Part shown: positions 1 to 64,000 of the stretch, piece after piece | How the letters are laid out: each line of letters starts with the position of its first letter | Position numbering within the stretch: position 1 is the first letter of the stretch | Source: a virus | Lineage: Duplodnaviria > Caudoviricetes | Strand: one strand, 5' to 3' | DNA: 64,000 nt | IMG/VR virus record: IMGVR_UViG_3300029305_011823 | The notes under the pieces: generated by a model | Told to the model about the DNA's origin: nothing | The model's input: the letters and a program-made list of their open reading frames with translations, nothing else | Databases searched by the model: none | Program-made: the position numbers and the translations under genes

Positions 1-2
1 AT

Positions 3-3000
3 GATTATCAAGAAATACTTCTTGGCACTAATAATCTAGAAGTATTAAAATGTGATAAGCCTTCTACTATACATAAATTGGTAGAGTTACTTCCAGATAG
101 AAACGGACAAGAAAACCCAGGTAAATTAATAACTACTGTTCAAGATAGATTAAATCCTTATTGCTTTGAAGTGTTATTAGAAAAGAACTGGGAAATAACA
201 TCTGAAGTTGGTCTATTAGTAGCTGATTATATATTCGACCCTGCTATACATAATAGTATGATACCTGTTATGAATGATGGTTATCTTGATGATTGTGTTA
301 TAGAAGATGAGGTGATATTAAACTACGTAGAACCAACAGATGAAGTAGAAGTAGTAAATGAAAACGAAGGAATAATGACTTTAGAAGAAACTGAAGGAAG
401 AATGGTTATAAGAAGAAAAATTTATAATCTTAAAGGAGAATCTCCAAGTAGTATTAGATTCGGTGCTGCTTATATGGAACAGAATTTATACACTGATGAA
501 GTCTACCACTATCGTTTATCACTAATAGAAGTATTGTATATTGATATCAGTAACTGTACAGATATAACACGCCTATTTAATGTATGTAAAAATTTACGAA
601 AAGTTGAAGGTATGTTAGTAACTAACAAAATAACTGCAATGTCATCAGTATTCTTTGCTTGTAAAAAATTAACTTCAATAGATTTAAGTAACTGGGATAC
701 TAGAAATGTGACTACTATACAAGCTATGTTCTATCATTGTGATTCACTAACTTCATTAGATTTAAGTAATTGGGATGTTAGTAATGTAAGCGGTATGACT
801 TGTGTATTTACATGGTGTTCAGGTTTACAATCATTAAATTTAAATAATTGGAATACTAGTAATGTCATTCATATGAATGGATTTTTACAGGGTTGTGCTT
901 TATTAAGTAAATTAGATTTAAGTGGTTTTGATACTAGTAAAGTAACGACTATGAATAACATGCTTAATGGATGTAAATCTACATATATGGATTTATCCAA
1001 TTTTATAATCAATGATGATTGTGATATAACTTATATGATAGATTTTCAAAAATCAATCAAATATTTAAAACTAGACGACGCTGCTTCATTGGAAAAATTA
1101 CTTCCACAACTTCCAACTAGAGATGTTAATGACAAAGGACATATAGTAACTTATAATCCAGATGCTCTATCATCTACAGCTAAAACTACACTTACTAATA
1201 AAAACTGGGTAGTTCATTCAGTTGATGAATGTACAATTGCAGCTTATGGATTTGATAATACTGTATGCGAAGATGTAATGCCAATATTCAATGAAGATTA
1301 TGATGCTTCTGCGTTATCTATATCTGACCATGTTCACGGTGGATATTTTGTTCATAGAGATATCATGAACTTTGAAGGTAAACTACCATCAACAATTAAA
1401 TTCGGTGGAGATGAACCTGATGCTAGAACTAATGCATTAATGCAAATAGGTGATATTAACTTAACTGGAATAACTGATTATTCTGAAATGTTTAAAAACT
1501 GTACTAACTTAAATTATCTAAATATCTGTGTTGGAGAAAAAACTCCTACAAATGTCTCTCATATGTTTGAAGGATGTTCTAACTTAGAATTATTTGATAT
1601 TTATAGAATGGAATTTGACGAAATTACTTCATATGAAGGAATGTTCGCTGGATGTAATAAATTATGTAAAATAAGGGTAAGAGATATTCAAAATGAAGTA
1701 TTTATGAATATACTTAGAGATGAAAATAATAATTTTGCTGAAGTAAAAGAAATAGTAAGTAGTCGTGTACATGACTTAACTGAAGAAGAAAGAGGAGTAA
1801 TCGAAGGATTAGGATGGGGATTAAAAGGAATGATTGCTCATTATGCTTATGATGCTATGATAGCTAACGATTATATACCTGTATTTAATGATGAATTTAC
1901 TGATTTTGAAGTATTTGATTACTTAAATGAAAGACAAGGAATTATGCATAGAACTATAGAAAGTAATCAGTTGCCTACATTAATGAGATTTGGTCAGAGT
2001 GCGGCTGGAAATGATGGGGTAGAAAATATACCTAAAAATTTATTGAGTTTATTAGAAGTATATGACTGTGATACTAATAATTTAAATACTATGGAAAATA
2101 TGTTTGATTGGTGTATAAATGTTATTAAAATCAATGCTAATTGGGTTACTAGTAAAGTAACTAATATGCGAGCTATGTTCAATAATTGTCAAAAGTTAAC
2201 TTCATTAGATGTAAGTGGTTTTGATACTAGTAATGTAACTGATATGAGATATATGTTCAGTTATTGTAATAAACTAACTTCATTAGATGTAAGTAATTTT
2301 AATACTGGTAATGTAACTACTATGAGAAGTATGTTCGCTAATTGTTATAATTTAACTTCATTAGATGTAAGTAATTTTAATACTAGTAAAGTAGATAATA
2401 TGGCTGATATGTTCTGGAATTGTAGTAAATTAACATCATTAGATGTAAGTAAATGGGATACTAGTAAAGTAACTGATATGAGATATATGTTCAGTTATTG
2501 TAATAAACTAACTTCATTAGATGTAAGTAATTTTAATACTGGTAATGTAACTACTATGAGAAGTATGTTCGCTAATTGTTATAATTTAACTTCATTAGAT
2601 GTAAGTAATTTTAATACTAGTAAAGTAAATAATATAAGCAATATGTTCTCTTATTGTAATAAATTAACTTCATTAGATGTAAATAATTGGGATACTAGTA
2701 ATGTAGTTGCAGCACATTATATGTTTGATGCTTGTAGTTCATTAAAAGTCTTACATCTGAGTAATTGGGATACAACTAAAATATCACTTATGCAATTTAT
2801 GTTTGCTTCTTGTCATACTTTGTCAGTGTTAGATCTATGTAATTTTACAATAAACGAAAATACTAATATTGAAGTTTTATTTAGTTCAGCACTTCGTGTA
2901 ATTAGATGTAATAATGCTGAAAGTGTAAGAATGATTGTTCCTAAACTTATTACAAAAGAACAAGAATTAGAACCTGGCATAATAATATCAGATGCTGAAA

Positions 3001-5504
3001 TATCTGAAGAAACACTAGCAGCTCTAGCAGCTAAGAACTGGACTGTCGTTACTTCTGATTCATTTATTAAAGTTGCTGAATATGTATACGACCCTGATGT
3101 TTGGGCTTCATTAATACCTGAGTTCAACGCTGAGTTTGTAAGATACTTTATAAATGACGAAGAGATTGAAGGAGAAGGTGTTGACGGTACTGTTAAGACA
3201 TTGGTTAAGAGAACTATTTGGAGTTTAGGTGATTTACCTATAATGATGAAATTTGGATACCCTTATGGCGACAATTTAATTGGAAATAAACATAAGTCGT
3301 TATTGGAAGTTAATTATATAGATATGAATGCAATAAATACTATGCGTCATATGTTTAGACTTTGTACGAATATAAGAAAAATTGAGTTAAACACAATAGG
3401 CGATAATGTAACTGACATGTATACAGCTTTTGCTAATTGTTATAAATTAACTTCATTAGATGTAAGTAATTTTAATACTAGTAATGTAACTAATATGGAT
3501 TACATGTTCTATAGATGTGAATCATTAACTTTATTAGATGTAAGTAATTTTGATACTGGTAAAGTAACTACTATGGAATATATGTTTGGTCTTTGTAAAT
3601 CATTAACTTCGTTAGATGTAAGTAATTTTGATACTAGTAAAGTAACTATTATGAGAAGAATGTTTGCTTATTGTGAGTCATTAACTTCATTAGATGTAAG
3701 TAATTGGGATACTAGTAATGTAACTGATATGTATGAAATGTTCGTTAATTGTAAATCGTTAACTACATTAGATGTAAGTAACTGGAATACTGGTAAAGTA
3801 TACAGAATACACAGTATGTTTTATGGTTGTGGATTGCTTGAATCAATCGATCTAAGTAATTTTGAGTTAGATAAAATGACTAATGCTAACGGTTTTGGTT
3901 GGATGTTTAGTTTTTGCTCTAATCTAAAGGAAGTTAAATTACCTAAATTTAATATGTCGACATCATATGCTTGTATGTTTAGATACGCAACATCTATTAA
4001 ATTTATAGATTTATCTAACACTATTACAATAACTGAAAATATTTCTGAGTTGTTTGAAGAATGTCATAATCTAGAAACTATTGACATAAGCAATATTAAA
4101 CTGAATGTTTCTAGTAATGTTAATGAATTATTCTATAATGTTGGAAATACTTTAACAGACATAGGTATGGTTCACTGTGATGTTGAAACTATTAACATAG
4201 TAGCAGCACAAACACCAGTACAACCAATCACTATATGGATAGGAACTCACTTAACAGCAGAAGAAATAGCATCACTAGACCAATACGACCACATAACTTA
4301 CAGTATACAACTAGAAAACGCAGAGAGATTATTACTTAGCTCACCACTTCTTGAAGGTGATGAAATAAAAGTAGTAGATGGACAGTTATGTCATGTTCAT
4401 AATACTGGTATGGATGTATTTGATGGTAGTACTGACGAAGGTTGGGTTTTAGGTTCTGTAGGTACTAGTAACTATAGAATTGAATTATATTCTCAAGAAG
4501 TTCTTACATATGGTCATAGTTATTCGAATTATTTATCTAGAGGATTTGCGATATGTGATAGAATACCTAGATTATATACTGATACTACAGCTGATGCTAC
4601 TATTTATCCACTTGATAAATCATTTATAAGTTTATTAGATAGTGGTACATCAATTTATAATAGAGCAGCATCTATTAAATTATCAAGAGAAATTGCTAAT
4701 ACAGTTGCAGAAGGAAAAGCATGGTTAGCTAAAAATCCTCTTACTTTAATTTATTCATTAGCAGAACCTTGGACTGAAGTAATTGATTTACCAAGAGCTA
4801 ATATAGACGTAGAACTTTATGAAAACGGAGTACTTTATATGTCAGACCCAACTGCTTCTATAAATAGAGTTGATTCTGATGGTAATATGATTATAGATAC
4901 AATACAAGGGGATTCAGTTATGAACGTTTCTAATCAACAATTCTCTGTTGAATTATCAGAAGAATCTGATGCTCCTATACAAACAGGAGAAATATTAGAA
5001 GATAATTCTATTAGACCTAAATTCTACGGAAGAACTATGGTTAACTTAATGGATATAATTGGATGGGGAAAATTTATACATCCTACTGATAACTATGGTG
5101 CATATATTTATAATTCACATGATATAACAAATAAATCCATAACTATAACTAACTTTAATGATAAACCTATAAAAATAGGAATATATAATAGTGAAGTACA
5201 AAATGCTGATGGTAGAGGTGTAGATATAGCTGCTAATTCATCTGTTATTATAAATCTATCTGAAGTTGAAAGTTTATTCTCGGTACTTGGTAGATTTACA
5301 GAGGGATGGAGTGAAGAAAATATGCACGAACTTAAAAATATAAACATATTTGAAGGTGAATTATCTGAGGATGAATTACCTGAAAATAGAATGAACGGAA
5401 TGAGAAATGCGTTTGATAAGTATCAAACAACTGAAGGTAAATACAGAGTTGAAATGGTTGTAAGTAATTCACCAATTCAATTTGGTAAAGCTGGAAGAAA
5501 ATAA
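3..5504 (+). CDS. Giant multi-module LRR (DUF285/26-residue repeat) protein 1, 5'-truncated by the window; putative virion fibre/adhesin
   Basis: The frame is open from nt 3 (DYQEILLGTNNLEVLKCDKPSTIHKLVELLPDR), so the TTG at 78 is not the true start. It has four capped modules of LTSLDVSNWDTSNVTxMxxMFxxC repeats and a phage-tail-like C-terminal region (SSPLLEGD...KAWLAKNPLTLIY). Confidence 0.85.
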   Translation, partial: DYQEILLGTNNLEVLKCDKPSTIHKLVELLPDRNGQENPGKLITTVQDRLNPYCFEVLLEKNWEITSEVGLLVADYIFDPAIHNSMIPVMNDGYLDDCVIEDEVILNYVEPTDEVEVVNENEGIMTLEETEGRMVIRRKIYNLKGESPSSIRFGAAYMEQNLYTDEVYHYRLSLIEVLYIDISNCTDITRLFNVCKNLRKVEGMLVTNKITAMSSVFFACKKLTSIDLSNWDTRNVTTIQAMFYHCDSLTSLDLSNWDVSNVSGMTCVFTWCSGLQSLNLNNWNTSNVIHMNGFLQGCALLSKLDLSGFDTSKVTTMNNMLNGCKSTYMDLSNFIINDDCDITYMIDFQKSIKYLKLDDAASLEKLLPQLPTRDVNDKGHIVTYNPDALSSTAKTTLTNKNWVVHSVDECTIAAYGFDNTVCEDVMPIFNEDYDASALSISDHVHGGYFVHRDIMNFEGKLPSTIKFGGDEPDARTNALMQIGDINLTGITDYSEMFKNCTNLNYLNICVGEKTPTNVSHMFEGCSNLELFDIYRMEFDEITSYEGMFAGCNKLCKIRVRDIQNEVFMNILRDENNNFAEVKEIVSSRVHDLTEEERGVIEGLGWGLKGMIAHYAYDAMIANDYIPVFNDEFTDFEVFDYLNERQGIMHRTIESNQLPTLMRFGQSAAGNDGVENIPKNLLSLLEVYDCDTNNLNTMENMFDWCINVIKINANWVTSKVTNMRAMFNNCQKLTSLDVSGFDTSNVTDMRYMFSYCNKLTSLDVSNFNTGNVTTMRSMFANCYNLTSLDVSNFNTSKVDNMADMFWNCSKLTSLDVSKWDTSKVTDMRYMFSYCNKLTSLDVSNFNTGNVTTMRSMFANCYNLTSLDVSNFNTSKVNNISNMFSYCNKLTSLDVNNWDTSNVVAAHYMFDACSSLKVLHLSNWDTTKISLMQFMFASCHTLSVLDLCNFTINENTNIEVLFSSALRVIRCNNAESVRMIVPKLITKEQELEPGIIISDAEISEETLAALAAKNWTVVTSDSFIKVAEYVYDPDVWASLIPEFNAEFVRYFINDEEIEGEGVDGTVKTLVKRTIWSLGDLPIMMKFGYPYGDNLIGNKHKSLLEVNYIDMNAINTMRHMFRLCTNIRKIELNTIGDNVTDMYTAFANCYKLTSLDVSNFNTSNVTNMDYMFYRCESLTLLDVSNFDTGKVTTMEYMFGLCKSLTSLDVSNFDTSKVTIMRRMFAYCESLTSLDVSNWDTSNVTDMYEMFVNCKSLTTLDVSNWNTGKVYRIHSMFYGCGLLESIDLSNFELDKMTNANGFGWMFSFCSNLKEVKLPKFNMSTSYACMFRYATSIKFIDLSNTITITENISELFEECHNLETIDISNIKLNVSSNVNELFYNVGNTLTDIGMVHCDVETINIVAAQTPVQPITIWIGTHLTAEEIASLDQYDHITYSIQLENAERLLLSSPLLEGDEIKVVDGQLCHVHNTGMDVFDGSTDEGWVLGSVGTSNYRIELYSQEVLTYGHSYSNYLSRGFAICDRIPRLYTDTTADATIYPLDKSFISLLDSGTSIYNRAASIKLSREIANTVAEGKAWLAKNPLTLIYSLAEPWTEVIDLPRANIDVELYENGVLYMSDPTASINRVDSDGNMIIDTIQGDSVMNVSNQQFSVELSEESDAPIQTGEILEDNSIRPKFYGRTMVNLMDIIGWGKFIHPTDNYGAYIYNSHDITNKSITITNFNDKPIKIGIYNSEVQNADGRGVDIAANSSVIINLSEVESLFSVLGRFTEGWSEENMHELKNINIFEGELSEDELPENRMNGMRNAFDKYQTTEGKYRVEMVVSNSPIQFGKAGRK
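2235..2627 (+). repeat. Exact 159-bp direct repeat (2235-2393 = 2469-2627), offset 234 = 3 LRR units
   Basis: Base-by-base comparison. Confidence 0.9.
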
Positions 5505-5523
5505 TATTAATCTTTTATCTAAA

Positions 5524-5535
5524 AACAAATAGATA
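5524..5535 (+). promoter_or_regulatory. AACA-N6-TA late-type promoter
   Basis: AACA AATAGA TA upstream of LRR gene 2. Confidence 0.7.
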
Positions 5536-5596
5536 AGAGAAAAGGGCGTATAGAGATTTCTCTATACGCCTATTTAATATAGAAAGGAGAAAAAAT

Positions 5597-8500
5597 ATGA
5601 GTATAATTGCTAAATATAAATTTGATAAAAGTATATATGAAAATTTAATACCTGAGTTTAATGAAGGGTATACTGGATATACTATAAGTGATGAGATAGA
5701 TAGCGAGAATAGCAATCATGTTATAAGAACTATAAGTCATGATAATATGAAGCCTACGCTAATGCGATTCGGTCAAGTATGGCAAGAGGGTGCAGTATTA
5801 GGTGGTGCTCGATATGAATCTTTATTGGAAATTATTTCATTAGATACAAGTGCGTTAACTAACATGCACAGTATGTTTAGAAGCTGTTTTAATGTATACA
5901 GAATAAATACTGATGGATGGGATACTAGAAATGTAACTGAAATGAGACAGACATTTACACGTTGTTATTCATTAACTTCAATAGATGTAAGTAATATACA
6001 CGTAACTGGAGTTTTATATGCATATTTTTCGCAATGTATCAATTTAACTGAAATAATAGGACTTGACACATGGGATACTAGTAACGTAACTAATATGGAG
6101 CACATGTTCCATAATTGTTATAATTTAACTTCATTAGATTTAAGTAATTGGGATGTTAGTAATGTAGCTAATATGTTTTATATGTTTTCTTATTGTAATA
6201 ATTTAACTACAATAGGAGATGTAAGTAATTGGAATACTAGTAAAGTAACTGATATGAGTCAAATGTTTTTTAATTGTCAATCATTAACTTCATTAGATAT
6301 GAGTAATTGGAATACTGGTAAAGTAACCAATGTGCATCAAATGTTCCATAATTGTCATGCTATAAAATCAGTAGGAAATATTAGAAATTTTATTACTAAT
6401 AAGAGTACAACTATGAAAGGATTGTTTGAAAACTGTTATGCTTTAAAGGATATAGATACTAGCAATTGGGACGTTAGTAATGTAGATACAATGGAATATG
6501 CATTTGAAGAATGTCAATCATTAACTACATTAGACTTAAGTGATTGGAATATCAAAAGCACATGTGTTACAGTTGCAATGTTAACTAGTTGCGGTGTAAA
6601 AACTATATACATGTATAATTCTGATTATGCTTCGGTAAATAGAATTATAGAACAATTACCTCAAGTTGATAATGCTGAATTATATATAGGAGGTATAGAT
6701 AGTTTAGGCTCTGTAAATTTATCTGGTGCACGTGCTAAAAATTGGAGTGTAATCAATAAGTATAAAGTAGCTAAATATAAATTTGATAAAAGTATATATG
6801 AAAATTTAATACCTGAGTTTAATGAAGGGTATACTGGATATACTATAAGTGATGAGATAGATAGCGAGAATAGCAATCATGTTATAAGAACTATACTAGG
6901 AAATAGTTTACCTACATCGATGATATTTGGTGTAATGAATCCAAATCCAGTTGAAGATAAACATAAATGTTTATTGGACGTTGCATATGTAAATATCGAT
7001 AATATTGTTAATATGCATAGTATGTTTAGATACTGTATAAATTTATTATCAATAAATACAAGTAATTGGAATACTGCTCATGTAACTAATATGCATGATT
7101 TATTTCATAGTTGTCGTTCATTAACTTCATTGGATGTAAGTAATTTTGATACTAGTAATGTGAAAAATATGGGTTATATGTTTGTAAGTTGTTATAGATT
7201 AACTTCATTAGATGTAAGTAATTGGGATGTTAGTAAAGTAACTGATATGAATAATCTGTTCTATGATTGTAATAAATTAACTTCATTAGATGTAAGTAAT
7301 TGGGATACTAGTAGTGCAACTGTTATGGGTGGTATGTTCCGTGATTGTAATGCATTAACTTCATTGGATGTAAGTAATTTTGATACTAGTAAAGTAACTG
7401 ATATGAGTTATATGTTCTATGACTGTTATTCATTAACTTCATTAGATGTAAGTAAATGGGATACTAGTAATCTAACTGATATAGAATATATGTTCAATAA
7501 TTGTAATAGATTAACTTCATTAGATGTAAGTAATTGGGATACACGAAATCTACAAAAAGCATCATTAGCATTCTATAATTGTAAAAGGTTAGCAGTAATA
7601 GATGTTAGTAGATGGAAAATGAATGCAATACTATCATGTTATAGAATGTTTGATGCTTGTTCAGGCATATCTAAAGTAGATATATCCAACTGGGAATTAA
7701 CATACTCATCGGCTCATTTATATAGTTTGTGTTCAAATACTAATATAACACAATTTGAATTTCCTGATAGGACACAAAAGGTACGATATATACATCACAT
7801 ATTTAATAATTGTGTAAACTTAGAAGTTATCAATTTTAAAGACTGGGATATTTATGCATCTGAATCAACTACATCTGATATTGAAAAATACGATATATTT
7901 GGGATAAATATTGATAATAATAAAACTGTACCACCTATTAAAAAAATTATATCTAATAATTTAAGTACTATAAAAATATTAGCTAATAATCAAGCATTGC
8001 CAGATAAAACTGGTGAAGTTGAACCAGGTTATATCGTTACTACTCTAAGAGACCAAATAGATGAAGAAACTCTTGCAGCTTTAACTGCTAAAAACTGGGT
8101 AGTTAAGGACTTAGTTGCTCAATATAAATATGATGCTAATACATATGAAAACTTATTACCAGAATTCAATACTGAGTTTACTTCAGATAAATATGAAATT
8201 CATGATAGTATTAGTGAGGGCGTTATAACATATAACGATGTTACTGCATGGCATGAGGATGAAATTAATTTAAATTCGAATCTTATTACATGTCTAAGCA
8301 ATACAACTTATCATTTTATTAAAGGATTTGGAACTATACGTTGGTATGACTCTAATAAAAATTATATAGACGTTTCGTTATTCACTGATGGAGCGTACAT
8401 GACGTCTCCAATAAATGCTAGATACATGATGATTGTATATAATAAAGAGAATGGAAAAAATAGTTTTGAATTAGTATCTAAACTAGTAACTAGAAGTATA

Positions 8501-11500
8501 GAAAGTAAAAACGGTGATTTACCTACATTAATGAGATTCGGTCATAATGGAGATTCTACAGACGACCAAGCTACATACACTGGTCCAGCAACAGCATTAT
8601 TAAAAGTATTTGCTGCCAATACTAGTGAGTTAACAACTGGAGAAAGAATGTTTAGATATTGTAAAAGAGTTGAGGAAATACGCTGTTCAAATTGGAATAC
8701 TTCTAATATGACAGATATGGGTTCTATGTTCGCTACGGCTAGTGATTATTTAACAGAATTAGATGTAAGTAATTTAGATGTTAGTAATGTACATAATATA
8801 TCAACTATGTTCTGGGGTTGTTTTAAATTAACTTCATTAGATGTAAGTAACTGGGATACTAGTAATGTAATTAATATGTACGGTGTGTTTACTGCCGCAT
8901 ATAATTTAAATAATATAATTGGTATTGAAGACTGGGATACTAGTAGCGTAAAGGTTATGAATTATATGTTTTCTTATTGCTATATTCTACAATCATTGGA
9001 CTTATCTAAATGGAATGTTAATAATGTGACTAATATGGAAATGATGTTCTATGATTGTACTTCATTAGAATTGTTAAACTTAAGTAATTGGGATATGAGT
9101 CAAGTGATTTATATGAATAATATGATAAATAATTGCAATGAATTGAACTCAATAATAATGTATAATTCAAATGCTGTTTCAATCAATATTATTATAAATC
9201 AATTACCTACTAGAACAGAAGCTAGTAAAGGTGCTTTAGTTATAGCAGGTGTAGATGATAGAACTTTAGTAAATATAAATGTTGCTGAATCTAAGTTCTG
9301 GATTGTTAAATCTAGATTAGTAGCTAAATATAAATTTAATAAAAGTATATATGATAATTTAATACCTAATATGGGAACTGACTTCACTTCTTATACTGTT
9401 ATCGACAAAGTAAATCCATATAATGTAAATCATATAACAAGAATGCTTGTTAGTGATTTCGCTCCTCAGATAATGAAATTTGGTACTGATGGCGATGATT
9501 ATACTAAAGCTAAAGCTAAAGCTTTAATGGAAGTAATACATGTTCATATGGATAACTTAAGATGGTGCTATAACATGTTTAGAGGATGCCAATATGCTAC
9601 AGCTATAAATATGAAAAATGTTAATACTGATTTAATGACTAATATGTCATGTATGTTCTCTATGTGTTATAACATAACAACGCTAGATGTAAGTAGTTTT
9701 AATACAAGTCAAATAACTGATATGCAATATGTATTTGACGATTGTAATAAATTAACTGAAATAAAAGGGCTTGAAAATTGGGATGTTAGTAATGTAACTA
9801 ATTTCCGTGCTATGTTTGAAAATTGTCGAGTGTTAACTTCACTTTCTGACATATATGATTGGAATGTAGGTAAGGCTGAAAGTATGACTTTAATGTTCCA
9901 AAATTGTTATAAATTAACTTCGTTAGATTTAAATAATTGGGATACTGGTAACGTAACTACTATGGATAATATGTTCTGTGACTGTAATAAATTAACTTCA
10001 TTAGATGTAAGTAATTTTGATACTAGTAAAGTAACTAGAATGGACCATATGTTTGAAAAATGTCAATCACTAACTTCATTAGATGTAAGTAATTTTAATA
10101 CTATTAATGTAACTAAAATGAATAGTATGTTCGTTAACTGTAATAAATTAACTTCATTAGATGTAAGTGGTTTTAATACTAGTAAAGTAACTGATATGGA
10201 ATACATGTTCCAATATTGTGAATCATTAACTTCATTAGATGTAAGTAATTTTGATACTAGTAATGTAATTACTATGGCTTGTATGTTCATGTTTTGTTAC
10301 TCATTAACTTCATTAGATGTACGTAATTGGGATACTAGTAATGTAACAAATATGGGAAGAGTATTTGAAGCATGTGGTCAATTAGTAAATTTAGATATAA
10401 GTAGATGGAATACTGGTAATGTGACTAATATGGTAAGTTTATTTGCTAATTGTTATAAATTAACTTCATTAGATGTAAGTAATTTTAATACTAGTAAAGT
10501 AACTAATATGAGTAGTATGTTCGAAGATGCTGGAAGTACTAATAACAATAATGGATTATCTGTATTAAATTTATCTAATTTTAATTTTAGTAAAGTTACT
10601 AATGCAATGTGGATGTTAAATGGAACTGATGGACAATTAAAAATAAAAGAACTTAATTTAAATAATTTAGATTTAGCTACCATTTCGGATATACGTGACT
10701 TTATAGATAGTGACTATTCTAATAGTATACAAAATCCAAGAATAATATCTAATAACTTAAACACTATTAATTTATTGGCTGATATGTTACCAAATAGAAG
10801 TACAATAACTACATCAGGACAAATAGTAACTACAATAAGAGACCAAATAGATGAAGAAACTATGGCTGCTTTAACTGCTAAAAACTGGATTGTTAAGGGT
10901 TCAGTTGCTCAATATGTATACGATGCGAACACTTACGAAGACTTAATACCTGAGTTCAACCCTGAGTTTACTGAGGATATGTATGAGGTTCATGATAGTG
11001 TTAGTGAGATTGTTATTGATGATATACAATGGGAACCAGGTGGTATATCAGAAACTGCTGGTACTGATCATAATGGTATAAATGAAGAGTATCCTGATAG
11101 AGTTAGAAGTGGATATTTAACAGTTATACCAAATATAGAATATAAATTCAACGTTCCTTATGTACATGTATATTGGTATAATGAAAATAAACAGTTTATT
11201 TCTTATGATGGTATGTATGGTACAAATGGCGGTACTACTATGAAAGGGAATTCGTGTGTGGCTCCAATAAAGGCTAAATACTTAAGAATAGGTAGAGGTG
11301 CAGGTCCTTATACTATGTCTATTACAGCTAAGCTAGTAACTAGAAGTATAGAAAGTAAAAATGGCGATTTACCAACATTAATGAGATTTGGCACAGATTC
11401 TTGGGATATTGTCACAGATAAAAGTAAATCATTGTTAAAAATTGTGGATTTAAGTTCTAATAGTTTAATTATAATGACATATATGTTTAATAAATGTATA

Positions 11501-14500
11501 CGATTAACAAATGTTAATACTACTAACTGGGATGTTAGTAATGTAACTTATATGTATAGTATGTTCTTTGGTTGTACTAATTTAACTTCATTAGATGTAA
11601 GTAATTGGGATACTAGTAATGTAACTAATATGGGTGATTTGTTTACCGCTTGTCAATCATTAAAATCATTAGATGTAAGTGGATGGGATACTAGTAAAGT
11701 AACTAATATGTATCAAATGTTCGGTGATTGTATTAATTTAACTTCATTAGATGTAAGTAATTTTGATACTAGTGAAGTAACTAGTATGAATCATATGTTC
11801 AATAATTGTAAATCATTAACTTCATTAGATGTAAGTAATTTTGATACTAGTAAAATAACTAATATGGCTTATATGTTCTATAATTGCACTAGTTTAACTT
11901 CATTAGATTTAAGTAATTTTAATACTAGTAATGTAACTGTTATGAATCATATGTTCGCTGAGTGTAAAAAATTAACTTCATTAGATGTAAGTAATTTTAA
12001 TACTAGTAATGTAACTGATATGGGTTGTATGTTTAAAGAATGTAATGCATTAACAACAGTAGGAAATTTAAGTAATTGGAATACTGCTAGTGTTTCATAT
12101 ATGAACTATATGTTCTATGATTGTAGAAAATTAGCATCATTGGAAGGAATAGGTGGCTGGAATACTGCTAAAGTACTTGGAACGTTCGGTATGTTCTATC
12201 AATGTGCTGTAATAACTTCATTAGATGTGGCTGGATGGAATACTAGTAATATAAACACTATGGGAGCCATGTTCCAAGGTTGTAGTAGTTTATCATCATT
12301 AGACGTAAGTCATTGGAATGTTGCCAAAGTAGAGAATATGAATGGATTATTCCATGCTTGTAAAGCATTAACAACATTAGACGTAAGTAAATGGAATACT
12401 GCGAGATTAAATAAAATTAGTAGAGAACCTGGTGAGTTTAATGAACATATTTCTATATTCAGTGATTGTATTAATTTAACTTCATTGGATTTAAGTAATT
12501 GGAATATGAGTAATGTAACTAATACGAGATATATGTTCTATAATTGTAATAATTTAACTTCATTAGATGTAAGTAAATGGGATGTTAGTAAAGTAACTGA
12601 TATGGCTCAAATGTTCAGTGAATGTAAATTATTAACTTCATTAGATGTAAGTAAATGGGATGTTAGTAAAGTAACTGATATGAATAATATGTTCTATAAT
12701 TGTCAATCATTAACTTCATTAGATGTTCTTGAATGGGATACTAGTAGTTTAAGAGATATAACTAGTTTATTCTATGCATGTTCTAATTTAAAATCATTAG
12801 ATGTAAGTCATTGGAATGTTGATAATTGTGGTTCAGTTTTAGGGGATATAACTTATAGTATGCGTAATACATTTAATGATACTGGATTAAGAGTATTAAA
12901 TCTTAGTAAATGGTCTAAAATAGAATGGTTATATGATACATTAGAAGATGGAAGAATATGTAATAACTTTATAAATAGTACAGTGTTAAAAACTATAGAT
13001 TTCGGTAACTGTGTAATTCCATATTATCCAGTTAATTGGCTAAAAGCACCTAATTTAAGATATATTAAATGTGATAACGGAAATTCTGTTTCTAACTTAA
13101 TTGAACAAGTTCCTACTAGAACAGAGGCTGAGCCAGGATATATAATTACAACTGCTGAGATAAGCGATGACCATAAAGGTCTATTTAATGCTAAATATTG
13201 GAATATAGTTAAATTAGACGAAGTAGGAACAGATATTGCTATTTATAAATTCAATAAGAGTGTTTATAAATCATTAGTTCCTGTGTTTGATAATAACTTC
13301 GCAGATTGGTTTATGGACGACGTGGTAGAAGATGAAGTGAATGCTCCTAATATAGTTACTAGAACTATAAGAAGTATGGGAGGATTACCTACTAAAATGA
13401 TATTTGGTGTTAGTTCATCTTTAGGAGCATATGAAGATAGAAGTCTTTCATTACTAGAAGTACATAAACTTAATACGTCTAATATTACAACTATGGGTCA
13501 AATGTTTAAAAGATGTACTGGTGTAACTATGATAAATACTGCTGATTGGGATGTGTCTAATGTTACTAATATGAATGAATTGTTCTTTGAATGTGCTAAA
13601 ATAACTTCATTAGATGTAAGTAACTGGGATACACGTAAAGTAAATAATATGAGTAGTATATTTATACATTGCTTCAAATTACAAAATATAATAGGTTTAA
13701 ATAATTGGAATACTAGCAATGCACAAACTATGCAATGGATGTTCCAAGATTGTCAATCGTTAAAATCAATAGATGTAAGTAATTGGGATACTCGTAAAGT
13801 AAATAATATGGGTAGTATGTTTAGATATGCTATATCATTAGAATCATTAGATTTAAGTAGTTTTGATACTAGAGCTGTAACTAGTATGAATTGTATGTTT
13901 GCGGGTATTGATTATGGTAATTATAACCCAATGTCGTTAACAAGTATAACATTTGGTGAAAATTGGAATACTAGTAATGTACAAAATTTTGCTAATATGT
14001 TCTATGGTTGTCAATCATTAACTTCATTAGATGTAAGTAAATGGGATACTAGTAAAGCAACTAATATAGCTGGTATGTTCTGGGATTGTCGATCATTAAC
14101 TTCATTAGATGTAAGTAATTTTAATACTAGTAAAGTAACTAGAACGCAAGGTACGTTTAGAAATTGTAGAGCACTAGAATATATAGATGTAAGTAAATGG
14201 AATACTAGTAAAGTAACTGATATGCAGAATATGTTCTACGGTTGTCATTCATTAATTTCATTAGATGTAAGTAATTTTGATACTAGTATTATAACAGAAT
14301 TTGATGGTATGTTTGCTTATTGTAATAAATTAAGATATTTAATTTTAGGTAATTGGGACACTAGTAATGTAAAAGATATGGGGACAATGTTTGCCAATAA
14401 TTCAGGTGTTAGAGAATTAGATTTAAGTAGTTGGACTTGTAGTGCTGTTACAAAAGGAATGGGTTATATGTTCAGAAGTTGTATAAACTTAGAATATCTT

Positions 14501-16546
14501 GATATAAGTAATATGATTATTCCTGATACTGCTGTATTAACCGACCTTTTCTTAAATATAACAAAACTTGCAAACATAGGTATGATTTACTGTGATTTCA
14601 AATCAGTAGAAAAAATAGCTTCATTAGTACCAACAACTAACCCTACAACAATATGGGTAGGAAACCACATAGACATCAACGGACTACCACAGTACGACCA
14701 CATCACGTACAAAGTGTATGAAGTCGAAGATAAGTTGGAAGTTGAGCTGTCAAGCCCACTGTTAGAAGGCGACAGACTTGAAATTATTGATGGTGACTTA
14801 TATCATTATCATAAGATGGGAATAATTACTTACGATGGTAGTGACGATGAAGCACATTGGTCATATGGTTTGATTGAAAATGGATGGGAACAAGATGAAA
14901 ATTATCATGCATTTTATAATTATTATACATATAATAAGTATTCATTGTGGGAAAAACTAATTACAAAAAATAGTATTATTTATTGTGAAAATCTTTCAAC
15001 ATACGGATATAATTATTTAAATAGTACACAAGTATCTGTAGATGGTATACGTACAGAAGGTGTTAGTATAGGCTGGCATAATGTTAATGGTTATGATTAT
15101 CATTATATGACTATAAGAATACACAAAGATAAATTAACAACAATTGATTCAGCTGGATTCAAAACATGGCTTAAAGCTAACCCAATCACAATCGTATACG
15201 AAAGAGCAAACCCTTACTATGAATTAGTAAAACCTAACGTAGGTCTTTTAAATGCAGAACAAGGACTTTATTTAAATATTTTAGATTCTGTCGTTCCTGT
15301 TGTTAATCACCAAGACCTTTGTACTTTAAAACTTAACTATTTGCTTCCTAATGTAGAATATAAAGTTAAATTTAAAGCTAATATTCCAGGTTCAATTGCT
15401 ATTAATCTAGGAGGTACTTTAGTTCCTTTAGATGTAGTAGAAGGATGGAATGAAGTAATGGTTACTACACCAGAAACTTTAGTAGATGAATACTTAAAAG
15501 TAAATGGTTCTGAAGGTATAAAAATACAAAATGTTATGGTAATAGATAGTAATAAAGACTTTGATTATTTTAAAGGTATGAATAATACGTTTGATGAAAT
15601 TCCTGTTAAGAATATATGTACTAATAGAACTTTAACATATACTCATGGAGTAGATGAAGAAGGAGTAAGTCCACAAGGGGAAATGGCTGTAAATGTCAAT
15701 AAAGGTAAAGTAGTAACAGTGGTAGGAAAAGTAAGTAATAATCCAGATAATTTACCAATAAGTATTAATTTATATAATGATACAGGTAGAGCTACTGGTA
15801 AGAACTTATTTGATGGTAAATTTATTGAAGATAAAATAATAAACACTACAGATGGTGCAGCATTACAATTAAATCATGTACGAGGGGGCTATTGTACAGA
15901 TTTTATCGAAATTGATAATACTAAACATTTAACAATAACAGGATTCTGTTGTGATGGTATTGTTTATAGTTGTATATTCATGTATGATAAAGATAAAAAA
16001 TACATCGGTCGTACGTCTGGTAATGCTGTTGGTGAAGGTTTGAGACGTATTTTACCTACAGACGGTATTGATTCCGTACCTGGAGTTGATCATACTAATA
16101 TAACTAGAAATAAATTCCCAAATAATTGTAAATATATAAGATTCTCAAATTATTTTACATCTAGTATGAATGACCAATCAACACAATATTTATTAGACAA
16201 CTCTACACAATTACAAATAGAGAGTCATAATGGAAAAACTGAATATGAGCCTTTCAGAAATTATTGTAATGATGAACCTATATTTATAAACCCTGATGAA
16301 AATGGTAACTTTGCTATACAAATAAAAGCAGATCGTGATTATGCTAATAGAATAGGATTTAATGTTGGAGATGCTTTTGCTTGTGAAGCTAATGACCAAG
16401 TAACTATAACAGACCTTATGGTATTCGAAGGAGATATTATTGACTGTCATCCTACAACTTATGTAGATCCAGCAGATACTAGATATCTTGTTGAATATAA
16501 ATCATTCGGAAATCCATTTGGTTTTGGTAAAAATAAATTAATATAA
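5597..16546 (+). CDS. Giant multi-module LRR protein 2 (3649 aa), 6 capped LRR modules plus tail-protein-like C-terminal domains
   Basis: RBS AAAGGAG before ATG, 26-aa repeats, no signal peptide. The C-terminal region is homologous to that of protein 1 (SSPLLEGD, FKTWLKANPITIVYE, terminal P-x-x-FGK). Confidence 0.88.
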   Translation: MSIIAKYKFDKSIYENLIPEFNEGYTGYTISDEIDSENSNHVIRTISHDNMKPTLMRFGQVWQEGAVLGGARYESLLEIISLDTSALTNMHSMFRSCFNVYRINTDGWDTRNVTEMRQTFTRCYSLTSIDVSNIHVTGVLYAYFSQCINLTEIIGLDTWDTSNVTNMEHMFHNCYNLTSLDLSNWDVSNVANMFYMFSYCNNLTTIGDVSNWNTSKVTDMSQMFFNCQSLTSLDMSNWNTGKVTNVHQMFHNCHAIKSVGNIRNFITNKSTTMKGLFENCYALKDIDTSNWDVSNVDTMEYAFEECQSLTTLDLSDWNIKSTCVTVAMLTSCGVKTIYMYNSDYASVNRIIEQLPQVDNAELYIGGIDSLGSVNLSGARAKNWSVINKYKVAKYKFDKSIYENLIPEFNEGYTGYTISDEIDSENSNHVIRTILGNSLPTSMIFGVMNPNPVEDKHKCLLDVAYVNIDNIVNMHSMFRYCINLLSINTSNWNTAHVTNMHDLFHSCRSLTSLDVSNFDTSNVKNMGYMFVSCYRLTSLDVSNWDVSKVTDMNNLFYDCNKLTSLDVSNWDTSSATVMGGMFRDCNALTSLDVSNFDTSKVTDMSYMFYDCYSLTSLDVSKWDTSNLTDIEYMFNNCNRLTSLDVSNWDTRNLQKASLAFYNCKRLAVIDVSRWKMNAILSCYRMFDACSGISKVDISNWELTYSSAHLYSLCSNTNITQFEFPDRTQKVRYIHHIFNNCVNLEVINFKDWDIYASESTTSDIEKYDIFGINIDNNKTVPPIKKIISNNLSTIKILANNQALPDKTGEVEPGYIVTTLRDQIDEETLAALTAKNWVVKDLVAQYKYDANTYENLLPEFNTEFTSDKYEIHDSISEGVITYNDVTAWHEDEINLNSNLITCLSNTTYHFIKGFGTIRWYDSNKNYIDVSLFTDGAYMTSPINARYMMIVYNKENGKNSFELVSKLVTRSIESKNGDLPTLMRFGHNGDSTDDQATYTGPATALLKVFAANTSELTTGERMFRYCKRVEEIRCSNWNTSNMTDMGSMFATASDYLTELDVSNLDVSNVHNISTMFWGCFKLTSLDVSNWDTSNVINMYGVFTAAYNLNNIIGIEDWDTSSVKVMNYMFSYCYILQSLDLSKWNVNNVTNMEMMFYDCTSLELLNLSNWDMSQVIYMNNMINNCNELNSIIMYNSNAVSINIIINQLPTRTEASKGALVIAGVDDRTLVNINVAESKFWIVKSRLVAKYKFNKSIYDNLIPNMGTDFTSYTVIDKVNPYNVNHITRMLVSDFAPQIMKFGTDGDDYTKAKAKALMEVIHVHMDNLRWCYNMFRGCQYATAINMKNVNTDLMTNMSCMFSMCYNITTLDVSSFNTSQITDMQYVFDDCNKLTEIKGLENWDVSNVTNFRAMFENCRVLTSLSDIYDWNVGKAESMTLMFQNCYKLTSLDLNNWDTGNVTTMDNMFCDCNKLTSLDVSNFDTSKVTRMDHMFEKCQSLTSLDVSNFNTINVTKMNSMFVNCNKLTSLDVSGFNTSKVTDMEYMFQYCESLTSLDVSNFDTSNVITMACMFMFCYSLTSLDVRNWDTSNVTNMGRVFEACGQLVNLDISRWNTGNVTNMVSLFANCYKLTSLDVSNFNTSKVTNMSSMFEDAGSTNNNNGLSVLNLSNFNFSKVTNAMWMLNGTDGQLKIKELNLNNLDLATISDIRDFIDSDYSNSIQNPRIISNNLNTINLLADMLPNRSTITTSGQIVTTIRDQIDEETMAALTAKNWIVKGSVAQYVYDANTYEDLIPEFNPEFTEDMYEVHDSVSEIVIDDIQWEPGGISETAGTDHNGINEEYPDRVRSGYLTVIPNIEYKFNVPYVHVYWYNENKQFISYDGMYGTNGGTTMKGNSCVAPIKAKYLRIGRGAGPYTMSITAKLVTRSIESKNGDLPTLMRFGTDSWDIVTDKSKSLLKIVDLSSNSLIIMTYMFNKCIRLTNVNTTNWDVSNVTYMYSMFFGCTNLTSLDVSNWDTSNVTNMGDLFTACQSLKSLDVSGWDTSKVTNMYQMFGDCINLTSLDVSNFDTSEVTSMNHMFNNCKSLTSLDVSNFDTSKITNMAYMFYNCTSLTSLDLSNFNTSNVTVMNHMFAECKKLTSLDVSNFNTSNVTDMGCMFKECNALTTVGNLSNWNTASVSYMNYMFYDCRKLASLEGIGGWNTAKVLGTFGMFYQCAVITSLDVAGWNTSNINTMGAMFQGCSSLSSLDVSHWNVAKVENMNGLFHACKALTTLDVSKWNTARLNKISREPGEFNEHISIFSDCINLTSLDLSNWNMSNVTNTRYMFYNCNNLTSLDVSKWDVSKVTDMAQMFSECKLLTSLDVSKWDVSKVTDMNNMFYNCQSLTSLDVLEWDTSSLRDITSLFYACSNLKSLDVSHWNVDNCGSVLGDITYSMRNTFNDTGLRVLNLSKWSKIEWLYDTLEDGRICNNFINSTVLKTIDFGNCVIPYYPVNWLKAPNLRYIKCDNGNSVSNLIEQVPTRTEAEPGYIITTAEISDDHKGLFNAKYWNIVKLDEVGTDIAIYKFNKSVYKSLVPVFDNNFADWFMDDVVEDEVNAPNIVTRTIRSMGGLPTKMIFGVSSSLGAYEDRSLSLLEVHKLNTSNITTMGQMFKRCTGVTMINTADWDVSNVTNMNELFFECAKITSLDVSNWDTRKVNNMSSIFIHCFKLQNIIGLNNWNTSNAQTMQWMFQDCQSLKSIDVSNWDTRKVNNMGSMFRYAISLESLDLSSFDTRAVTSMNCMFAGIDYGNYNPMSLTSITFGENWNTSNVQNFANMFYGCQSLTSLDVSKWDTSKATNIAGMFWDCRSLTSLDVSNFNTSKVTRTQGTFRNCRALEYIDVSKWNTSKVTDMQNMFYGCHSLISLDVSNFDTSIITEFDGMFAYCNKLRYLILGNWDTSNVKDMGTMFANNSGVRELDLSSWTCSAVTKGMGYMFRSCINLEYLDISNMIIPDTAVLTDLFLNITKLANIGMIYCDFKSVEKIASLVPTTNPTTIWVGNHIDINGLPQYDHITYKVYEVEDKLEVELSSPLLEGDRLEIIDGDLYHYHKMGIITYDGSDDEAHWSYGLIENGWEQDENYHAFYNYYTYNKYSLWEKLITKNSIIYCENLSTYGYNYLNSTQVSVDGIRTEGVSIGWHNVNGYDYHYMTIRIHKDKLTTIDSAGFKTWLKANPITIVYERANPYYELVKPNVGLLNAEQGLYLNILDSVVPVVNHQDLCTLKLNYLLPNVEYKVKFKANIPGSIAINLGGTLVPLDVVEGWNEVMVTTPETLVDEYLKVNGSEGIKIQNVMVIDSNKDFDYFKGMNNTFDEIPVKNICTNRTLTYTHGVDEEGVSPQGEMAVNVNKGKVVTVVGKVSNNPDNLPISINLYNDTGRATGKNLFDGKFIEDKIINTTDGAALQLNHVRGGYCTDFIEIDNTKHLTITGFCCDGIVYSCIFMYDKDKKYIGRTSGNAVGEGLRRILPTDGIDSVPGVDHTNITRNKFPNNCKYIRFSNYFTSSMNDQSTQYLLDNSTQLQIESHNGKTEYEPFRNYCNDEPIFINPDENGNFAIQIKADRDYANRIGFNVGDAFACEANDQVTITDLMVFEGDIIDCHPTTYVDPADTRYLVEYKSFGNPFGFGKNKLI
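5609..6895 (+). repeat. Exact 126-bp direct repeat of the module N-cap (5609-5734 = 6770-6895)
   Basis: Base-by-base comparison. Confidence 0.9.
7277..7455 (+). repeat. 179-bp LRR cassette identical to 23258-23436 in a different gene
   Basis: Base-by-base comparison, including shared minority synonymous codons (ttg, gac). Confidence 0.9.
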
Positions 16547-16552
16547 AACACT

Positions 16553-16593
16553 GAAGAGAAGTCAATTACAGGCTTCTCTTCTCTTTTTATTTT
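16553..16593 (+). terminator. Intrinsic terminator
   Basis: GAAGAGAAGTC/GGCTTCTCTTC stem plus T-rich tail after LRR gene 2. Confidence 0.8.
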
Positions 16594-16598
16594 CTAAA

Positions 16599-16610
16599 AA
16601 CAATCTTATA
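16599..16610 (+). promoter_or_regulatory. AACA-N6-TA late-type promoter
   Basis: AACA ATCTTA TA just after a terminator. Confidence 0.75.
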
Positions 16611-16651
16611 ATGATAAAATAATCCAAATTTAAAAAGGAGTTGATTGTAAC

Positions 16652-17887
16652 ATGTCAATGGTAGATAAGGAGAAACTTGCTAGATTGGCTCATGCATTAG
16701 ATGATAGAGCTGATGAAAAAGTTGCTAATGAGGCACAAAGGGCTGCTCAAGCAGAAGCAGATATACAAGCACATAGTGATGCTACTAGAGAAATGCTTGG
16801 TGGAAAATCACTTAAATATTTAACACAAGCAGAGTATGATGTTTTATCAGAAGAAGAAAAGAAGAATGAAAATGTTATTTATTATATAACTGACCTTGAA
16901 GATAGAACTCATGATCATTATAACAAAGAAGTTTTAGATTTAATAGATGATGAGTTTATAAAAAATATAGGTAAAGGTCAATTATTAGAAATAGTTATAC
17001 CAGCAGAAGCTGGTTGGTATAGAGTAGCTTCTATGGAAGGTACTGGAGCTGGTCTTATAGACGTTCAATGTGGTCATGGTGAATATATCGTTATGATAGG
17101 ACATGGAGAAAACCATGAACCTAATATGATGCAATTAGGAATGTGTTCGTTAGGAGGACGTAGAAATAGCAAAATAAGAATGGTTCACCATAAAGAAACA
17201 GAAGAAGCTCATTTAGAACTTCATTATGAAGAAGGAGCTGAAGACATTAATGTAAAACTACAAATATTAGGTGAATCTGATTGGAGATTATCAGAACCAG
17301 TTAAAACTGAAGCTGTCGATGAAGCTTTATATCTTATAAGAGAAATGGTATTAGTTCCTGGAAAAATTGTTGGGGACTTCAGTGGTGTAATAGAACAAGC
17401 TAACAAACTAGCAGCACCTGTTCAAGTTATAATCGGTGATGTTCGTAGAGAATTTGATGGAACTGCAGATATATCTTTCTCATTAAATGAAATAGGAGCT
17501 GCTCCAAGGGAAAGTGAAGTTTTAACTACAGAAAACAAAGTGGTTATAGATGCAATAAATGAATTAGATGCTGATTTAGGAGTTGTTGAAGAAGCATTAG
17601 GTGGATATAAAATATGGGTTGGAAATACAGAACAATTAAATGCTATAGTAGAAAGAGACCCAATGACTTTATATTTTGAAATAAGTGATAGTGTAGCTTA
17701 TACTGAAATAAATCCTGAAGTAGAAGCAGCTGGTATAGCTACTACTGAAATATATGATGAAATGATACCTGCTTACGACCCAGTAGCAGAAGTAGAACAA
17801 GATGTTATATTAACATCACCTATGGGATTCAAATTTAAATTAAGAGTAGATGATTTCGGTAATCTATTCACAGAACCTGTAGAATAA
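16652..17887 (+). CDS. Tail-fibre-like adaptor/hub protein (411 aa)
   Basis: Several motifs typical of phage fibre proteins: LTQAEYDVL..YYITD, ANKLAAP..FDGTADISFSLNEIGA, LTTENKVVIDAINEL, KIWVGNTEQLNAI..DPMTLYF and C-terminal LTSPMGFKFKLRVDDFGNL. RBS AAGGAG. Confidence 0.7.
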   Translation: MSMVDKEKLARLAHALDDRADEKVANEAQRAAQAEADIQAHSDATREMLGGKSLKYLTQAEYDVLSEEEKKNENVIYYITDLEDRTHDHYNKEVLDLIDDEFIKNIGKGQLLEIVIPAEAGWYRVASMEGTGAGLIDVQCGHGEYIVMIGHGENHEPNMMQLGMCSLGGRRNSKIRMVHHKETEEAHLELHYEEGAEDINVKLQILGESDWRLSEPVKTEAVDEALYLIREMVLVPGKIVGDFSGVIEQANKLAAPVQVIIGDVRREFDGTADISFSLNEIGAAPRESEVLTTENKVVIDAINELDADLGVVEEALGGYKIWVGNTEQLNAIVERDPMTLYFEISDSVAYTEINPEVEAAGIATTEIYDEMIPAYDPVAEVEQDVILTSPMGFKFKLRVDDFGNLFTEPVE

Positions 17888-17896
17888 TAACAACAA

Positions 17897-17908
17897 AACA
17901 ATGAAATA
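17897..17908 (+). promoter_or_regulatory. AACA-N6-TA late-type promoter
   Basis: AACA ATGAAA TA upstream of LRR gene 3. Confidence 0.7.
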
Positions 17909-17980
17909 ATAAATTTAACATATGGAGTAAATAAATTCATTTACTCCATATTAATTATATAAAGGAGTGTGAATATTAAA

Positions 17981-20900
17981 ATGGCTGATATAGCAAAATA
18001 TAAATTTAATAGTGATACTGATGTTTTACCTATATTCGGTGATATTAATTTCGAATACACTTATACAGATGAAATAGGTAGCGATGGTACTATTACAAGA
18101 ACAATAGTTGCTAACAGTTCTCCTAATAGTATAAAATTCACTGAAAAAACGGGATTAATTTCAGTTGAATTTATAGATATGACTGAAATAACAAGTTGTG
18201 CTGAAATGTTTAAAGATTGTATCAACCTAACATATGTTGATTTTAATAGTGTTAATACTAGCAAAGTAACTGACATGAGAAGTATGTTTGAAGGTTGTAG
18301 TGGATTTTTATCAATAGATTTATCAGGATTAAATACTGGGAATGTATTAGATATGACAAATATGTTTAGAGGATGTAGTAATGTGTTCTCTATAGATACA
18401 AGCATGATAAATGTGAGTAAAGCAACAAGTTTAAATAGTATGTTCCAAGGATGTGCTAATATTACAGGTATAAGTTTACAAGGTTGGAATTTATCTAATG
18501 TTGTAAATATGGGTTGGATGTTTGACGGTTGTACTAACTTATTATCTGTAATTTTAAAAGGTGTTAATATACCTAATTCAGCTACAATAACAGATATGTT
18601 TAAAGATTGTATAATTTTAAATAACGTAAACATGGATAATTGTAGTGTAGAAGATATTAATAAAATGATGAGAGTTCTACCTGAAAGAACTGATGGAAGA
18701 GATTATAAATTAAAAACAAATTTAGCTGATGTGAGTGGAATAAATACTGAAGACTTAGAAGCTAAAGGTTGGAGATTAGCAACTTATGAAATAGTTCTTA
18801 GATATAAATTTGATAAAAGTATATATGCTAATTTAATACCAGAATTTAATAGTAATTTTATAGATTATGTGGTAATAGATGAAGTAGTTGAAGGGAATAT
18901 AGTAACTAGAGCTATAGGTCATGAGAATTTAAAACCTACAAAAATTTATTTTGGTAGCCCTTATACAGAATTAAATTCACAATTCCCAAAATCTAATTCA
19001 TTGTTATCAATTGAACATTTAGATCCTAGTAATCTTTATGATGTAAGAGGTATGTTTAGATATTGTAGAAATTTAACTTCAATAGATGTAACTAATTGGG
19101 TTACTACAAAAATTACAAGTTTATGGGATATGTTCTCTTTATGTACAAATTTACAAGAAATAATAGGGCTTGAAACATGGGATACTAGTAATGTTGATAG
19201 TTTAAACGCAACATTCCATGGTTGTAATAATCTATCATACATAGGAGATATATCTGGTTGGCAAACTGGAAAAGTACATGACATGGCTTACTTATTTAGT
19301 GCATGTTATAATTTAACTTCAATAGATATAAGTAACTGGGACACTAGTATTGTAACTACAATGTATTATATGTTTAACTCGTGTCGTTCTTTAGTATCAT
19401 TAAACGTACAAGGAATAGATGTTGGTAACGTAAATAATATGGCTAATATGTTTAGTCAATGTAATAAATTAACTACAATAGATGTAAGTGGTTGGGATAC
19501 TAAAAATGTAACTAATATGAGTTTTATGTTCTCAAAATCTATTGCTTTAATACAAATTATCGGAATAGAAAATTTCATTACTAGTAAAGTAACTAATATG
19601 CAAGATGTATTCGGAGGTTGTCTTGCTTTAAGATCATTAAATTTAAGTAATTGGGATGTTAGTAAAGTAACTCACTTTAATGGGACATTCAATGATTGTA
19701 ATAGTCTTACAGAATTAAATGTTAGTAGCTGGGTAACAACTAGTGCACAATATATGCAAGCAATGTTCTTTGGTTGTCATAATTTACTTTCATTAGATTT
19801 AAGTAACTTTGTTACTACTAATGTATTAGATATGACTCAAATGTTTGATAGATGTTGGGTTATTACAGAAATAAAAGGACTTGAAAATTGGAACGTTGGT
19901 AAAGTAACTAGTATGAGATATTTATTCTCAGCTTGTCATAAAGTAACCGAATTGAATGTTAGTAATTGGAATGTTGAAAAAGTAACAAATATGGAATATA
20001 TGTTCTACTGCTGTGAACGATTGACGTTATTAGATTTAAATAATTGGAATCCTACTAGGGTCCAAAATATGTCTAATATGTTTAAATTTTCTTCTGGATT
20101 ACAATCAATAAGTTCATCTAACTGGAATACTGATAGTTTAACAACTATAAATAGCATTTGTTATGGTTGCAATAATTTAACTACATTAGATGTAAGTAAT
20201 TGGAATACTAGTAAAGTGAATGATATGAATAGTGCTTTCCACCAATGTTATAATTTAACTACATTAGATGTAAGTAATTGGGATACTAGTAATGTAACTA
20301 ATATGAATAGTCTTTTCTCAGAATGTAATAAAGTAAATGGATTAGATGTAAGTAATTGGGACGTTAGTAAAGTTGAGCATTTATCAGGTATATTTAAAGA
20401 TTGCTATAAATTATCTTCATTAGATGTAAGTAGATGGAATACTAGCAGTGCTATAAGAACACACATGCTATTCTATGGATGTAACTCTTTACAATCATTA
20501 GATGTAAGTAATTTTAATACTAGTAAGGCTAGTTTAATGAGAGGAATGTTTGGAAGTCTTCAATCAATAACAATGTTAGATTTATCTAGTATAGATACTT
20601 CATCAGTTACTAATGATACATTTGCTGATTATATGTATAGTATGTATAATCTTAAAACACTTATTTTAGGAGAAAAATCTTTAGCTAAGCATATAGATAC
20701 TTGGGATGAAACGTTTGATTATGAACATCAAATTACACCATTCCCAGTGTTAGAAAGATTAGTATGTCCTGATGAAGAAACTATAGAAAGAATATCTAAA
20801 TACTTACCAGATCGTTCTACAGCTGTAAACCCTGGTGTTATAGTAACAAATGCTACAATATCAGATGAAGCAATGAATACTATCTCTGGTAAAAACTGGT

Positions 20901-23900
20901 CTTTAAGAAAAATGGTTGCTCAATATAAATTTGACGCTGTTACTTATGAGAACTTAATACCTGAGTTCAATGCTGAGTTTACTGAATCTGATTATGTGAT
21001 TACTGACAGTGTAAGTGAATCTGTTATAGATAATATACAATGGATTGATGGTTATGCATTAACTGCAGATACTGGTGCACTTACTAATGATGATGAATCG
21101 CATGTATCTGATTTTATCGTAATTCAACCAAATGTTGCTTATAGAGTAAATCAACCAACATATGTTTATTGGTATGATGAAAATAAAGCATTCATAAATA
21201 ATGATTATGTGAGTGAAGAAGATTATAATGCAGGAAATGATAATATGGTATCTCCTGTAAATGCTAGATATGTAAGATTTACTCAATACAGTTATAGAGA
21301 AGGATTAGAAGTTGAAAGTAAAGTAGTAACTAGAACTATTGAAAGTGTAGCTGGTAAATTACCTACATTTATGAGATTTGGTGGTGTTACTGATCTTGTA
21401 GACGTATTCGATAGACCGTATAGTTTACTAGAAATATGCAATTTAAATACTGAAAATATAAATTCTATGCACTCTATGTTCCATTATTGTAAAAGATTGA
21501 CTAAAGTAAATAGTATAAATTGGAATACCAATAAAGTAACTAATATGTTTGATATGTTTAGTGAATGTCATTCATTATCTTCATTAGATGCAAGTAAATG
21601 GAATACTGGTAATGTAACTACTATGAGTCACATGTTCCATAAATGTCATTCAATATCTTCGATAGGAGACGTAAGTAATTGGAATACTGGTAAAGTAACT
21701 ACTATGTATTCTATGTTCAATAGTTGTTATTTATTAACTTCATTAGATGTAAGTAAATGGAATACTAGTAATGTAACTGATATGAGTAATATGTTTAGAT
21801 CTATGGTATCAATTACAACTTTAGATATAAGTAACTGGGACACTAGTAAAGTAACTAATATGGCTTATATGTTTGCTAATTGTAAATCATTAACTTCATT
21901 AGATGTAAGCAATTTTGATACTAGTAATGTAACTAATATGAATTTTATGTTCTATAATTGTAATAAATTAACTTCATTAGATGTGAGTAGATGGGTTACT
22001 AGTAATGTAAATGATATGCAAGGTGTGTTCCATAGTTGTAAATTATTAACTTCATTAGATGTAAGTAACTGGGATACTGGTAATGTAACTAGTATGTTTG
22101 AATTGTTCCAAAATTGTAATAATTTAACTTCATTAGATGTAAGTAATTGGGATACTAGTAATGTAACTGATATGAAGTATATGTTCAGATGTTGTTATAA
22201 TTTAACTTCATTAGATGTAAATAATTGGGATACTAGTAAAGTAACTGATATGGGTTATATGTTTGACGGATGTCATTCATTAACTTCATTAGATGTAAGT
22301 AATTGGGATACTGGTAATGTAGAATATATGGGTTATATGTTCAATGCTACAGATGGATATTCAATGAGTTTAACTTCATTAGATCTAAGTAAATGGGATA
22401 CTAGTAAAGTAACTAGTATGCCTAATATGTTTGAACAATGTGACAGTATAGAAAGACTTAATCTAAGTAATTGGGATACTAGTAAAGTATATATTATGCA
22501 ATATTTATTTAGTTATTGTAGATCATTAACTTCATTAGATATAAGTAATTGGAGTTTAGCTAATGTAAATTCAATGCCAGGTATGTTTTTAAATACTGAT
22601 AATTTAAGACTTATAAAATGTGATAATCCAGCTACAGTGAATATTATAGCTCAATACCTTATGGATAGAACTTCACAAGAAAAAGCTGGTATGATAGTAA
22701 TAGACGACACTGAAGGATTAGATACTACTGCACTTACTGCTAAAAACTGGACTGTTGTTCCTACATCAGCTCAACATATAGTTGCTGAGTATAAATTCAA
22801 TAAAGACTTAGCAGATTTAATGCCTGAATTAAATCCTGAGTTTGATGCTTATTTCGTTTATGATGAATATAACGATACTGAAGCAATTGAGACAACTGGA
22901 TATGAAACTATGATGTTATTTAATGCTGATAGTGAACCTGATGAGGACGGAGTAATAACTGCAGAAACTGAAGTAGAAGTTGTGAATACTGTGGAAGCTG
23001 GTAATATAGTTACTAGAAAAATAGTAAGTTATGGTGATGATTTACCTACATTGATGAGATTTGGTGGTTTAGGTGATAGTGCTGTTGAATATAATAGAGC
23101 AAAATCTCTAATAAGAATAGAACAACTAGACACTACAGGATTAACTACTATGCATCATATGTTTAGAATGTGTGAAAATGTAGTATATATTAATAATAAC
23201 AATTGGAATATTACTAATGTAACTACTATGCAAGGTGCTTTTTTAGGTTGCTATAATTTAACTTCATTAGATGTAAGTAATTGGGATACTAGTAGTGCAA
23301 CTGTTATGGGTGGTATGTTCCGTGATTGTAATGCATTAACTTCATTGGATGTAAGTAATTTTGATACTAGTAAAGTAACTGATATGAGTTATATGTTCTA
23401 TGACTGTTATTCATTAACTTCATTAGATGTAAGTAATTTTAATACTAGTAATGTAACTACTATGAATCGTATGTTCTATAAATGTAGTAATTTAACTTCA
23501 TTAGATTTAAGTAATTTTGATACTAGTAAAATAACTAATATGGCTTATATGTTCAATGCTTGTTATAATTTAACTTCATTAGATGTAAGTAAATGGCAAA
23601 CAGGAAGTCTAATATATATGAATAGTATGTTCAATGCTTGTCATAATTTAACTTCATTAGACTTAAGCAACTGGAATGTTAGTAATGTAACTGATATGCA
23701 AGGTGCATTTGGTGGTTGTAAATTATTAACTACATTAGGTGATATCAGTAATTGGAATGTTGGTAAAGTAACTAATGTATATGATATGTTTGGATATTGT
23801 AAGAGCCTAGTATCATTAGACTTAAGTAATTGGAATACTGACAGTTTAACTAATATGAGTCATTTTATATATGGTGCAGACAAACTAGAAGAAATATATT

Positions 23901-26900
23901 TAAGTGACTGGAATGTTAGTAAAGTATGGACTATGTTTAACGCATTTATGGACTGTTATAAATTAGCTACAATAGACGTAAGTAGTTGGGTTACTACTAA
24001 ATTAGAAAATACACAAGCTATGTTTGCAAAATGTAGTTCTTTAACATCATTAAATTTAAGCAACTGGGATGTTAGTAAAGTAACTAATATGTCAAATATG
24101 TTCAACAATTGTACTGCATTAACAACAGTGGGTGATTTAAGTGGATGGACTACTACTAACTTAGCAAACTTAGACAGAACATTTACAAATTGTAAAGCAT
24201 TAACTTCATTAGATATAAACAACTGGAATACTAGTAAAGTAACTCAGATGCAATATTTATTCAGTAATTGTGAAAGTTTAACTTCATTGAATTTAAATAA
24301 ATGGGATACTAGTAAAGTAACTGATATGACAGCAATGTTCCGTAATTGTTATTTATTGTCATCACTTGATATTAGTAACTTTAATACAATTAATGTTATG
24401 AGCTTGAGCTATATGTTCCATCAATGTAAATCACTAACATCGCTAAATGTAAGTAGTTTTGATACTTCTAATGTCAATAGAATGTATGCTACGTTCTGGG
24501 ACTGTCGATCATTAACTTCATTAGATGTAAGTAATTTTGATAATAGCAAAGTAACTGATATGGGAAGCTTTGTAGGTTCTTGTATAGCATTGAAATCACT
24601 TAACTTAGGTAATGTGGTTATCAATTCTTCTAATATAAACGATAATAGATTATTGCTAAATAACACAGATCTAGAAGAGTTATATGTTAATGATAAAGGA
24701 ACGTTAGATTACATATTACCGTTCTTACCTAATAGAACTGAAAAAGCTGTTGGTAAAATAGTTACTTCAATAAGAAGTCAAATACCACAAGAAACTCTTG
24801 CAGTTTTAACATCTAAAAACTGGGTAATTTATGATGTAGTTGCTCAATACTTATACGATTCTTCTCGTTATGCAAACTTATTACCTGAGTTCAATGCAGA
24901 GTATACTTCAGATAAATACGTTGTTACTGATGTTGACCGTAGTCAATCATTAAAAGTTACTAGATGGGAAGCTGGTATATTAGATGCGAATGGAGCAAAT
25001 ACTACAAGTACTGATTATCCAAATGCTATGAGAAGTGATTTTATAAAAATAAGAGCTGCTAAGTACACATTCAATATAGACTATTGTCAAGTATATTGGT
25101 ATGATGAAAATAAAAACTTAGTTGCTAATAGTGGTGTATATGGAACTAATAGTGGAATACAAAACGGAAAGGTATGTGAAGCACCTATAGGAGCTAGATA
25201 TTTAAGAATATATAGAGCTGTAGGTAAAACTGATTGTAGTATAGATTGTAGTTTAATAGAAAGAACTATTGAAAGTGTAAATGGTGAGTTACCAACTAAG
25301 ATGTCATTTGGTATAGCTGATGGTGATGATCGTTCACGAGCATTAATAGAATTAATACAAGCGAATGTTTCCGAACTTACTACAATGATTGCAATGTTTG
25401 ACACATGTGATCGTATGAGTTTTTGTAATACTGCAAATTGGGATACTAGTAAAGTAACTGACATGGCATGTATATTCTCAGCTTGTAATAATTTAACTTC
25501 ATTAGATGTAAGTAATTGGGATGTTAGTAACGTAACTGATATGAGACTTATGTTCTGTAGATGTTATATTTTATCTTCATTAGATGTAAGTAAATGGGAT
25601 ACTAGAAATGTAACTGATATGTATGCTATGTTCTATAATTGTAATAATTTAACTTCATTAGATGTAAGTAATTTTGATACTAGTAAAGTAACTAATATGA
25701 ATAGTATGTTCTATAATTGTAATAATTTAACTTCATTAGATGTAAGTAATTGGAATACTGAAAGCTTGTCAGGTACTGGAGCACAATATTTATTCTATGG
25801 ATGTAGTAATTTAACTTCATTGGATTTAAGTAATTGGAAAGTTGATAATCTAACATCATTCCATTGTATGTTCCACGGTTGCTCAAAATTATCAACTATA
25901 GGTAACGCGGGTAATTGGAAAACTGGTAAGTCACAATCTTTTGAGCAAATGTTCAATGGATGTGGTATATCATCATTAGATGTGTCTAATTGGACTACTG
26001 ATTACGTATTTAATATGTACGCAATGTTCCATGGATGCTCTAATTTGGCTACAATAAAAGGAATAGGTAAATGGAACGTGTCAAGAACTCATTCGCTACA
26101 TAATATGTTTACAAACTGTAGTTCATTATTATCATTAGATTTAAGTAATTGGAATCCAGCAGCAACTAATTTATTTGGATTTTTATATGGTTGTAATAAA
26201 TTAGTATCGCTTGATATAACTAATTGGGATATGTCAAATGTGAATAATTTTAATAGTTTTACATATAATTGCAGTGCTTTAAAATATGTTAAATGTAATA
26301 CTGTTAATAGTATAAATAAATTAATGGGAAAAGGTTTACCAACAAGACCAGCAAATGACTCAGGTTTAATAATCTGTAATGCAGATACTACAAACCTAGA
26401 TGTCGCAGCGTTAAATGCTAAAAACTGGAGAATTGCTACTGCAACTGATATAGTAACTGTTGCTCAATACAAATTCGATAAGTCTATATGTGAAGACTTT
26501 ATGCCTTATTTTAACGATGGTGCTAATTATCCTGTATTTGTAAGAGATGAAGTGGATGGAAATATTGTTACTAGAACGTTAGAAATAGTAAATGGTATGG
26601 AATTACCTAATGAGGTTACTTTTGGAATTAAAAGTACTAATGCTGATGACCGCACTAATAGGGAACAATCTTTATATGAAGTATTGTATGTAAATACAAA
26701 AAATATAAATAATATGCAATATATGTTCAATTATTGTCAATATTTGACTACAGTTAATACTGATGGATGGGATACTAGTAAAGTAATTAATATGAAATAT
26801 ATGTTTAGAGCTTGTAATCTATTAACTTCATTAGATGTAAGTAATTTTGATACTAAAAATGTAGGTAATATGCAAGGTATGTTTACTGCATGTAAAGTAA

Positions 26901-29900
26901 TAAATACATTAGATGTAAGTAAATGGGATACTAGTAATGTAACTAGAATGGATTCTATGTTCCGTGATTGTACTGATTTAACTACAATAAATCTAAGTAA
27001 TTTTAATACTGGTAAAGTAACTACTATGGATAGTATGTTCTATGGTTGTAGTAATTTATCATTATTAAACGTAAGTAATTTTAATACTGGTAAAGTAACT
27101 AATATGATTAATATGTTCTATAGTTGTAGTAATTTATCATCATTAGATTTAAGTAATTGGGATACTAGTAAAGTAGATAATATGGCTTATATGTTCAAAA
27201 ATTGTAATAAATTAACTTCATTAGATGTAAGTAAATTTAATACTAGTAATGTAATTAATATGTATTGTATGTTCGATTATTGTGAATCATTAACATCATT
27301 AGATGTAAGTAATTGGGATACTAGTAAAGTAATTAATATGAAATATATGTTTAGAGCTTGTAATCTATTAACTTCATTAGATGTAAGTAATTGGAATACT
27401 AGTAATGTAACTAGTATGGCTAATATGTTCTGTAATTGTAATAATTTAACTTCATTAGATGTAAGTGGTTTTGATACTAGTAAAGTGACTAGTTTGCATA
27501 GTATGTTCTGGGGTTGTCATAAATTAACAACAATAGATGTAAGTAATTGGGATACTAGTAATGTAACTAGTTTCTATGCTTTATTCCACCAATGTTATGT
27601 AATGACAACGCTAGATGTAAGTAACTTTGATACTAGTAAAGCAACAGAATTACATTTCTTTGCTTCATATAATGGTGCAACAATAATGAATCTTAATAAT
27701 ATAAAATTCAGAGAAGCTGATTATAGTATATTAGTATCAACAAAAGTTGAAAAAATGTATTTAAATAGTTTAGAAACATTAAATAAAGTATTGGAATATC
27801 TACCAGACAGAACAGGAAAAGAATCAGGTAAACTTGTTACTTCATTAAGAAACAAAATACCAGAAGAAACACTTGCAGCTTTAACTGCTAAAAACTGGGA
27901 AATAGTTGACATAGTTGCTCAGTACAGATTCGACGCTAACAAATATGAAAACTTATTACCTGAGTTCAATGCTGAGTTTACTGCTGATAAGTATAGAGTA
28001 ATAGATGATGTTCATGAGTATGTTGTTGATGATATACAATGGAAAATCGGTTATATAAATATGCAGGGTGAATTACATTCATCTACAGATACTATGATAA
28101 GTAGTTATATACCATGTGAAAATGCAGCAGTATATGTATTCGATACACCTATTAATGTTCATTGGTTTGATGGTGATAAAAAATATATTGGTATAAGTCA
28201 AAATTCAAATAACACATATCCTAGAGCAATACCAAAACCAATTAGTGCTAAATATTTCATAGTAAGTAGATTTATAACAACAGGAGAGGCTTTAAATATT
28301 TCATATAAACTAGTAAATAGAACTATAGAAAGTGTAAATGGAGATTTACCTACATTAATGAGATTTGGATTACACGCAAATTATGCATATACTCAATACA
28401 CAGATAGAGAAACGTCTTTATTGGAAGTTTATGCGTTAAATACAAATGAAATAACAAATATGTCTCAAATGTTTAGACAATGTAGAAATTTAGCACATAT
28501 TAGAACATCTGAAATAGATACTAGTAAAGTAACTGATATGCAATTTATGTTCCAAACATGTATGAAATTAAAATATGTTGATGTAAGTAATTGGGATACT
28601 AGTAAAGTAACTACTATGGATAATTTATTCCAAGATTGTCAATCGATAACTTCATTAGATGTAAGTAATTGGAATACTAGTAATGTAACTATAATGCAAA
28701 GTACGTTTGGTAGTTGTAAAAAATTAACTTCAATAGATGTAAGTGGATGGGATACTAGTAAAGTAACTAATATGCACAATATGTTTGGAATATGTCAATC
28801 ATTAACTTCATTAGATTTAAGTAATTTCGATACTAGTAAAGTAAATGATATGAATAATATGTTCTATAATTGTCAATCATTAACTTCATTAGATGTAAGT
28901 GGATGGGATACTAGTAGTTTAAGAGATATGGGTAATATGTTTAAAGATTGTAAAAAATTAACTTCAATAGATATAACTGGTTTTGATACTAGTAAAGTAA
29001 CTAATATGCATGCTATGTTTGCTTTCTGTGATTCATTAATAAACCTTAATATAAGTAATTTTAAATATGATAGTATAGATACAAGTGATTATATGAATTC
29101 AAGTAGTATGATCTCAAGTAATGGTGATACAAAATTAGTTTCATTAAATTTACCAAAAGCAGATTTACCTGATAGTATAGTTGGAATTATACTTAACAGA
29201 AATGGGCTTAAATATGTTAAATGTGAAAACAAAAATAACATTACTAAGATAATTTCACATCTTCCAGCAAGAACATCAGCAGACCCAGGTAAGATAATAA
29301 CTAAAGTTCCTATGTCACAATTTACTGAACTTGAAATACAAGCATTAGCTGATAAAAACTGGACTATAAGTAATGAAGCTTTACAAGTAGTTGCTAAGTA
29401 TAGATTTGCTAAAGATCTTTACAGAAGTTTAATACCTGCATTTAACTCAGGTTTCACAACTAATTACTTTGTAGATGATGAATATTTGAATACTGAAGAT
29501 TTAACTGATATGTATGGAAAAGATTATAACCAAGGATACACTATAACTGCAGAAAACATAGTTACTAGAACTATAAGTGTTCTTGAAGAGGAAGTATTAC
29601 CAACTAGAATTACATTCGGTACGAGTTGGTTTACTAATAGTACCTTAGTTGATGAAAGACCTAAAGCTATATCTTTACTAGAATCAATAGAAATTAATAC
29701 AAATAATTTATCAAGTATGGCTTATATGTATAGATTATGCTACAATGTTAAAAATATAAGTACTGAAGGCTGGGATACTAGTAAAGTAGTTGATATGAAA
29801 TGTGCATTTGCTAATTGTTATAATTTATTATCGATAGATGTAAGTAATTTCGATACTAGTAATGTATTGAATATGTATAGTATGTTCTATATTAATAGAA

Positions 29901-32734
29901 ACTTAGGTGGTAATCTTGACGTATCTAATTGGGATACTAGAAATGTAACTAATATGGAATTTATGTTCCAAAGTTGTGAGAAATTAACTTCATTAGATGT
30001 AAGTAATTTTGATACTAGTAATGTAACTAGAATGGATTACATGTTCTATAAATGTAATAATTTAACTTCATTAGATGTAAGTAATTTTGATACTAGTAAA
30101 GTGTTTGATATGCAATATATGTTTAATGGTTGTAATAATTTAACTTCATTAGATGTAAGTGGTTTTGATACTAGCAATGTAACTAATATGAATAATATGT
30201 TCTGTAATTGTAAATCATTAACTTCATTAGATGTAAGTAATTTCGATACTAGTAAAGTAACTACTATGAGTGGTATGTTCTTTGGTTGTAAATTATTAAC
30301 TTCATTAGATGTAAGTAATTTCGATACTGGCAATGTAACTAATATGAGTGGTATGTTCTATGATTGTAATCAGTTAACTTCATTGGATGTAAGCAATTGG
30401 AATACTAGTAATGTAACTAATATGTATGCATTATTCCAATTCTGCACACATTTAACTTCATTAGATTTAAGTAATTTTGATACTAGTAAAGTAACTAATA
30501 TTGGTATTATGTTTAACTCTTTACGTTTTATAGAAAATATAGATTTAAGTAATTGGGATACTAGTAATGTAACTAGTATGTGGAAATCATTATGTGGTTG
30601 TGCTGTTAAAAATCTAAATCTTAATAATATTATTATTTCACCATTAACTGATATTGATGGAATATTAGAAAGTGTTGACAGATTAGAAAAAATCTACATC
30701 AATATTCCTGAAACAGTGGATAGAATAGTTTCTCATCTTCCAGATAGAAGCTTAACAACTACTGGACGTATAATAATGCCTAATAAAGACCAAGTATCTG
30801 CAGAAACAGTTGCTTTATTGGCTGGTAAAAACTGGCACCTTGGAAACTTAATTGCTTCTTATAAATACGACAGTAATATTTGTGAGGACTTAATACCAGT
30901 GTTCAATGATGGATTTGGTACAGATAAATACGTTGTTGTGGATACAAATGATAGTCATAAGATAATAACAAGAAATATAGAAGATGTTGATGGTACAATG
31001 CCTACAATGGTTAGATTCGGTACTAATGTAAGTGGTGGTGCTGTAACTGATGCAACTAGTTCTCTACTTGAATTATTAGATATGAATACTCAAGAAATAA
31101 CATTCATGGAGGATATGTTTAGATCTTGTGTAAACTTAAAAGCTGTAAATACTAAACATTGGAACACAAGTAAAGTAACTGTAATCGGAAGTTTATTCTG
31201 TAAATGTGAAGTGTTAACTACAATAGATGTTAGTATGTTCGATACTAGTAATGTAGTTGATATGGAAAGAGTATTCGGATACTGTTACGACTTAGAGACA
31301 ATCATCGGTCTTGAAAAATGGGATACAAGTAAAGTAACTAATATGTATTATTTATTCTATCAATGTAATAAATTACGAAGTGTAGATTTAAGTAATATTG
31401 ATACTAGAAATATAGATAATTTAGCACAAACATTTGCTGCTTGCCATGCATTAACAAAATTAGATTTAAGTAATTTTGATACTAGTAAGGTAATCATTTT
31501 TAATAAAACATTCAATGCTTGTCGTGGATTAATAGAATTAGATTTAAGTAACTGGAATGCTGATAATGTAAATAATAGTGAATACTTCATTAACAATTGT
31601 CCAGAATTAACAACTGTAACAGTAAACACACTTTCAATGATGAACGTAGTTACAAATAGGTTGCCAGATAGAACTGGAAAAGAAGCAGGTACTGTTGTTT
31701 ATTATGGAATAGATGAAGCGGATATAGATACAGAAACATTACAAGCTAAAAACTGGAATTTAAGCTATGAACCAATATTAGCTAAATACATCTTCGATAG
31801 CAATGTATATGAAAACTTCTTACCAAAATTCAATGGTGAGTACTTAAGTGTAAACTATAAAGTTATAGATGATGTAAAAGCTGATGGTAGAGTAGTAAGA
31901 ACATTAAAATATGATAATGATAAGAGACCTACTTGGATACGTCTTGGTGATTATGATTCTACAAATGACGAATTACGTAAACAAGCATTATTGGATGTAT
32001 TGTATGTTAATATTGATAGCCATATATTATCATGCTACTATTCATTTGCAAATTGTAGAGTACTTAAACGTATAAATACTAGAAATTGGAATACTGAAAA
32101 TGTAGAAGATATGTATTGTATGTTCCATGGTTGTAATTCATTAATTTCATTAGATCTAAATAGCTTTGATACTAGAAATGTAACTGATATGGCACATATG
32201 TTCCAAAGCTGTCAAACATTAACTACGATAGATTTAAGTAACTTTGATACTAGTAATGTAATTGATATGAATCATATGTTCCATAATTGCCATAAATTAA
32301 CTTCATTAGATCTAAGTAATTGGGATACTAGTAATGTAACTGATATGAGTAATATGTTTAGATCTATGGTATCAATTACAACTTTAGATATAAGTAATTT
32401 TAATATGGAAAATATTATAAATTGCGATAGTATGATTTTATGGAATAATGCTAATGTTATTAATATGAGTAATTGTAAGACAGAAGATATTAATACAATA
32501 ATAGGACAATTACGAAAACATGATGACGGTATAATTAGAAAACTTTATATTTTAAATAATAAAGAACATGACTTAATAGATAAAGCTACTTTAGATACTA
32601 AGAATTGGAAAGCTGTAATCTATGGTGGTAATATTAAAGCTGTTCATATACCAGAAGGAATATTTAACTCACTTGGATTAGGAAATGTGTTACTTAAACA
32701 TATTCATATAGGTGAAAGATTCCTAGAAGATTAA
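17981..32734 (+). CDS. Giant multi-module LRR protein 3 (~4917 aa), 10 capped LRR modules
   Basis: ATG 17981 is preferred because the GTG at 17969 abuts the RBS. Ten N-caps (AxYxF/YDxxxxxxLxPxFN) are each followed by an LRR array and an LPxR...KNW C-cap. Short distinct C-terminus. Confidence 0.88.
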   Translation: MADIAKYKFNSDTDVLPIFGDINFEYTYTDEIGSDGTITRTIVANSSPNSIKFTEKTGLISVEFIDMTEITSCAEMFKDCINLTYVDFNSVNTSKVTDMRSMFEGCSGFLSIDLSGLNTGNVLDMTNMFRGCSNVFSIDTSMINVSKATSLNSMFQGCANITGISLQGWNLSNVVNMGWMFDGCTNLLSVILKGVNIPNSATITDMFKDCIILNNVNMDNCSVEDINKMMRVLPERTDGRDYKLKTNLADVSGINTEDLEAKGWRLATYEIVLRYKFDKSIYANLIPEFNSNFIDYVVIDEVVEGNIVTRAIGHENLKPTKIYFGSPYTELNSQFPKSNSLLSIEHLDPSNLYDVRGMFRYCRNLTSIDVTNWVTTKITSLWDMFSLCTNLQEIIGLETWDTSNVDSLNATFHGCNNLSYIGDISGWQTGKVHDMAYLFSACYNLTSIDISNWDTSIVTTMYYMFNSCRSLVSLNVQGIDVGNVNNMANMFSQCNKLTTIDVSGWDTKNVTNMSFMFSKSIALIQIIGIENFITSKVTNMQDVFGGCLALRSLNLSNWDVSKVTHFNGTFNDCNSLTELNVSSWVTTSAQYMQAMFFGCHNLLSLDLSNFVTTNVLDMTQMFDRCWVITEIKGLENWNVGKVTSMRYLFSACHKVTELNVSNWNVEKVTNMEYMFYCCERLTLLDLNNWNPTRVQNMSNMFKFSSGLQSISSSNWNTDSLTTINSICYGCNNLTTLDVSNWNTSKVNDMNSAFHQCYNLTTLDVSNWDTSNVTNMNSLFSECNKVNGLDVSNWDVSKVEHLSGIFKDCYKLSSLDVSRWNTSSAIRTHMLFYGCNSLQSLDVSNFNTSKASLMRGMFGSLQSITMLDLSSIDTSSVTNDTFADYMYSMYNLKTLILGEKSLAKHIDTWDETFDYEHQITPFPVLERLVCPDEETIERISKYLPDRSTAVNPGVIVTNATISDEAMNTISGKNWSLRKMVAQYKFDAVTYENLIPEFNAEFTESDYVITDSVSESVIDNIQWIDGYALTADTGALTNDDESHVSDFIVIQPNVAYRVNQPTYVYWYDENKAFINNDYVSEEDYNAGNDNMVSPVNARYVRFTQYSYREGLEVESKVVTRTIESVAGKLPTFMRFGGVTDLVDVFDRPYSLLEICNLNTENINSMHSMFHYCKRLTKVNSINWNTNKVTNMFDMFSECHSLSSLDASKWNTGNVTTMSHMFHKCHSISSIGDVSNWNTGKVTTMYSMFNSCYLLTSLDVSKWNTSNVTDMSNMFRSMVSITTLDISNWDTSKVTNMAYMFANCKSLTSLDVSNFDTSNVTNMNFMFYNCNKLTSLDVSRWVTSNVNDMQGVFHSCKLLTSLDVSNWDTGNVTSMFELFQNCNNLTSLDVSNWDTSNVTDMKYMFRCCYNLTSLDVNNWDTSKVTDMGYMFDGCHSLTSLDVSNWDTGNVEYMGYMFNATDGYSMSLTSLDLSKWDTSKVTSMPNMFEQCDSIERLNLSNWDTSKVYIMQYLFSYCRSLTSLDISNWSLANVNSMPGMFLNTDNLRLIKCDNPATVNIIAQYLMDRTSQEKAGMIVIDDTEGLDTTALTAKNWTVVPTSAQHIVAEYKFNKDLADLMPELNPEFDAYFVYDEYNDTEAIETTGYETMMLFNADSEPDEDGVITAETEVEVVNTVEAGNIVTRKIVSYGDDLPTLMRFGGLGDSAVEYNRAKSLIRIEQLDTTGLTTMHHMFRMCENVVYINNNNWNITNVTTMQGAFLGCYNLTSLDVSNWDTSSATVMGGMFRDCNALTSLDVSNFDTSKVTDMSYMFYDCYSLTSLDVSNFNTSNVTTMNRMFYKCSNLTSLDLSNFDTSKITNMAYMFNACYNLTSLDVSKWQTGSLIYMNSMFNACHNLTSLDLSNWNVSNVTDMQGAFGGCKLLTTLGDISNWNVGKVTNVYDMFGYCKSLVSLDLSNWNTDSLTNMSHFIYGADKLEEIYLSDWNVSKVWTMFNAFMDCYKLATIDVSSWVTTKLENTQAMFAKCSSLTSLNLSNWDVSKVTNMSNMFNNCTALTTVGDLSGWTTTNLANLDRTFTNCKALTSLDINNWNTSKVTQMQYLFSNCESLTSLNLNKWDTSKVTDMTAMFRNCYLLSSLDISNFNTINVMSLSYMFHQCKSLTSLNVSSFDTSNVNRMYATFWDCRSLTSLDVSNFDNSKVTDMGSFVGSCIALKSLNLGNVVINSSNINDNRLLLNNTDLEELYVNDKGTLDYILPFLPNRTEKAVGKIVTSIRSQIPQETLAVLTSKNWVIYDVVAQYLYDSSRYANLLPEFNAEYTSDKYVVTDVDRSQSLKVTRWEAGILDANGANTTSTDYPNAMRSDFIKIRAAKYTFNIDYCQVYWYDENKNLVANSGVYGTNSGIQNGKVCEAPIGARYLRIYRAVGKTDCSIDCSLIERTIESVNGELPTKMSFGIADGDDRSRALIELIQANVSELTTMIAMFDTCDRMSFCNTANWDTSKVTDMACIFSACNNLTSLDVSNWDVSNVTDMRLMFCRCYILSSLDVSKWDTRNVTDMYAMFYNCNNLTSLDVSNFDTSKVTNMNSMFYNCNNLTSLDVSNWNTESLSGTGAQYLFYGCSNLTSLDLSNWKVDNLTSFHCMFHGCSKLSTIGNAGNWKTGKSQSFEQMFNGCGISSLDVSNWTTDYVFNMYAMFHGCSNLATIKGIGKWNVSRTHSLHNMFTNCSSLLSLDLSNWNPAATNLFGFLYGCNKLVSLDITNWDMSNVNNFNSFTYNCSALKYVKCNTVNSINKLMGKGLPTRPANDSGLIICNADTTNLDVAALNAKNWRIATATDIVTVAQYKFDKSICEDFMPYFNDGANYPVFVRDEVDGNIVTRTLEIVNGMELPNEVTFGIKSTNADDRTNREQSLYEVLYVNTKNINNMQYMFNYCQYLTTVNTDGWDTSKVINMKYMFRACNLLTSLDVSNFDTKNVGNMQGMFTACKVINTLDVSKWDTSNVTRMDSMFRDCTDLTTINLSNFNTGKVTTMDSMFYGCSNLSLLNVSNFNTGKVTNMINMFYSCSNLSSLDLSNWDTSKVDNMAYMFKNCNKLTSLDVSKFNTSNVINMYCMFDYCESLTSLDVSNWDTSKVINMKYMFRACNLLTSLDVSNWNTSNVTSMANMFCNCNNLTSLDVSGFDTSKVTSLHSMFWGCHKLTTIDVSNWDTSNVTSFYALFHQCYVMTTLDVSNFDTSKATELHFFASYNGATIMNLNNIKFREADYSILVSTKVEKMYLNSLETLNKVLEYLPDRTGKESGKLVTSLRNKIPEETLAALTAKNWEIVDIVAQYRFDANKYENLLPEFNAEFTADKYRVIDDVHEYVVDDIQWKIGYINMQGELHSSTDTMISSYIPCENAAVYVFDTPINVHWFDGDKKYIGISQNSNNTYPRAIPKPISAKYFIVSRFITTGEALNISYKLVNRTIESVNGDLPTLMRFGLHANYAYTQYTDRETSLLEVYALNTNEITNMSQMFRQCRNLAHIRTSEIDTSKVTDMQFMFQTCMKLKYVDVSNWDTSKVTTMDNLFQDCQSITSLDVSNWNTSNVTIMQSTFGSCKKLTSIDVSGWDTSKVTNMHNMFGICQSLTSLDLSNFDTSKVNDMNNMFYNCQSLTSLDVSGWDTSSLRDMGNMFKDCKKLTSIDITGFDTSKVTNMHAMFAFCDSLINLNISNFKYDSIDTSDYMNSSSMISSNGDTKLVSLNLPKADLPDSIVGIILNRNGLKYVKCENKNNITKIISHLPARTSADPGKIITKVPMSQFTELEIQALADKNWTISNEALQVVAKYRFAKDLYRSLIPAFNSGFTTNYFVDDEYLNTEDLTDMYGKDYNQGYTITAENIVTRTISVLEEEVLPTRITFGTSWFTNSTLVDERPKAISLLESIEINTNNLSSMAYMYRLCYNVKNISTEGWDTSKVVDMKCAFANCYNLLSIDVSNFDTSNVLNMYSMFYINRNLGGNLDVSNWDTRNVTNMEFMFQSCEKLTSLDVSNFDTSNVTRMDYMFYKCNNLTSLDVSNFDTSKVFDMQYMFNGCNNLTSLDVSGFDTSNVTNMNNMFCNCKSLTSLDVSNFDTSKVTTMSGMFFGCKLLTSLDVSNFDTGNVTNMSGMFYDCNQLTSLDVSNWNTSNVTNMYALFQFCTHLTSLDLSNFDTSKVTNIGIMFNSLRFIENIDLSNWDTSNVTSMWKSLCGCAVKNLNLNNIIISPLTDIDGILESVDRLEKIYINIPETVDRIVSHLPDRSLTTTGRIIMPNKDQVSAETVALLAGKNWHLGNLIASYKYDSNICEDLIPVFNDGFGTDKYVVVDTNDSHKIITRNIEDVDGTMPTMVRFGTNVSGGAVTDATSSLLELLDMNTQEITFMEDMFRSCVNLKAVNTKHWNTSKVTVIGSLFCKCEVLTTIDVSMFDTSNVVDMERVFGYCYDLETIIGLEKWDTSKVTNMYYLFYQCNKLRSVDLSNIDTRNIDNLAQTFAACHALTKLDLSNFDTSKVIIFNKTFNACRGLIELDLSNWNADNVNNSEYFINNCPELTTVTVNTLSMMNVVTNRLPDRTGKEAGTVVYYGIDEADIDTETLQAKNWNLSYEPILAKYIFDSNVYENFLPKFNGEYLSVNYKVIDDVKADGRVVRTLKYDNDKRPTWIRLGDYDSTNDELRKQALLDVLYVNIDSHILSCYYSFANCRVLKRINTRNWNTENVEDMYCMFHGCNSLISLDLNSFDTRNVTDMAHMFQSCQTLTTIDLSNFDTSNVIDMNHMFHNCHKLTSLDLSNWDTSNVTDMSNMFRSMVSITTLDISNFNMENIINCDSMILWNNANVINMSNCKTEDINTIIGQLRKHDDGIIRKLYILNNKEHDLIDKATLDTKNWKAVIYGGNIKAVHIPEGIFNSLGLGNVLLKHIHIGERFLED
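21762..21834 (+). repeat. 73-bp LRR unit identical to 32325-32397
   Basis: Both encode the atypical Cys-less unit MSNMFRSMVSITTLDIS. Confidence 0.9.
23258..23436 (+). repeat. 179-bp LRR cassette identical to 7277-7455
   Basis: Base-by-base comparison. Confidence 0.9.
26768..27392 (+). repeat. 79-bp LRR unit duplicated (26768-26846 = 27314-27392), offset 546 = 7 units
   Basis: Base-by-base comparison. Confidence 0.88.
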
Positions 32735-32738
32735 TAAA

Positions 32739-32750
32739 AACAAATACATA
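32739..32750 (+). promoter_or_regulatory. AACA-N6-TA late-type promoter overlapping a hairpin
   Basis: AACA AATACA TA upstream of the collagen-like gene. Confidence 0.6.
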
Positions 32751-32786
32751 AGAGATTACAACGTCTCTTATGTATTTGATTTTTTC
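32741..32786 (+). terminator. Hairpin/probable terminator after LRR gene 3
   Basis: 15-bp stem CAAATACATAAGAGA/TCTCTTATGTATTTG followed by ATTTTTT. Confidence 0.7.
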
Positions 32787-32842
32787 TATATAAGAACGTT
32801 GTAAATTAAAATTCTAACAATGAAGGAGAGTGTAAATAAATC

Positions 32843-35800
32843 ATGTCTGATAAAAAGAATAATGTCATAATTGGTGGTTCTTTAATGCCTTCACTTAAAG
32901 ATACACCACTTGACGCAAGATCAAGAATCGATACTATTGCCGATATCGGTAATATCGAATTACCTTATGTCGGTATGATGTTTTACGTAAAAGATGAACA
33001 AAAATTCTATGTAGTAAACTCTTTAAAATCGAAAGTTATTAATGGTATAGAAGTAGAAGGAATGCTAATAGATAGATATGCCGAAATAGCCATGGGAAAA
33101 TCTGCATTTGATATAGCAGTTGAAAATGGTTATGAAGGTAATGAATCAGAATGGCTAGCTGAACTTGTTGGACCTCAAGGACCAGAAGGACCAGTTGGAC
33201 CTCAAGGAGAACAAGGTATACAAGGACCTAAAGGTGAACAAGGTCTAGTTGGACCTATGGGACCACAAGGACCAAGAGGGGAACAAGGACCTATGGGACC
33301 TGAAGGACCTCAAGGTTTAAAAGGTGATAAAGGGGACCAAGGTGAACAAGGTATACAAGGACCTCAAGGTGAAATGGGACCTCAAGGACCACAAGGTAAA
33401 GCAGGACCAGAAGGTGAACAAGGTCTTCAAGGACCAATAGGACCAATGGGACCTCAAGGTATACAAGGACCAGAAGGACCTCAAGGACCAGTTGGACCTA
33501 AAGGGGATCAAGGTATCCAAGGTATACAAGGACCTCAAGGTGAAGTAGGACCTAAAGGGGAACAAGGACCACAAGGTCTTCAAGGACCTCAAGGAGAAAG
33601 AGGACCAAAAGGAGATCAAGGACCTCAAGGTGAACAAGGTCTAGTTGGACCTATGGGACCACAAGGACCACAAGGTATACAAGGTGTAAGAGGGGAAAAA
33701 GGGGACCAAGGTGAAGTTGGACCAATAGGACCTCAAGGACCTCAGGGTGTACAAGGTATACAAGGTGAAGTGGGACCACAAGGACCACAAGGTATACAAG
33801 GACCTAGAGGGGAAAAAGGTGAAAGAGGTGCTGATGGTACTTCTGTTAAAATAGTTGGTGTATTAGATGCTGTTAGTGATTTAGATAACCTTGCTAATGA
33901 AGAAATTGGTAATGGTTACATCATAAAAGCAAATGGACACTTATACGTTTGCGTTGAACCAAATAAATTTGTTGATGCTGGTGAAATAAAAGGACCAAAA
34001 GGAGATCAAGGTCCACAAGGGGAACAAGGACCTCAGGGACCACAAGGACCTCAAGGATTCTCTGCATTCCAAGCATGGAAAACATTAGAAGGAAACGCTA
34101 ATAAAACTGTAGAAGACTATATGGAATCAATGAGAGGACCTGCTGGACCAGTTGGACCTCAAGGAGCAGTTGGACCTCAAGGACCACAAGGTATACAAGG
34201 TGAAAGAGGATTCTCTGCTTACCAAGCATGGAGAACATTAGAAGGAAATGAAGAAGGAACTGTAGAAGAATTTATAGAATCTCTAAGAGGACCTCAAGGT
34301 ATACAAGGACCTATGGGAGAAAAAGGTGAACAAGGTGTTCAAGGACCACAAGGTGAACAAGGACCTGTTGGACCAGAAGGACCAATGGGACCTCAAGGAC
34401 CAGTTGGACCTCAAGGTGAAAGAGGACATTCTGCTTATATGGCTTGGAAAACTTTAGAAGGAAATGAAGCAGGTACTGTAGAAGAATTTATAGCTTCTTT
34501 AAAAGGTGAAAAAGGAGATAAAGGTGAAAAAGGGGAACAAGGTTTACCTGGAGAAAAAGGTGAACAAGGTGTTCAAGGACCACAAGGTTTAAAAGGTGAC
34601 CAAGGTGAAATGGGACCTCAAGGACCTCAAGGACTTAAAGGTGAAAAAGGAGATAAAGGTGACCAAGGTGAAGTTGGACCTCAAGGACCACAAGGTTTAC
34701 AAGGTGAAATGGGACCTCAAGGACCTCAAGGTTTACAAGGGGAACAAGGACCTATAGGAGAAACGGGACCACAAGGACCAGTTGGACCACAAGGTATACA
34801 AGGACCAGAAGGACCTCAAGGTGAAAGAGGACCAGAAGGAAAACAAGGACCTCAAGGAGAAACGGGACCACAAGGACCAATGGGACCACAAGGACATTCT
34901 GCTTATATGGCTTGGAAAACTTTAGAAGGAAATGCAAATGGAACTGTAGAAGATTTCATAGCTTCTTTAAAAGGTGAAAAAGGGGAACAAGGTGAAATAG
35001 GACCTCAAGGAGAACAAGGACCTCAAGGTGAAGTAGGACCACAAGGACCAGTTGGACCTCAAGGAGAACAAGGACCACAAGGTGAAATAGGACCTCAAGG
35101 ACCAGTTGGACCACAAGGGGAACAAGGACCACAAGGTTTACAAGGACCTAGAGGAGAAAAAGGTGCGGATGGAACATCTATACGTATAGTTGGTGTTTTA
35201 AATTCTATGGATGAAATAGATTCCATAGTTGGAGAACAAGTTGGGGATTGTTACATAGTTGAAGAGAACGGACACTTAATAGTATTTAATGGAGAAGATG
35301 ATTTTGTTGATTTAGGTAAATTAACAGGACCTCAAGGACCAAAAGGTGATAGAGGGGAACAAGGTGAAAAAGGGGATCCATTCTTATACGAAGACTTCAC
35401 AGAAGAACAACTTGCTGCTTTAGTTGGACCTATGGGACCACAAGGACCTGCTGGAGAAAAAGGAGCAGATGGTATAATAGGTAAAGACGGAGAGAAAGGT
35501 GAAAAAGGGGATCAAGGTGAACAAGGACCTAAAGGAGAAGACGGTTACACTCCAATTAAAGGTGTAGACTATTTCACTCAAGAAGAATTAGATGTGTTAT
35601 TATACGATGATTCTGAAATAAGAGCAATGATAGATGAAGAAAAACCTTATTTAATGGATATAGCTGCTTATCCAACTAGTAGATTCTTATTTGCTTGTGG
35701 ATTACCTATATATGTAGATGTAAATAAAGGACGTAAATATAATACTGAATTACCAGAAGATGAGATAATATGTAGTTATATGTGGAATGAAAGATTAGAA

Positions 35801-37027
35801 TACATTAATGTTCCTGCTGCAGAAGCTGGTAAATTAATGGTATTCGGAGGATACGGACCTAATAATGTTAACGTTAAGAGAAGTTTACCAAATACTAAGA
35901 TAGTTGCTAAAGGAGTTAATATAAAAGGTATCTGTGGAGGTAACTACTTTGAAGGTATAGTTGGTAGATCTGAAATAATCGTTAGAGATTGTAATATGAA
36001 ACAAATTATAGGTGCAGGATGGTGCGGAGCAGCAGTAAATGGAAAACCTGCTAGATTAAACGTCGTTTATGATGTATTTGTAGATTGTGAAAATATGACT
36101 GGTTGTTCATTATTATTTGGTGGACCACAAGGAAACGGTGTAGCTGAAACAGTAGATATGAAACTTAAAAATTGTGAAGTCGGATGGGTTACTATAGGTG
36201 GTTCTAACGGATGTACTAGAAACGGAGTAGTTGAAATAAATGGTGGTACATATACTTGTGTACAAACTACAAATAGAGGTATTGTAAATAATGCTAAAGT
36301 AATATTAGAGGACGGATTAGTTAAAGCTTTATATGCTGGTGGAGAAACTGAAGATAACACAGTAACTGGAATAATAGAAGATTGTGAATTAATACTTAAC
36401 GGCGGTATTGTAAATAAATTTAGCTTAGGAACTAGCAACGGTGTAGAAGGAGCTATAAGACCTCATGGTATAATAGCTGATACTAATGTTGTAGTTGGAG
36501 ACGTTAGTATGCTTAAACATATAGATGATCCTGTTAAAGAAGACTATGAAGCTCAAATTAAAGCTCTTAAGGAGGAACTAGAAATGGCTAAGAAAAAAAT
36601 ACTTGATATGGAATTTGGTGTAGAATATGAATGGATACATGAAGTAAAACAAGAAGAAGTTGATACTATAATATTCAATCGTGAAAATGCACCTAGTTTA
36701 TTCAACGAAATGGACACTATAGAAGAAGCATTTGCTAAAGGTGAAATAGACGAAGAAAAATATAATGAATGGTGGATGCAATTTGAAAATGGTGATGTAT
36801 TCAGAGTTTACGCTTTAAGACTTGCTAGTGATAATAAAGCATTCAATAGATATAATGTATTAATTCCATATGAAGGAAGCACTGTACAACAACCAGGTGA
36901 AGGATTACAAGACTGGGAAGTTATACCAGGATTAGACTGGACTTGGAACTTTGATGGAGAACAAATAGTATTAAATTATATGGCATTATCAAAAATGGTA
37001 TTTGCTATAATGAAAGTTAAAGAATAG
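32843..37027 (+). CDS. Collagen-like (Gly-X-Y) fibre protein with N-terminal PLDAR domain and C-terminal beta-helix-like region (1394 aa)
   Basis: Long GPQ/GEQ/GPM triplet runs interrupted by [12 protein letters not shown]..GTVEEFIxSLxG linkers, two GTSxxIVG..GHL domains and [12 protein letters not shown]. Gly-Gly-rich beta-repeat region near the C-terminus. Confidence 0.85.
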
Positions 37028-37065
37028 GTTCTACTATAATTTTAATAAAGAGAGGTGAATTGTAA

Positions 37066-37788
37066 ATGGCTCTTTCTGAAGAACAAATCAAACAACAAAT
37101 TGATGTTTTAACTGCGAAAACATCAGAAAACCCTGAGATGGTTTATAAGGCGATAGCCGCATTAAATAAAGGTCTTAACCCAGAATATTTCTCAGGCAAT
37201 AATAGTAAAATAGTAAATGCAATAAATAAATTAGCTGCTGAAGTAAATATGCTTAATAAAGCAGTTAGAGATATGATTGATAATACTAACGATATATTAC
37301 TAGATGTAAAAGGTGAGGAAACTAAAGATATATGGGAAGCAACTAAGCAGTTAATGGGTGAAGATACTATCATAGAAGGTATAAAAGCTATACTAGAAGG
37401 TAGAAAAGTAGAAGAGATATTAAATCTTCATCCAGCTGATGATGGTAAATTACTTTCTGTAGAGAAGAATGATAAAACTGGTGCTTTAGAAGTAAAACCT
37501 GTTTCAATAGATTCACTTACTGTAGAAGTAGGTGCTTATGACGTTGCTTATCTAAATAGAGATTTTGAAAAAATAAATAGCGTTGGAGAAGCTATAGATC
37601 ATATACTTGAGGATATACAACAACCATTACAATGGGATGAATTGGTTAATAGACCAAAATTAGCTGATGAATTAGTTATAGAAGAAGATGCTTTGGTATT
37701 AAAATCAATTGAAGATGAAGAGCTGTCAAATATTCCTATAACTAGTGATGAAGATATAGAAAATATTATAGACTCTTTAGACTTATAA
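37066..37788 (+). CDS. Fibre connector-like protein (240 aa)
   Basis: RBS GAGGTG. KIVNAINKL and WDELVNRP fibre-type motifs. C-terminal IPITSDEDIENIIDSL resembles the end of the 38826 gene product. Confidence 0.6.
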   Translation: MALSEEQIKQQIDVLTAKTSENPEMVYKAIAALNKGLNPEYFSGNNSKIVNAINKLAAEVNMLNKAVRDMIDNTNDILLDVKGEETKDIWEATKQLMGEDTIIEGIKAILEGRKVEEILNLHPADDGKLLSVEKNDKTGALEVKPVSIDSLTVEVGAYDVAYLNRDFEKINSVGEAIDHILEDIQQPLQWDELVNRPKLADELVIEEDALVLKSIEDEELSNIPITSDEDIENIIDSLDL

Positions 37789-37799
37789 TCGTCTAGGAG

Positions 37800-37811
37800 A
37801 ACAATACATTA
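37800..37811 (+). promoter_or_regulatory. AACA-N6-TA late-type promoter
   Basis: AACA ATACAT TA. Confidence 0.7.
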
Positions 37812-37879
37812 AAGGTGACTGGGCTTTATAATAAAGCCCAGTAAATAAAAAATATTATATAAAAAGGAGTGTTTTATAA

Positions 37880-38791
37880 ATGTCTAAATTAGTAGATAAA
37901 GATAGACTTGCGAAATTAGCTAAAGCTTTAGATGCTAGAGCTAAAGCCGCTGTAGCTGCTGAAAAAGTAAGAGCAGAAGCTAAAGAAGCTGAAATAGCAG
38001 AAGATCTAGCTCAAGAAGTAGAAGATAGAGAAGCAGCTATAGATGAAGCTGTAACATTTGAAAATGGAATAACTACTGTTAATGCTTTAGGTGGTATACC
38101 AGCTAACACAAGCTTAGATGGTAAATCAGTTACTGAAATACTTGATATGTTATTATTCCCATATGTAAAACAAACTATATCTAACGTAAAAGGAACACCT
38201 AATGGTGGTACTTACGAACATGGTAATAACCAAGTTATAACTGCAGTTCAAGCTACAGTTACTAAAAAATCTAAAAAAATAACTAAAGTAGAATTATTAC
38301 AAGGAACAACTGTATTAGCTGTTAAAGAAGGTGACGAAGTTGCTAATGGTGGTACTTTCACTTTCTCTGGATTAAGCGTAGCTGTTAACTCTGTTAACGT
38401 ACAATTAACAGTTAAAGCATATGATGAAACTAATGCAACTGTTGAAGGAAAAACTGGAGCATTCACTTTCGTTTATCCTTATTACTATGGAGTATGTGAA
38501 GCTGGAGCTGCTGTAGATGAAGCTTTAGTTGAAGGATTAACTAAAGATGTTTCTGGTAAAGCTCAAAAAGCTTATTCATATAATACAAATAACCAATGTG
38601 CAGTAATAGCTTATCCTAAATCTCATGGAGTATTAAAATCTGCATTAGACCCTAACGCATTTGAAAATATAAGTGCATTTACAAGACATGAAGTTTCTGT
38701 AACTGGATTAGATGGTAAAGCTGTAGCTTACTATGTTTATGTAAGTGGAGCATTTACTGGTTCTGGATTCAAATATACATTCAAATATTAA
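37880..38791 (+). CDS. Fibre-associated protein with Ig-like beta domains (303 aa)
   Basis: N-terminus homologous to the 16652 product (VDKxxLAxLAxALD). Thr/Val-rich beta-sandwich-like middle. C-terminal YPYYYG..IAYP..YYVY domain. Confidence 0.6.
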   Translation: MSKLVDKDRLAKLAKALDARAKAAVAAEKVRAEAKEAEIAEDLAQEVEDREAAIDEAVTFENGITTVNALGGIPANTSLDGKSVTEILDMLLFPYVKQTISNVKGTPNGGTYEHGNNQVITAVQATVTKKSKKITKVELLQGTTVLAVKEGDEVANGGTFTFSGLSVAVNSVNVQLTVKAYDETNATVEGKTGAFTFVYPYYYGVCEAGAAVDEALVEGLTKDVSGKAQKAYSYNTNNQCAVIAYPKSHGVLKSALDPNAFENISAFTRHEVSVTGLDGKAVAYYVYVSGAFTGSGFKYTFKY

Positions 38792-38825
38792 TATAAATAA
38801 TAAATAGGTAAAGGAGTGAAAAAAG

Positions 38826-41546
38826 ATGGCTTTAGATAATCAATTCGGTAAAGGTATAGGTCTAGCCGCTGGTTTTGACCTTGGTGCACAAAAACCTCTT
38901 GATGCAAGGGTTGCTGTTAATACTATAGCAGAAAGGGATGCACATATAGAAAATAACAGAGCATATGAAGGGATGTTAGTTTACGTTGCAGAAGCTAACA
39001 TGACTTACCAATTAGTAAAAGGTGAAGAAGAAGGGCAATTAGTATGGAAAGAATTTGGATTTAACCAAAATGATTTCGATGAATCATTCAATGGTGCTAT
39101 CCAAGATGTTGATGATAGATTAAAAGCTGTTGAAGACGATCTAGCTCAAGGTGGAGAAATAGAAGCTAGAATAGCTCAAAATGAAGCTGATATAGACGGA
39201 TTACAAGGATTAGTAGGTCAACCTGCTCAAGCTGGTGAAGGAGAAGGAGAAGACGTTCCTGCTACTGGATTACATTTAGCTTTAGACAATGCTAAAGCAG
39301 AATTAGAACAAGATATACTTGATGAAAAAGGTAGAGCTGAAGGTCAAGAAGCTGCTATAAGACAAGAATTAGCTGATGAAGCTGCTGAAATAAGAGGAGA
39401 AATGGCTGCTGAATTAGGTAATTATACTGTTGAAGCTGGTGAAGGTGTAGAAGCTAAAGAAGCATCTGGATTAAGAAAAGAAATAGAAGATGCTCATGCT
39501 GCTATAAGACAAGAATTAGCAGATGAAAAATTAGCTTTACAAGGTGAAATAGATGCTGATGTAAAAGTTGAAAAAGAAAGAGCTGAAGGTGTAGAAGCTG
39601 CTATAAGAGGAGAAATGGCTGCTGAAACTGCTAGAGTAAATCAAAAAATAGCTGATGATATAGCTGCTGAATCTGCTTTAAGAGTTGCTGAAGAAGCTAG
39701 AATAGAAGGTAAAGTTGATGCTGAAGCACAAAGAGCTGACACTGAAGAAAAACGTATAGTTGGTTTAGTAGAAGCTGAAGCTGAAAGAGCTGCTGGAAAA
39801 GAAGGAGAATTACTTGCTGCTATAAACAAAGAAGTAGGAGATAGAGAAGCTGCAGTTCAAGGTTTAGCTGATAGACATGACCAAGAAATGGAAGCAGCTG
39901 CTGAACAAGTTGCTGAAGATTTAGCTGCTTTAAAACAAGAATTACAAGGTGAAATAGACAGTGATGTTGCTGCTGAAGCTGCTTTAAGAGAAGCTGCTGA
40001 TAAAGCATTAGATGAAAGAGTTAAACCTCTTGAAGCTCACGTTGCTGCTCAACCTGGTGTAGATGCTGCTCAAGATGCTAGAATAAAAGCTTTAGAAGAT
40101 GATGCTCCAGTTAAACAAGCTGCTATAGAAGCTGCTCAAGCTGCTGCTGATCAAGCTCAAGAAGAAGTTGACGTAGTTGAAGGTAGAGCTTTAGCTTTAG
40201 AAGGAAGAGCAGAAGCTTTAGAAGAAGATGTTGCTAGATTAGACGGAGCTGATAATGTTGAAGGTTCTGTTAAGAAACAAATAAAAGATGCAGTAGATGC
40301 TATAAATGCAGATGCTGAAGCTTTAGAAGCTAGAGTTAAAGCTAATGAAGATGATATAGTTGCAATGAAAGCTGAAGAAGCTAAAATAAGAGAAGACTTT
40401 GCTGCTGCAGATGCTCAAGTATTAGCTGATGCTAAAGCTCATGCAGAACAAAAAATAGCTGATTTAGTTGACTCTGCTCCAGATGCAATGAATACTTTAA
40501 ATGAATTAGCAAAAGCTATAAATGATAATAAAGGTATTTATGATGCATATATAGAAGAACATAATCAAGCAATGGCTGCTATGAAAGAAGAATTACAAGG
40601 TGAAATAGATGCTGATGTAAAAGTTGTTGCTGATGAATTAGCTAAACAAAAAGATGCTGCTCAAGAAGGAACATTAGCTAATCAAATAGCTGACGAAGTT
40701 GCTAGAGCAGACGCTGAAGAAAAAGCTATAAGACAATTAGTAGCTGATGAAAAAGCTAATTTACAAGCTGAAATAGATGCTGATGTTAAAGTTGAAAAAG
40801 AAAGAGCCGAAGGACAAGAAGCTGCTATAAGACAAGAATTAGCTGATGAAGCTGCTGAAATAAGAGGAGAAATGGCAGAACAACATCAAGCTATGAACGA
40901 AGCTGCAGAACAAGCTCATCAAGCTATAAGAGGAGAAATGGCTACTGAAGCTGCTAGAGTAGATAAAAAAATAGCTGACGACATAGCTGCTGAATCTGCT
41001 TTAAGAGTTGCTGAAGAACAAAGAATAGAAGGATTAGTTACTGCTGAAGCTGAAAGAGCAGATGCTGAAGAAAAACGTATAGTTGGTTTAGTAGAAGCTG
41101 AAGCAGAAGCTGCTAGAGCTGCTGAATTAAAATTAACTCAAGATTTAGCTAAAGAAGTAGAAGATAGAGGAGCTGCTGTTCTAGCTGAACAACAAAGAGC
41201 TGAAGGGCAAGAATCTGCTATAAGAGGAGAATTAACAGCTGCTATAGCTAAAGAAGTTGGAGATAGAGATGCTGCTATAAAAGTTGAAGCTGACAGAGCT
41301 AAAGCTGAAGAAGCAGATATAAGAGCTGACTTTGCTCAAGCTGATGCTGACTTACATGCTACTATAAAAGGTGAAATGGCTGCTGTTATACAATCATTAG
41401 TAGCTGAAATAACTGAAGATGGTATGTTAAGAATAGCTTTAGGTGGAATACAAGGAGACGATGTTTTAGTAATAAGAGAACAAGAAATACCTTTTGTTAC
41501 TGATGCTGAAATAGATGAAATAATAGCTGGATTAGATGCTGAATAA
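38826..41546 (+). CDS. Long acidic coiled-coil fibre shaft protein with N-terminal PLDAR domain (906 aa)
   Basis: PLDAR..AYEGMLVYV N-domain, Ala/Glu-rich helical repeats (ExxRAxxxE), KIADLVDSAPDAMNTLNELAKAI fibre motif and internal duplications. Confidence 0.75.
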   Translation: MALDNQFGKGIGLAAGFDLGAQKPLDARVAVNTIAERDAHIENNRAYEGMLVYVAEANMTYQLVKGEEEGQLVWKEFGFNQNDFDESFNGAIQDVDDRLKAVEDDLAQGGEIEARIAQNEADIDGLQGLVGQPAQAGEGEGEDVPATGLHLALDNAKAELEQDILDEKGRAEGQEAAIRQELADEAAEIRGEMAAELGNYTVEAGEGVEAKEASGLRKEIEDAHAAIRQELADEKLALQGEIDADVKVEKERAEGVEAAIRGEMAAETARVNQKIADDIAAESALRVAEEARIEGKVDAEAQRADTEEKRIVGLVEAEAERAAGKEGELLAAINKEVGDREAAVQGLADRHDQEMEAAAEQVAEDLAALKQELQGEIDSDVAAEAALREAADKALDERVKPLEAHVAAQPGVDAAQDARIKALEDDAPVKQAAIEAAQAAADQAQEEVDVVEGRALALEGRAEALEEDVARLDGADNVEGSVKKQIKDAVDAINADAEALEARVKANEDDIVAMKAEEAKIREDFAAADAQVLADAKAHAEQKIADLVDSAPDAMNTLNELAKAINDNKGIYDAYIEEHNQAMAAMKEELQGEIDADVKVVADELAKQKDAAQEGTLANQIADEVARADAEEKAIRQLVADEKANLQAEIDADVKVEKERAEGQEAAIRQELADEAAEIRGEMAEQHQAMNEAAEQAHQAIRGEMATEAARVDKKIADDIAAESALRVAEEQRIEGLVTAEAERADAEEKRIVGLVEAEAEAARAAELKLTQDLAKEVEDRGAAVLAEQQRAEGQESAIRGELTAAIAKEVGDRDAAIKVEADRAKAEEADIRADFAQADADLHATIKGEMAAVIQSLVAEITEDGMLRIALGGIQGDDVLVIREQEIPFVTDAEIDEIIAGLDAE

Positions 41547-41553
41547 TAAAATT

Positions 41554-41587
41554 AAGTAGATAGAGAATATTCTCTATCTACTTTTTT
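41554..41587 (+). terminator. Intrinsic terminator
   Basis: Perfect 30-bp palindrome followed by a T run. Confidence 0.8.
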
Positions 41588-41595
41588 GTCATCAA

Positions 41596-41607
41596 AACAA
41601 TGATATA
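41596..41607 (+). promoter_or_regulatory. AACA-N6-TA late-type promoter (holin)
   Basis: AACA ATGATA TA just after a terminator. Confidence 0.75.
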
Positions 41608-41636
41608 ATAAATATAAATAAAAGGTGGTAGATGAA

Positions 41637-41969
41637 ATGCCAAAAATAAACTGGACTATTAGAAAACAAAATCCGATGTTCTATATTCAATTATTACTTT
41701 CAATATTTGTACCAATATTAGGATATTTAGGAATCAACTGGTCTGATGTTACTACATGGGGAACATTTTTCCAAGTTATAATAGCTGCTATTAGCAATCC
41801 ATATTGCTTAAGCATAGTTGCAGTATCATTATTTAATACTGTTGTTGATACTAGTAGCCCTGGTATAAATGATAGTAATCATGTATTATGTTTAAAATGT
41901 ATATTTGATGATTGTGATGAACATGAAAAGGTTGAAGAACAACCTAAAGAACCTGAGAAAAAAGAATAA
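41637..41969 (+). CDS. Holin, phiLC3 family-like
   Basis: INWTIRKQNPMFY, hydrophobic segments, TTW..SNPY and VVDTSSPGINDS match the phiLC3 holin pattern. Charged C-terminal tail. ATG 41637 follows AGGTGG. Confidence 0.8.
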   Translation: MPKINWTIRKQNPMFYIQLLLSIFVPILGYLGINWSDVTTWGTFFQVIIAAISNPYCLSIVAVSLFNTVVDTSSPGINDSNHVLCLKCIFDDCDEHEKVEEQPKEPEKKE

Positions 41970-42007
41970 ATATATACGTATAGGAATTATCCTATACGTA
42001 TATATTT
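41968..42007. terminator. Bidirectional terminator between convergent holin and folA
   Basis: 18-bp perfect stem, 4-nt loop. Confidence 0.85.
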
Positions 42008-42510
42008 TATTTTGAATATTTATAAATATGTGCATCTAATATACTATTATAATGTTTAAATTTAATCATTCTAATATATTCTCTTTTAGGTAAAACTTCA
42101 GCCAATTTAAATATATGAACATATCTATCCGCAGAATAATGTTCATCTAAAACCATTGTTACATAAGCTTCATCTAACATTCCACTATCGATTATGGAAT
42201 TATATAACTGAGCCCCACCGATTATAAATATATCATCATTCTTTCCAAGTTCGATTACTTGTTCCAAATTATTTAAAACTTTGACATTTTCAGTTTCTTC
42301 AATATCACATTCGCCATTACATAAGATATAATTAACTCTATTAGGAAGGGGTTTCTTTGGTAAAGAAACCCATGTATTATATCCCATCACAACTTTGTGA
42401 TACATTGTCATACCTTTAAAAAATTTCATATCTTCTTTTATATTATATAATAATTCGTTATTAAATCCTATAGCACCCATAATATCGGAACAAAAAATCA
42501 TTTTAATCAT
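42007..42510 (-). CDS. folA: Dihydrofolate reductase
   Basis: AIGFNNELLY..EDMKFFK, VVMGYNTWVSLPKKPLPNRVNYIL and IFIIGGAQLY motifs. Adjacent to thyA. Confidence 0.95.
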   Translation of the reverse strand: MIKMIFCSDIMGAIGFNNELLYNIKEDMKFFKGMTMYHKVVMGYNTWVSLPKKPLPNRVNYILCNGECDIEETENVKVLNNLEQVIELGKNDDIFIIGGAQLYNSIIDSGMLDEAYVTMVLDEHYSADRYVHIFKLAEVLPKREYIRMIKFKHYNSILDAHIYKYSK

Positions 42511-42522
42511 TTATATGTCCTC

Positions 42523-43359
42523 CTATATAGCTATTGGTATAAATATTTTAGCTTGTGGTTCATAATCAACTACTTTAAAATCATCTATTGTAAACTCATA
42601 AAAATTATTTGATTTAGGTTCAAATATTAATTTAGGTTGTTTTTCACTAACAGGTCTATTTAATATTTCAGCTGCTATCGGCATATGTCTATCATATATG
42701 TGCACGTTTTGAATGAAATGTGTAAACTTACCTGGTTTTAATCCACAATGTTTAGCAACCATCATTTGTAATGCAACATATTGTATATTATTAATATTAT
42801 TTGCACCTAATATATCTTGGCTTCTTTGAACTAACGTACAATCTAAAAATTCCCCTCTTACTGTCCATAATGTTTGGAAAGCACAAGGAGGTAATCCTAT
42901 AACTCCTCTTAGTTCTTCTTCTTGCCATAAGCTCATTATATGTCTTCTACCATAAGGATTCTCTTGAATTCCTTTTAATAACGTTCCCATTAAATCATAT
43001 TTCTTTACAATCGCTCCATATGTCGAACCAATTGTTCCGTCACCTATATCCCACGGATTCCACCATGTTATACCAAACTTTTCTCTGGCAACTTTTAAAT
43101 CATTAGATGCTTCTTGATAAATCCACAACATCTCTCTAATTCCAGTTTTCCAGGCAGTTGGTTTAATTGTCGTTATTGGGAATTCTCCTTTAGATATATC
43201 AAATGTCTCAACATACTGAGTTGTAAATATACTATGAGCTGGTGTATGAGATCCATCTTCTTCTAACCAATAAGGTCTTGGATCTTTATCTACGATACCA
43301 TTTTCAATTACTTCAGTTAAAATTTTTTTATAAGCTATATCTGCTTTATTCATACACAT
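42523..43359 (-). CDS. thyA: Thymidylate synthase (ThyA type)
   Basis: GRRHIMSLW, LPPCAF catalytic Cys, QRSQDILGANNINNIQY (retains the dUMP-specifying Asn position) and HIYDRH. Confidence 0.95.
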   Translation of the reverse strand: MCMNKADIAYKKILTEVIENGIVDKDPRPYWLEEDGSHTPAHSIFTTQYVETFDISKGEFPITTIKPTAWKTGIREMLWIYQEASNDLKVAREKFGITWWNPWDIGDGTIGSTYGAIVKKYDLMGTLLKGIQENPYGRRHIMSLWQEEELRGVIGLPPCAFQTLWTVRGEFLDCTLVQRSQDILGANNINNIQYVALQMMVAKHCGLKPGKFTHFIQNVHIYDRHMPIAAEILNRPVSEKQPKLIFEPKSNNFYEFTIDDFKVVDYEPQAKIFIPIAI

Positions 43360-43403
43360 TATCCTCCTATAAATTTGATATAATTTTGTTACGCTGAATA
43401 TAA

Positions 43404-43652
43404 TTATTCAGCGTCATCTTCTTTATGACAATGTCCGCAACATTCATGTCCTTCTCCACAATGTCCGCATTCACCTCCACAACAATCTCCGTCTGCATCA
43501 TGATGGCATCCACATGAACCTTCACAACTATGATGAACTTCTTCTTTTTCTTTTTTTGCTTTAGCCTCACTTACAAAATTTAATATAAATATTCCTGCAG
43601 CAGCACCTGCACATAAAGCTAATACTTCCATCATAGGTTTTAATATATTCAT
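43404..43652 (-). CDS. Membrane-anchored Cys/His-rich small protein (82 aa), putative metal-binding
   Basis: N-terminal hydrophobic helix followed by HHSCEGSCGCHH..CCGGECGHCGEGHECCGHCH. RBS AAGGAG. Confidence 0.7.
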   Translation of the reverse strand: MNILKPMMEVLALCAGAAAGIFILNFVSEAKAKKEKEEVHHSCEGSCGCHHDADGDCCGGECGHCGEGHECCGHCHKEDDAE

Positions 43653-43677
43653 AATTAAACACTCCTTTTTATATTAT

Positions 43678-43959
43678 TTATTTTAAATTTTCTATTGCCC
43701 ATTTTATATAACTTTCTTCTGTATAATGTCCATCATCTATCACTGTTCTTATAGCTTCATAATATTGTGATGTTTTACATCTAGGTTTATCATTAAACCA
43801 TACATATACTTCATAATCGTCGAATTTTAAATATACTTCATCAGTTTCTCTAAAATATAAAACATTATTGAGATTCTCAAATCCTAAATCTTCTGCTGCT
43901 TTTTTCAATCTAAACTTCGTATTCATTAATTCAACATATCTTTCTAATGTCATTTTCAT
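43678..43959 (-). CDS. Hypothetical protein (93 aa)
   Basis: RBS GGAGG. First gene after the promoter-like site at 43986. Confidence 0.75.
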   Translation of the reverse strand: MKMTLERYVELMNTKFRLKKAAEDLGFENLNNVLYFRETDEVYLKFDDYEVYVWFNDKPRCKTSQYYEAIRTVIDDGHYTEESYIKWAIENLK

Positions 43960-43985
43960 ATGTTTACCTCCCTACATCTTTTATC

Positions 43986-43997
43986 TAAATATTTGTT
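43986..43997 (-). promoter_or_regulatory. AACA-N6-TA promoter heading the thyA/folA operon
   Basis: Reverse complement AACA AATATT TA, downstream of the terminator at 44013. Confidence 0.65.
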
Positions 43998-44007
43998 AGA
44001 TGACATA

Positions 44008-44039
44008 TAAAAAGTTAGTAGGAAAAAATCCTACTAACT
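44008..44039 (-). terminator. Intrinsic terminator
   Basis: AGTTAGTAGGA/TCCTACTAACT stem plus T run on the minus strand. Confidence 0.8.
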
Positions 44040-44041
44040 AA

Positions 44042-44575
44042 TTACATTTTACCGTATAAATCCACTACTAATTTTTCACCTTTATTTAATTTATATTCTT
44101 CATTTAATACTATATTTTGTCCAGATATTTGGAAATCAACTTTAGCTAATCTTCCTATTCTTGAGTGGAATATAATTATATTATATTCATCTTCTCCAAC
44201 ACCTGCAGTTTTTAATTTAAATTCAACCTGACCATCTTCAGTTGCCTGTAATACTTCTTGTCTTATATCTAAACTAGCAACTATAGTTTCATCTGATATT
44301 ATAGGTTTTCTAAAACTTTGTATAAGATCAACCCATTCATCATCTTTTAATTCTCCGATAGTAGAGTTTTCTACTTTACATTTGTATATATGATGTTTAC
44401 CTTTAACGTCATTGACATAGACTTTTTCATTTAAATGATATTGAACATTTTCATCAAAATCTGTAACTTCATTAATATCAACACGTAAAATTATATCAAA
44501 TAAAAAAGCTATTAAATTGTCATGATCAAACTTTTTAAGGTTTCTTTTAAAATACTCAATGCTCACATTCATCAC
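44042..44575 (-). CDS. Putative virion protein with CBM5/12-like and small beta-sandwich domains (177 aa)
   Basis: FDENVQYHLNEKVYV..IYKCKVENST...DEW motif. Paralogous to the N-terminal part of the 44587 product. Confidence 0.55.
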   Translation of the reverse strand: MMNVSIEYFKRNLKKFDHDNLIAFLFDIILRVDINEVTDFDENVQYHLNEKVYVNDVKGKHHIYKCKVENSTIGELKDDEWVDLIQSFRKPIISDETIVASLDIRQEVLQATEDGQVEFKLKTAGVGEDEYNIIIFHSRIGRLAKVDFQISGQNIVLNEEYKLNKGEKLVVDLYGKM

Positions 44576-44586
44576 CCTTTCTCTAG

Positions 44587-45381
44587 TTATTCTTTAGGTG
44601 AAAAGAAAAATTCACCATTAACCATTTCTAATATATATGGATTTCTATCGACATCTAATATTTTAATTTCTGTTTGAGATGTATAAATGTCTGTTAACTC
44701 AAAAAATATATCTTCATCTATCATATAAATTTTATATACTTCATCTGTAGCTGAATCTTTAACAAATATTTCAGGTTTAGAATATTTGAATTCTGATAAT
44801 ATTATAAATACATCCTCACCAATAACACCGACTTCATAGTTATTACCGTTACTACTTAACATGATTAATCTGTCAGGTAATCCTATAGATTCTTTTATTT
44901 CAATGATAACTTTATCTCCTATTTGTACTATACTTGAAGGTATAAATGTAATTTTACCATTCTCATCTATTACAAAATCTCTACCATTTAAATAAATATC
45001 TTTATCAATATAAATAGTTACAATTGAAGTACCGTGTTTATAGTCTGAAATAACAATATTATCAATATTGTCTTTGTCAACATAAACAACTTCTTCTCTA
45101 ATATAAATACTTCCAGCTTTTTTTACCTCTTCATCATATACGTCTAATACATGTTCCCATTCATCAGGTATAAACGTATTTGATGATTGATCTGCTTTAC
45201 AACGATATATTTTGTGAATACTGTTTTCTTTTAAATGTACATAATCACCTTTTGTATAGATTTTTCCTTGTTCATACGGTTTAACATTTTCTAAATCAAT
45301 TACAGTTAAATCTAACAGGAACTTTAACACATTGTAACAATCTATTTTTCCATAGTTTGTTTGAATAAAGCGTATACTCAA
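44587..45381 (-). CDS. Putative virion protein with CBM5/12-like domain and C-terminal triple repeat (264 aa)
   Basis: YEQGKIYTKGDYV..IYRCKADQSS..DEWE motif and three ~30-aa C-terminal repeats. TTG start after GGAGG. Confidence 0.55.
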   Translation of the reverse strand: MSIRFIQTNYGKIDCYNVLKFLLDLTVIDLENVKPYEQGKIYTKGDYVHLKENSIHKIYRCKADQSSNTFIPDEWEHVLDVYDEEVKKAGSIYIREEVVYVDKDNIDNIVISDYKHGTSIVTIYIDKDIYLNGRDFVIDENGKITFIPSSIVQIGDKVIIEIKESIGLPDRLIMLSSNGNNYEVGVIGEDVFIILSEFKYSKPEIFVKDSATDEVYKIYMIDEDIFFELTDIYTSQTEIKILDVDRNPYILEMVNGEFFFSPKE

Positions 45382-45424
45382 AAGAAAACACCTCCTTTAT
45401 TAAAAAGTTTTATTTGCTATCCAT

Positions 45425-45436
45425 TAAGAAATTGTT
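45425..45436 (-). promoter_or_regulatory. AACA-N6-TA late-type promoter
   Basis: Reverse complement AACA ATTTCT TA. Confidence 0.7.
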
Positions 45437-45441
45437 TCGGT

Positions 45442-46722
45442 CTATTTTTCTTCTCTAAATTTAACAATATCTGCTAATAAATTATTCAAATATTCTGTAT
45501 TCACAAGCATTATAAATCTATATTCTGCAGTTATACTACAATTATAAACATATAGTTTTAGTTCATCCCAGTCAATTCTATATTCCTTTCGTTCAACTTC
45601 CATTTCTCTAGGACCTTTCAGGACTACTGCATCTAAGAAAGTTGTCATTGGAATACCATGTTTCTTATGATAATTATAAGCTTCAGTTAAACTTGTATTT
45701 AACAATACTGACAGATCTAAAGGATAAGGTACTTCATCAGTATCTATTTCAAATGCAGGCATTGTAAATACTTGCCATCCATTAGGCATAGTTCTGTTAG
45801 TAGCATAATATTGTGGTGTGAATGTAGGAACTAACTTATCATTTCCTAATAGCATACTACTATCTTGCAATCCTTCATTTCTCACTTGATCGAAAATTAC
45901 ATCATTATTAGATAAGTAAACATAAAGTCCTGCAGTATTAAAATCACATCTTAAAGAGAAAGTTATATAGCATTCATCTGAAACCATATTCTTTTTACTA
46001 GGATCGTCTATAGATAATCCTGTAATAGCCATGTTAACATGGGAATGATGGTATCTGAAGAATTCATGTCTACCCGACGCATTTTTATATTTTATAGTTA
46101 CTGGATACATACTGTTATTATTTACATAAGATAAGAACTCACCTATTCTATTTTCTTCACTTGTAGTAAATACATCTTCATATCCAGCATCTTTTGCTAA
46201 TAACCACATTATATCTCTAGAAATGTAACTTTCAAGTCCGACGACTTTAGTCATTTCCCAATTTTGTCTTACTCTGTTTTTAAAATAATGTGCTAAGTTT
46301 ATTTGTTCCATTTGCGTTTCTACTATTATCGCAACGTCAAATACTATTCTTAAAGAGTTTAATAAAAATTGAATTTGTCTTTTATTATCTCTATCATAGA
46401 AAAAGTTTTGTAAGTTACCTGATTCAATATCATCATTATTTATATCATAAATCCTTTGAGCTAAATATGTTTGATTTATAGGAAGCTCGTCATTCATATC
46501 CATTTCTATTCTCGGCTTCATGATAATCATAGGTTTTTGTTTTTTTATAAACTCTTTTCTATTATTATTGAAAGTAGCGAAATCTCTATAAGCAATAGTA
46601 GAGTTTATATAGTTTGTCTTAAAATAATTAGGTGGGAATAAGTTTACTAAAAAATCATTAGCAAATGTTGCTATATTCCCATAAGTATGAGCTAGACTGG
46701 CAGCTGCCATAGAATATCTCAT
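45442..46722 (-). CDS. Hypothetical protein, probably virion structural (426 aa)
   Basis: Strong RBS AAGGAGG and its own AACA-N6-TA site. No catalytic motif recognised. Confidence 0.55.
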   Translation of the reverse strand: MRYSMAAASLAHTYGNIATFANDFLVNLFPPNYFKTNYINSTIAYRDFATFNNNRKEFIKKQKPMIIMKPRIEMDMNDELPINQTYLAQRIYDINNDDIESGNLQNFFYDRDNKRQIQFLLNSLRIVFDVAIIVETQMEQINLAHYFKNRVRQNWEMTKVVGLESYISRDIMWLLAKDAGYEDVFTTSEENRIGEFLSYVNNNSMYPVTIKYKNASGRHEFFRYHHSHVNMAITGLSIDDPSKKNMVSDECYITFSLRCDFNTAGLYVYLSNNDVIFDQVRNEGLQDSSMLLGNDKLVPTFTPQYYATNRTMPNGWQVFTMPAFEIDTDEVPYPLDLSVLLNTSLTEAYNYHKKHGIPMTTFLDAVVLKGPREMEVERKEYRIDWDELKLYVYNCSITAEYRFIMLVNTEYLNNLLADIVKFREEK

Positions 46723-46751
46723 TACATCTACCTCCTTCTTAGTATATTCAT

Positions 46752-46763
46752 TATCTCATTGTT
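46752..46763 (-). promoter_or_regulatory. AACA-N6-TA late-type promoter
   Basis: Reverse complement AACA ATGAGA TA, after a terminator. Confidence 0.75.
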
Positions 46764-46771
46764 TTGATAAG

Positions 46772-46807
46772 AAAAAAATTAGGTTGGTATAATCACCAAC
46801 CTAATTT
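46772..46807 (-). terminator. Intrinsic terminator overlapping a stop codon
   Basis: AAATTAGGTTGGT/ACCAACCTAATTT stem plus T run. Confidence 0.8.
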
Positions 46808-47389
46808 AAGTTTAACATTACTTGTAATATAATTTTTAACTCTAATAACATCTAATTCATAATACATTTTATAAAATAAATAATCACTTTGTTCCATATT
46901 TAAACCGTTTAATAAATCATATTCTTCATATTCGATACCAACTCTATCAAAATCATTAATATCCATTATATATTTTCCATTTGTATAAAATATACTATTA
47001 TGATATACCAAATCAGTTTCATCATAGATTTCTCCCGTTCTCAGCGTGGCATCTAGAACTATATCAAACAAATTATCTTGAACTTTTATCATTTCTAGAC
47101 CTCTTACTGGTACCAGGAATCTAGTTAATTCCATAAAATGAAAGTTATCGATTACTTTATACATTGTATTATCTAATAGAATCATTGAATATTCTCTATC
47201 TAATATCCCTTCTCCTATTAAATATTTAACTCTTTCGTTTATATAATGATGATATATTTCATAATGTTTTCTATCAAGTTTTTTATTATAAATTTCTCTA
47301 TTATAAACTTTAACTACTACTCTATATTCATCATCTTCTTTATACCAACGTATAACTGATTGTCTATTAATCCTTACCTCTTCAATCAT
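46793..47389 (-). CDS. Hypothetical protein (198 aa)
   Basis: ORF with upstream GGGGTG and a downstream terminator hairpin. Confidence 0.7.
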   Translation of the reverse strand: MIEEVRINRQSVIRWYKEDDEYRVVVKVYNREIYNKKLDRKHYEIYHHYINERVKYLIGEGILDREYSMILLDNTMYKVIDNFHFMELTRFLVPVRGLEMIKVQDNLFDIVLDATLRTGEIYDETDLVYHNSIFYTNGKYIMDINDFDRVGIEYEEYDLLNGLNMEQSDYLFYKMYYELDVIRVKNYITSNVKLKLGW

Positions 47390-47400
47390 GTTCGCACCCC

Positions 47401-47766
47401 CTATAATAAAAGCATCTCCAATCCAAAACTTTGTTCTATTTGTGCAAGTGTTTTATGTCCAGGTAAATTATTATTATATAAATAAAGTTCATCTAATATT
47501 GCTTGTGTATAATTCTCTATAGACTCATCTTCCCAAAATACTGGAACATATAATACAGCACCATACGGAACATGAGTTATATCTTGATCTACTGTTATCT
47601 TACATGGCAAATATACTCTATGTTTATTTAGCACATGTTCTCTTAGTTCTTCTGTTATTTCAAAATTAGCTAAATGAGTTTTCATCTTTCCAGTTACTAT
47701 ATCAATTTCTATTTTCGTAAAATGTACCATATTCATGTCTTTAGTTACTACTACACTAGAAATCAT
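47401..47766 (-). CDS. Hypothetical protein (~121 aa)
   Basis: ATG at 47766 follows GGAGG; the track's TTG start overlaps the RBS. Confidence 0.7.
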   Translation of the reverse strand: MISSVVVTKDMNMVHFTKIEIDIVTGKMKTHLANFEITEELREHVLNKHRVYLPCKITVDQDITHVPYGAVLYVPVFWEDESIENYTQAILDELYLYNNNLPGHKTLAQIEQSFGLEMLLL

Positions 47767-47814
47767 ATATCTAACCTCCAATACAAAATTTTAATAAATT
47801 GTATAAATTAATAT

Positions 47815-47842
47815 AAAAAATAAAGAGGTTTGAACCTCTTTA
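47815..47842 (-). terminator. Intrinsic terminator ending the RNAP beta'-N operon
   Basis: TAAAGAGGTT/AACCTCTTTA inverted repeat plus T6. Confidence 0.75.
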
Positions 47843-48118
47843 TCCTTTATATCCATTCTCAAGATATCTGTTCATTACATTTTTTCTCAATGCATTCACA
47901 ATATGATCGTTTACATCATCTTTAAATAATTCTAATTCTTCATCTTTAAATAGTTGGTGTAATAATATAAATGCTTCTCTATCTCTTAATTTATATTCTC
48001 TTATTATCTCTAAATAACCTCTATAACGATCAAGGATTGTAAAATCCCTGTCGTATAATTTTACCATATCCATATACTTAATTAAACACCTATCCGTTCT
48101 GATTAATTCTTTATACAT
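47840..48118 (-). CDS. Hypothetical protein (92 aa)
   Basis: RBS AGGAGG overlapping the stop of the RNAP gene. Confidence 0.7.
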   Translation of the reverse strand: MYKELIRTDRCLIKYMDMVKLYDRDFTILDRYRGYLEIIREYKLRDREAFILLHQLFKDEELELFKDDVNDHIVNALRKNVMNRYLENGYKG

Positions 48119-48128
48119 AATATACCTC

Positions 48129-49583
48129 CTATACTCTACAGAAATGACTTAAACCTATTGCTAGGTCTTTTATTGGCATCATGTTACCACTTAATAAACC
48201 ATCATTATGAGATACCATTAAGAACAATCTTGCATTATACTTTCTAGTTGCTTTGATTTGATCTTTAGCTGATAGCTTAGTTATTGTTAAGTTGTCGCCA
48301 TCAAAATCTGCGTTAAGACCACTAAGGATCATAAGAGATATTGCCATTGTATAATCATCTACTCTTTTTGTTACATCTACAATCTTAACTTGTAATATAG
48401 AACCTACGTCTATAGTTGGAGCACGGTTAATTAAGCAATATGTTAAATCTTGTGCTATCATTAATTTGATTATCTTATATATCTTTTCACTGAAATTTAT
48501 ACAACCCATATACCATTCACTATATGCTTGACTTTCAGTTATGTTTTGTGTACTTGCTAATTTTTGTATTATCTCAAATTTATACATCTCTAAGAATGAT
48601 ATATATGATAATATAATTTCATCTGCTGCTAAGTTTGGATTTGATATTATAACGTTTCTTGATGTGTAATTCATTCTTCCTGCTAACACACCTGATTTTA
48701 TAAACCCATCTTTCTTATTAATTGTACTGAACATTTTCTCATATAGTTCATTTACTTTCTTTTGTATATATGGTAATTTCTTATCTACTGATAAAGCATC
48801 ATTTGAATTATTCATTCTAGATACTGAACTAAATATCATATTGTATATCTTATCAGTTCCATTTACAAAGTTGATTTCATTTTGAACCATTGCAAATCTT
48901 AATGCTGAACTAAATACTGGAATATATTGGAAGAATAATTTATCTTTATTAGCTTTTACAAATGCAACATTACCTTCCATATTAGAATTTCTTTTATTCT
49001 TTTCAGCATAATAATCTAATATCTCATCAAATCTTCTTTGGAATTCTATCATTCCTATATTCTTAAATGGTTGATCTTTATCAAATTCAATTTCATCATC
49101 TAATAATGGATTACCAAATTGATCTGTATCTACAAATTTAGGTGGTTGTATAATATTCTCTAATATAGATTGCTTATTCTTTTCACCCATTATATTATTA
49201 AGGTATAAATATAATGCTGGATGAATTATATAATAATCTTTGATTTTAATATAAGCAAATTTTTCTAAATCTATATCAACTAATCTAACATTACTTCTAC
49301 AATATGGACATATAGATGATTCATGAGATTTACCTTCTAGATATCCACATTCACAACTATATCTTTCTTTAAATGCATTCTCACTTGACATTTCACTATA
49401 GAAGAAATCCGAACGGATTCCTCCTTTATTATAACTACCATCTGTTGTCTTCTTATCTTTTATCGGTTCATAGACAACGAATGCTTTTCCTGCTTTTAAA
49501 TCTAATTCTGCCTCTTTATCTATATTAGAAATTTGTAACATAAATCCATTCTTTTCAATCCCATTATTTCTTTCTATTATCAT
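48129..49583 (-). CDS. rpoC: Phage multisubunit RNA polymerase beta' subunit, N-terminal half with catalytic site
   Basis: Zn ribbon ERYSCECG...CPYC, GRMNYTSRNVI, LINRAPTI and catalytic NADFDGD. The protein ends shortly after the catalytic motif, as in the split beta' of phiKZ/AR9-like phages. Confidence 0.93.
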   Translation of the reverse strand: MIIERNNGIEKNGFMLQISNIDKEAELDLKAGKAFVVYEPIKDKKTTDGSYNKGGIRSDFFYSEMSSENAFKERYSCECGYLEGKSHESSICPYCRSNVRLVDIDLEKFAYIKIKDYYIIHPALYLYLNNIMGEKNKQSILENIIQPPKFVDTDQFGNPLLDDEIEFDKDQPFKNIGMIEFQRRFDEILDYYAEKNKRNSNMEGNVAFVKANKDKLFFQYIPVFSSALRFAMVQNEINFVNGTDKIYNMIFSSVSRMNNSNDALSVDKKLPYIQKKVNELYEKMFSTINKKDGFIKSGVLAGRMNYTSRNVIISNPNLAADEIILSYISFLEMYKFEIIQKLASTQNITESQAYSEWYMGCINFSEKIYKIIKLMIAQDLTYCLINRAPTIDVGSILQVKIVDVTKRVDDYTMAISLMILSGLNADFDGDNLTITKLSAKDQIKATRKYNARLFLMVSHNDGLLSGNMMPIKDLAIGLSHFCRV

Positions 49584-49595
49584 ACAATCACCCTC

Positions 49596-49826
49596 CTAAG
49601 ATAATTTATTAAATAATCTTTTTAAATCCTTATTAGCTTCATTTTTTGTGTCATACAATAATTCAATGGATTTTCCATTTTTCATTGTAATTTCTAAAAC
49701 CCACGTGTCTTCATCAACCATACCTGTTTCACAATCATAATATTCTTCAACATATGCGTGTGATACTTCACTTAAATTAACTACAACATCGTCTGCTTCA
49801 AACATTATAAATTTATCCATACACAT
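49596..49826 (-). CDS. Hypothetical protein (76 aa)
   Basis: RBS AGGAGG. Part of the small-gene operon. Confidence 0.7.
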   Translation of the reverse strand: MCMDKFIMFEADDVVVNLSEVSHAYVEEYYDCETGMVDEDTWVLEITMKNGKSIELLYDTKNEANKDLKRLFNKLS

Positions 49827-49853
49827 TACCTCCTAAATTATTATATAATTTTA

Positions 49854-50213
49854 CTATCTAAGATATTCATCATTTAGAAAAGTTAATTCATAATATAAAT
49901 CATCATATCTAGCACATGCTTCTCTAAATGGACAATTACCACATTCACCTCCACATGAGTTTAGCATTTCTTGATAAGATTCTGCTAAATTCATAATACT
50001 ATCATGAAATTCTTTCCAAAATTTATCAACCCTTTCTGGTTTATCACTATAAACTTCCCATTCAGTTCCATCATCTATTAATTCTTCTACAAGACTTCCA
50101 TTTTCCCACATTAACTTACCACGATTAGAATATACATACCTCCCTTCTTCCCAACAGTTCTTTCTAACCTTAAACCCATTATTAACTTTCATCATAGCTT
50201 CCCACATTTTCAT
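49854..50213 (-). CDS. Small protein with Tad2/DUF2829-like N-terminus and Cys cluster (119 aa)
   Basis: MKMWEAM..GFKVRKNCW...EWEVY resembles the MxFxEAL..GxKVxRxxW..DWxI pattern. Also CGGECGNCPFREAC. Confidence 0.45.
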   Translation of the reverse strand: MKMWEAMMKVNNGFKVRKNCWEEGRYVYSNRGKLMWENGSLVEELIDDGTEWEVYSDKPERVDKFWKEFHDSIMNLAESYQEMLNSCGGECGNCPFREACARYDDLYYELTFLNDEYLR

Positions 50214-50227
50214 ATTAAATTACCTCC

Positions 50228-50431
50228 CTAATCTTCAAAATAATTATATTCTTTTCCTGTATCATTTATATAATCACCATACATTAAACAAGAACCTATA
50301 TAATCCATTGCTAAACTTAAATCCATAAGAACTTCTGTTTTATAATCACATTCTTCCATAGTTGCATTTATCATATTATATTGATTCTCTAACTCAATTA
50401 AATCGTTTAATAATTCTGATAATTTTCTCAT
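50228..50431 (-). CDS. Hypothetical protein (67 aa)
   Basis: RBS AGGAGG. Operon member. Confidence 0.7.
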   Translation of the reverse strand: MRKLSELLNDLIELENQYNMINATMEECDYKTEVLMDLSLAMDYIGSCLMYGDYINDTGKEYNYFED

Positions 50432-50440
50432 ATTAGCCTC

Positions 50441-50755
50441 CTACATTATAACTGCATTTAAATCTATTATTGTCATTTCTATTCTAAATACTGTATAATC
50501 ATTCTTATCTCTTATATCAGTTATATATTTTTCTAAAGCTGTATTCTCATCTTTATATGCTTCTATTATCTCATAGTTTAAACTATATGATTTCATCTTC
50601 ATATAATCGTCTATTAATAATTCCACATAATCATTTGCTTTTTCTTTATTTTTATAATATCTAGGTTCTCTATAATATTCTGTATAAGTTACATTATAAT
50701 CATCATCTTCTTCAACTTTACCACCAAATACTACAAATAATTGATTTTTCTTCAT
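50441..50755 (-). CDS. Hypothetical protein (~104 aa)
   Basis: ATG 50755 (MKKNQLF) follows AAGGAGG. The upstream extension in the track is more likely a structured leader. Confidence 0.7.
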   Translation of the reverse strand: MKKNQLFVVFGGKVEEDDDYNVTYTEYYREPRYYKNKEKANDYVELLIDDYMKMKSYSLNYEIIEAYKDENTALEKYITDIRDKNDYTVFRIEMTIIDLNAVIM

Positions 50756-50847
50756 AATTAATTCCTCCTTAAAATTTTTCATAATATTGTTGAGATGAAT
50801 ATAAAAATCCATCTCAACACTCATTCTCACATTATATTATTACGTAG

Positions 50848-50880
50848 TAATAATATAGTACTCAAATCCTACGTTTTACA
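50848..50880 (-). promoter_or_regulatory. Degenerate early-type promoter (TGTAA..TTGAGTACTATATTAT)
   Basis: Shares TATATTAT and the upstream TGTAA with the other two sites. Confidence 0.55.
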
Positions 50881-50883
50881 CTT

Positions 50884-51150
50884 TTATATAAAGTTTATTT
50901 GTGTTTTTATTTTATCAAATTTATCTCTTATTTCATCATAAGTTAATAATCCTGCATTTAGATTTCTACATGTCATATCTTTATATAACTTATTTAATCT
51001 ATCACATAAATTATCTGATACCATAAATTCATATATTGGTGTCTTTACAATACACAATACTTCTATATTTTCTGAATAAGCCATTGTTAAGAAGTTATCT
51101 AATGTTTCTGTTCCTTTATAGAATGACATTAATAAATCTCTTTTACACAT
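50884..51150 (-). CDS. Hypothetical protein (~88 aa)
   Basis: ATG 51150 after AAGGAG, downstream of an early-type promoter motif. Confidence 0.7.
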   Translation of the reverse strand: MCKRDLLMSFYKGTETLDNFLTMAYSENIEVLCIVKTPIYEFMVSDNLCDRLNKLYKDMTCRNLNAGLLTYDEIRDKFDKIKTQINFI

Positions 51151-51180
51151 AATTACCAACTCCTTTTATTTTATTCGCTA

Positions 51181-51214
51181 TTATAATATATAATTGAAAT
51201 TATACCTTTTTACA
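51181..51214 (-). promoter_or_regulatory. Early-type promoter TGTAA-N11-TTCAATTATATATTATAA
   Basis: 18-bp core and spacing identical to 59919-59952. Confidence 0.7.
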
Positions 51215-51218
51215 TAAG

Positions 51219-51247
51219 AAAAGGTATTAGGAAAAAACCTAATACCT
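51219..51247 (-). terminator. Intrinsic terminator after beta'-C
   Basis: AGGTATTAGG/CCTAATACCT stem. Confidence 0.75.
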
Positions 51248-52457
51248 AGAATGTCATATCGTCTAAATTGATTTCATTAGTTTTAACTGATGTATCATGC
51301 ATTGCTTTCATCTTTAAGTTTAATAACGCACCTGTTAGTGTTGATGTTGTTAACCCTATAGAATCTATTTGTAATTTTTCAAATAATCTTCCTGCACATG
51401 TTAAACAAACTCCTGAATCACAACCACAATACATAATCGATCTTAATTTAACTTTCTTCCCAACATATTTACCTATACTATCATCATCTAATAAAACAGC
51501 TTTTCCATTATCCATTATATATCTATACATAAATTTAGATTTCATTGATGGTGGTATAACTATTTCAACATATCCTTTAGAACCGCAATCTTGTACGTCT
51601 TTTCTTAATACAACCGCTTGACCTAAACTTGAAACTTGTTTAGCTTTATATCCTGATACTGCCGTACCACAAGATTTAGGATATTGTGCATTTACTGTAT
51701 TTGTACCAGATGCAGCTATCTCTTCTTTACTTATACCATCAAATAAGTTATTTTCTATAAATTGATACTTACCTATAGTTTTATTGAATACTGGTCCTTT
51801 TACTATACTAAGCTGTTTATAGTTGTTTGATATAGAACCCCTTGCTCCTGAATAATATAAATCCATTGCAGGGTCGTCACCTATTTCTTTTTCAGCAAGT
51901 TTAACTAATTCTTTTTCGATTGCTGACATTACCATAACGTCACCTTTTTCTAAGGCTTCTTTATTTTCTTTAATAAGCTCAGCTTTACGTTTCATAACTG
52001 CAGGAACTGGTTTTAATCCTCTCATTGTAAATGATGCTGCTAATGGTTCATGGAATTGCATTCCTAACCATTGTATTCTATCAAAATAATCACCGAAATC
52101 CACTGTAGTTATTTTATCATCTAATAATAATTTAGATAATTTACTTTCAAGACTTTTTAGTCCATCAGCATCTATAACATCGTTTATATAACCTAAATGA
52201 ACGCCAAATCTAGCTTCTATTATAAACTTATTAAATATAAAAGAACCAACTGTAGTTATAACATCTTCTTTATTTATATATTCTCCAGCTTTTAATAAGA
52301 ATCTATCATCTGGTTCAAATTTAGATTTCACTTCTACTACTTTTCCATCAACTTTTTTAATATGGTCTGCAAATAAATCCATACCAAGTTCATAAGTTAT
52401 ATCTTCAGGTTTAAGTGATAATAAATAAGCTTTCTCTTCAGGTGTAATTCTACGCAT
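51246..52457 (-). CDS. rpoC: Phage multisubunit RNA polymerase beta' subunit, C-terminal half
   Basis: TTVGSFIFN, SGARGS, bridge-helix TAVSGY, DCGS, Zn site LRSIMYC..GVCLTCAG and trigger-loop-like MKAMH. Confidence 0.9.
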   Translation of the reverse strand: MRRITPEEKAYLLSLKPEDITYELGMDLFADHIKKVDGKVVEVKSKFEPDDRFLLKAGEYINKEDVITTVGSFIFNKFIIEARFGVHLGYINDVIDADGLKSLESKLSKLLLDDKITTVDFGDYFDRIQWLGMQFHEPLAASFTMRGLKPVPAVMKRKAELIKENKEALEKGDVMVMSAIEKELVKLAEKEIGDDPAMDLYYSGARGSISNNYKQLSIVKGPVFNKTIGKYQFIENNLFDGISKEEIAASGTNTVNAQYPKSCGTAVSGYKAKQVSSLGQAVVLRKDVQDCGSKGYVEIVIPPSMKSKFMYRYIMDNGKAVLLDDDSIGKYVGKKVKLRSIMYCGCDSGVCLTCAGRLFEKLQIDSIGLTTSTLTGALLNLKMKAMHDTSVKTNEINLDDMTF

Positions 52458-52477
52458 TATATCATATCCTTTCCAAT

Positions 52478-52514
52478 AAAAAATAAATAGAGATTATCAT
52501 TACGATAATCTCTA
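52478..52514 (-). terminator. Terminator-like hairpin
   Basis: TAGAGATTATC/GATAATCTCTA stem plus T-rich tail. Confidence 0.7.
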
Positions 52515-52524
52515 AATGTATATC

Positions 52525-53394
52525 TTAAGAAGTGTAAATTCTATACACTATAGTTATGTCTTTTGAAAGAACTAACATTTCATTTGGTATATTTAATTTA
52601 GAGAATAATTTTACTTGTTTATATTCAGGTTCACCTTTTTCATTAGTTGAAAGGATTCCTGTGAATAAACCTATAGAGTTTACTCTAGCAGCTTCTATAT
52701 CTCCGTTTATTTCAAAGAATTCTCTACAATCTTTTTTATTAACTTTTAAAATCATTTCTACAAATGTTTCTATAGGTTCAGTTCTAGATGTATTGTGAAC
52801 ACCTGTTGCTACTTCTGATCCATCTTCCCCTTCTTCTCCATCTTTCCAAAGAACTCTTATTTCAGGTTTGTGTTCAAATGATTTTAAGAAATAAGATATT
52901 TTTCCATCTTCTTCATATCTCTTAAACCAATATTTTTCTTTTTCTGAACCTGTCATTTCTTCGTCAGTTATTCTGAAAGGAATCATTTGGAATATTTCTC
53001 TTTCATAATATTTAACATCTACCACTGATCTAGAAGCTTCTCCGCATCCACCAACACCTACACCAAATAAACAAACTCCAGTTTCTTTTGGGTATAATTC
53101 TTCTATAGGACTGTTAGTAGCTATACCCATTATATCATTTAAATATTCTACATTTATAGGTGCTTCTACATTGAAAACTTTTTCTAATATGAATAAAGCT
53201 CCACCTAAAACTATTTGGTTTTCTTCTTCAAATAATTTTTCTCCAGTTAATGTGTCTAATCCAACTATTTTAGTTTTTAAAACTTTTCCTTGTGAACTTT
53301 CCATTACTAATGGTTCAACTTTTTTAGCTGGAGCACTTGCCATTTTATCAGACGAATTTAAGTTATCGTTTAATTTTAAAACATCTTTACTCAT
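52525..53394 (-). CDS. Putative baseplate/tail-fibre attachment protein (289 aa)
   Basis: NQIVLGG, LFGVGVGG, VNSIGLF and LFSKLN..IVYRI resemble the pattern of tail-collar/fibre N-terminal domains. It follows a baseplate-like gene. Confidence 0.5.
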   Translation of the reverse strand: MSKDVLKLNDNLNSSDKMASAPAKKVEPLVMESSQGKVLKTKIVGLDTLTGEKLFEEENQIVLGGALFILEKVFNVEAPINVEYLNDIMGIATNSPIEELYPKETGVCLFGVGVGGCGEASRSVVDVKYYEREIFQMIPFRITDEEMTGSEKEKYWFKRYEEDGKISYFLKSFEHKPEIRVLWKDGEEGEDGSEVATGVHNTSRTEPIETFVEMILKVNKKDCREFFEINGDIEAARVNSIGLFTGILSTNEKGEPEYKQVKLFSKLNIPNEMLVLSKDITIVYRIYTS

Positions 53395-53441
53395 TCACAT
53401 TTACCTTCCTTTCCTTCGCATCAATAATAAAAATCAGTTCT

Positions 53442-53453
53442 TATATTAATGTT
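53442..53453 (-). promoter_or_regulatory. AACA-N6-TA late-type promoter
   Basis: Reverse complement AACA TTAATA TA. Confidence 0.7.
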
Positions 53454-53463
53454 TCCGTTTTAA

Positions 53464-56400
53464 TTAATCTTCATAGGTAACTTTAACAGAATCATTGATG
53501 TAAATATCAGCATTAGACAGCTTCATATTACCTTTTAACATATTAATATCATCATTATATAATAATTCTATTGTATCATCTTTACCTAATTCAGCACACG
53601 TGTTATATTTATCCTTATCTATTAATTTATCTATACCCTGTTGTGATATAAACGTTAAATCTGTTTCGATTAAATTTAGCTTTAGTTCTTCACGAATTAT
53701 ATTTGAAAGATCCTTAATTACATCTTTGTAATCTAGTAATAGTGAATCGATAGCTTCTTTACCTATTCCTATTGAATAAGCATCTCTAGATTCCCATTTT
53801 TCATAATTATCAATGTTTATTAAAGTCTCATGTTGTAATTTTAATTTAAGTTGACTTATTTTAGTAAATATAACATGCGAATTCCCTATTAAATCTTTAT
53901 ATTCTAATTCTAAACTATCTAATATAGCTAATAAGTTTTTCAATATAAGAGTATGTTTACTAACAAATTTATCTTTATCAGCAATCAGTCTAGTGCTTAA
54001 AGCATTATTTTCTCGTAGATCTATTATGTCATCTATAGATTGATTGTTTATCATTTCCATCATATCTTTATATGATAATACTAACTCATCTTCTACTCCT
54101 AATTGCATCAACAATTGTTCTATTTCATCATACATACCTGCAGAATCAGAAGGTCTTAGTTTTGTTCCCAATCTAGAAGGATCGTAAATTACTAAGTTAT
54201 CTTGCTTATCAAACATAACTGTTGGTCTAAGACTGTCTGCATAGAGTGGATATGACTCTGTAGGATATAATTTTACAAATAATCTTGGGTCATCTATCAT
54301 ATAAATTTTATTAAGCATTCTATTATCGAACATGTATAATATATTTAAAGTTCTTAAGTCTACAGTATACGATTTAAAGAAATTTATTAATCCTAATATC
54401 GCTTGTACTATATTATTATTTGTTCCGTTTATAGTATTTAAATATTCTATTTCCGGTATCAATTCATTTAATTTACCTAAAACGTGTTCTATAAATACTC
54501 CAGTTTTATCCTTATGCATATTATCTATAAAATCTGCTATAACAGGAAGTTTATCATATAAGTACTCTAAGTAAGTATTAGCAACATTCCCATCAGACAT
54601 TGTGAATAATTTAGTAGCATCTTTACGTACAGTAATTACTTTATAAAGTTCTTTATATGCTTTATATTCATTTATATCTGTTGTGGTAGCCACCACATCC
54701 GCACAGAATTCTGCGAAGTTTTTAAAATTATTGAATAAAGTATCTATGTCTTTTACTGAACGTATATCTAATAAATCTAAGTATTTTAATATCTCTTGAT
54801 TTTTAAAAACTCTTTTATATTTACGAATATTTTCTCTTATAAGTTCAAAGTTTGCTTCAAAGTTGAATCCTAATACAGATAATATCTTAGAAGGAGATTC
54901 AACTATTATATTTCCTTTCATACCATTTTTCTTAGCTACCAATGCACAAAGAATCATTACAGAGTCGAATATTGAAACAGGTACAGTTGTAAATCTATCT
55001 AAATCTAAATATAAATAATCAGTACCATATTTCATTGCATCTGAATTAAACACCCTTTCAAGCATTGGAACTGTAGTGTTTTTATGATCAACTAACATAT
55101 TTAAATAATAAACTGTTTCATAAAGCATTTTAGTTAAATTTTGCATAACTGTAACACTTATGTATTTAGTATCTATATAAGTATAGTCTCTACCGAATAA
55201 TTCTTTTTTAAGTTCTTCAGTTTCCCACCAATAAACATCATCTTTTACAACTTCGTCATATGCATATCTATTATATTTAGTTTCTAATGTAGATATAACA
55301 TTTCTTTCCATAATATCAGTTGCTTGGAAGTATACATCGTACATATGTTCATAATCATAAACTGTAACTCTATTATATTCTATTTCTTCTGTTTCAATTA
55401 CATCTTTGTCTACTGCTAATTTAAACTTCTGAAAGTTTTCATTATACATTATAACACTTTGACATATTTGGTTTTTATCTTCTACAGGTGCTGAAACTAT
55501 CACATCATCTATCATAAATATTTTAAACATTTCTCCCGTTACTTCATCTTTCATATAAATAGCTTCGGGTGCATATGGAACTTGACATTCTACAGTAACT
55601 AAATGATTACCTTGAACTGCAAGTTCATAAGTCTTTTTATTATTACTTTTGATATAATATTTTTCAGGTGGTGTATCCCTTATTTCTTCTTTATATAAAA
55701 ATATAGGCTTACCATTTTCATCAAATTTTCTTTCTCTTACTAAAAAGTATTTATATATTCTAACTCTTTCATAGAATAGAGTATTTGCAATATCATATAA
55801 AACTTTATCTGTAGATTTAGAACGTATTAACATATTAACATTCTTAACTATAGTTCTTTGGTAATCTAATGGTAAGTCTTCAAAGAAAGGTACACCATAA
55901 ACATTAAATAATTTTTTTATTGATATTAAATCATAAAAATCTCTATCAATACCCATCTTAATAGTATCAACTACTAACCTCTGAACAGTCATTATCATTA
56001 TATGCATACCCATATAGTTATCATATAAATCATATCTTTCTTTAAAGGCTTTATTATATATAAGTCCCATGAAATACTCTCTAGCAAAGTCATAAGTTTC
56101 AAAGAAAGCACGCATGAATACAGTGTCTAGTTTAATATCTGTAAATATTATATCAAAGTTTCTAGCCTGTCTAGCTCTTACTAAATTTACAGCTTTACTT
56201 CCCATGTGTTGCAAGTATGTTCTTTCTGGATATAATTTAATAAGATTAGGTATCAAATCTCTTTCTAACTTATGCTGTATTTCTTTAGGATAATCATGTA
56301 TAGGTCTTACCTCATCTATTTCGTAATATTTCATTTCTTCTTCAGTTAGGTATATCCATTCTTCCTCTGGAGTATTTATTGAAGGCATACCTATCAATTC

Positions 56401-56760
56401 TCTATAATAGTCATTCATTTCAACGTATTCTCTAATAACAGTTTCTCTCATAGCTTTAAGAACATCTTTTCTTTTTTCACGAGGTATTTTAGTTCTGTCA
56501 GAACTATATTCAGCAAGATCGTTTAAATTACTAATACCTGCTTTAGCTATTACATCCATAGGATACGCTCTATATGAATCGAATGTGTCTTTCTCTAAAT
56601 ATGCGGCTATATAACGGTCTGCTTCACGTTTTATATCAGCAGTCTCATACATATCTGCTTGATAGCTTAACTTTATAATAACGTTATTAACCATAGATCG
56701 TATATCGTTAAGAATAGACTCAACCTGAGATTTATCATTCATTTCCCACATCTCCTTCAT
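53464..56760 (-). CDS. Large putative baseplate wedge-like virion protein (~1095 aa)
   Basis: YVEMNDYYRELIGMP and LIRSKSTDK motifs reminiscent of jumbo-phage baseplate proteins, with a repetitive C-terminus. The start may be ATG 56742. Confidence 0.5.
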   Translation of the reverse strand: MKEMWEMNDKSQVESILNDIRSMVNNVIIKLSYQADMYETADIKREADRYIAAYLEKDTFDSYRAYPMDVIAKAGISNLNDLAEYSSDRTKIPREKRKDVLKAMRETVIREYVEMNDYYRELIGMPSINTPEEEWIYLTEEEMKYYEIDEVRPIHDYPKEIQHKLERDLIPNLIKLYPERTYLQHMGSKAVNLVRARQARNFDIIFTDIKLDTVFMRAFFETYDFAREYFMGLIYNKAFKERYDLYDNYMGMHIMIMTVQRLVVDTIKMGIDRDFYDLISIKKLFNVYGVPFFEDLPLDYQRTIVKNVNMLIRSKSTDKVLYDIANTLFYERVRIYKYFLVRERKFDENGKPIFLYKEEIRDTPPEKYYIKSNNKKTYELAVQGNHLVTVECQVPYAPEAIYMKDEVTGEMFKIFMIDDVIVSAPVEDKNQICQSVIMYNENFQKFKLAVDKDVIETEEIEYNRVTVYDYEHMYDVYFQATDIMERNVISTLETKYNRYAYDEVVKDDVYWWETEELKKELFGRDYTYIDTKYISVTVMQNLTKMLYETVYYLNMLVDHKNTTVPMLERVFNSDAMKYGTDYLYLDLDRFTTVPVSIFDSVMILCALVAKKNGMKGNIIVESPSKILSVLGFNFEANFELIRENIRKYKRVFKNQEILKYLDLLDIRSVKDIDTLFNNFKNFAEFCADVVATTTDINEYKAYKELYKVITVRKDATKLFTMSDGNVANTYLEYLYDKLPVIADFIDNMHKDKTGVFIEHVLGKLNELIPEIEYLNTINGTNNNIVQAILGLINFFKSYTVDLRTLNILYMFDNRMLNKIYMIDDPRLFVKLYPTESYPLYADSLRPTVMFDKQDNLVIYDPSRLGTKLRPSDSAGMYDEIEQLLMQLGVEDELVLSYKDMMEMINNQSIDDIIDLRENNALSTRLIADKDKFVSKHTLILKNLLAILDSLELEYKDLIGNSHVIFTKISQLKLKLQHETLINIDNYEKWESRDAYSIGIGKEAIDSLLLDYKDVIKDLSNIIREELKLNLIETDLTFISQQGIDKLIDKDKYNTCAELGKDDTIELLYNDDINMLKGNMKLSNADIYINDSVKVTYED

Positions 56761-56774
56761 TTTTCATATTCCAA

Positions 56775-56796
56775 AACAAATCATTAAGTAATTGTA
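56775..56796. promoter_or_regulatory. Bidirectional late-type promoter (AACA-N6-TA on +, TACA-N6-TA on -, sharing the central TA)
   Basis: aaca aatcat ta agtaat tgta between divergent genes. Confidence 0.6.
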
Positions 56797-56827
56797 TTAA
56801 AGCTGGTTTTCGAAAGGAAGTGAAACA

Positions 56828-57502
56828 ATGGCTAGTAAAATACCAGGTATAGATGTTAATAAACCTAATTTAAATCCAACTATAGACTCTGAAGATAGTT
56901 TTTATGAATTACCATTCTATAAGGATGCTGACTATATGTTTAGTATAGAAAACGAAGTTGCTTTCATAAATGCAGTGGAAAGAATGGTTAGAACTTCTAA
57001 ATACTATTCAAGATATATAGCTCATTTAAAAGTGGATTTAGGAATGTGTTTTTGTCAGGTAAAAGGAAATATATCTGAAGATGAAGAAACAGGTGTAAAA
57101 GATTTAATAGAGATGCACCATGGTCCAATATTTACATTATTCGATGTTACATCAATAATATTGAATTATATGTTAATTAAAGGAATGAAAATCACTACTT
57201 TCAGTGTAGCTAACAAAGTTATCGAGGAACACTTTAAACATAGGGTTCAAACAGTAATGCTTTGTGAAACAGTTCATCAGCTTGTACATGATAATAAAAT
57301 ATTCTTAAATTACAAACAAGGATTTGGTGATTTATATAGCTTCCTAGAAATATATTGGGAAGGAATGGATAAGACAATGGTGTATAAGATATTAGACTAT
57401 ATAGAAAAATCCGAAAAATATGACAGTAATGATTTTGATAATCTAAAAGTAATTGTTACAAGATGGAAAACAGAACATCCAGAATTCGAGGATGAACTTT
57501 AG
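56828..57502 (+). CDS. HNH-like (His-Me finger-like) domain protein (224 aa)
   Basis: C..IEMHHGP...LCETVHQLVH pattern. RBS AAAGGAAG. Confidence 0.5.
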   Translation: MASKIPGIDVNKPNLNPTIDSEDSFYELPFYKDADYMFSIENEVAFINAVERMVRTSKYYSRYIAHLKVDLGMCFCQVKGNISEDEETGVKDLIEMHHGPIFTLFDVTSIILNYMLIKGMKITTFSVANKVIEEHFKHRVQTVMLCETVHQLVHDNKIFLNYKQGFGDLYSFLEIYWEGMDKTMVYKILDYIEKSEKYDSNDFDNLKVIVTRWKTEHPEFEDEL

Positions 57503-57511
57503 GAGGTAACC

Positions 57512-57919
57512 ATGATTGTATTTTTATCAGTTTTATTGGGAGTATCTATTATTGGAATCGTATTAGGTGTCTGTTCATATGTTTATTACGATGTTAATAA
57601 TAGAAAACTTAATTTGGAAGAAAATAGAAAAAAAGAAATACGCTCAGAAGAAGAATTAATGGGAATCGTATTTAACGTACTTGAAAGAAAATGGGCTTAT
57701 AGAGTTCAATTCCATTTTAAAATAAAAGAAATAAATGTACCTAAATTTGAGTTTGAATGGAACTATTTATTAGAAGAAACTATAAATGCATTGTCACCGG
57801 ACGTATTGGAAGAATTAAAATATTATTACAAAGATGATGAAACTACAATAAAAGCAGTATCTGAAATGATACAAATATATTTATATAATTATATGCAAAG
57901 TAGAATGATGAAAAGATGA
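57512..57919 (+). CDS. N-terminally membrane-anchored hypothetical protein (135 aa)
   Basis: Hydrophobic residues 1-24. RBS AGGAGG overlaps the previous stop. Confidence 0.7.
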   Translation: MIVFLSVLLGVSIIGIVLGVCSYVYYDVNNRKLNLEENRKKEIRSEEELMGIVFNVLERKWAYRVQFHFKIKEINVPKFEFEWNYLLEETINALSPDVLEELKYYYKDDETTIKAVSEMIQIYLYNYMQSRMMKR

Positions 57920-57947
57920 TAACCTTATAGGTTATCATCTTTATTTT
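57912..57947 (+). terminator. Intrinsic terminator
   Basis: 14-bp stem AAAGATGATAACCT/AGGTTATCATCTTT. Confidence 0.8.
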
Positions 57948-57964
57948 GATATATGTTAACAGTT

Positions 57965-58075
57965 TTTGATACCGACTAGTATAGTATCTTCAAACTGGGG
58001 TTTTTACACCCGTACTATCATATCGGGGATTTTACTCCCATACTTTATATTAGACTAGTGCATATCGGCACCAAA
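57965..58075 (-). ncRNA. Candidate structured RNA/ssDNA element with twin GTAAAA-loop hairpins
   Basis: GGGA-GTAAAA-TCCC and GGGT-GTAAAA-ACCC with a compensatory pair. The closing stem has G-U wobbles on the minus strand only. Confidence 0.45.
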
Positions 58076-58812
58076 TATTTAAAATAATTATAAGAAATGT
58101 CGATCGAATCAAAGCACGAACTGTCTATGTTATCGAGACCGTATATACTCTTTTCAACGATAATGTTAAGCCTGTACGTAGATTGCACATTCATTTCTCT
58201 ATAATATCGCATGTCTAGTAATTTTGATTTATAACGGTATACAAAATTAGTTACGTAATCTATCAATTTGGATTTATTATCAATCTCCATCAATGTAAAA
58301 TAAGTTTTAAAGAATTCAATCATATAATCTCTATGCTGATCATACACAGAGTCACCTATTCCCTTTATATCTAACTGATTGGAGTTATAATAAAACTCCA
58401 ATTTGTTTAGTTCCATATAACTGGTATAAATATTTTTAGGTATAAATTCAATATTACCGAATTTTCTGATATTACATCTTCTTGAAACAAAAATTGCATC
58501 TTTCTTAATAGCCACAATATCCTCCACATTCAATTTGTTCGTAACAATAAACAATTCACGTGCTTTGATAAAGGCTTCATTTTCCTTCTTACTTATTTGT
58601 TCATCATTTTTCTTAAGTAGACCCATGTGAATATTACGGTCCCTTTTATCCATCTGCTCTAGTTTTTCTAATATCTTTGGATCGATATATCCAAATTCTT
58701 TTGCTAGATTTAATCCGGCAGCTCTAATATCATATTCAATTATTTCACCATTTATTATTTGTCCGATATCATGATTAGTGAAATTATGTCTTTCCCAGAT
58801 TTGTTTAGACAA
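58045..58812 (-). CDS. Small family-B DNA polymerase palm-like protein (255 aa)
   Basis: IIEYDIRAAG (motif A-like) and IVAIKKDAIFV (motif C-like), later IKGIG. No exonuclease domain. TTG start after AGGAGGTG. Confidence 0.55.
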   Translation of the reverse strand: MSKQIWERHNFTNHDIGQIINGEIIEYDIRAAGLNLAKEFGYIDPKILEKLEQMDKRDRNIHMGLLKKNDEQISKKENEAFIKARELFIVTNKLNVEDIVAIKKDAIFVSRRCNIRKFGNIEFIPKNIYTSYMELNKLEFYYNSNQLDIKGIGDSVYDQHRDYMIEFFKTYFTLMEIDNKSKLIDYVTNFVYRYKSKLLDMRYYREMNVQSTYRLNIIVEKSIYGLDNIDSSCFDSIDISYNYFKYLVPICTSLI

Positions 58813-58860
58813 TAATATTCACCTCCTGTCTAAAATTTTATTAATTGTTTATATAATAAT

Positions 58861-58886
58861 AAAAAATAAAGGGATAAACACCCTTT
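58861..58886 (-). terminator. Terminator after the 41-aa peptide gene
   Basis: AAAGGG/CCCTTT stem plus T-rich tail on the minus strand. Confidence 0.6.
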
Positions 58887-58893
58887 AAAAACT

Positions 58894-59019
58894 CTATTTT
58901 CTTTGTGTCCATACTGGTAATTTAGAACCAAGATTTATTCCAAATGGTTTATTTCCAGATACGGATACATTAGATACACATATACCTGTTATTAATATCA
59001 TTACCATTAATCTCTTCAT
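58894..59019 (-). CDS. Unlisted 41-aa peptide with signal-peptide-like N-terminus (MKRLMVMILITGICVSNVSVSGNKPFGINLGSKLPVWTQRK)
   Basis: Hand-translated. RBS AAGGAG 9 nt upstream, AACA-N6-TA site at 59043-59054, terminator at 58868-58886. Confidence 0.75.
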   Translation of the reverse strand: MKRLMVMILITGICVSNVSVSGNKPFGINLGSKLPVWTQRK

Positions 59020-59042
59020 ATTATCAACTCCTTCATTATTTT

Positions 59043-59054
59043 TATTATTTTGTT
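59043..59054 (-). promoter_or_regulatory. AACA-N6-TA promoter of the 41-aa peptide gene
   Basis: Reverse complement AACA AAATAA TA. Confidence 0.6.
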
Positions 59055-59055
59055 A

Positions 59056-59889
59056 CTATACATTTAAATTATAAGTTAATGTTTCTGGTTTTATTATACC
59101 TTCTTCCATTAATAATTTTATATCATCTCTATATGAAATTGCACATAATCTTTTTGCTAATAATCTTCTAGCTTCTTCTTCATATAAATATAATTCATTA
59201 TTAAATCTTTCATCTAAATATCCTAACTCTCTTAATTTTCTCATTATATCATCTAATCCAAAATCTCTAAGTTTTGTATAATAAGTTATCATTCTAAATT
59301 TATACGCCTCTACAAATGTTGAGTATAATTGTGATCTATAATCTTTCTTTTTATCATTTTGTATCCATGCTTGTCTCATCTTGAAATATTCATCATTAGG
59401 ATCATAATCTTCAAACATATCCATGTTGTATTCATCCCAAGATACTACGTTCATTCCTTCATCACTTCTGAATCTTGAGATTAAACATTTCACAAATACT
59501 TCATACTGTTCTTCACTTAATGTTGTTGTATTATTACCAGCTTTTTGAGTTGAATCAAAGAATGTTGTTGGAACTACTAATACCATATGAGAATTATCCC
59601 AATAATCATTTACTACTGCCACATGTCTATCTTCTCTAAATACACTTCCTATCATATCATCCCAAGCTATATCTGCTTCTCTACCTTTTATCTTCATCCT
59701 ATTAGCTCTCATCTGACTTGCTAATCCTGTAAATAATAAGCAATCATTTAATAGTTCTAAGTTATAATTTTGAATTGTTTTATATTTATCATCTGACTCA
59801 TATAAGAACTTATATTTAAATTTACTATTATCTAATTTCTCAGCAACCATTTCTAATTGATTTGAAGTTATAGCTATACATATACTCAT
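59056..59889 (-). CDS. Hypothetical protein (~277 aa)
   Basis: ATG 59889 after AGGAGG. The track's extension runs through the early promoter motif. Confidence 0.75.
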   Translation of the reverse strand: MSICIAITSNQLEMVAEKLDNSKFKYKFLYESDDKYKTIQNYNLELLNDCLLFTGLASQMRANRMKIKGREADIAWDDMIGSVFREDRHVAVVNDYWDNSHMVLVVPTTFFDSTQKAGNNTTTLSEEQYEVFVKCLISRFRSDEGMNVVSWDEYNMDMFEDYDPNDEYFKMRQAWIQNDKKKDYRSQLYSTFVEAYKFRMITYYTKLRDFGLDDIMRKLRELGYLDERFNNELYLYEEEARRLLAKRLCAISYRDDIKLLMEEGIIKPETLTYNLNV

Positions 59890-59918
59890 ACAAATACCTC
59901 CTAATATTTTATTCATAT

Positions 59919-59952
59919 TTATAATATATAATTGAATTATGATTAAATTACA
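59919..59952 (-). promoter_or_regulatory. Early-type promoter TGTAA-N11-TTCAATTATATATTATAA
   Basis: Core identical to the 51181 site. Confidence 0.7.
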
Positions 59953-59960
59953 CATGCAGA

Positions 59961-62861
59961 TTATTCTACATGTGTAAGATAATCTAATCTAGTTGTACAT
60001 CCATTCATTGTTAAGATATGGATTTTCATCATTCTATTAGCATATGCTTCTGCTAATCCATGTTTAGCCATATCATACATGAACTCTTTTGTATCTTCAC
60101 ACATGTTATGTTCTTTATCCATTAATTCTACTATTGTTTTCTTAACTATTCCGTCAACATCTTTAATAACTTCTAAAGATAATTTATCTTCAAATTCTTC
60201 TACTAATTTAATTTCTTTTTCTGTTAATCCTAATCTCATATTATCTCTTGTTTTCTTAATATTGTATTTAGCTATACGTCTTTCTGAATAACATATTCCT
60301 TTTGATTTCATACTTAAGATAGCATCTTGCATGTTTGTTATTTCTTCAGGATTATCCATGTTAACTAACATGTCATATCTTTGTTCTATTGTGATTACTT
60401 TATATTGAACTCTATTAAATATTTCTGGTTCAAATGTGTCTATATTACTATGCTTATTAACTAATCTAGCTTTTATTCTAGGTTTTATTAATCTTGGATG
60501 ACTTATACAACCTTCTTCTTTAACCATTGAACCGTTATATTTGAATATATCAAATACACTATCTGGTAATATACTATTATATTCCATATAATATTTATTT
60601 AAGATATATTCTTTGATGTCAGTTATTCCTGTGAAATCAGAAGTTTGTATTATGTTTAAGATATTTAATTCTGTATTAGACATTATAGCTTCTAAATCAT
60701 AATAATAAACTATCTTGTTGTCTTGTAACATATCTTCTAATCTATATCCGTTATCTATTAATTCGTCTTTTAATTCAGCTTTAGCTTCTCTTAATAGTTT
60801 TGTCATATGTTCACTTTCTTCTGCAACTGTTAAATAATAATTTGGATCATCTATATCAACATCTTTATTATCTGGTTTCATTAGTTCATAATATTTATCT
60901 AAAGCTTTGTAATAGTTGTTTAATTCATTACCTAGGTTCATTATAACGTTAGGTCTAGCTGGTTTCATATCATCTTCGAATCTGTTTATAATTTGAGCAA
61001 CTACTGGATTTCTGTTTTCAACTGTTCCATATAAATCTTCTGGAATTCTAACTTCTTCATCTATTCTATAAATTGCTTGGAACTCTGATTCAACTTGATC
61101 CATATCATAATCAAATTTGATTAATAGGTGTCTGTATAATGGGAATGCAAATTCACTTGCTTTCCAACCACCTAATATATTCTTAGCATTTACTCTAGGA
61201 CTATAATCTAAATCTATAAAATCACCATTTAGATATGTTCTATATACATCACCTGTTGTATATTCTTCTTCATCTAATACTGTAGGATATCTTGAAGTTA
61301 TTAATTTTGTTAAAGCATCTTCTAAATCATTATATTTTTCTTCAAGTTCTTTTTCTGCTTCATATATTAAATAATCAGCATCTAATTTTTCTTTTTCTTC
61401 TTGTGCTTTTTGTTCTTCAGCTTTTTCTTCAGCTACTAATTTATCATTTATATTTAATAAGTTCATTATATGATCTAATGAGAATTCACTACTCATGTTA
61501 TCTAATTCAGGATCTTCTGCATTAAACATGTTTGTGAAATCATTTGAGAAATCAGCACTGAAGAAATCATCTAAAGATGTTTCTATTACTTCGTTTTCAC
61601 CATTTTGAGATTGTCTATCTATTATCTTTAATTCTGATTCATATCCTCTTACAGAGAATTCACCAAACTCATCATAACAATCTGGAAGATCTTCAACTTC
61701 TTCTTTCTCTTGACTCTCTTCAAACTCTCCTTTTAGTTCTTCATATATTTTATTATATCTAGCATTAGCAAACTTATTGAAATCTTTTATATGACTATCA
61801 ACATTGTACATATTCATTTCTAAAGATGCTAATACGAATGGATATAACATTTCGTCATACTCATCTTTTTCATTTATTATTTCATCTTTAAGTTCATAAT
61901 AATCATCTATAGTTATTCTATCAGCTTTAATCATTTCAGTTATATTGAAGAACATATCTCTTGCTTTATTTATTTTATTATCTATGTCTTCTGGCATTTT
62001 AAATTCTTCTTTCTTTTCTTCCTCTATCTCAACTTTCTCTAATACATCTACATTTATTGTACCATTTTCATCAAATTTGATATATCTATCATTCTCAAGA
62101 TTTTTATTTATGTTCTTTATTATCTCACCATATCCAAATGTATTTCTTAAAGTTGTATATTTAACTTTATTATTGCACTCAGTTTTTGTACATTTTAATT
62201 CTGAATAATCTGATGTATATTCTAATGAACTTCCACATATAGGACATCTTGCAACTTCTTTCCATTCATCGTTTGCTAATTGATATAAATACCCATAATC
62301 TAGAACTACTATATCACCATTCATTCTTTTACCCCAGTTTCCGTAGTTCTTTTCACTTGTCCCCATATCTCCTAAGATATAGAATTTTCTTTCATCATCT
62401 ACTAAAGATTGATCTTCTGCTAATGTACTTAATATTCTTTTTATATAAAATTGACTATCTAAGAATTCTTCTTTATCCATAACTGTAACATATTCACTAA
62501 CTAATATTATTCCATTAGTTTCATATGCTTGAGCTAAATATTTACTTTTATATTTAGCTTGTGCTAATTCATTCATATTATCTATAAATGCTAAATAGTT
62601 ATAAGCTACTTTAATTATATGGTTATCAAGAAGACAAACAAATCTGTTTGTCCCCTCACCAATTCTTCTGTAATCTTTTCTACCTCCAAACTCTTCTGTA
62701 AATATTTTGTCAAATCTTATTGTCTTTTCAACTATACTAATATAATCATTTGAATATATATCATAAACTTTTCTCATAAATTCTTCTGAGAAATTCTTTT
62801 TGATTAAACTTTCAATTTTAACCTCATCAACTTTAACTATTTTTGTTTTCATATATATCAT
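59961..62861 (-). CDS. Protein-kinase-like domain + Zn ribbon + long acidic region (966 aa)
   Basis: IGEGTNR Gly loop, IIKVA Lys, DNMNE, GDMG..NYGNWG catalytic-loop-like segment, LDYGY (DFG-like), then CPIC..CTKTEC. Confidence 0.7.
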   Translation of the reverse strand: MIYMKTKIVKVDEVKIESLIKKNFSEEFMRKVYDIYSNDYISIVEKTIRFDKIFTEEFGGRKDYRRIGEGTNRFVCLLDNHIIKVAYNYLAFIDNMNELAQAKYKSKYLAQAYETNGIILVSEYVTVMDKEEFLDSQFYIKRILSTLAEDQSLVDDERKFYILGDMGTSEKNYGNWGKRMNGDIVVLDYGYLYQLANDEWKEVARCPICGSSLEYTSDYSELKCTKTECNNKVKYTTLRNTFGYGEIIKNINKNLENDRYIKFDENGTINVDVLEKVEIEEEKKEEFKMPEDIDNKINKARDMFFNITEMIKADRITIDDYYELKDEIINEKDEYDEMLYPFVLASLEMNMYNVDSHIKDFNKFANARYNKIYEELKGEFEESQEKEEVEDLPDCYDEFGEFSVRGYESELKIIDRQSQNGENEVIETSLDDFFSADFSNDFTNMFNAEDPELDNMSSEFSLDHIMNLLNINDKLVAEEKAEEQKAQEEKEKLDADYLIYEAEKELEEKYNDLEDALTKLITSRYPTVLDEEEYTTGDVYRTYLNGDFIDLDYSPRVNAKNILGGWKASEFAFPLYRHLLIKFDYDMDQVESEFQAIYRIDEEVRIPEDLYGTVENRNPVVAQIINRFEDDMKPARPNVIMNLGNELNNYYKALDKYYELMKPDNKDVDIDDPNYYLTVAEESEHMTKLLREAKAELKDELIDNGYRLEDMLQDNKIVYYYDLEAIMSNTELNILNIIQTSDFTGITDIKEYILNKYYMEYNSILPDSVFDIFKYNGSMVKEEGCISHPRLIKPRIKARLVNKHSNIDTFEPEIFNRVQYKVITIEQRYDMLVNMDNPEEITNMQDAILSMKSKGICYSERRIAKYNIKKTRDNMRLGLTEKEIKLVEEFEDKLSLEVIKDVDGIVKKTIVELMDKEHNMCEDTKEFMYDMAKHGLAEAYANRMMKIHILTMNGCTTRLDYLTHVE

Positions 62862-63985
62862 TCTCCCTTTCTACCATTTTTATTATTTTCTATAGCTTTC
62901 TCTATCATAGCTTTTGTGATCATAGGTTTACTTGTTTGCTTAGCTTCATTTACGAAATCATCTATATTAGTTCTTTCACTGAACATATCATTTGCTTTAG
63001 AATCAGAACTTAATTCATAAATTTTCTCAGCTAATTTATCATTATTCTTCATGTAATTTAATAATTGACTAGCTTCATTTGGATTTAATTCAAAACCATC
63101 TAAACCTCTATTTAATAATTGATATCCTGTTGCATCACCTATATCTATTGTAGATCCATCAACTCTATTAACATTGTCTGCATTTGAGTTCATGTTTTGT
63201 AAACTTTTCTTAGCTGCATCTGCTATTTCTCTTACATATGCTGATATTTTATTATCCCCTTTTCTCATTCCTGTTCTTTGATCTCTCGCTTCACCAAAGC
63301 TTACATGTTTAGAATCTTTATATAAACTTTCAGCTACTGAGTTCATTGATAATATTTCATCTTCTCTACGTTTAAATCCTTCATTAAATACATAATCTGC
63401 TGCATATTTAACTAAACCTTTAACTGTTGTCTTATCTATTGGATTTTCCATATCATATCCATTGATACCTATTAATTGATATTCTAGATATTTCTCATAA
63501 GCTTCTCTTGATTCTTTATTGTCTTTCATTATACTATCAACTACACTAGAATCATTCTTATACTCTTCCATAAGTTTATCATATTGGAATTGATTTATTA
63601 CTGAAGATATTGTTAAATCATCTATGTCTGTAACATTTACAAAACTAGATTCATAATCTTCTTGATCTAACATCATGTCACTCTTAATATCTTCTAATAT
63701 TCTATAACCTTCAAGTTGTTTATCTGGATCTTTAGATGCGATTAGAGAATTTGCATATTGCTCATAAGATGTGAATCTATCTGTATGTGTGAAACCATTA
63801 ATGTTATCTTTATCTGTTTTATAGAACATTTGTAGGTCTTCTGGTAGGTCTTTGAATTTAGGTGGTGTGCTTTCATACATTGTGAAATCATATCCATCAA
63901 CTTCTATTGCATTTATTTCTTCTTCATATTCTTCCCATATACGTTTACCCATATCTTTTACCATTGCTAATTCGTTTAAGTTCAT
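62858..63985 (-). CDS. Acidic hypothetical protein (375 aa)
   Basis: Complete ORF with a 4-nt ATGA overlap with the kinase-like gene. Confidence 0.75.
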   Translation of the reverse strand: MNLNELAMVKDMGKRIWEEYEEEINAIEVDGYDFTMYESTPPKFKDLPEDLQMFYKTDKDNINGFTHTDRFTSYEQYANSLIASKDPDKQLEGYRILEDIKSDMMLDQEDYESSFVNVTDIDDLTISSVINQFQYDKLMEEYKNDSSVVDSIMKDNKESREAYEKYLEYQLIGINGYDMENPIDKTTVKGLVKYAADYVFNEGFKRREDEILSMNSVAESLYKDSKHVSFGEARDQRTGMRKGDNKISAYVREIADAAKKSLQNMNSNADNVNRVDGSTIDIGDATGYQLLNRGLDGFELNPNEASQLLNYMKNNDKLAEKIYELSSDSKANDMFSERTNIDDFVNEAKQTSKPMITKAMIEKAIENNKNGRKGE

Positions 63986-64000
63986 ACCTCTATCTAATTT

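What the first reader, a model, noticed from the sequence alone, without database searches (positions are those of the whole stretch)
3..32734. ~31 kb of giant capped-LRR arrays encoded by a jumbo phage inside a fibre locus: candidate virion-displayed multi-receptor array
Seen: three proteins totalling >10,000 aa, built from at least 20 super-modules (4+, 6 and 10). By eye they hold roughly 200+ 26-aa repeats with a fixed framework (LTSLDVSNW/FDTSxV) and variable positions around xMxxMFxxCxx. No signal peptide or lipobox is visible on the two complete genes, and no LPxTG on any. They are interleaved with tail-fibre-motif, collagen and coiled-coil genes under the same late-type promoter. Known: DUF285/TIGR02167-type repeats are mostly described on bacterial surface proteins, and LRR solenoids bind ligands through variable positions. 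Inference: the virion displays a string of ~20 different LRR binders, a VLR-like panel for variable host surface proteins or mucosal ligands.
Basis: partly seen in the sequence, partly recalled or inferred. Interest (0 to 1): 0.88.

Follow-up and report, generated by a model that had tools for sequence, protein, structure and literature searches.

The report
Giant leucine-rich-repeat fibre genes of jumbo phage
A giant gut phage spends about a seventh of its genome on three enormous genes, each a string of self-contained leucine-rich-repeat binding domains, sitting among tail-fibre genes and driven by late promoters; they are most likely very long sticky fibres on the virus particle, a use of this repeat that is annotated in other phages but has never been tested.

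Summary
Three ORFs (1833 aa with an open 5' end, 3649 aa, 4921 aa) carry 214 DUF285/PARCEL (TIGR02167) 26-residue repeats in 20 capped modules (4 plus a remnant, 6, 10). There is no signal peptide, membrane segment or LPxTG.

An AlphaFold model of one module (pLDDT 87.6) is an LRR solenoid with its own caps and a beta-sandwich insert.

The genes lie in a fibre locus of an AR9-like jumbo phage. Each has a copy of the AR9 late-promoter consensus (AACA-N6-TA), which the holin gene shares. The C-termini of genes 1 and 2 are homologous to tail-fibre proteins found in other phages' tail modules.

A related 227-kb phage keeps the same gene order but has different module numbers (gene 2: 1551 vs 3649 aa). 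Repeat positions 16, 18, 19, 22, 23, 25 and 26 are nearly saturated with change.

Virion display is therefore likely but not shown. The VLR analogy is weak: the canonical concave strand is conserved, the variable residues lie in the other half of the repeat, and no reverse transcriptase is present.

DUF285 genes are already annotated in more than 100 phage records, including a 19-kb gene in Vibrio phage pir03. This scan had also noted the same stretch in an overlapping window.

Verdict: a new variant of a known kind, of moderate interest.

The parts
3..5504 (+). Giant LRR gene 1, 3' part (1833 aa in the window, 5' end outside).
   Evidence: the orthologue in the relative is 4283 aa
1236..1832 (+). 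Short three-repeat module of gene 1 (P0001:412-610). It is 90% identical to the related phage, whereas neighbouring modules are 47-62% identical.
4140..5501 (+). C-terminal non-LRR region of gene 1. About 260 aa are 31% identical to the matching part of gene 2.
5523..5536 (+). AR9-type late-promoter motif (AACA-N6-TA) upstream of gene 2
5597..16546 (+). Giant LRR gene 2 (3649 aa): six capped DUF285 modules (71 repeats), two of them with a beta-sandwich insert in the N-cap, then a C-terminal fibre-like region.
14714..16543 (+). C-terminal tail-fibre-like region of gene 2 (P0002:3040-3649). It consists of beta-rich, CBM-like domains.
   Evidence: phrog_6782 'tail fiber protein' E 1e-13; homologues in phage tail modules; low-confidence model with beta-sandwich matches
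16598..16611 (+). Late-promoter motif upstream of the 411-aa fibre gene
16652..17887 (+). 411-aa fibre protein with an N-terminal coiled-coil-like part and a Phage_tail_C tip domain. It is 70% identical in the relatives.
   Evidence: the same pairing with a capped DUF285 gene occurs on another contig
17896..17909 (+). Late-promoter motif upstream of gene 4
17969..32734 (+). Giant LRR gene 4 (4921 aa from GTG; ATG at 17981 is the likelier start): ten capped DUF285 modules (116 repeats), three with a beta-sandwich insert, and no fibre-like C-terminal domain.
27914..29389 (+). The module that was modelled (P0003:3316-3807): N-cap strand, beta-sandwich insert, eight-repeat LRR solenoid and an alpha/beta C-cap.
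   Evidence: AlphaFold2 pLDDT 87.6, pTM 0.80; Foldseek hits to internalin, designed LRRs and a Bacteroides BspA-type LRR at E about 1e-6; viral BspA/DUF285 proteins at E down to 3e-17
32738..32751 (+). Late-promoter motif upstream of the collagen-like fibre gene
32843..37027 (+). Collagen-like tail fibre (1394 aa)
   Evidence: Pfam Collagen E 1e-89; many tail-fibre PHROGs
37066..41546 (+). Three further genes of the fibre block (240, 303 and 906 aa). The last has weak tail-fibre PHROG matches.
41595..41969 (+). Late-promoter motif (41595-41608) and holin gene (41625-41969) that close the block
   Evidence: Phage_holin_1 E 5.6e-16; motif

Best explanation
The three genes encode late, virion-associated fibre or adhesin proteins of an AR9-like jumbo phage.

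Each protein is a beads-on-a-string chain of complete LRR domains. A module has an N-cap (sometimes with a beta-sandwich insert), 3-21 DUF285 repeats and an alpha/beta C-cap, and the linkers between modules are only a few residues long. By inference this gives filaments tens of nanometres long.

Genes 1 and 2 end in a beta-rich region shared with ordinary phage tail-fibre proteins. That region probably ties them into the fibre or baseplate apparatus, or forms a distal tip. Gene 4 lacks it and may ride on another fibre component.

The conserved repeat framework builds the solenoid. Six or seven residues per repeat (positions 16, 18, 19, 22, 23, 25 and 26, rich in Tyr, Asn, Ser, Asp and His) form a rapidly evolving exposed stripe that is inferred to contact ligands on the host cell surface. 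This would give multivalent, low-specificity first attachment.

The arrays diversify by module gain and loss and by gene-conversion-like exchange of cassettes between the three genes, not by a dedicated mutagenic system.

Shown: the architecture, the fold prediction, the locus, the promoter motif, the homology of the C-terminal region, the fast evolution and the cassette exchange.

Inferred: virion location, binding function and ligand.
For: - Family and fold: DUF285/TIGR02167 far above threshold. The module model has pLDDT 87.6 and matches LRR structures.
- Locus: the 411-aa Phage_tail_C gene lies between genes 2 and 4. Collagen-like fibre genes flank the block, on both sides in the relative. 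A holin lies at the end.
- Promoters: the motif occurs 6 times against 0.98 expected, always before a gene, including each giant gene and the holin. It is conserved at the orthologous sites in the relative. It equals the AR9 late consensus 5'-AACA-N6-T(A/G) (PMC7598289).
- C-terminal region of gene 2: phrog_6782 'tail fiber protein' at E 1e-13. It has 52 homologues. Some are about 1100-aa non-LRR proteins placed between Prophage_tail/DUF859 and lysin genes. Others are 900-1000-aa proteins with one DUF285 module plus the same C-terminus. Gene 1 shares part of the region.
- No signal peptide, membrane segment or LPxTG.
- Split among the 120 best giant relatives: the 15 with cap motifs all lack a signal-like N-terminus, and the 84 with a signal-like N-terminus all lack caps. 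Cap-type genes on other phage-like contigs sit beside a Phage_tail_C gene or an endolysin.
- Evolution: a related 227-kb phage has the same gene order but gene 2 of 1551 aa against 3649 aa. Inner modules are 39-47% identical, against 70% for the fibre gene. The variable repeat positions differ in 70-86% of aligned orthologous repeats, against 37% outside the repeats.
- Cassette exchange: exact DNA identities of 179, 159 and 126 nt between and within the genes.
- Precedents: DUF285 genes lie between minor-tail and baseplate genes in Aeromonas jumbo phage LAh10. Two DUF285 proteins were detected in Aureococcus virus particles (PMC7507832). LRR-bearing fibre-cloud proteins have been proposed for phage Goslar.
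Against: - No proteomic, imaging or expression data exist for this phage or its relatives.
- The giant proteins start directly with an LRR module. They have no recognisable N-terminal baseplate-attachment domain.
- Gene 4, the largest, has no tail-fibre-like domain at all.
- LRR solenoids are normally monomeric, whereas tail fibres are usually trimers.
- The canonical concave face is conserved. The ligand face may therefore be the conserved one, with the variable stripe merely unconstrained.
- High divergence at exposed positions fits relaxed constraint as well as it fits selection. The positions are too saturated for a dN/dS test with only two genomes.
- The C-terminal model is poor (pLDDT 63.7), so 'CBM-like' is only a hint.
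- Butyrivibrio virus Arian carries its DUF285 gene outside any evident tail module, near the small terminase and before the lysis genes.
Confidence: 0.55

Rival explanations
1. The proteins are on the virion, but they bind the habitat rather than the host receptor: plant fibre, mucus or biofilm matrix. This would hold phage particles where hosts live, as proposed for Ig-like capsid decorations. The phage would copy the adhesive repertoire of gut bacterial BspA/DUF285 surface proteins.
For: - Thousands of giant bacterial DUF285 proteins exist in gut metagenomes: at least 4029 hits of 2006-6386 aa. Many have a signal peptide, and some have the Pfam entry PF00404 (dockerin, by my memory of the accession).
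- The phage comes from cattle-gut samples according to earlier notes of this scan.
- The beta-sandwich inserts and the C-terminal domains give weak carbohydrate-binding-type structural matches.
- The phage has other, conventional fibre genes that could carry receptor specificity.
Against: - Rapid turnover of modules between closely related phages is more typical of host-range determinants than of binding to conserved habitat polymers.
- No carbohydrate-binding family was detected by sequence.
- The structural hints come from a low-confidence model.
Confidence: 0.2
2. The proteins are made late but are not part of the particle. They are released at lysis, or act inside the cell, as soluble multivalent binders. 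Examples would be masking receptors on debris and neighbouring cells, aggregating cells, or sequestering host proteins.
For: - There is no recognisable virion-attachment domain at the N-termini, and none at all in gene 4.
- The holin gene shares the same promoter motif, so the motif marks late genes in general, not structural genes only.
- The DUF285 gene of Butyrivibrio virus Arian lies outside an evident tail module.
Against: - The C-termini of genes 1 and 2 are homologous to proteins that occupy tail-fibre positions in other phages.
- The genes are embedded between fibre genes in both phage lineages and in Aeromonas phage LAh10.
- Making more than 10,000 aa of soluble protein late in infection would be costly.
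- DUF285 proteins have been found in Aureococcus virus particles.
Confidence: 0.15
3. The arrays are mainly structural. They would be long, inert spacer 'hairs' whose repeat number drifts through recombination between PARCEL repeats, with variable residues that are simply unconstrained. In that case there is no panel of specific binders.
For: - Module numbers differ freely between relatives (gene 2: 6 modules against 2). Exact cassette copies show ongoing unequal exchange.
- The conserved concave face argues against classical LRR ligand diversity.
- The PARCEL paper describes such repeats as mobile and expansion-prone (PMC2996958).
Against: - All 214 repeats keep an intact framework and open reading frames across about 31 kb in a compact phage genome. 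The locus is kept at about 14% of the genome in a relative.
- The variable positions are enriched in Tyr, Asn, Ser, Asp and His, which is typical of binding surfaces.
- Each module keeps its own caps.
Confidence: 0.1

Closest known systems
Vibrio jumbo phage vB_VhaM_pir03 ORF200, a 19,254-bp PARCEL/DUF285 gene (PMC7765460)
   Same: It is a giant DUF285/PARCEL repeat gene in a jumbo phage that encodes multisubunit RNA polymerases. Its GC content matches the rest of the genome, and its function is unknown.
   Different: It is a single gene in a Gram-negative marine phage. The paper reports no capped super-module architecture, fibre-domain fusion or fibre-locus context. Here there are three genes with 20 or more capped modules in a fibre block with late promoters. 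I did not examine the pir03 sequence itself.
[quoted passage not shown]
   Same: They match by DUF285 repeats (tblastn, 25-28% identity). In LAh10 the genes (2311 and 826 aa) lie between minor-tail and baseplate genes. The predicted LRR fold is shared.
   Different: They are much smaller and distantly related. There are no data on whether they have the cap motifs. They are annotations only and have never been studied.
Bacterial DUF285/PARCEL (TIGR02167, 'BspA family') surface proteins of Mollicutes, Listeria and gut Bacillota/Bacteroidota
   Same: They have the same 26-residue repeat with a conserved hydrophobic framework and variable hydrophilic positions. They reach giant sizes and show a tendency to horizontal spread and repeat shuffling.
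   Different: The bacterial proteins have a signal peptide or lipobox and wall or cellulosome anchors, and in my sample they lack the AxYKFD / KNW cap motifs (0 of 84). The phage proteins have no export signal and are cut into capped modules.
Tail-fibre proteins of about 1100 aa in phages and prophages of Bacillota (phrog_6782-type), located between Prophage_tail/DUF859 and the lysis genes
   Same: They share the unit 'SPLLEGD...YHYHKMG...DGSDDEGW...NP.T.VYELA.P.YE...LGGT...DYF.G' with the C-terminus of gene 2 at 28-31% identity.
   Different: They have no LRR part and carry two copies of the unit. Their N-terminus is a different, presumably baseplate-binding, region.
Lamprey variable lymphocyte receptors and internalins (classical LRR binders)
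   Same: They are capped LRR solenoids, and the fold matches at Foldseek E about 1e-6 to 1e-5.
   Different: In those proteins the variable, ligand-contacting residues are the x positions of the LxxLxLxxN concave strand. Here those positions are nearly invariant (T, S, D, S) and the variability lies in positions 16-26. There is no somatic assembly or mutagenic retroelement.
DUF7941 'fibre cloud' proteins of Chimalliviridae phage Goslar (bioRxiv 10.64898/2026.04.21.720040)
   Same: They are accessory fibre proteins in a jumbo phage. Some carry LRR or beta-helix and carbohydrate-binding domains, and they are proposed to aid host recognition.
   Different: They have a different anchoring module (DUF7941, exclusive to chimalliviruses), are far smaller, belong to a different phage family and have no DUF285 arrays.

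Membership tests
DUF285 / PARCEL repeat (Pfam PF03382, NCBIfam TIGR02167) | Tandem 26-residue repeats that match the family models above their curated cut-offs | tested here: met
   PF03382 scores 413 and 1194 bits against a cut-off of 25. TIGR02167 scores 577 bits against a cut-off of 30. There are 214 repeats of period 26.
DUF285 / PARCEL repeat (Pfam PF03382, NCBIfam TIGR02167) | Conserved hydrophobic framework alternating with variable hydrophilic positions | tested here: met
   Per-position entropy is 0-1.5 bits for the framework and 2.8-3.6 bits at positions 16, 18, 19, 22, 23 and 25.
DUF285 / PARCEL repeat (Pfam PF03382, NCBIfam TIGR02167) | Dyad (palindromic) symmetry of the coding DNA, as defined in PMC2996958 | not tested
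   I did not analyse DNA symmetry.
Bacterial 'BspA family' surface protein (as NCBI names DUF285 proteins) | Export and surface anchoring: signal peptide or lipobox, and a wall, membrane or dockerin anchor | tested here: not met
   There is no signal-like N-terminus, hydrophobic segment or LPxTG. Cap-type relatives also lack a signal-like N-terminus: 15 of 15, against 84 signal-bearing cap-less proteins (crude heuristic).
Leucine-rich-repeat solenoid fold | Predicted right-handed solenoid with a parallel beta-ladder that matches solved LRR structures | tested here: met
   The model has pLDDT 87.6 and pTM 0.80. There are 164 PDB matches at E<=0.001, led by designed LRRs, internalin A, Leptospira LRR proteins and BACOVA_04585. 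This is a prediction only, since no DUF285 structure was found by sequence.
Phage tail fibre / receptor-binding protein | Homology to proteins annotated or positioned as tail fibres | tested here: met
   For gene 2: phrog_6782 at E 1e-13 and homologues in tail modules. For gene 1: it shares about 260 aa of that region at 31% identity. For gene 4: nothing was found beyond the LRR families.
Phage tail fibre / receptor-binding protein | Position in the late structural and fibre gene block | tested here: met
Phage tail fibre / receptor-binding protein | Physical presence in the virion and attachment to the baseplate or tail | not testable with these tools
   This needs virion proteomics or imaging. 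No attachment domain was recognised by sequence.
VLR-like / classical LRR binder panel | Variable residues on the concave LxxLxLxxN strand | tested here: not met
   Positions 2, 3, 5 and 7 of L1-T-S-L4-D-V6-S-N8 have entropy 0.3-0.9 bits. The variability lies at positions 16-26. The assignment of faces is by sequence register. I could not inspect the model coordinates.
Diversity-generating retroelement target | A reverse transcriptase in the phage genome | tested here: not met
   No PF00078 match in the 97%-complete related phage G001, while the controls gave matches. The window's own full genome is not held.
AR9-type late (non-virion RNA polymerase) promoter | 5'-AACA-N6-T(A/G)-3' upstream of late genes in a phage that encodes split RNA polymerase subunits | tested here: met
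   The motif AAACAAWNNNATAA contains AACA-N6-TA. It occurs 6 times against 0.98 expected and is positionally conserved in the relative. Split beta/beta' genes are present. Transcription itself was not tested.

The most novel reading that the evidence does not exclude
A lineage of gut jumbo phages has evolved a distinct class of virion appendage. These would be monomeric filaments, perhaps 50-100 nm long, built from up to ten or more self-contained capped LRR domains. Each domain would present a different hypervariable convex stripe. The filaments would be reshuffled between three paralogous genes by cassette conversion, giving a germline-encoded, recombination-driven receptor panel that sets host range or niche retention. 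This would be the first function assigned to the DUF285/PARCEL repeat in any virus.
Probability: 0.3. Interest if true: 0.8.

Novelty: new variant of a known kind. Interest (0 to 1): 0.5.

Why it matters
DUF285/PARCEL repeats are among the commonest unexplained surface repeats in gut bacteria, mycoplasmas, algae and giant viruses, and no ligand or structure is known for them.

Here a phage devotes about 14% of its coding capacity to them, in a setting (late fibre block, fusion to a tail-fibre domain) that gives a concrete hypothesis to test: multivalent adhesion fibres.

The clean split found here would give a simple marker for finding such fibres in metagenomes. Capped multi-module proteins lack an export signal, whereas uncapped bacterial proteins have signal peptides.

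If binding is confirmed, the modules would be a natural library of stable, cysteine-containing LRR binders. The locus would also be a model for host-range evolution by cassette exchange without a mutagenic retroelement.

Tried and rejected
- **Homotrimer test.** I ran complex prediction on the conserved C-terminal unit (P0002 about 3040-3330, three copies). The result was no verdict (score 0.00), so it says nothing either way.
- **C-terminal structure.** The model of the gene 2 C-terminal region reached only pLDDT 63.7. Its PDB matches (GH101 accessory domains, Vip3 C-terminal domains, CBM51/CBM16) are weak and were used only as a hint of beta-sandwich content.
- **Pfam at E<=1.** Nothing was found for the beta-sandwich insert, the C-terminal subdomains, or the 240-aa and 303-aa neighbours.
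- **ESM Atlas look-up of the insert domain.** The best score was 0.84, below the useful range. An earlier call failed on the length limit.
- **PDB sequence search.** No solved DUF285 structure was found, only marginal LINGO-type LRR hits. Nothing was found for the C-terminal region.
- **Megablast against phages.** The non-LRR half of the window gave no match, so no close cultured relative exists in that collection.
- **Whole-genome search.** It was not possible because no genome is held for this window.
- **Diversity-generating retroelement.** I considered this because Asn, Tyr and Ser dominate the variable positions. I rejected it because the related phage has no reverse transcriptase.
- **First promoter pattern.** My first guess at the pattern was mis-specified and gave 0 hits. 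It was replaced after aligning the five upstream regions.
- **Sigma-70 scan.** It gave no enrichment: 38 hits against 40 expected.
Full report
**1. What is there**

The first 32.7 kb of the window hold three very long plus-strand ORFs:
- gene 1: 3..5504, 1833 aa, open at the 5' end;
- gene 2: 5597..16546, 3649 aa;
- gene 4: 17969..32734, 4921 aa.

A 411-aa gene (gene 3, 16652..17887) lies between genes 2 and 4. GC content is 27-30% throughout the block, the same as the rest of the window.

All three giant proteins match Pfam DUF285 (PF03382; 413 and 1194 bits for genes 1 and 2). Gene 1, the one scanned, also matches NCBIfam TIGR02167, now named 'PARCEL repeat-containing surface protein', with weaker overlapping hits to generic LRR families.

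An HMM built from the window's own repeats finds 27, 71 and 116 repeats, 214 in all and 195 above 5 bits. They almost always recur every 26 residues.

The repeats are grouped into modules. Each module starts with an N-cap motif (AxYKFD...IPxFN...LPTxMRFG) and ends with a C-cap motif (LPxRT...GxIVT...AALxAKNW). Gene 1 has four modules plus the C-cap of a fifth at the window edge, gene 2 has six and gene 4 has ten.

Within the repeat L1-T-S-L4-D-V6-S-N8-W/F9-D-T-S-x-V14-T-x16-M17-x-x-M20-F21-x-x-C24-x-x, the framework is nearly invariant. Positions 16, 18, 19, 22, 23 and 25 carry 2.8-3.6 bits of entropy and are dominated by Tyr, Asn, Ser, Asp, His and Ala.

None of the proteins has an LPxTG motif, a hydrophobic segment or a signal-like N-terminus.

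For gene 4, the ATG at 17981 is a more plausible start than the GTG at 17969. The GTG lies one base after the AGGAG, and the orthologue in the relative starts MANIAIYKF.

**2. Fold**

I modelled one module (P0003:3316-3807) with the 13 other modules as its alignment. The model has pLDDT 87.6 and pTM 0.80. In order it shows:
- a short N-terminal strand;
- a beta-sandwich of about 110 residues, an insert present in five of the 20 modules;
- a regular solenoid with beta-bridges at repeat positions 7 and 20-21;
- an alpha/beta C-cap.

Foldseek against the PDB gives 164 matches at E<=0.001. The leaders are designed LRRs, internalin A, Leptospira LRR proteins and the Bacteroides BspA-type protein 4fs7. 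Against predicted viral structures, the best matches are proteins named BspA-family or 26-residue-repeat proteins of phages and giant viruses, with E down to 3e-17. No solved DUF285 structure exists by sequence search.

By sequence register, L1xxL4xV6xN8 is the canonical LRR concave strand. Its outward-facing x positions (T, S, D, S) are conserved here, and the variable residues lie in the second, convex-side half of the repeat. I could not inspect coordinates, so the statement that the variable residues form one exposed stripe is an inference. It rests on the i, i+3, i+4, i+7 spacing of the buried residues M17, M20, F21 and C24.

**3. Context: a jumbo phage fibre block with late promoters**

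The minus-strand half of the window encodes split beta/beta'-like RNA polymerase subunits (phrog_2987 E 3e-62; phrog_2962 E 2e-66). Their nearest cultured relatives are phiR1-37 and the PBS1/AR9-like Bacillus phages, at under 30% identity. No whole genome is held for the window.

Two IMG/VR contigs of 227.5 kb (97% complete) and 202.6 kb carry the same locus.

Downstream of gene 4 lie, in order:
- a 1394-aa collagen-like tail fibre (Collagen E 1e-89, with dozens of tail-fibre PHROGs);
- three more genes (240, 303 and 906 aa), the last with weak tail-fibre PHROG matches;
- a holin (Phage_holin_1 E 5.6e-16).

Gene 3 has a Phage_tail_C tip domain (E 5e-8).

In the relative, the block is preceded by a second collagen-like fibre gene (1431 aa). 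An endolysin gene lies further upstream, on the opposite strand.

Aligning the five upstream regions gave the motif AAACAAWNNNATAA. It occurs six times in the window against 0.98 expected (0 of 100 shuffles reach six). Every copy is intergenic and on the coding strand: before gene 2, gene 3, gene 4, the collagen gene, the holin gene and one minus-strand gene. The motif is present at the orthologous positions in the relative, including before gene 1. It contains exactly the AR9 late-promoter consensus 5'-AACA-(6N)-T(A/G)+1 (PMC7598289). 'Late-type promoter' is therefore well supported by sequence, although transcription has not been measured.

**4. Link to tail fibres**

The last 600 or so residues of gene 2 are not LRR. 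Part of them matches phrog_6782 'tail fiber protein' at E 1e-13.

A database search with this region found 52 relatives, of three kinds:
- close orthologues;
- proteins of 900-1000 aa with a single DUF285 module followed by the same C-terminal region. P0007 is on a contig with phage replication genes, and P0013 is next to another DUF285 protein;
- proteins of about 1100 aa without LRRs that carry the unit twice. They sit between Prophage_tail/DUF859 genes and glucosaminidase/amidase lysis genes on phage contigs of 82-91 kb, which is the usual place of a tail fibre or receptor-binding protein.

Gene 1 shares about 260 residues of this region at 31% identity. Gene 4 has no such domain. The AlphaFold model of the region is poor (pLDDT 63.7) and suggests only a chain of beta-sandwich domains with weak carbohydrate-binding-type matches.

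**5. Evolution**

In the 227-kb relative the three genes encode 4283, 1551 and 5058 aa. That is 32.7 kb, or 14.4% of the genome, and every DUF285 match listed for that genome falls in these three frames (two further matches were not listed).

Gene order is identical, and the fibre gene between the giant genes is 70% identical. Gene 2, however, has two modules there instead of six.

Terminal modules are recognisably orthologous (48-62% identity). Inner modules are no closer to the relative (39-47%) than to paralogues in the same genome. One short three-repeat module of gene 1 is a striking exception at 90% identity.

In orthologous repeats, positions 16, 18, 19, 22, 23, 25 and 26 differ in 70-86% of cases. 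This compares with 37% for non-repeat residues and 5-45% for framework positions.

Repeats are typically 60-80% identical at the DNA level. Against that background there are exact identities of 179 nt between genes 2 and 4, 159 nt within gene 1 and 126 nt within gene 2. This confirms recent gene-conversion-like cassette exchange, which other readers of this scan had also noted. The relative has no reverse transcriptase, so a diversity-generating retroelement is unlikely.

**6. How common and how new**

DUF285-type sequences are present in 113 records of the phage collection. Among them are:
- jumbo phages of Aeromonas, Sphingomonas (PAU), Vibrio, Serratia and Erwinia;
- Prevotella, Campylobacter and Synechococcus phages;
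- Butyrivibrio viruses Arian and Bo-Finn from the rumen, at up to 42% identity.

In Aeromonas phage LAh10, two such genes lie between a minor-tail gene and a baseplate gene.

In the held paper library I found only one paper that discusses such a gene in a phage. It describes ORF200 of Vibrio jumbo phage pir03, a 19,254-bp PARCEL gene of unknown function (PMC7765460). For the giant virus AaV, two DUF285 proteins were detected in purified particles (PMC7507832). A 2026 preprint proposes LRR-bearing accessory fibres for phage Goslar.

Giant DUF285 proteins are abundant in metagenomes: at least 4029 clusters of 2006-6386 aa match one module at E<=1e-10. Among the 120 best, a crude test splits them cleanly. 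Fifteen have the cap motifs and none of those has a signal-like N-terminus. Eighty-four have a signal-like N-terminus and none of those has caps.

Cap-type genes on other long contigs again sit next to a Phage_tail_C gene or near an endolysin.

The capped, export-signal-free, multi-module form therefore looks like a phage-specific variant of a widespread bacterial surface repeat. I did not find it described in the papers I could search.

**7. Interpretation**

The best reading, at about 0.55, is that these are late virion fibre or adhesin proteins. Each would be a chain of complete LRR domains, and two of the three would be tied to the fibre apparatus through a shared tail-fibre-type C-terminal region. 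The rapidly evolving stripe of each repeat would serve multivalent attachment to the host surface.

The rivals are:
- **Habitat adhesion (0.2).** The proteins are on the virion but bind the habitat rather than the host.
- **Late, non-virion binders (0.15).** The proteins are made late but are not part of the particle.
- **Structural hairs (0.1).** The arrays are essentially structural, with unconstrained surfaces.

The main weaknesses of the best reading are these:
- there is no experimental evidence;
- no attachment domain is recognisable at the N-termini, and gene 4 has none at all;
- the usual monomeric state of LRRs does not match the trimeric state of most fibres;
- the conserved concave face could be the real interaction surface.

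The trimer prediction gave no verdict.

**8. Verdict**

Because DUF285 giants in phages are already annotated and one has been published, this is a new variant of a known kind. It stands out for its scale (more than 10,400 aa in the window, and about 14% of a related genome), its capped multi-module architecture and its fusion to tail-fibre domains.

Noticed in passing
window 7277-7455 and 23258-23436; 2235-2393 and 2469-2627; 5609-5734 and 6770-6895: There are exact DNA identities of 179 nt (gene 2 against gene 4), 159 nt (within gene 1) and 126 nt (within gene 2), against a background of about 60-80% identity between repeats. This points to recent gene conversion or cassette exchange.
   Followed up: partly
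window 1236-1832 (P0001:412-610): A short module with only three repeats is 90% identical to the related phage, while flanking modules are 47-62% identical. It is a conserved bead in a hypervariable string and could be a structural or docking element.
   Followed up: no
It has no Pfam family and no useful Atlas match. A similar-looking motif (NLFDG...Y..F.YD..K.YI) recurs in the C-terminal region of gene 2.
   Followed up: partly
window 5545-5570, 17926-17951 and 32741-32778: For genes 2 and 4 and the collagen gene, the late-promoter motif lies upstream of, or overlaps, a strong hairpin. The hairpin would therefore sit in the 5' leader of the downstream transcript as well as ending the upstream gene. 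For gene 3 and the holin gene the order is hairpin first, then motif.
   Followed up: no
window 41625-41969: A holin gene (Phage_holin_1) closes the fibre block under the same late-promoter motif. A long perfect hairpin follows at 41968-42007, where the convergent minus-strand genes begin.
   Followed up: partly
window 48129-49583 and 51246-52457 (minus strand): Split RNA polymerase beta/beta'-like subunit genes are present (phrog_2987, phrog_2962). Their closest cultured relatives are Yersinia phage phiR1-37 and the PBS1/AR9-like Bacillus phages, at 27-29% identity.
   Followed up: partly
L015 28046-29501 (ENA ERZ28633576 scaffold_17): On another phage-like contig of 108 kb, a 1708-aa protein combines a CotH kinase-like domain with DUF285 repeats, a few genes downstream of a 3166-aa capped DUF285 gene.
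   Followed up: no
L007 14764-15999 (related phage, N-terminus of gene 1): Gene 1 of the relative starts with a non-LRR region of about 110 aa (…VSWGDN…HVYEKAGVYDISG…, PKD-like by eye) and has no signal peptide. The corresponding part of the window's gene 1 lies outside the window.
   Followed up: no

Follow-up and report, generated by a model that had tools for sequence, protein, structure and literature searches.

The window, a 64-kb stretch of DNA, derives from a phage found in animal gut samples, identified as a jumbo phage by its virion proteins and split RNA polymerase beta subunits. Genes for thymidylate synthase and DHFR are also present. The tail-fibre locus comprises three giant paralogous genes (g1, g2 and g3), all of them DUF285 arrays, which together hold approximately 220 leucine-rich repeat (LRR) units and score 413, 1194 and 2177 bits, respectively, against PF03382 (curated cut-off 25). 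The locus is laid out as follows.

3–5504, + strand: g1, a giant DUF285/BspA-type LRR protein (Pfam PF03382, E 9e-126)
5597–16546, + strand: g2, 3649 aa (Pfam PF03382 in 22 stretches)
16652–17887, + strand: a 411-aa ORF (ORF411) with a phage tail tip domain (PF24243)
17969–32734, + strand: g3, 4921 aa, with ~118 LRR unit matches by unit HMM (Pfam PF03382 in 40 stretches)

The window does not reach the 5' end of g1; in assembly L024 the open frame continues upstream for at least another 4.4 kb. A module map of g2 resolves six modules of header, LRR array and cap, followed by a C-terminal non-LRR domain (aa 2963–3649) that matches the tail fiber family phrog_6782 (E 1e-13). The neighbours of the giant genes include the ORF with the tail tip domain and a collagen-like fibre gene; together with the fibre-like domain of g2, they suggest that the giant LRR proteins are putative tail-fibre or receptor-binding proteins. 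AlphaFold2 modelled the LRR part with a pLDDT of 85–95, the top Foldseek match of the modelled solenoid was the BspA-type LRR protein 4fs7, and tblastn returned DUF285 proteins in Butyrivibrio, Listeria, Prevotella and cyanophage records. The phage proteins thus share their repeat family with the DUF285/BspA-type LRR surface proteins (PF03382) of gut Firmicutes, Bacteroidota, Mollicutes, some phages and giant viruses, from which they differ in their size (3600 to 4900 aa), in chaining at least six complete header-array-cap modules, and in their position within a jumbo-phage fibre locus.

Each LRR unit consists of 26 aa (78 nt) and begins with an almost invariant framework of ~36 nt, followed by hypervariable codons at positions 15–26. 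The conserved first strand of the unit reads LTSLDVS. Asn, Asp, Tyr, Ser and His abound at the variable positions, where Lys and Glu are also common, and third codon positions vary there as much as the first two (site match ~0.48). Every one of the 91 framework matches in the 64 kb lies on the + strand, in frame and within one of the three intact ORFs; silent, out-of-frame, inverted or intergenic LRR cassettes were absent from these matches. Synonymous sites in the framework are much more uniform than codon bias predicts: Ser3 is encoded by TCA in 77 of 80 units and Ser7 by AGT in 76 of 81, against a background usage of ~30% for each, and the framework of a sister phage shows identical codon choices. 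Selection to preserve homology for recombination could account for this uniformity, a possibility that would speak for an evolved diversity system.

A sequence-only reading of this DNA had reported LRR cassettes copied exactly between different genes and modules. The exact pairs it listed, of 179, 159, 79 and 73 nt, proved exact over precisely those lengths, none extending by a single base on either side, and a pair it had called near-identical (12677–12759 and 28847–28929) carries 4 mismatches in 83 nt. Its description of tracts one to two units long that end inside the framework also agrees with our measurements, which give 0.9 to 2.3 units with ends in invariant framework. Every tract keeps both the reading frame and the repeat register. 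To these pairs we add a 126-nt exact header pair outside the LRR units and a 93-nt patch that abuts the polymorphic core of the 179-nt tract in g3 and is fixed in all assemblies.

2235–2393, + strand: 159-nt tract, g1 a-block, acceptor by outgroup comparison; identical to 2469–2627
2469–2627, + strand: 159-nt tract, g1 b-block, likely donor, three units downstream of the a-block copy
5609–5734, + strand: header of g2 module 1, 126-nt exact copy of 6770–6895
6770–6895, + strand: header of g2 module 2, 126-nt exact copy of 5609–5734, with sharp divergence directly after
7277–7455, + strand: 179-nt tract, donor copy in g2, two whole units plus 23 nt of framework; identical to 23258–23436 and invariant in every assembly
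12676–12759, + strand: older, decayed tract in g2, with 4 mismatches in 84 nt against 28846–28929
21762–21834, + strand: 73-nt exact tract, first copy, at the end of a g3 array; identical to 32325–32397
23258–23436, + strand: 179-nt tract, acceptor copy in g3, converted allele C, with a polymorphic core at 23295–23412
23414–23506, + strand: matches g1 sequence lying 2.6 kb before the start of the window, over 93 nt with a single mismatch
26768–26846, + strand: 79-nt exact tract in g3, first copy; identical to 27314–27392
27314–27392, + strand: second g3 copy of the 79-nt exact tract, located in the same array as the first and seven units downstream of it
28846–28929, + strand: g3 partner of the decayed tract at 12676–12759
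32325–32397, + strand: 73-nt exact tract, second copy, at the end of the last g3 array

These exact tracts are beyond chance. Canonical LRR unit pairs share a mean identity of 72% (n = 4005); three of the 4005 pairs are identical, the next best reaches 93.6%, and only ~3% of units have a near-identical partner. With per-site match probabilities built from the same 4005 pairs, the chance probability of identity is ~1e-13 for one whole unit and ~1e-27.6 for 179 nt. Simulation of 24,000 comparisons produced runs of up to 50 nt, in agreement with an observed background of at most 62 nt. The tracts are 100% identical over 73–179 nt, versus 25–80% in their alignable flanks. Among the ~240 units of the sister phage G002, we found no exact LRR match longer than 55 nt and no unit pair above 91%.

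Sister assemblies were located by exact-protein look-up with ORF411 as a single-copy anchor, and the allele comparison that follows rests on assembled contigs. Contigs from seven samples (L008 to L014) are colinear with the window over 17–21 kb and differ from it by 35 substitutions, all at 23295–23412 and without length change, which define an alternative g3 allele (U). Their other differences from the window consist of five scattered single-base variants and a junction at the end of the L008 contig. Allele C, the form that matches g2, is carried by the window, L007/L024 and L027. The two alleles are of equal length and differ by 20 aa; put in terms of the swap from g2 to g3, 20 of 52 residues are altered, mostly at hypervariable positions (13–26). 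The g2 copy at 7277–7455 is unchanged across all assemblies, whichever g3 allele accompanies it, and because it never varies, we conclude that the transfer ran from g2 to g3. Allele U occurs on three backgrounds distinguished by single-base variants, and its best donor in all sequence compared, a set that covers g1 downstream of its 5' part, reaches only 82–85%; for these two reasons we take U to be native and C derived. Sequence from g2 7277–7455 was copied into g3 23258–23436 very recently, in register, replacing two units.

The copied tract is bounded by two blocks of perfect identity shared by donor and acceptor, the left one 37 nt long and the right one 24 nt. Blocks of this size are near the lower limit for RecA-type exchange, and given their shortness the route may have been single-strand annealing or copy choice, or a specialised factor may have acted. 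At g3 23258–23506, two patches with different donors abut, which hints at a local hot spot. At least ten assemblies are identical through the arrays except for one tract, and no high-frequency segmental mosaicism is visible across them. Both alleles probably coexist in one sample, as the terminal junction of the L008 contig indicates. Judging by serial sample identifiers and 2018 feces runs, the samples probably come from one sampling campaign and hence are not independent populations.

The sequence-only reading had proposed comparison with related phage genomes as a check, and G002 served as the outgroup for the g1 tandem tract. The g1 array is colinear between the two phages, with six units each. 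Within it, the a- and b-blocks are 91% alike in the window (159 nt exact) versus 74% in G002, and the tract resembles the G002 b-block (82–85%) more than the G002 a-block (72%), which makes the b-block the likely donor. This comparison shows the 159-nt tract to be conversion of a diverged block in an array of unchanged length rather than duplication. G002 itself shows no fresh tract among its ~240 units.

General recombination is active at the fibre locus, as two further assemblies show. A g2 allele (P0002) that adjoins a window-identical ORF411 is 100% sister-type from aa 601 to ~1200 and then 100% window-type over its last ~400 aa, and in assembly L022 sister-like sequence (98.6%) gives way to window-identical sequence within the collagen gene. 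A search of the 97%-complete sister genome yielded no reverse transcriptase (PF00078), RecA-family protein, RecT, or serine or tyrosine recombinase (PF00239, PF00589). Likewise, the larger ORFs of the window, scanned against Pfam and PHROG, gave no reverse transcriptase or recombinase family match, consistent with the sequence-only reading, which had noted neither a reverse transcriptase nor a site-specific recombinase in the window. The sister genome holds one dCMP_cyt_deam_1 ORF, far from the locus, which is most simply taken as a nucleotide-metabolism enzyme given the window's thymidylate synthase and DHFR. We rejected a shufflon or invertible fibre segment of the Mu Gin or P1 Cin type, since the sister genome has no PF00239 or PF00589 match and all units lie on one strand.

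Most probably, these observations reflect ordinary ectopic homologous recombination between paralogous repeat arrays, a process that is real and recent and would be incidental rather than the work of a dedicated diversification machine. The tracts have the marks of ectopic gene conversion: identity above that of flanks and chance and, for the g2-to-g3 and g1 tracts, non-reciprocity without length change and a polarised derived state. We envisage that misaligned copies, whether they share a genome or belong to sister genomes that replicate in one cell, would recombine by general homologous recombination, so that one to three units are occasionally copied from array to array. Possible routes are synthesis-dependent annealing after strand invasion and a pair of template switches, and copying would be non-reciprocal and in register. 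End points would fall in the identical framework blocks because homology is perfect there. Host RecA or an unrecognised phage recombinase are candidate enzymes, and concerted evolution or mosaicism would follow as an incidental outcome. A swap of this kind may alter the ligand-binding surface of the LRR protein.

Other explanations were weighed against this one. The arrays are highly repetitive, and the tracts could be an assembly artefact, produced by mis-threading or collapse in a short-read assembly graph; contigs do begin or end inside tracts (L026 at 2267; L027 at 2487 and 23378), in L028 exactly one block, of 234 nt, is missing between the tandem tracts of g1, a gap that could reflect a collapsed repeat, and the head of the L008 contig runs from the g3 left flank through the tract into the g2 right flank, a graph walk. 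True repeats longer than k, however, break contigs in the same way, and the U-haplotype contigs run uninterrupted through both loci. Three assemblies produced with different pipelines share allele C, namely the window, an ENA k141 contig and a 238-kb JGI contig two substitutions away from the window. Because g2 and unconverted g3 share only the 37 and 24 nt bordering the tract, we reason that a de Bruijn path whose k exceeds ~37 could not have created the junctions, and L027, a 141-mer contig with the g3-specific left flank and C-specific bases, needs real reads. We therefore consider an artefact highly improbable. Scarcely more credible, and raised for the unpolarised pairs (the 126-nt header and the 79-, 73- and 84-nt pairs), is plain recent duplication of units or modules whose flanks then diverged. 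Module gain or loss does occur, as g2 has modules amounting to ~7.4 kb (6324–13739) that the sister phage lacks, and its module 2 header equals that of module 1. A young duplicate should nevertheless be identical over its whole length, whereas identity here falls to 25–70% within a few bases of every tract end while the flanks remain alignable in register; for both tested tracts duplication is excluded, since neither the alternative allele nor the outgroup has an array of different length. The chance that mutagenesis by a diversity-generating retroelement made the variable positions and the near-identical pairs is negligible. On the surface, the abundance of Asn, Asp, Tyr, Ser and His at variable positions looks like what AAY codon mutagenesis would yield, but Lys and Glu are common there too and third codon positions vary equally. 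The missing reverse transcriptase match, in the sister genome and in the window's larger ORFs, effectively refutes this explanation together with the pattern of allelic difference, a block copied exactly from another locus instead of adenine-specific changes.

An evolved form of cassette diversification, in which the three giant genes serve as mutual donor libraries and selection keeps the framework identical for frequent in-register conversion that yields new fibre surfaces, is a further reading, which we regard as unlikely. Such a system would be a functional analogue of VLR, pilE/pilS or vlsE, or a reverse transcriptase-free alternative to diversity-generating retroelements. Consistent with it, whole units are replaced in register with ends in the framework, the swap falls mainly on hypervariable positions, transfer is one-way with the donor unchanged, neighbouring g3 patches come from different donors, both alleles probably occur together in one sample, and in both of two diverged phages the framework codons are far more fixed than codon bias would make them. 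Against it, every unit lies in an intact ORF with no silent cassettes among them, identical unit pairs are very few, the assemblies agree throughout their arrays apart from the one tract, and the sister phage has no fresh tract. Nor did its genome yield a reverse transcriptase or recombinase, and its lone deaminase-family ORF, remote from the locus, fits ordinary nucleotide metabolism, as do the window's thymidylate synthase and DHFR. Homology-directed copying, as the sequence-only reading proposed, thus stands insofar as recent non-reciprocal copying between genes and modules is concerned, supported by the g3 polymorphism and the g1 outgroup comparison; a programmed system resembling that of VLRs gains no such support.

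Interlocus gene conversion and concerted evolution are known in repeat-rich families such as plant LRR resistance gene clusters and bacterial and protist surface proteins. Like the phage arrays, families undergoing ectopic gene conversion show patches of identity between paralogues inside diverged, alignable flanks, non-reciprocal transfer that ends in conserved framework with no dedicated enzyme, and a homogenised framework alongside diverse variable positions. The phage family differs from them in occupying three giant virion-locus genes and in that one event is seen as a polymorphism. In T-even phages, the gp37/gp38 adhesins are mosaics whose hypervariable specificity segments are exchanged by recombination within conserved motifs or close to them (Trojet et al. 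2011, PMC3157838, which cites Tetart et al. 1996 and 1998). Both those adhesins and the LRR genes alternate conserved motifs with hypervariable segments and exchange within the motifs by general homologous recombination, and the inter-lineage recombinants P0002 and L022 represent the same phenomenon. The donor library of T-even phages, however, lies in other phage genomes, whereas here ~220 donor units reside in one genome and transfer occurs between paralogues; the fold also differs, an LRR solenoid in place of the polyglycine sandwich of T-even gp38.

The sequence-only reading had likened the locus to lamprey VLR assembly. In lamprey and hagfish VLRs, as in the phage tract, LRR units are copied in register via short end homology, and variable residues of the solenoid are changed; the identity blocks bounding the tract would suit such short-homology priming. 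As a system the analogy finds no support: all 91 framework matches lie in ORFs, leaving no silent donor cassettes, the arrays are otherwise stable, near-identical partners are rare among units, and the sister phage has no fresh tract. The phage also lacks an incomplete receptor gene or a silent cassette bank, a dedicated deaminase is not evidenced, and its events are rare and heritable, whereas those of VLRs are somatic and obligatory. Unlike in VLRs, the hypervariable residues lie at positions 15–26, off the conserved first strand. Neisseria pilE/pilS, Borrelia vlsE and Treponema tprK share with the phage segmental one-way conversion from an unchanged donor, but the phage donors are segments of expressed genes, there is no single expression site, and the assemblies show no high-frequency mosaicism. 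Diversity-generating retroelements, exemplified by Mtd of Bordetella phage BPP-1, likewise vary a receptor-binding-type protein at defined positions; in contrast to that system, the sister genome and the window's larger ORFs gave no reverse transcriptase match, and the phage arrays have no template/variable repeat pair or adenine-specific pattern and vary by block copying.

The g3 alleles capture a conversion event while it is still polymorphic, in a population with otherwise almost no substitutions. It is doubtful that the ~220 LRR cassettes form an internal library, their framework DNA kept identical, from which unit-level conversion among the three giant fibre genes continually yields variants within the population. 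If this were true, the locus would be a self-contained, reverse transcriptase-free generator of host-range diversity, achieving inside one genome what T-even phages achieve by recombining with other phages.

The window has a G+C content of 29% and carries genes for split RNA polymerase beta and beta-prime-like subunits, virion proteins, thymidylate synthase, and DHFR, a gene set that identifies a jumbo phage distantly related to phiR1-37 and PBS1/AR9-type phages. Megablast with a 23-kb query found no close relative among GenBank phages, and the public runs that contain the phage are animal feces and gut metagenomes. Its fibre locus spans window positions 1–37 kb and includes three giant LRR genes (g1, g2, and g3):

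3–5504: g1, 5' end outside the window; DUF285/BspA-type LRR array (PF03382)
5597–16546: g2, 3649 aa; DUF285/BspA-type LRR array (PF03382)
Between g2 and g3: 411-aa ORF with a tail tip domain
17969–32734: g3, 4921 aa; DUF285/BspA-type LRR array (PF03382)
After g3: collagen-like fibre gene, 1394 aa

PF03382 scores were 413, 1194, and 2177 bits for g1, g2, and g3, respectively, and a unit HMM detected 218 units of 26 aa across the arrays, which are built from recurring modules of header, array, and cap. The AlphaFold2 model of one module is a confident, helix-free solenoid (pLDDT 85–95) with a BspA-type LRR protein as its top PDB match, and the C-terminal domain of g2 is similar to a tail-fibre PHROG. 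This one PHROG match and the neighboring genes suggest that the three products are virion fibres with a receptor-binding role. Further downstream, a 906-aa ORF (38826–41546) has weak bactofilin and tail-protein matches and internal exact repeats (39345–39406 = 40815–40876, 62 nt; 39742–39781 = 41065–41104, 40 nt); one contig (L018) differs within it at 39563 and 39584, two substitutions separated by 21 nt. Inside this gene, at 41424–41442, lie the ends of five contigs from different samples, one of them 238 kb long, all ≤20 nt apart; the window sequence continues beyond them, and the cluster may mark a terminus of the genome, the boundary of a terminal repeat, or a site at which strains vary.

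The sequence-only reading had listed exact LRR tracts shared within and between these genes. All four listed pairs are exact and maximal (7277–7455 = 23258–23436, 2235–2393 = 2469–2627, 26768–26846 = 27314–27392, and 21762–21834 = 32325–32397), and a pair that it described as near-identical (12677–12759 and 28847–28929) has 4 mismatches in 83 nt. A listing of maximal exact matches added 5609–5734 = 6770–6895 (126 nt), whose copies lie in the headers of the first two modules of g2, so that copying extends beyond LRR units. By adding 4.4 kb of upstream sequence from a sister contig, we also detected a 93-nt match with one mismatch between g3 (23414–23506) and the part of g1 upstream of the window. 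All tracts keep both the reading frame and the repeat register; the one shared by g2 and g3 (179 nt) comprises exactly two units and a further 23 nt of the following framework. At the ends of the tracts of 126, 93, 84, 79, and 73 nt, identity falls sharply while the flanks are still alignable.

These identical tracts exceed chance. Among 90 canonical units (4005 pairs), nucleotide identity averages 72% (SD 7.5%); it is complete in three pairs and at most 93.6% in all others. Under a per-site match model derived from all unit pairs, the probability of one identical unit is ~1e-13 and that of the 179-nt tract ~1e-27.6, and identical runs reached at most 50 nt in 24,000 simulated comparisons between arrays. 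Observed match lengths form a background of up to 56–62 nt, followed by 73, 79, 126, 159, and 179 nt. We discounted a 47-nt match (23508–23554 = 11832–11878), considered as a further patch, because it lies inside this background. As a natural control, the sister phage (G001 and G002 in IMG/VR; 70% amino acid identity to the window on the 411-aa ORF) has the three giant genes as well, with ~240 unit matches, a longest exact LRR match of 55 nt, and no unit pair above 91% identity.

Exact-protein look-up with the 411-aa ORF, g2, and one downstream ORF yielded 22 loci in JGI and ENA metagenome assemblies. Seven of these (L008 to L014, from seven assemblies of seven samples) are colinear with the window across 17–21 kb and differ from it by 35 substitutions, all within 23295–23412 and without a change in length. 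Where the window has g2-type units in g3 (hereafter allele C), these loci have two different LRR units (allele U), changing 20 of 52 residues. Their other differences from the window are five scattered single-base variants and a junction at the end of the L008 contig; over all assemblies, background variation amounts to only about ten single-base variants in ~41 kb, and the arrays outside the C/U tract are identical. Allele C is also found in the 238-kb JGI contig (L007/L024), two substitutions from the window, and in an ENA k141 contig (L027) whose end falls within the tract. The g2 copy at 7277–7455 is invariant in every assembly, allele U is present on three backgrounds distinguished by single-base variants, and a search of the window, the 4.4 kb upstream, and the sister phage for a donor of allele U gave a best match of only 82–85%. 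Most simply, then, two units were copied very recently from g2 into g3, in register and without reciprocal exchange. The proposal that LRR units are copied between genes by homology is thus borne out by the two g3 alleles and the invariant g2 copy.

The head of the L008 contig consists of 75 nt of g3 left flank and the tract, and then continues along g2; since the same contig has allele U at g3, both alleles appear to be present in that sample. To judge by their serial identifiers and by the feces runs of 2018, the samples probably stem from one sampling campaign, and hence from one phage population. Sampled unique stretches between the arrays were present without difference in three 2018 feces runs (Logan k=31 contigs). 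These contigs break at each framework repeat, because 31-mers fit within the 36-nt framework, which places flank-tract linkage and allele frequency beyond their reach, and apparent joints in them were dismissed as repeat noise. An exact search of IMG/VR for the 179-nt tract, a search of the metagenome contig collection with a g3 pattern covering both alleles, and exact-protein look-up of g3 with two alternative starts returned no match. The g2 products of 1979, 2975, and 3151 aa were considered as evidence of variation in module number, which alignment refuted: the DNA is colinear, and the lengths result from the way genes were called, from the ends of contigs, and from a 1-nt deletion. This deletion, at window position 7046 in L012 and L013, lies just ahead of the module 2 LRR array and divides g2 into 485- and 3151-aa ORFs; a genuine frameshift and an error of sequencing are both possible explanations.

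Donor and unconverted acceptor share only 37 nt to the left and 24 nt to the right of the differing core. By our reasoning, the junctions of allele C therefore require real reads, since de Bruijn assembly with the k-mer lengths employed (k141 for the ENA contigs) could not otherwise produce them. Allele C is moreover concordant in three assemblies from different pipelines, and contigs of the C haplotype break within the exact repeats while those of the U haplotype pass through, as expected of true repeats. We therefore consider it highly improbable that allele C is an assembly artefact.

The tandem pair in g1 (2235–2393 and 2469–2627) lies three units apart in an array of six units that aligns unit-for-unit with the six-unit array of the sister phage. 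Between the two three-unit blocks, similarity is 74% in the sister phage and 91% in the window, where 159 nt are exact, and the tract resembles the downstream sister block (82–85%) more closely than the upstream one (72%). The equal unit count and this closer likeness show that the downstream block overwrote the upstream one, by conversion and not by new duplication. Polarity could be assigned to this tract and the 179-nt tract; only for the others (126, 93, 84, 79, and 73 nt) is duplication without conversion a possible explanation. Compared with window positions 2147–2705, one JGI contig (L028) is missing exactly 234 nt, or one three-unit block, between the g1 tandem tracts, through either a real deletion by unequal crossover or a collapse of the 159-nt repeat during assembly.

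Synonymous sites in the 36-nt framework (units in window 669–32320) are fixed in a position-specific manner, far beyond the codon bias of the phage. In 77 of 80 units Ser3 is encoded by TCA; AGT is the codon for Ser7 and Ser12, and TTC that for Phe21; framework Thr and Val are ACT and GTA, whereas ACA and GTT are commoner elsewhere in the window. Codon homozygosity is 0.8–0.9, compared with an expected 0.3–0.55. Identical framework codons are found in the sister phage (L003/L004, G002), which is 20–25% diverged; in single-copy orthologues of the two phages, only 65–82% of identical residues retain their codon. Such fixation is the pattern expected from continual short-tract homogenization, and could also reflect selection on the DNA for recombination homology. 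Hypervariable positions within the unit are 15, 16, 18, 19, 22, 23, 25, and 26, and the first strand (LTSLDVS) is invariant, so any variable surface would be unlike the concave face used by VLRs and internalins.

On larger scales, the locus clearly undergoes general recombination. A 1526-aa g2 allele (protein record P0002; ENA ERZ27248351, a 19,973-nt contig) adjoins a 411-aa ORF identical to that of the window. In a profile starting at residue 601, it is 100% sister-type to residue ~1200 and 100% window-type over the last ~400 residues, which makes it an inter-lineage recombinant with its crossover in the conserved C-terminal domain. Similarly, two loci aligned to window 32555–40331 (L022/L023) are sister-like (98.6%) to ~33.8 kb, across the 3' end of g3 and the start of the collagen gene, and window-identical beyond, so that the crossover falls inside the collagen-like gene. 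This second strain occurs in samples that also hold the window type. Between the window and the sister phage, ~7.4 kb with four modules in g2 (6324–13739) compares with 1.2 kb in G002 (16427–17593), and the g3 interior (18.9–30.0 kb) is not colinear; both ends of each gene are conserved. Two records of the sister phage from different metagenomes (L001/L002; IMG/VR 3300031555 and 3300029305) are 100% identical across 39.8 kb including the three LRR genes, so the arrays can be completely stable between samples.

The observation that the window lacks a reverse transcriptase or recombinase held in Pfam and PHROG scans of its larger ORFs, and no reverse transcriptase, RecA-family protein, serine or tyrosine recombinase, or RecT was detectable in the 97%-complete sister genome. 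The one dCMP/cytidine-deaminase-family domain in the latter (G002:C1:163435–163791, within an open frame of 404 aa) lies far from the locus and probably belongs to a nucleotide-metabolism enzyme. We found no silent, inverted, or intergenic cassettes; all 91 of the 91 framework matches in the window lie on one strand, in frame, within the three ORFs.

Most likely, in our judgment, arrays of replicating genomes misalign and undergo ectopic homologous recombination or copy-choice. Resolution in the identical framework blocks would give occasional conversions of one to three units; the repeat family would undergo concerted evolution and become mosaic, with new unit combinations incidental. Framework codon fixation common to both phages is a point in favor of an evolved system for cassette diversity, but such a system is improbable given arrays that, one tract aside, are identical across assemblies. 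Coupled with the lack of silent cassettes and of detectable dedicated enzymes, this identity indicates a sporadic process, not a high-frequency switch. Retroelement mutagenesis is effectively excluded, as the C/U differences form a block copy and are not adenine-directed.

Recombination between misaligned arrays would belong to the class of interlocus gene conversion in multigene families. The nearest phage match is provided by the mosaic T-even adhesins gp37/gp38, in which exchanges occur in conserved motifs flanking hypervariable segments (PMC3157838). Unlike in those phages, the donor library here is inside one genome and made of LRR units. The analogy to VLR assembly drawn by the sequence-only reading extends to LRR-unit copying via short homology and no further, since the silent cassette banks and incomplete receptor gene that define VLR assembly are absent.

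Fibre and adhesin proteins determine phage host range, and the question of how they become diverse is central to both phage ecology and phage therapy. Diversification is known to proceed by three routes: phages exchange sequence with one another, retroelements mutagenize the genes, or segments invert. The copying of whole units between paralogous giant genes of a fibre locus, within a single genome, is a fourth, simpler route seen in nature, and one step alters 20 residues. Alleles C and U offer a natural pair for testing DUF285 LRR arrays as receptor-binding elements. Very large jumbo-phage arrays can be stable enough to assemble, yet still recombine at the scales of units, blocks, and whole-gene alleles.
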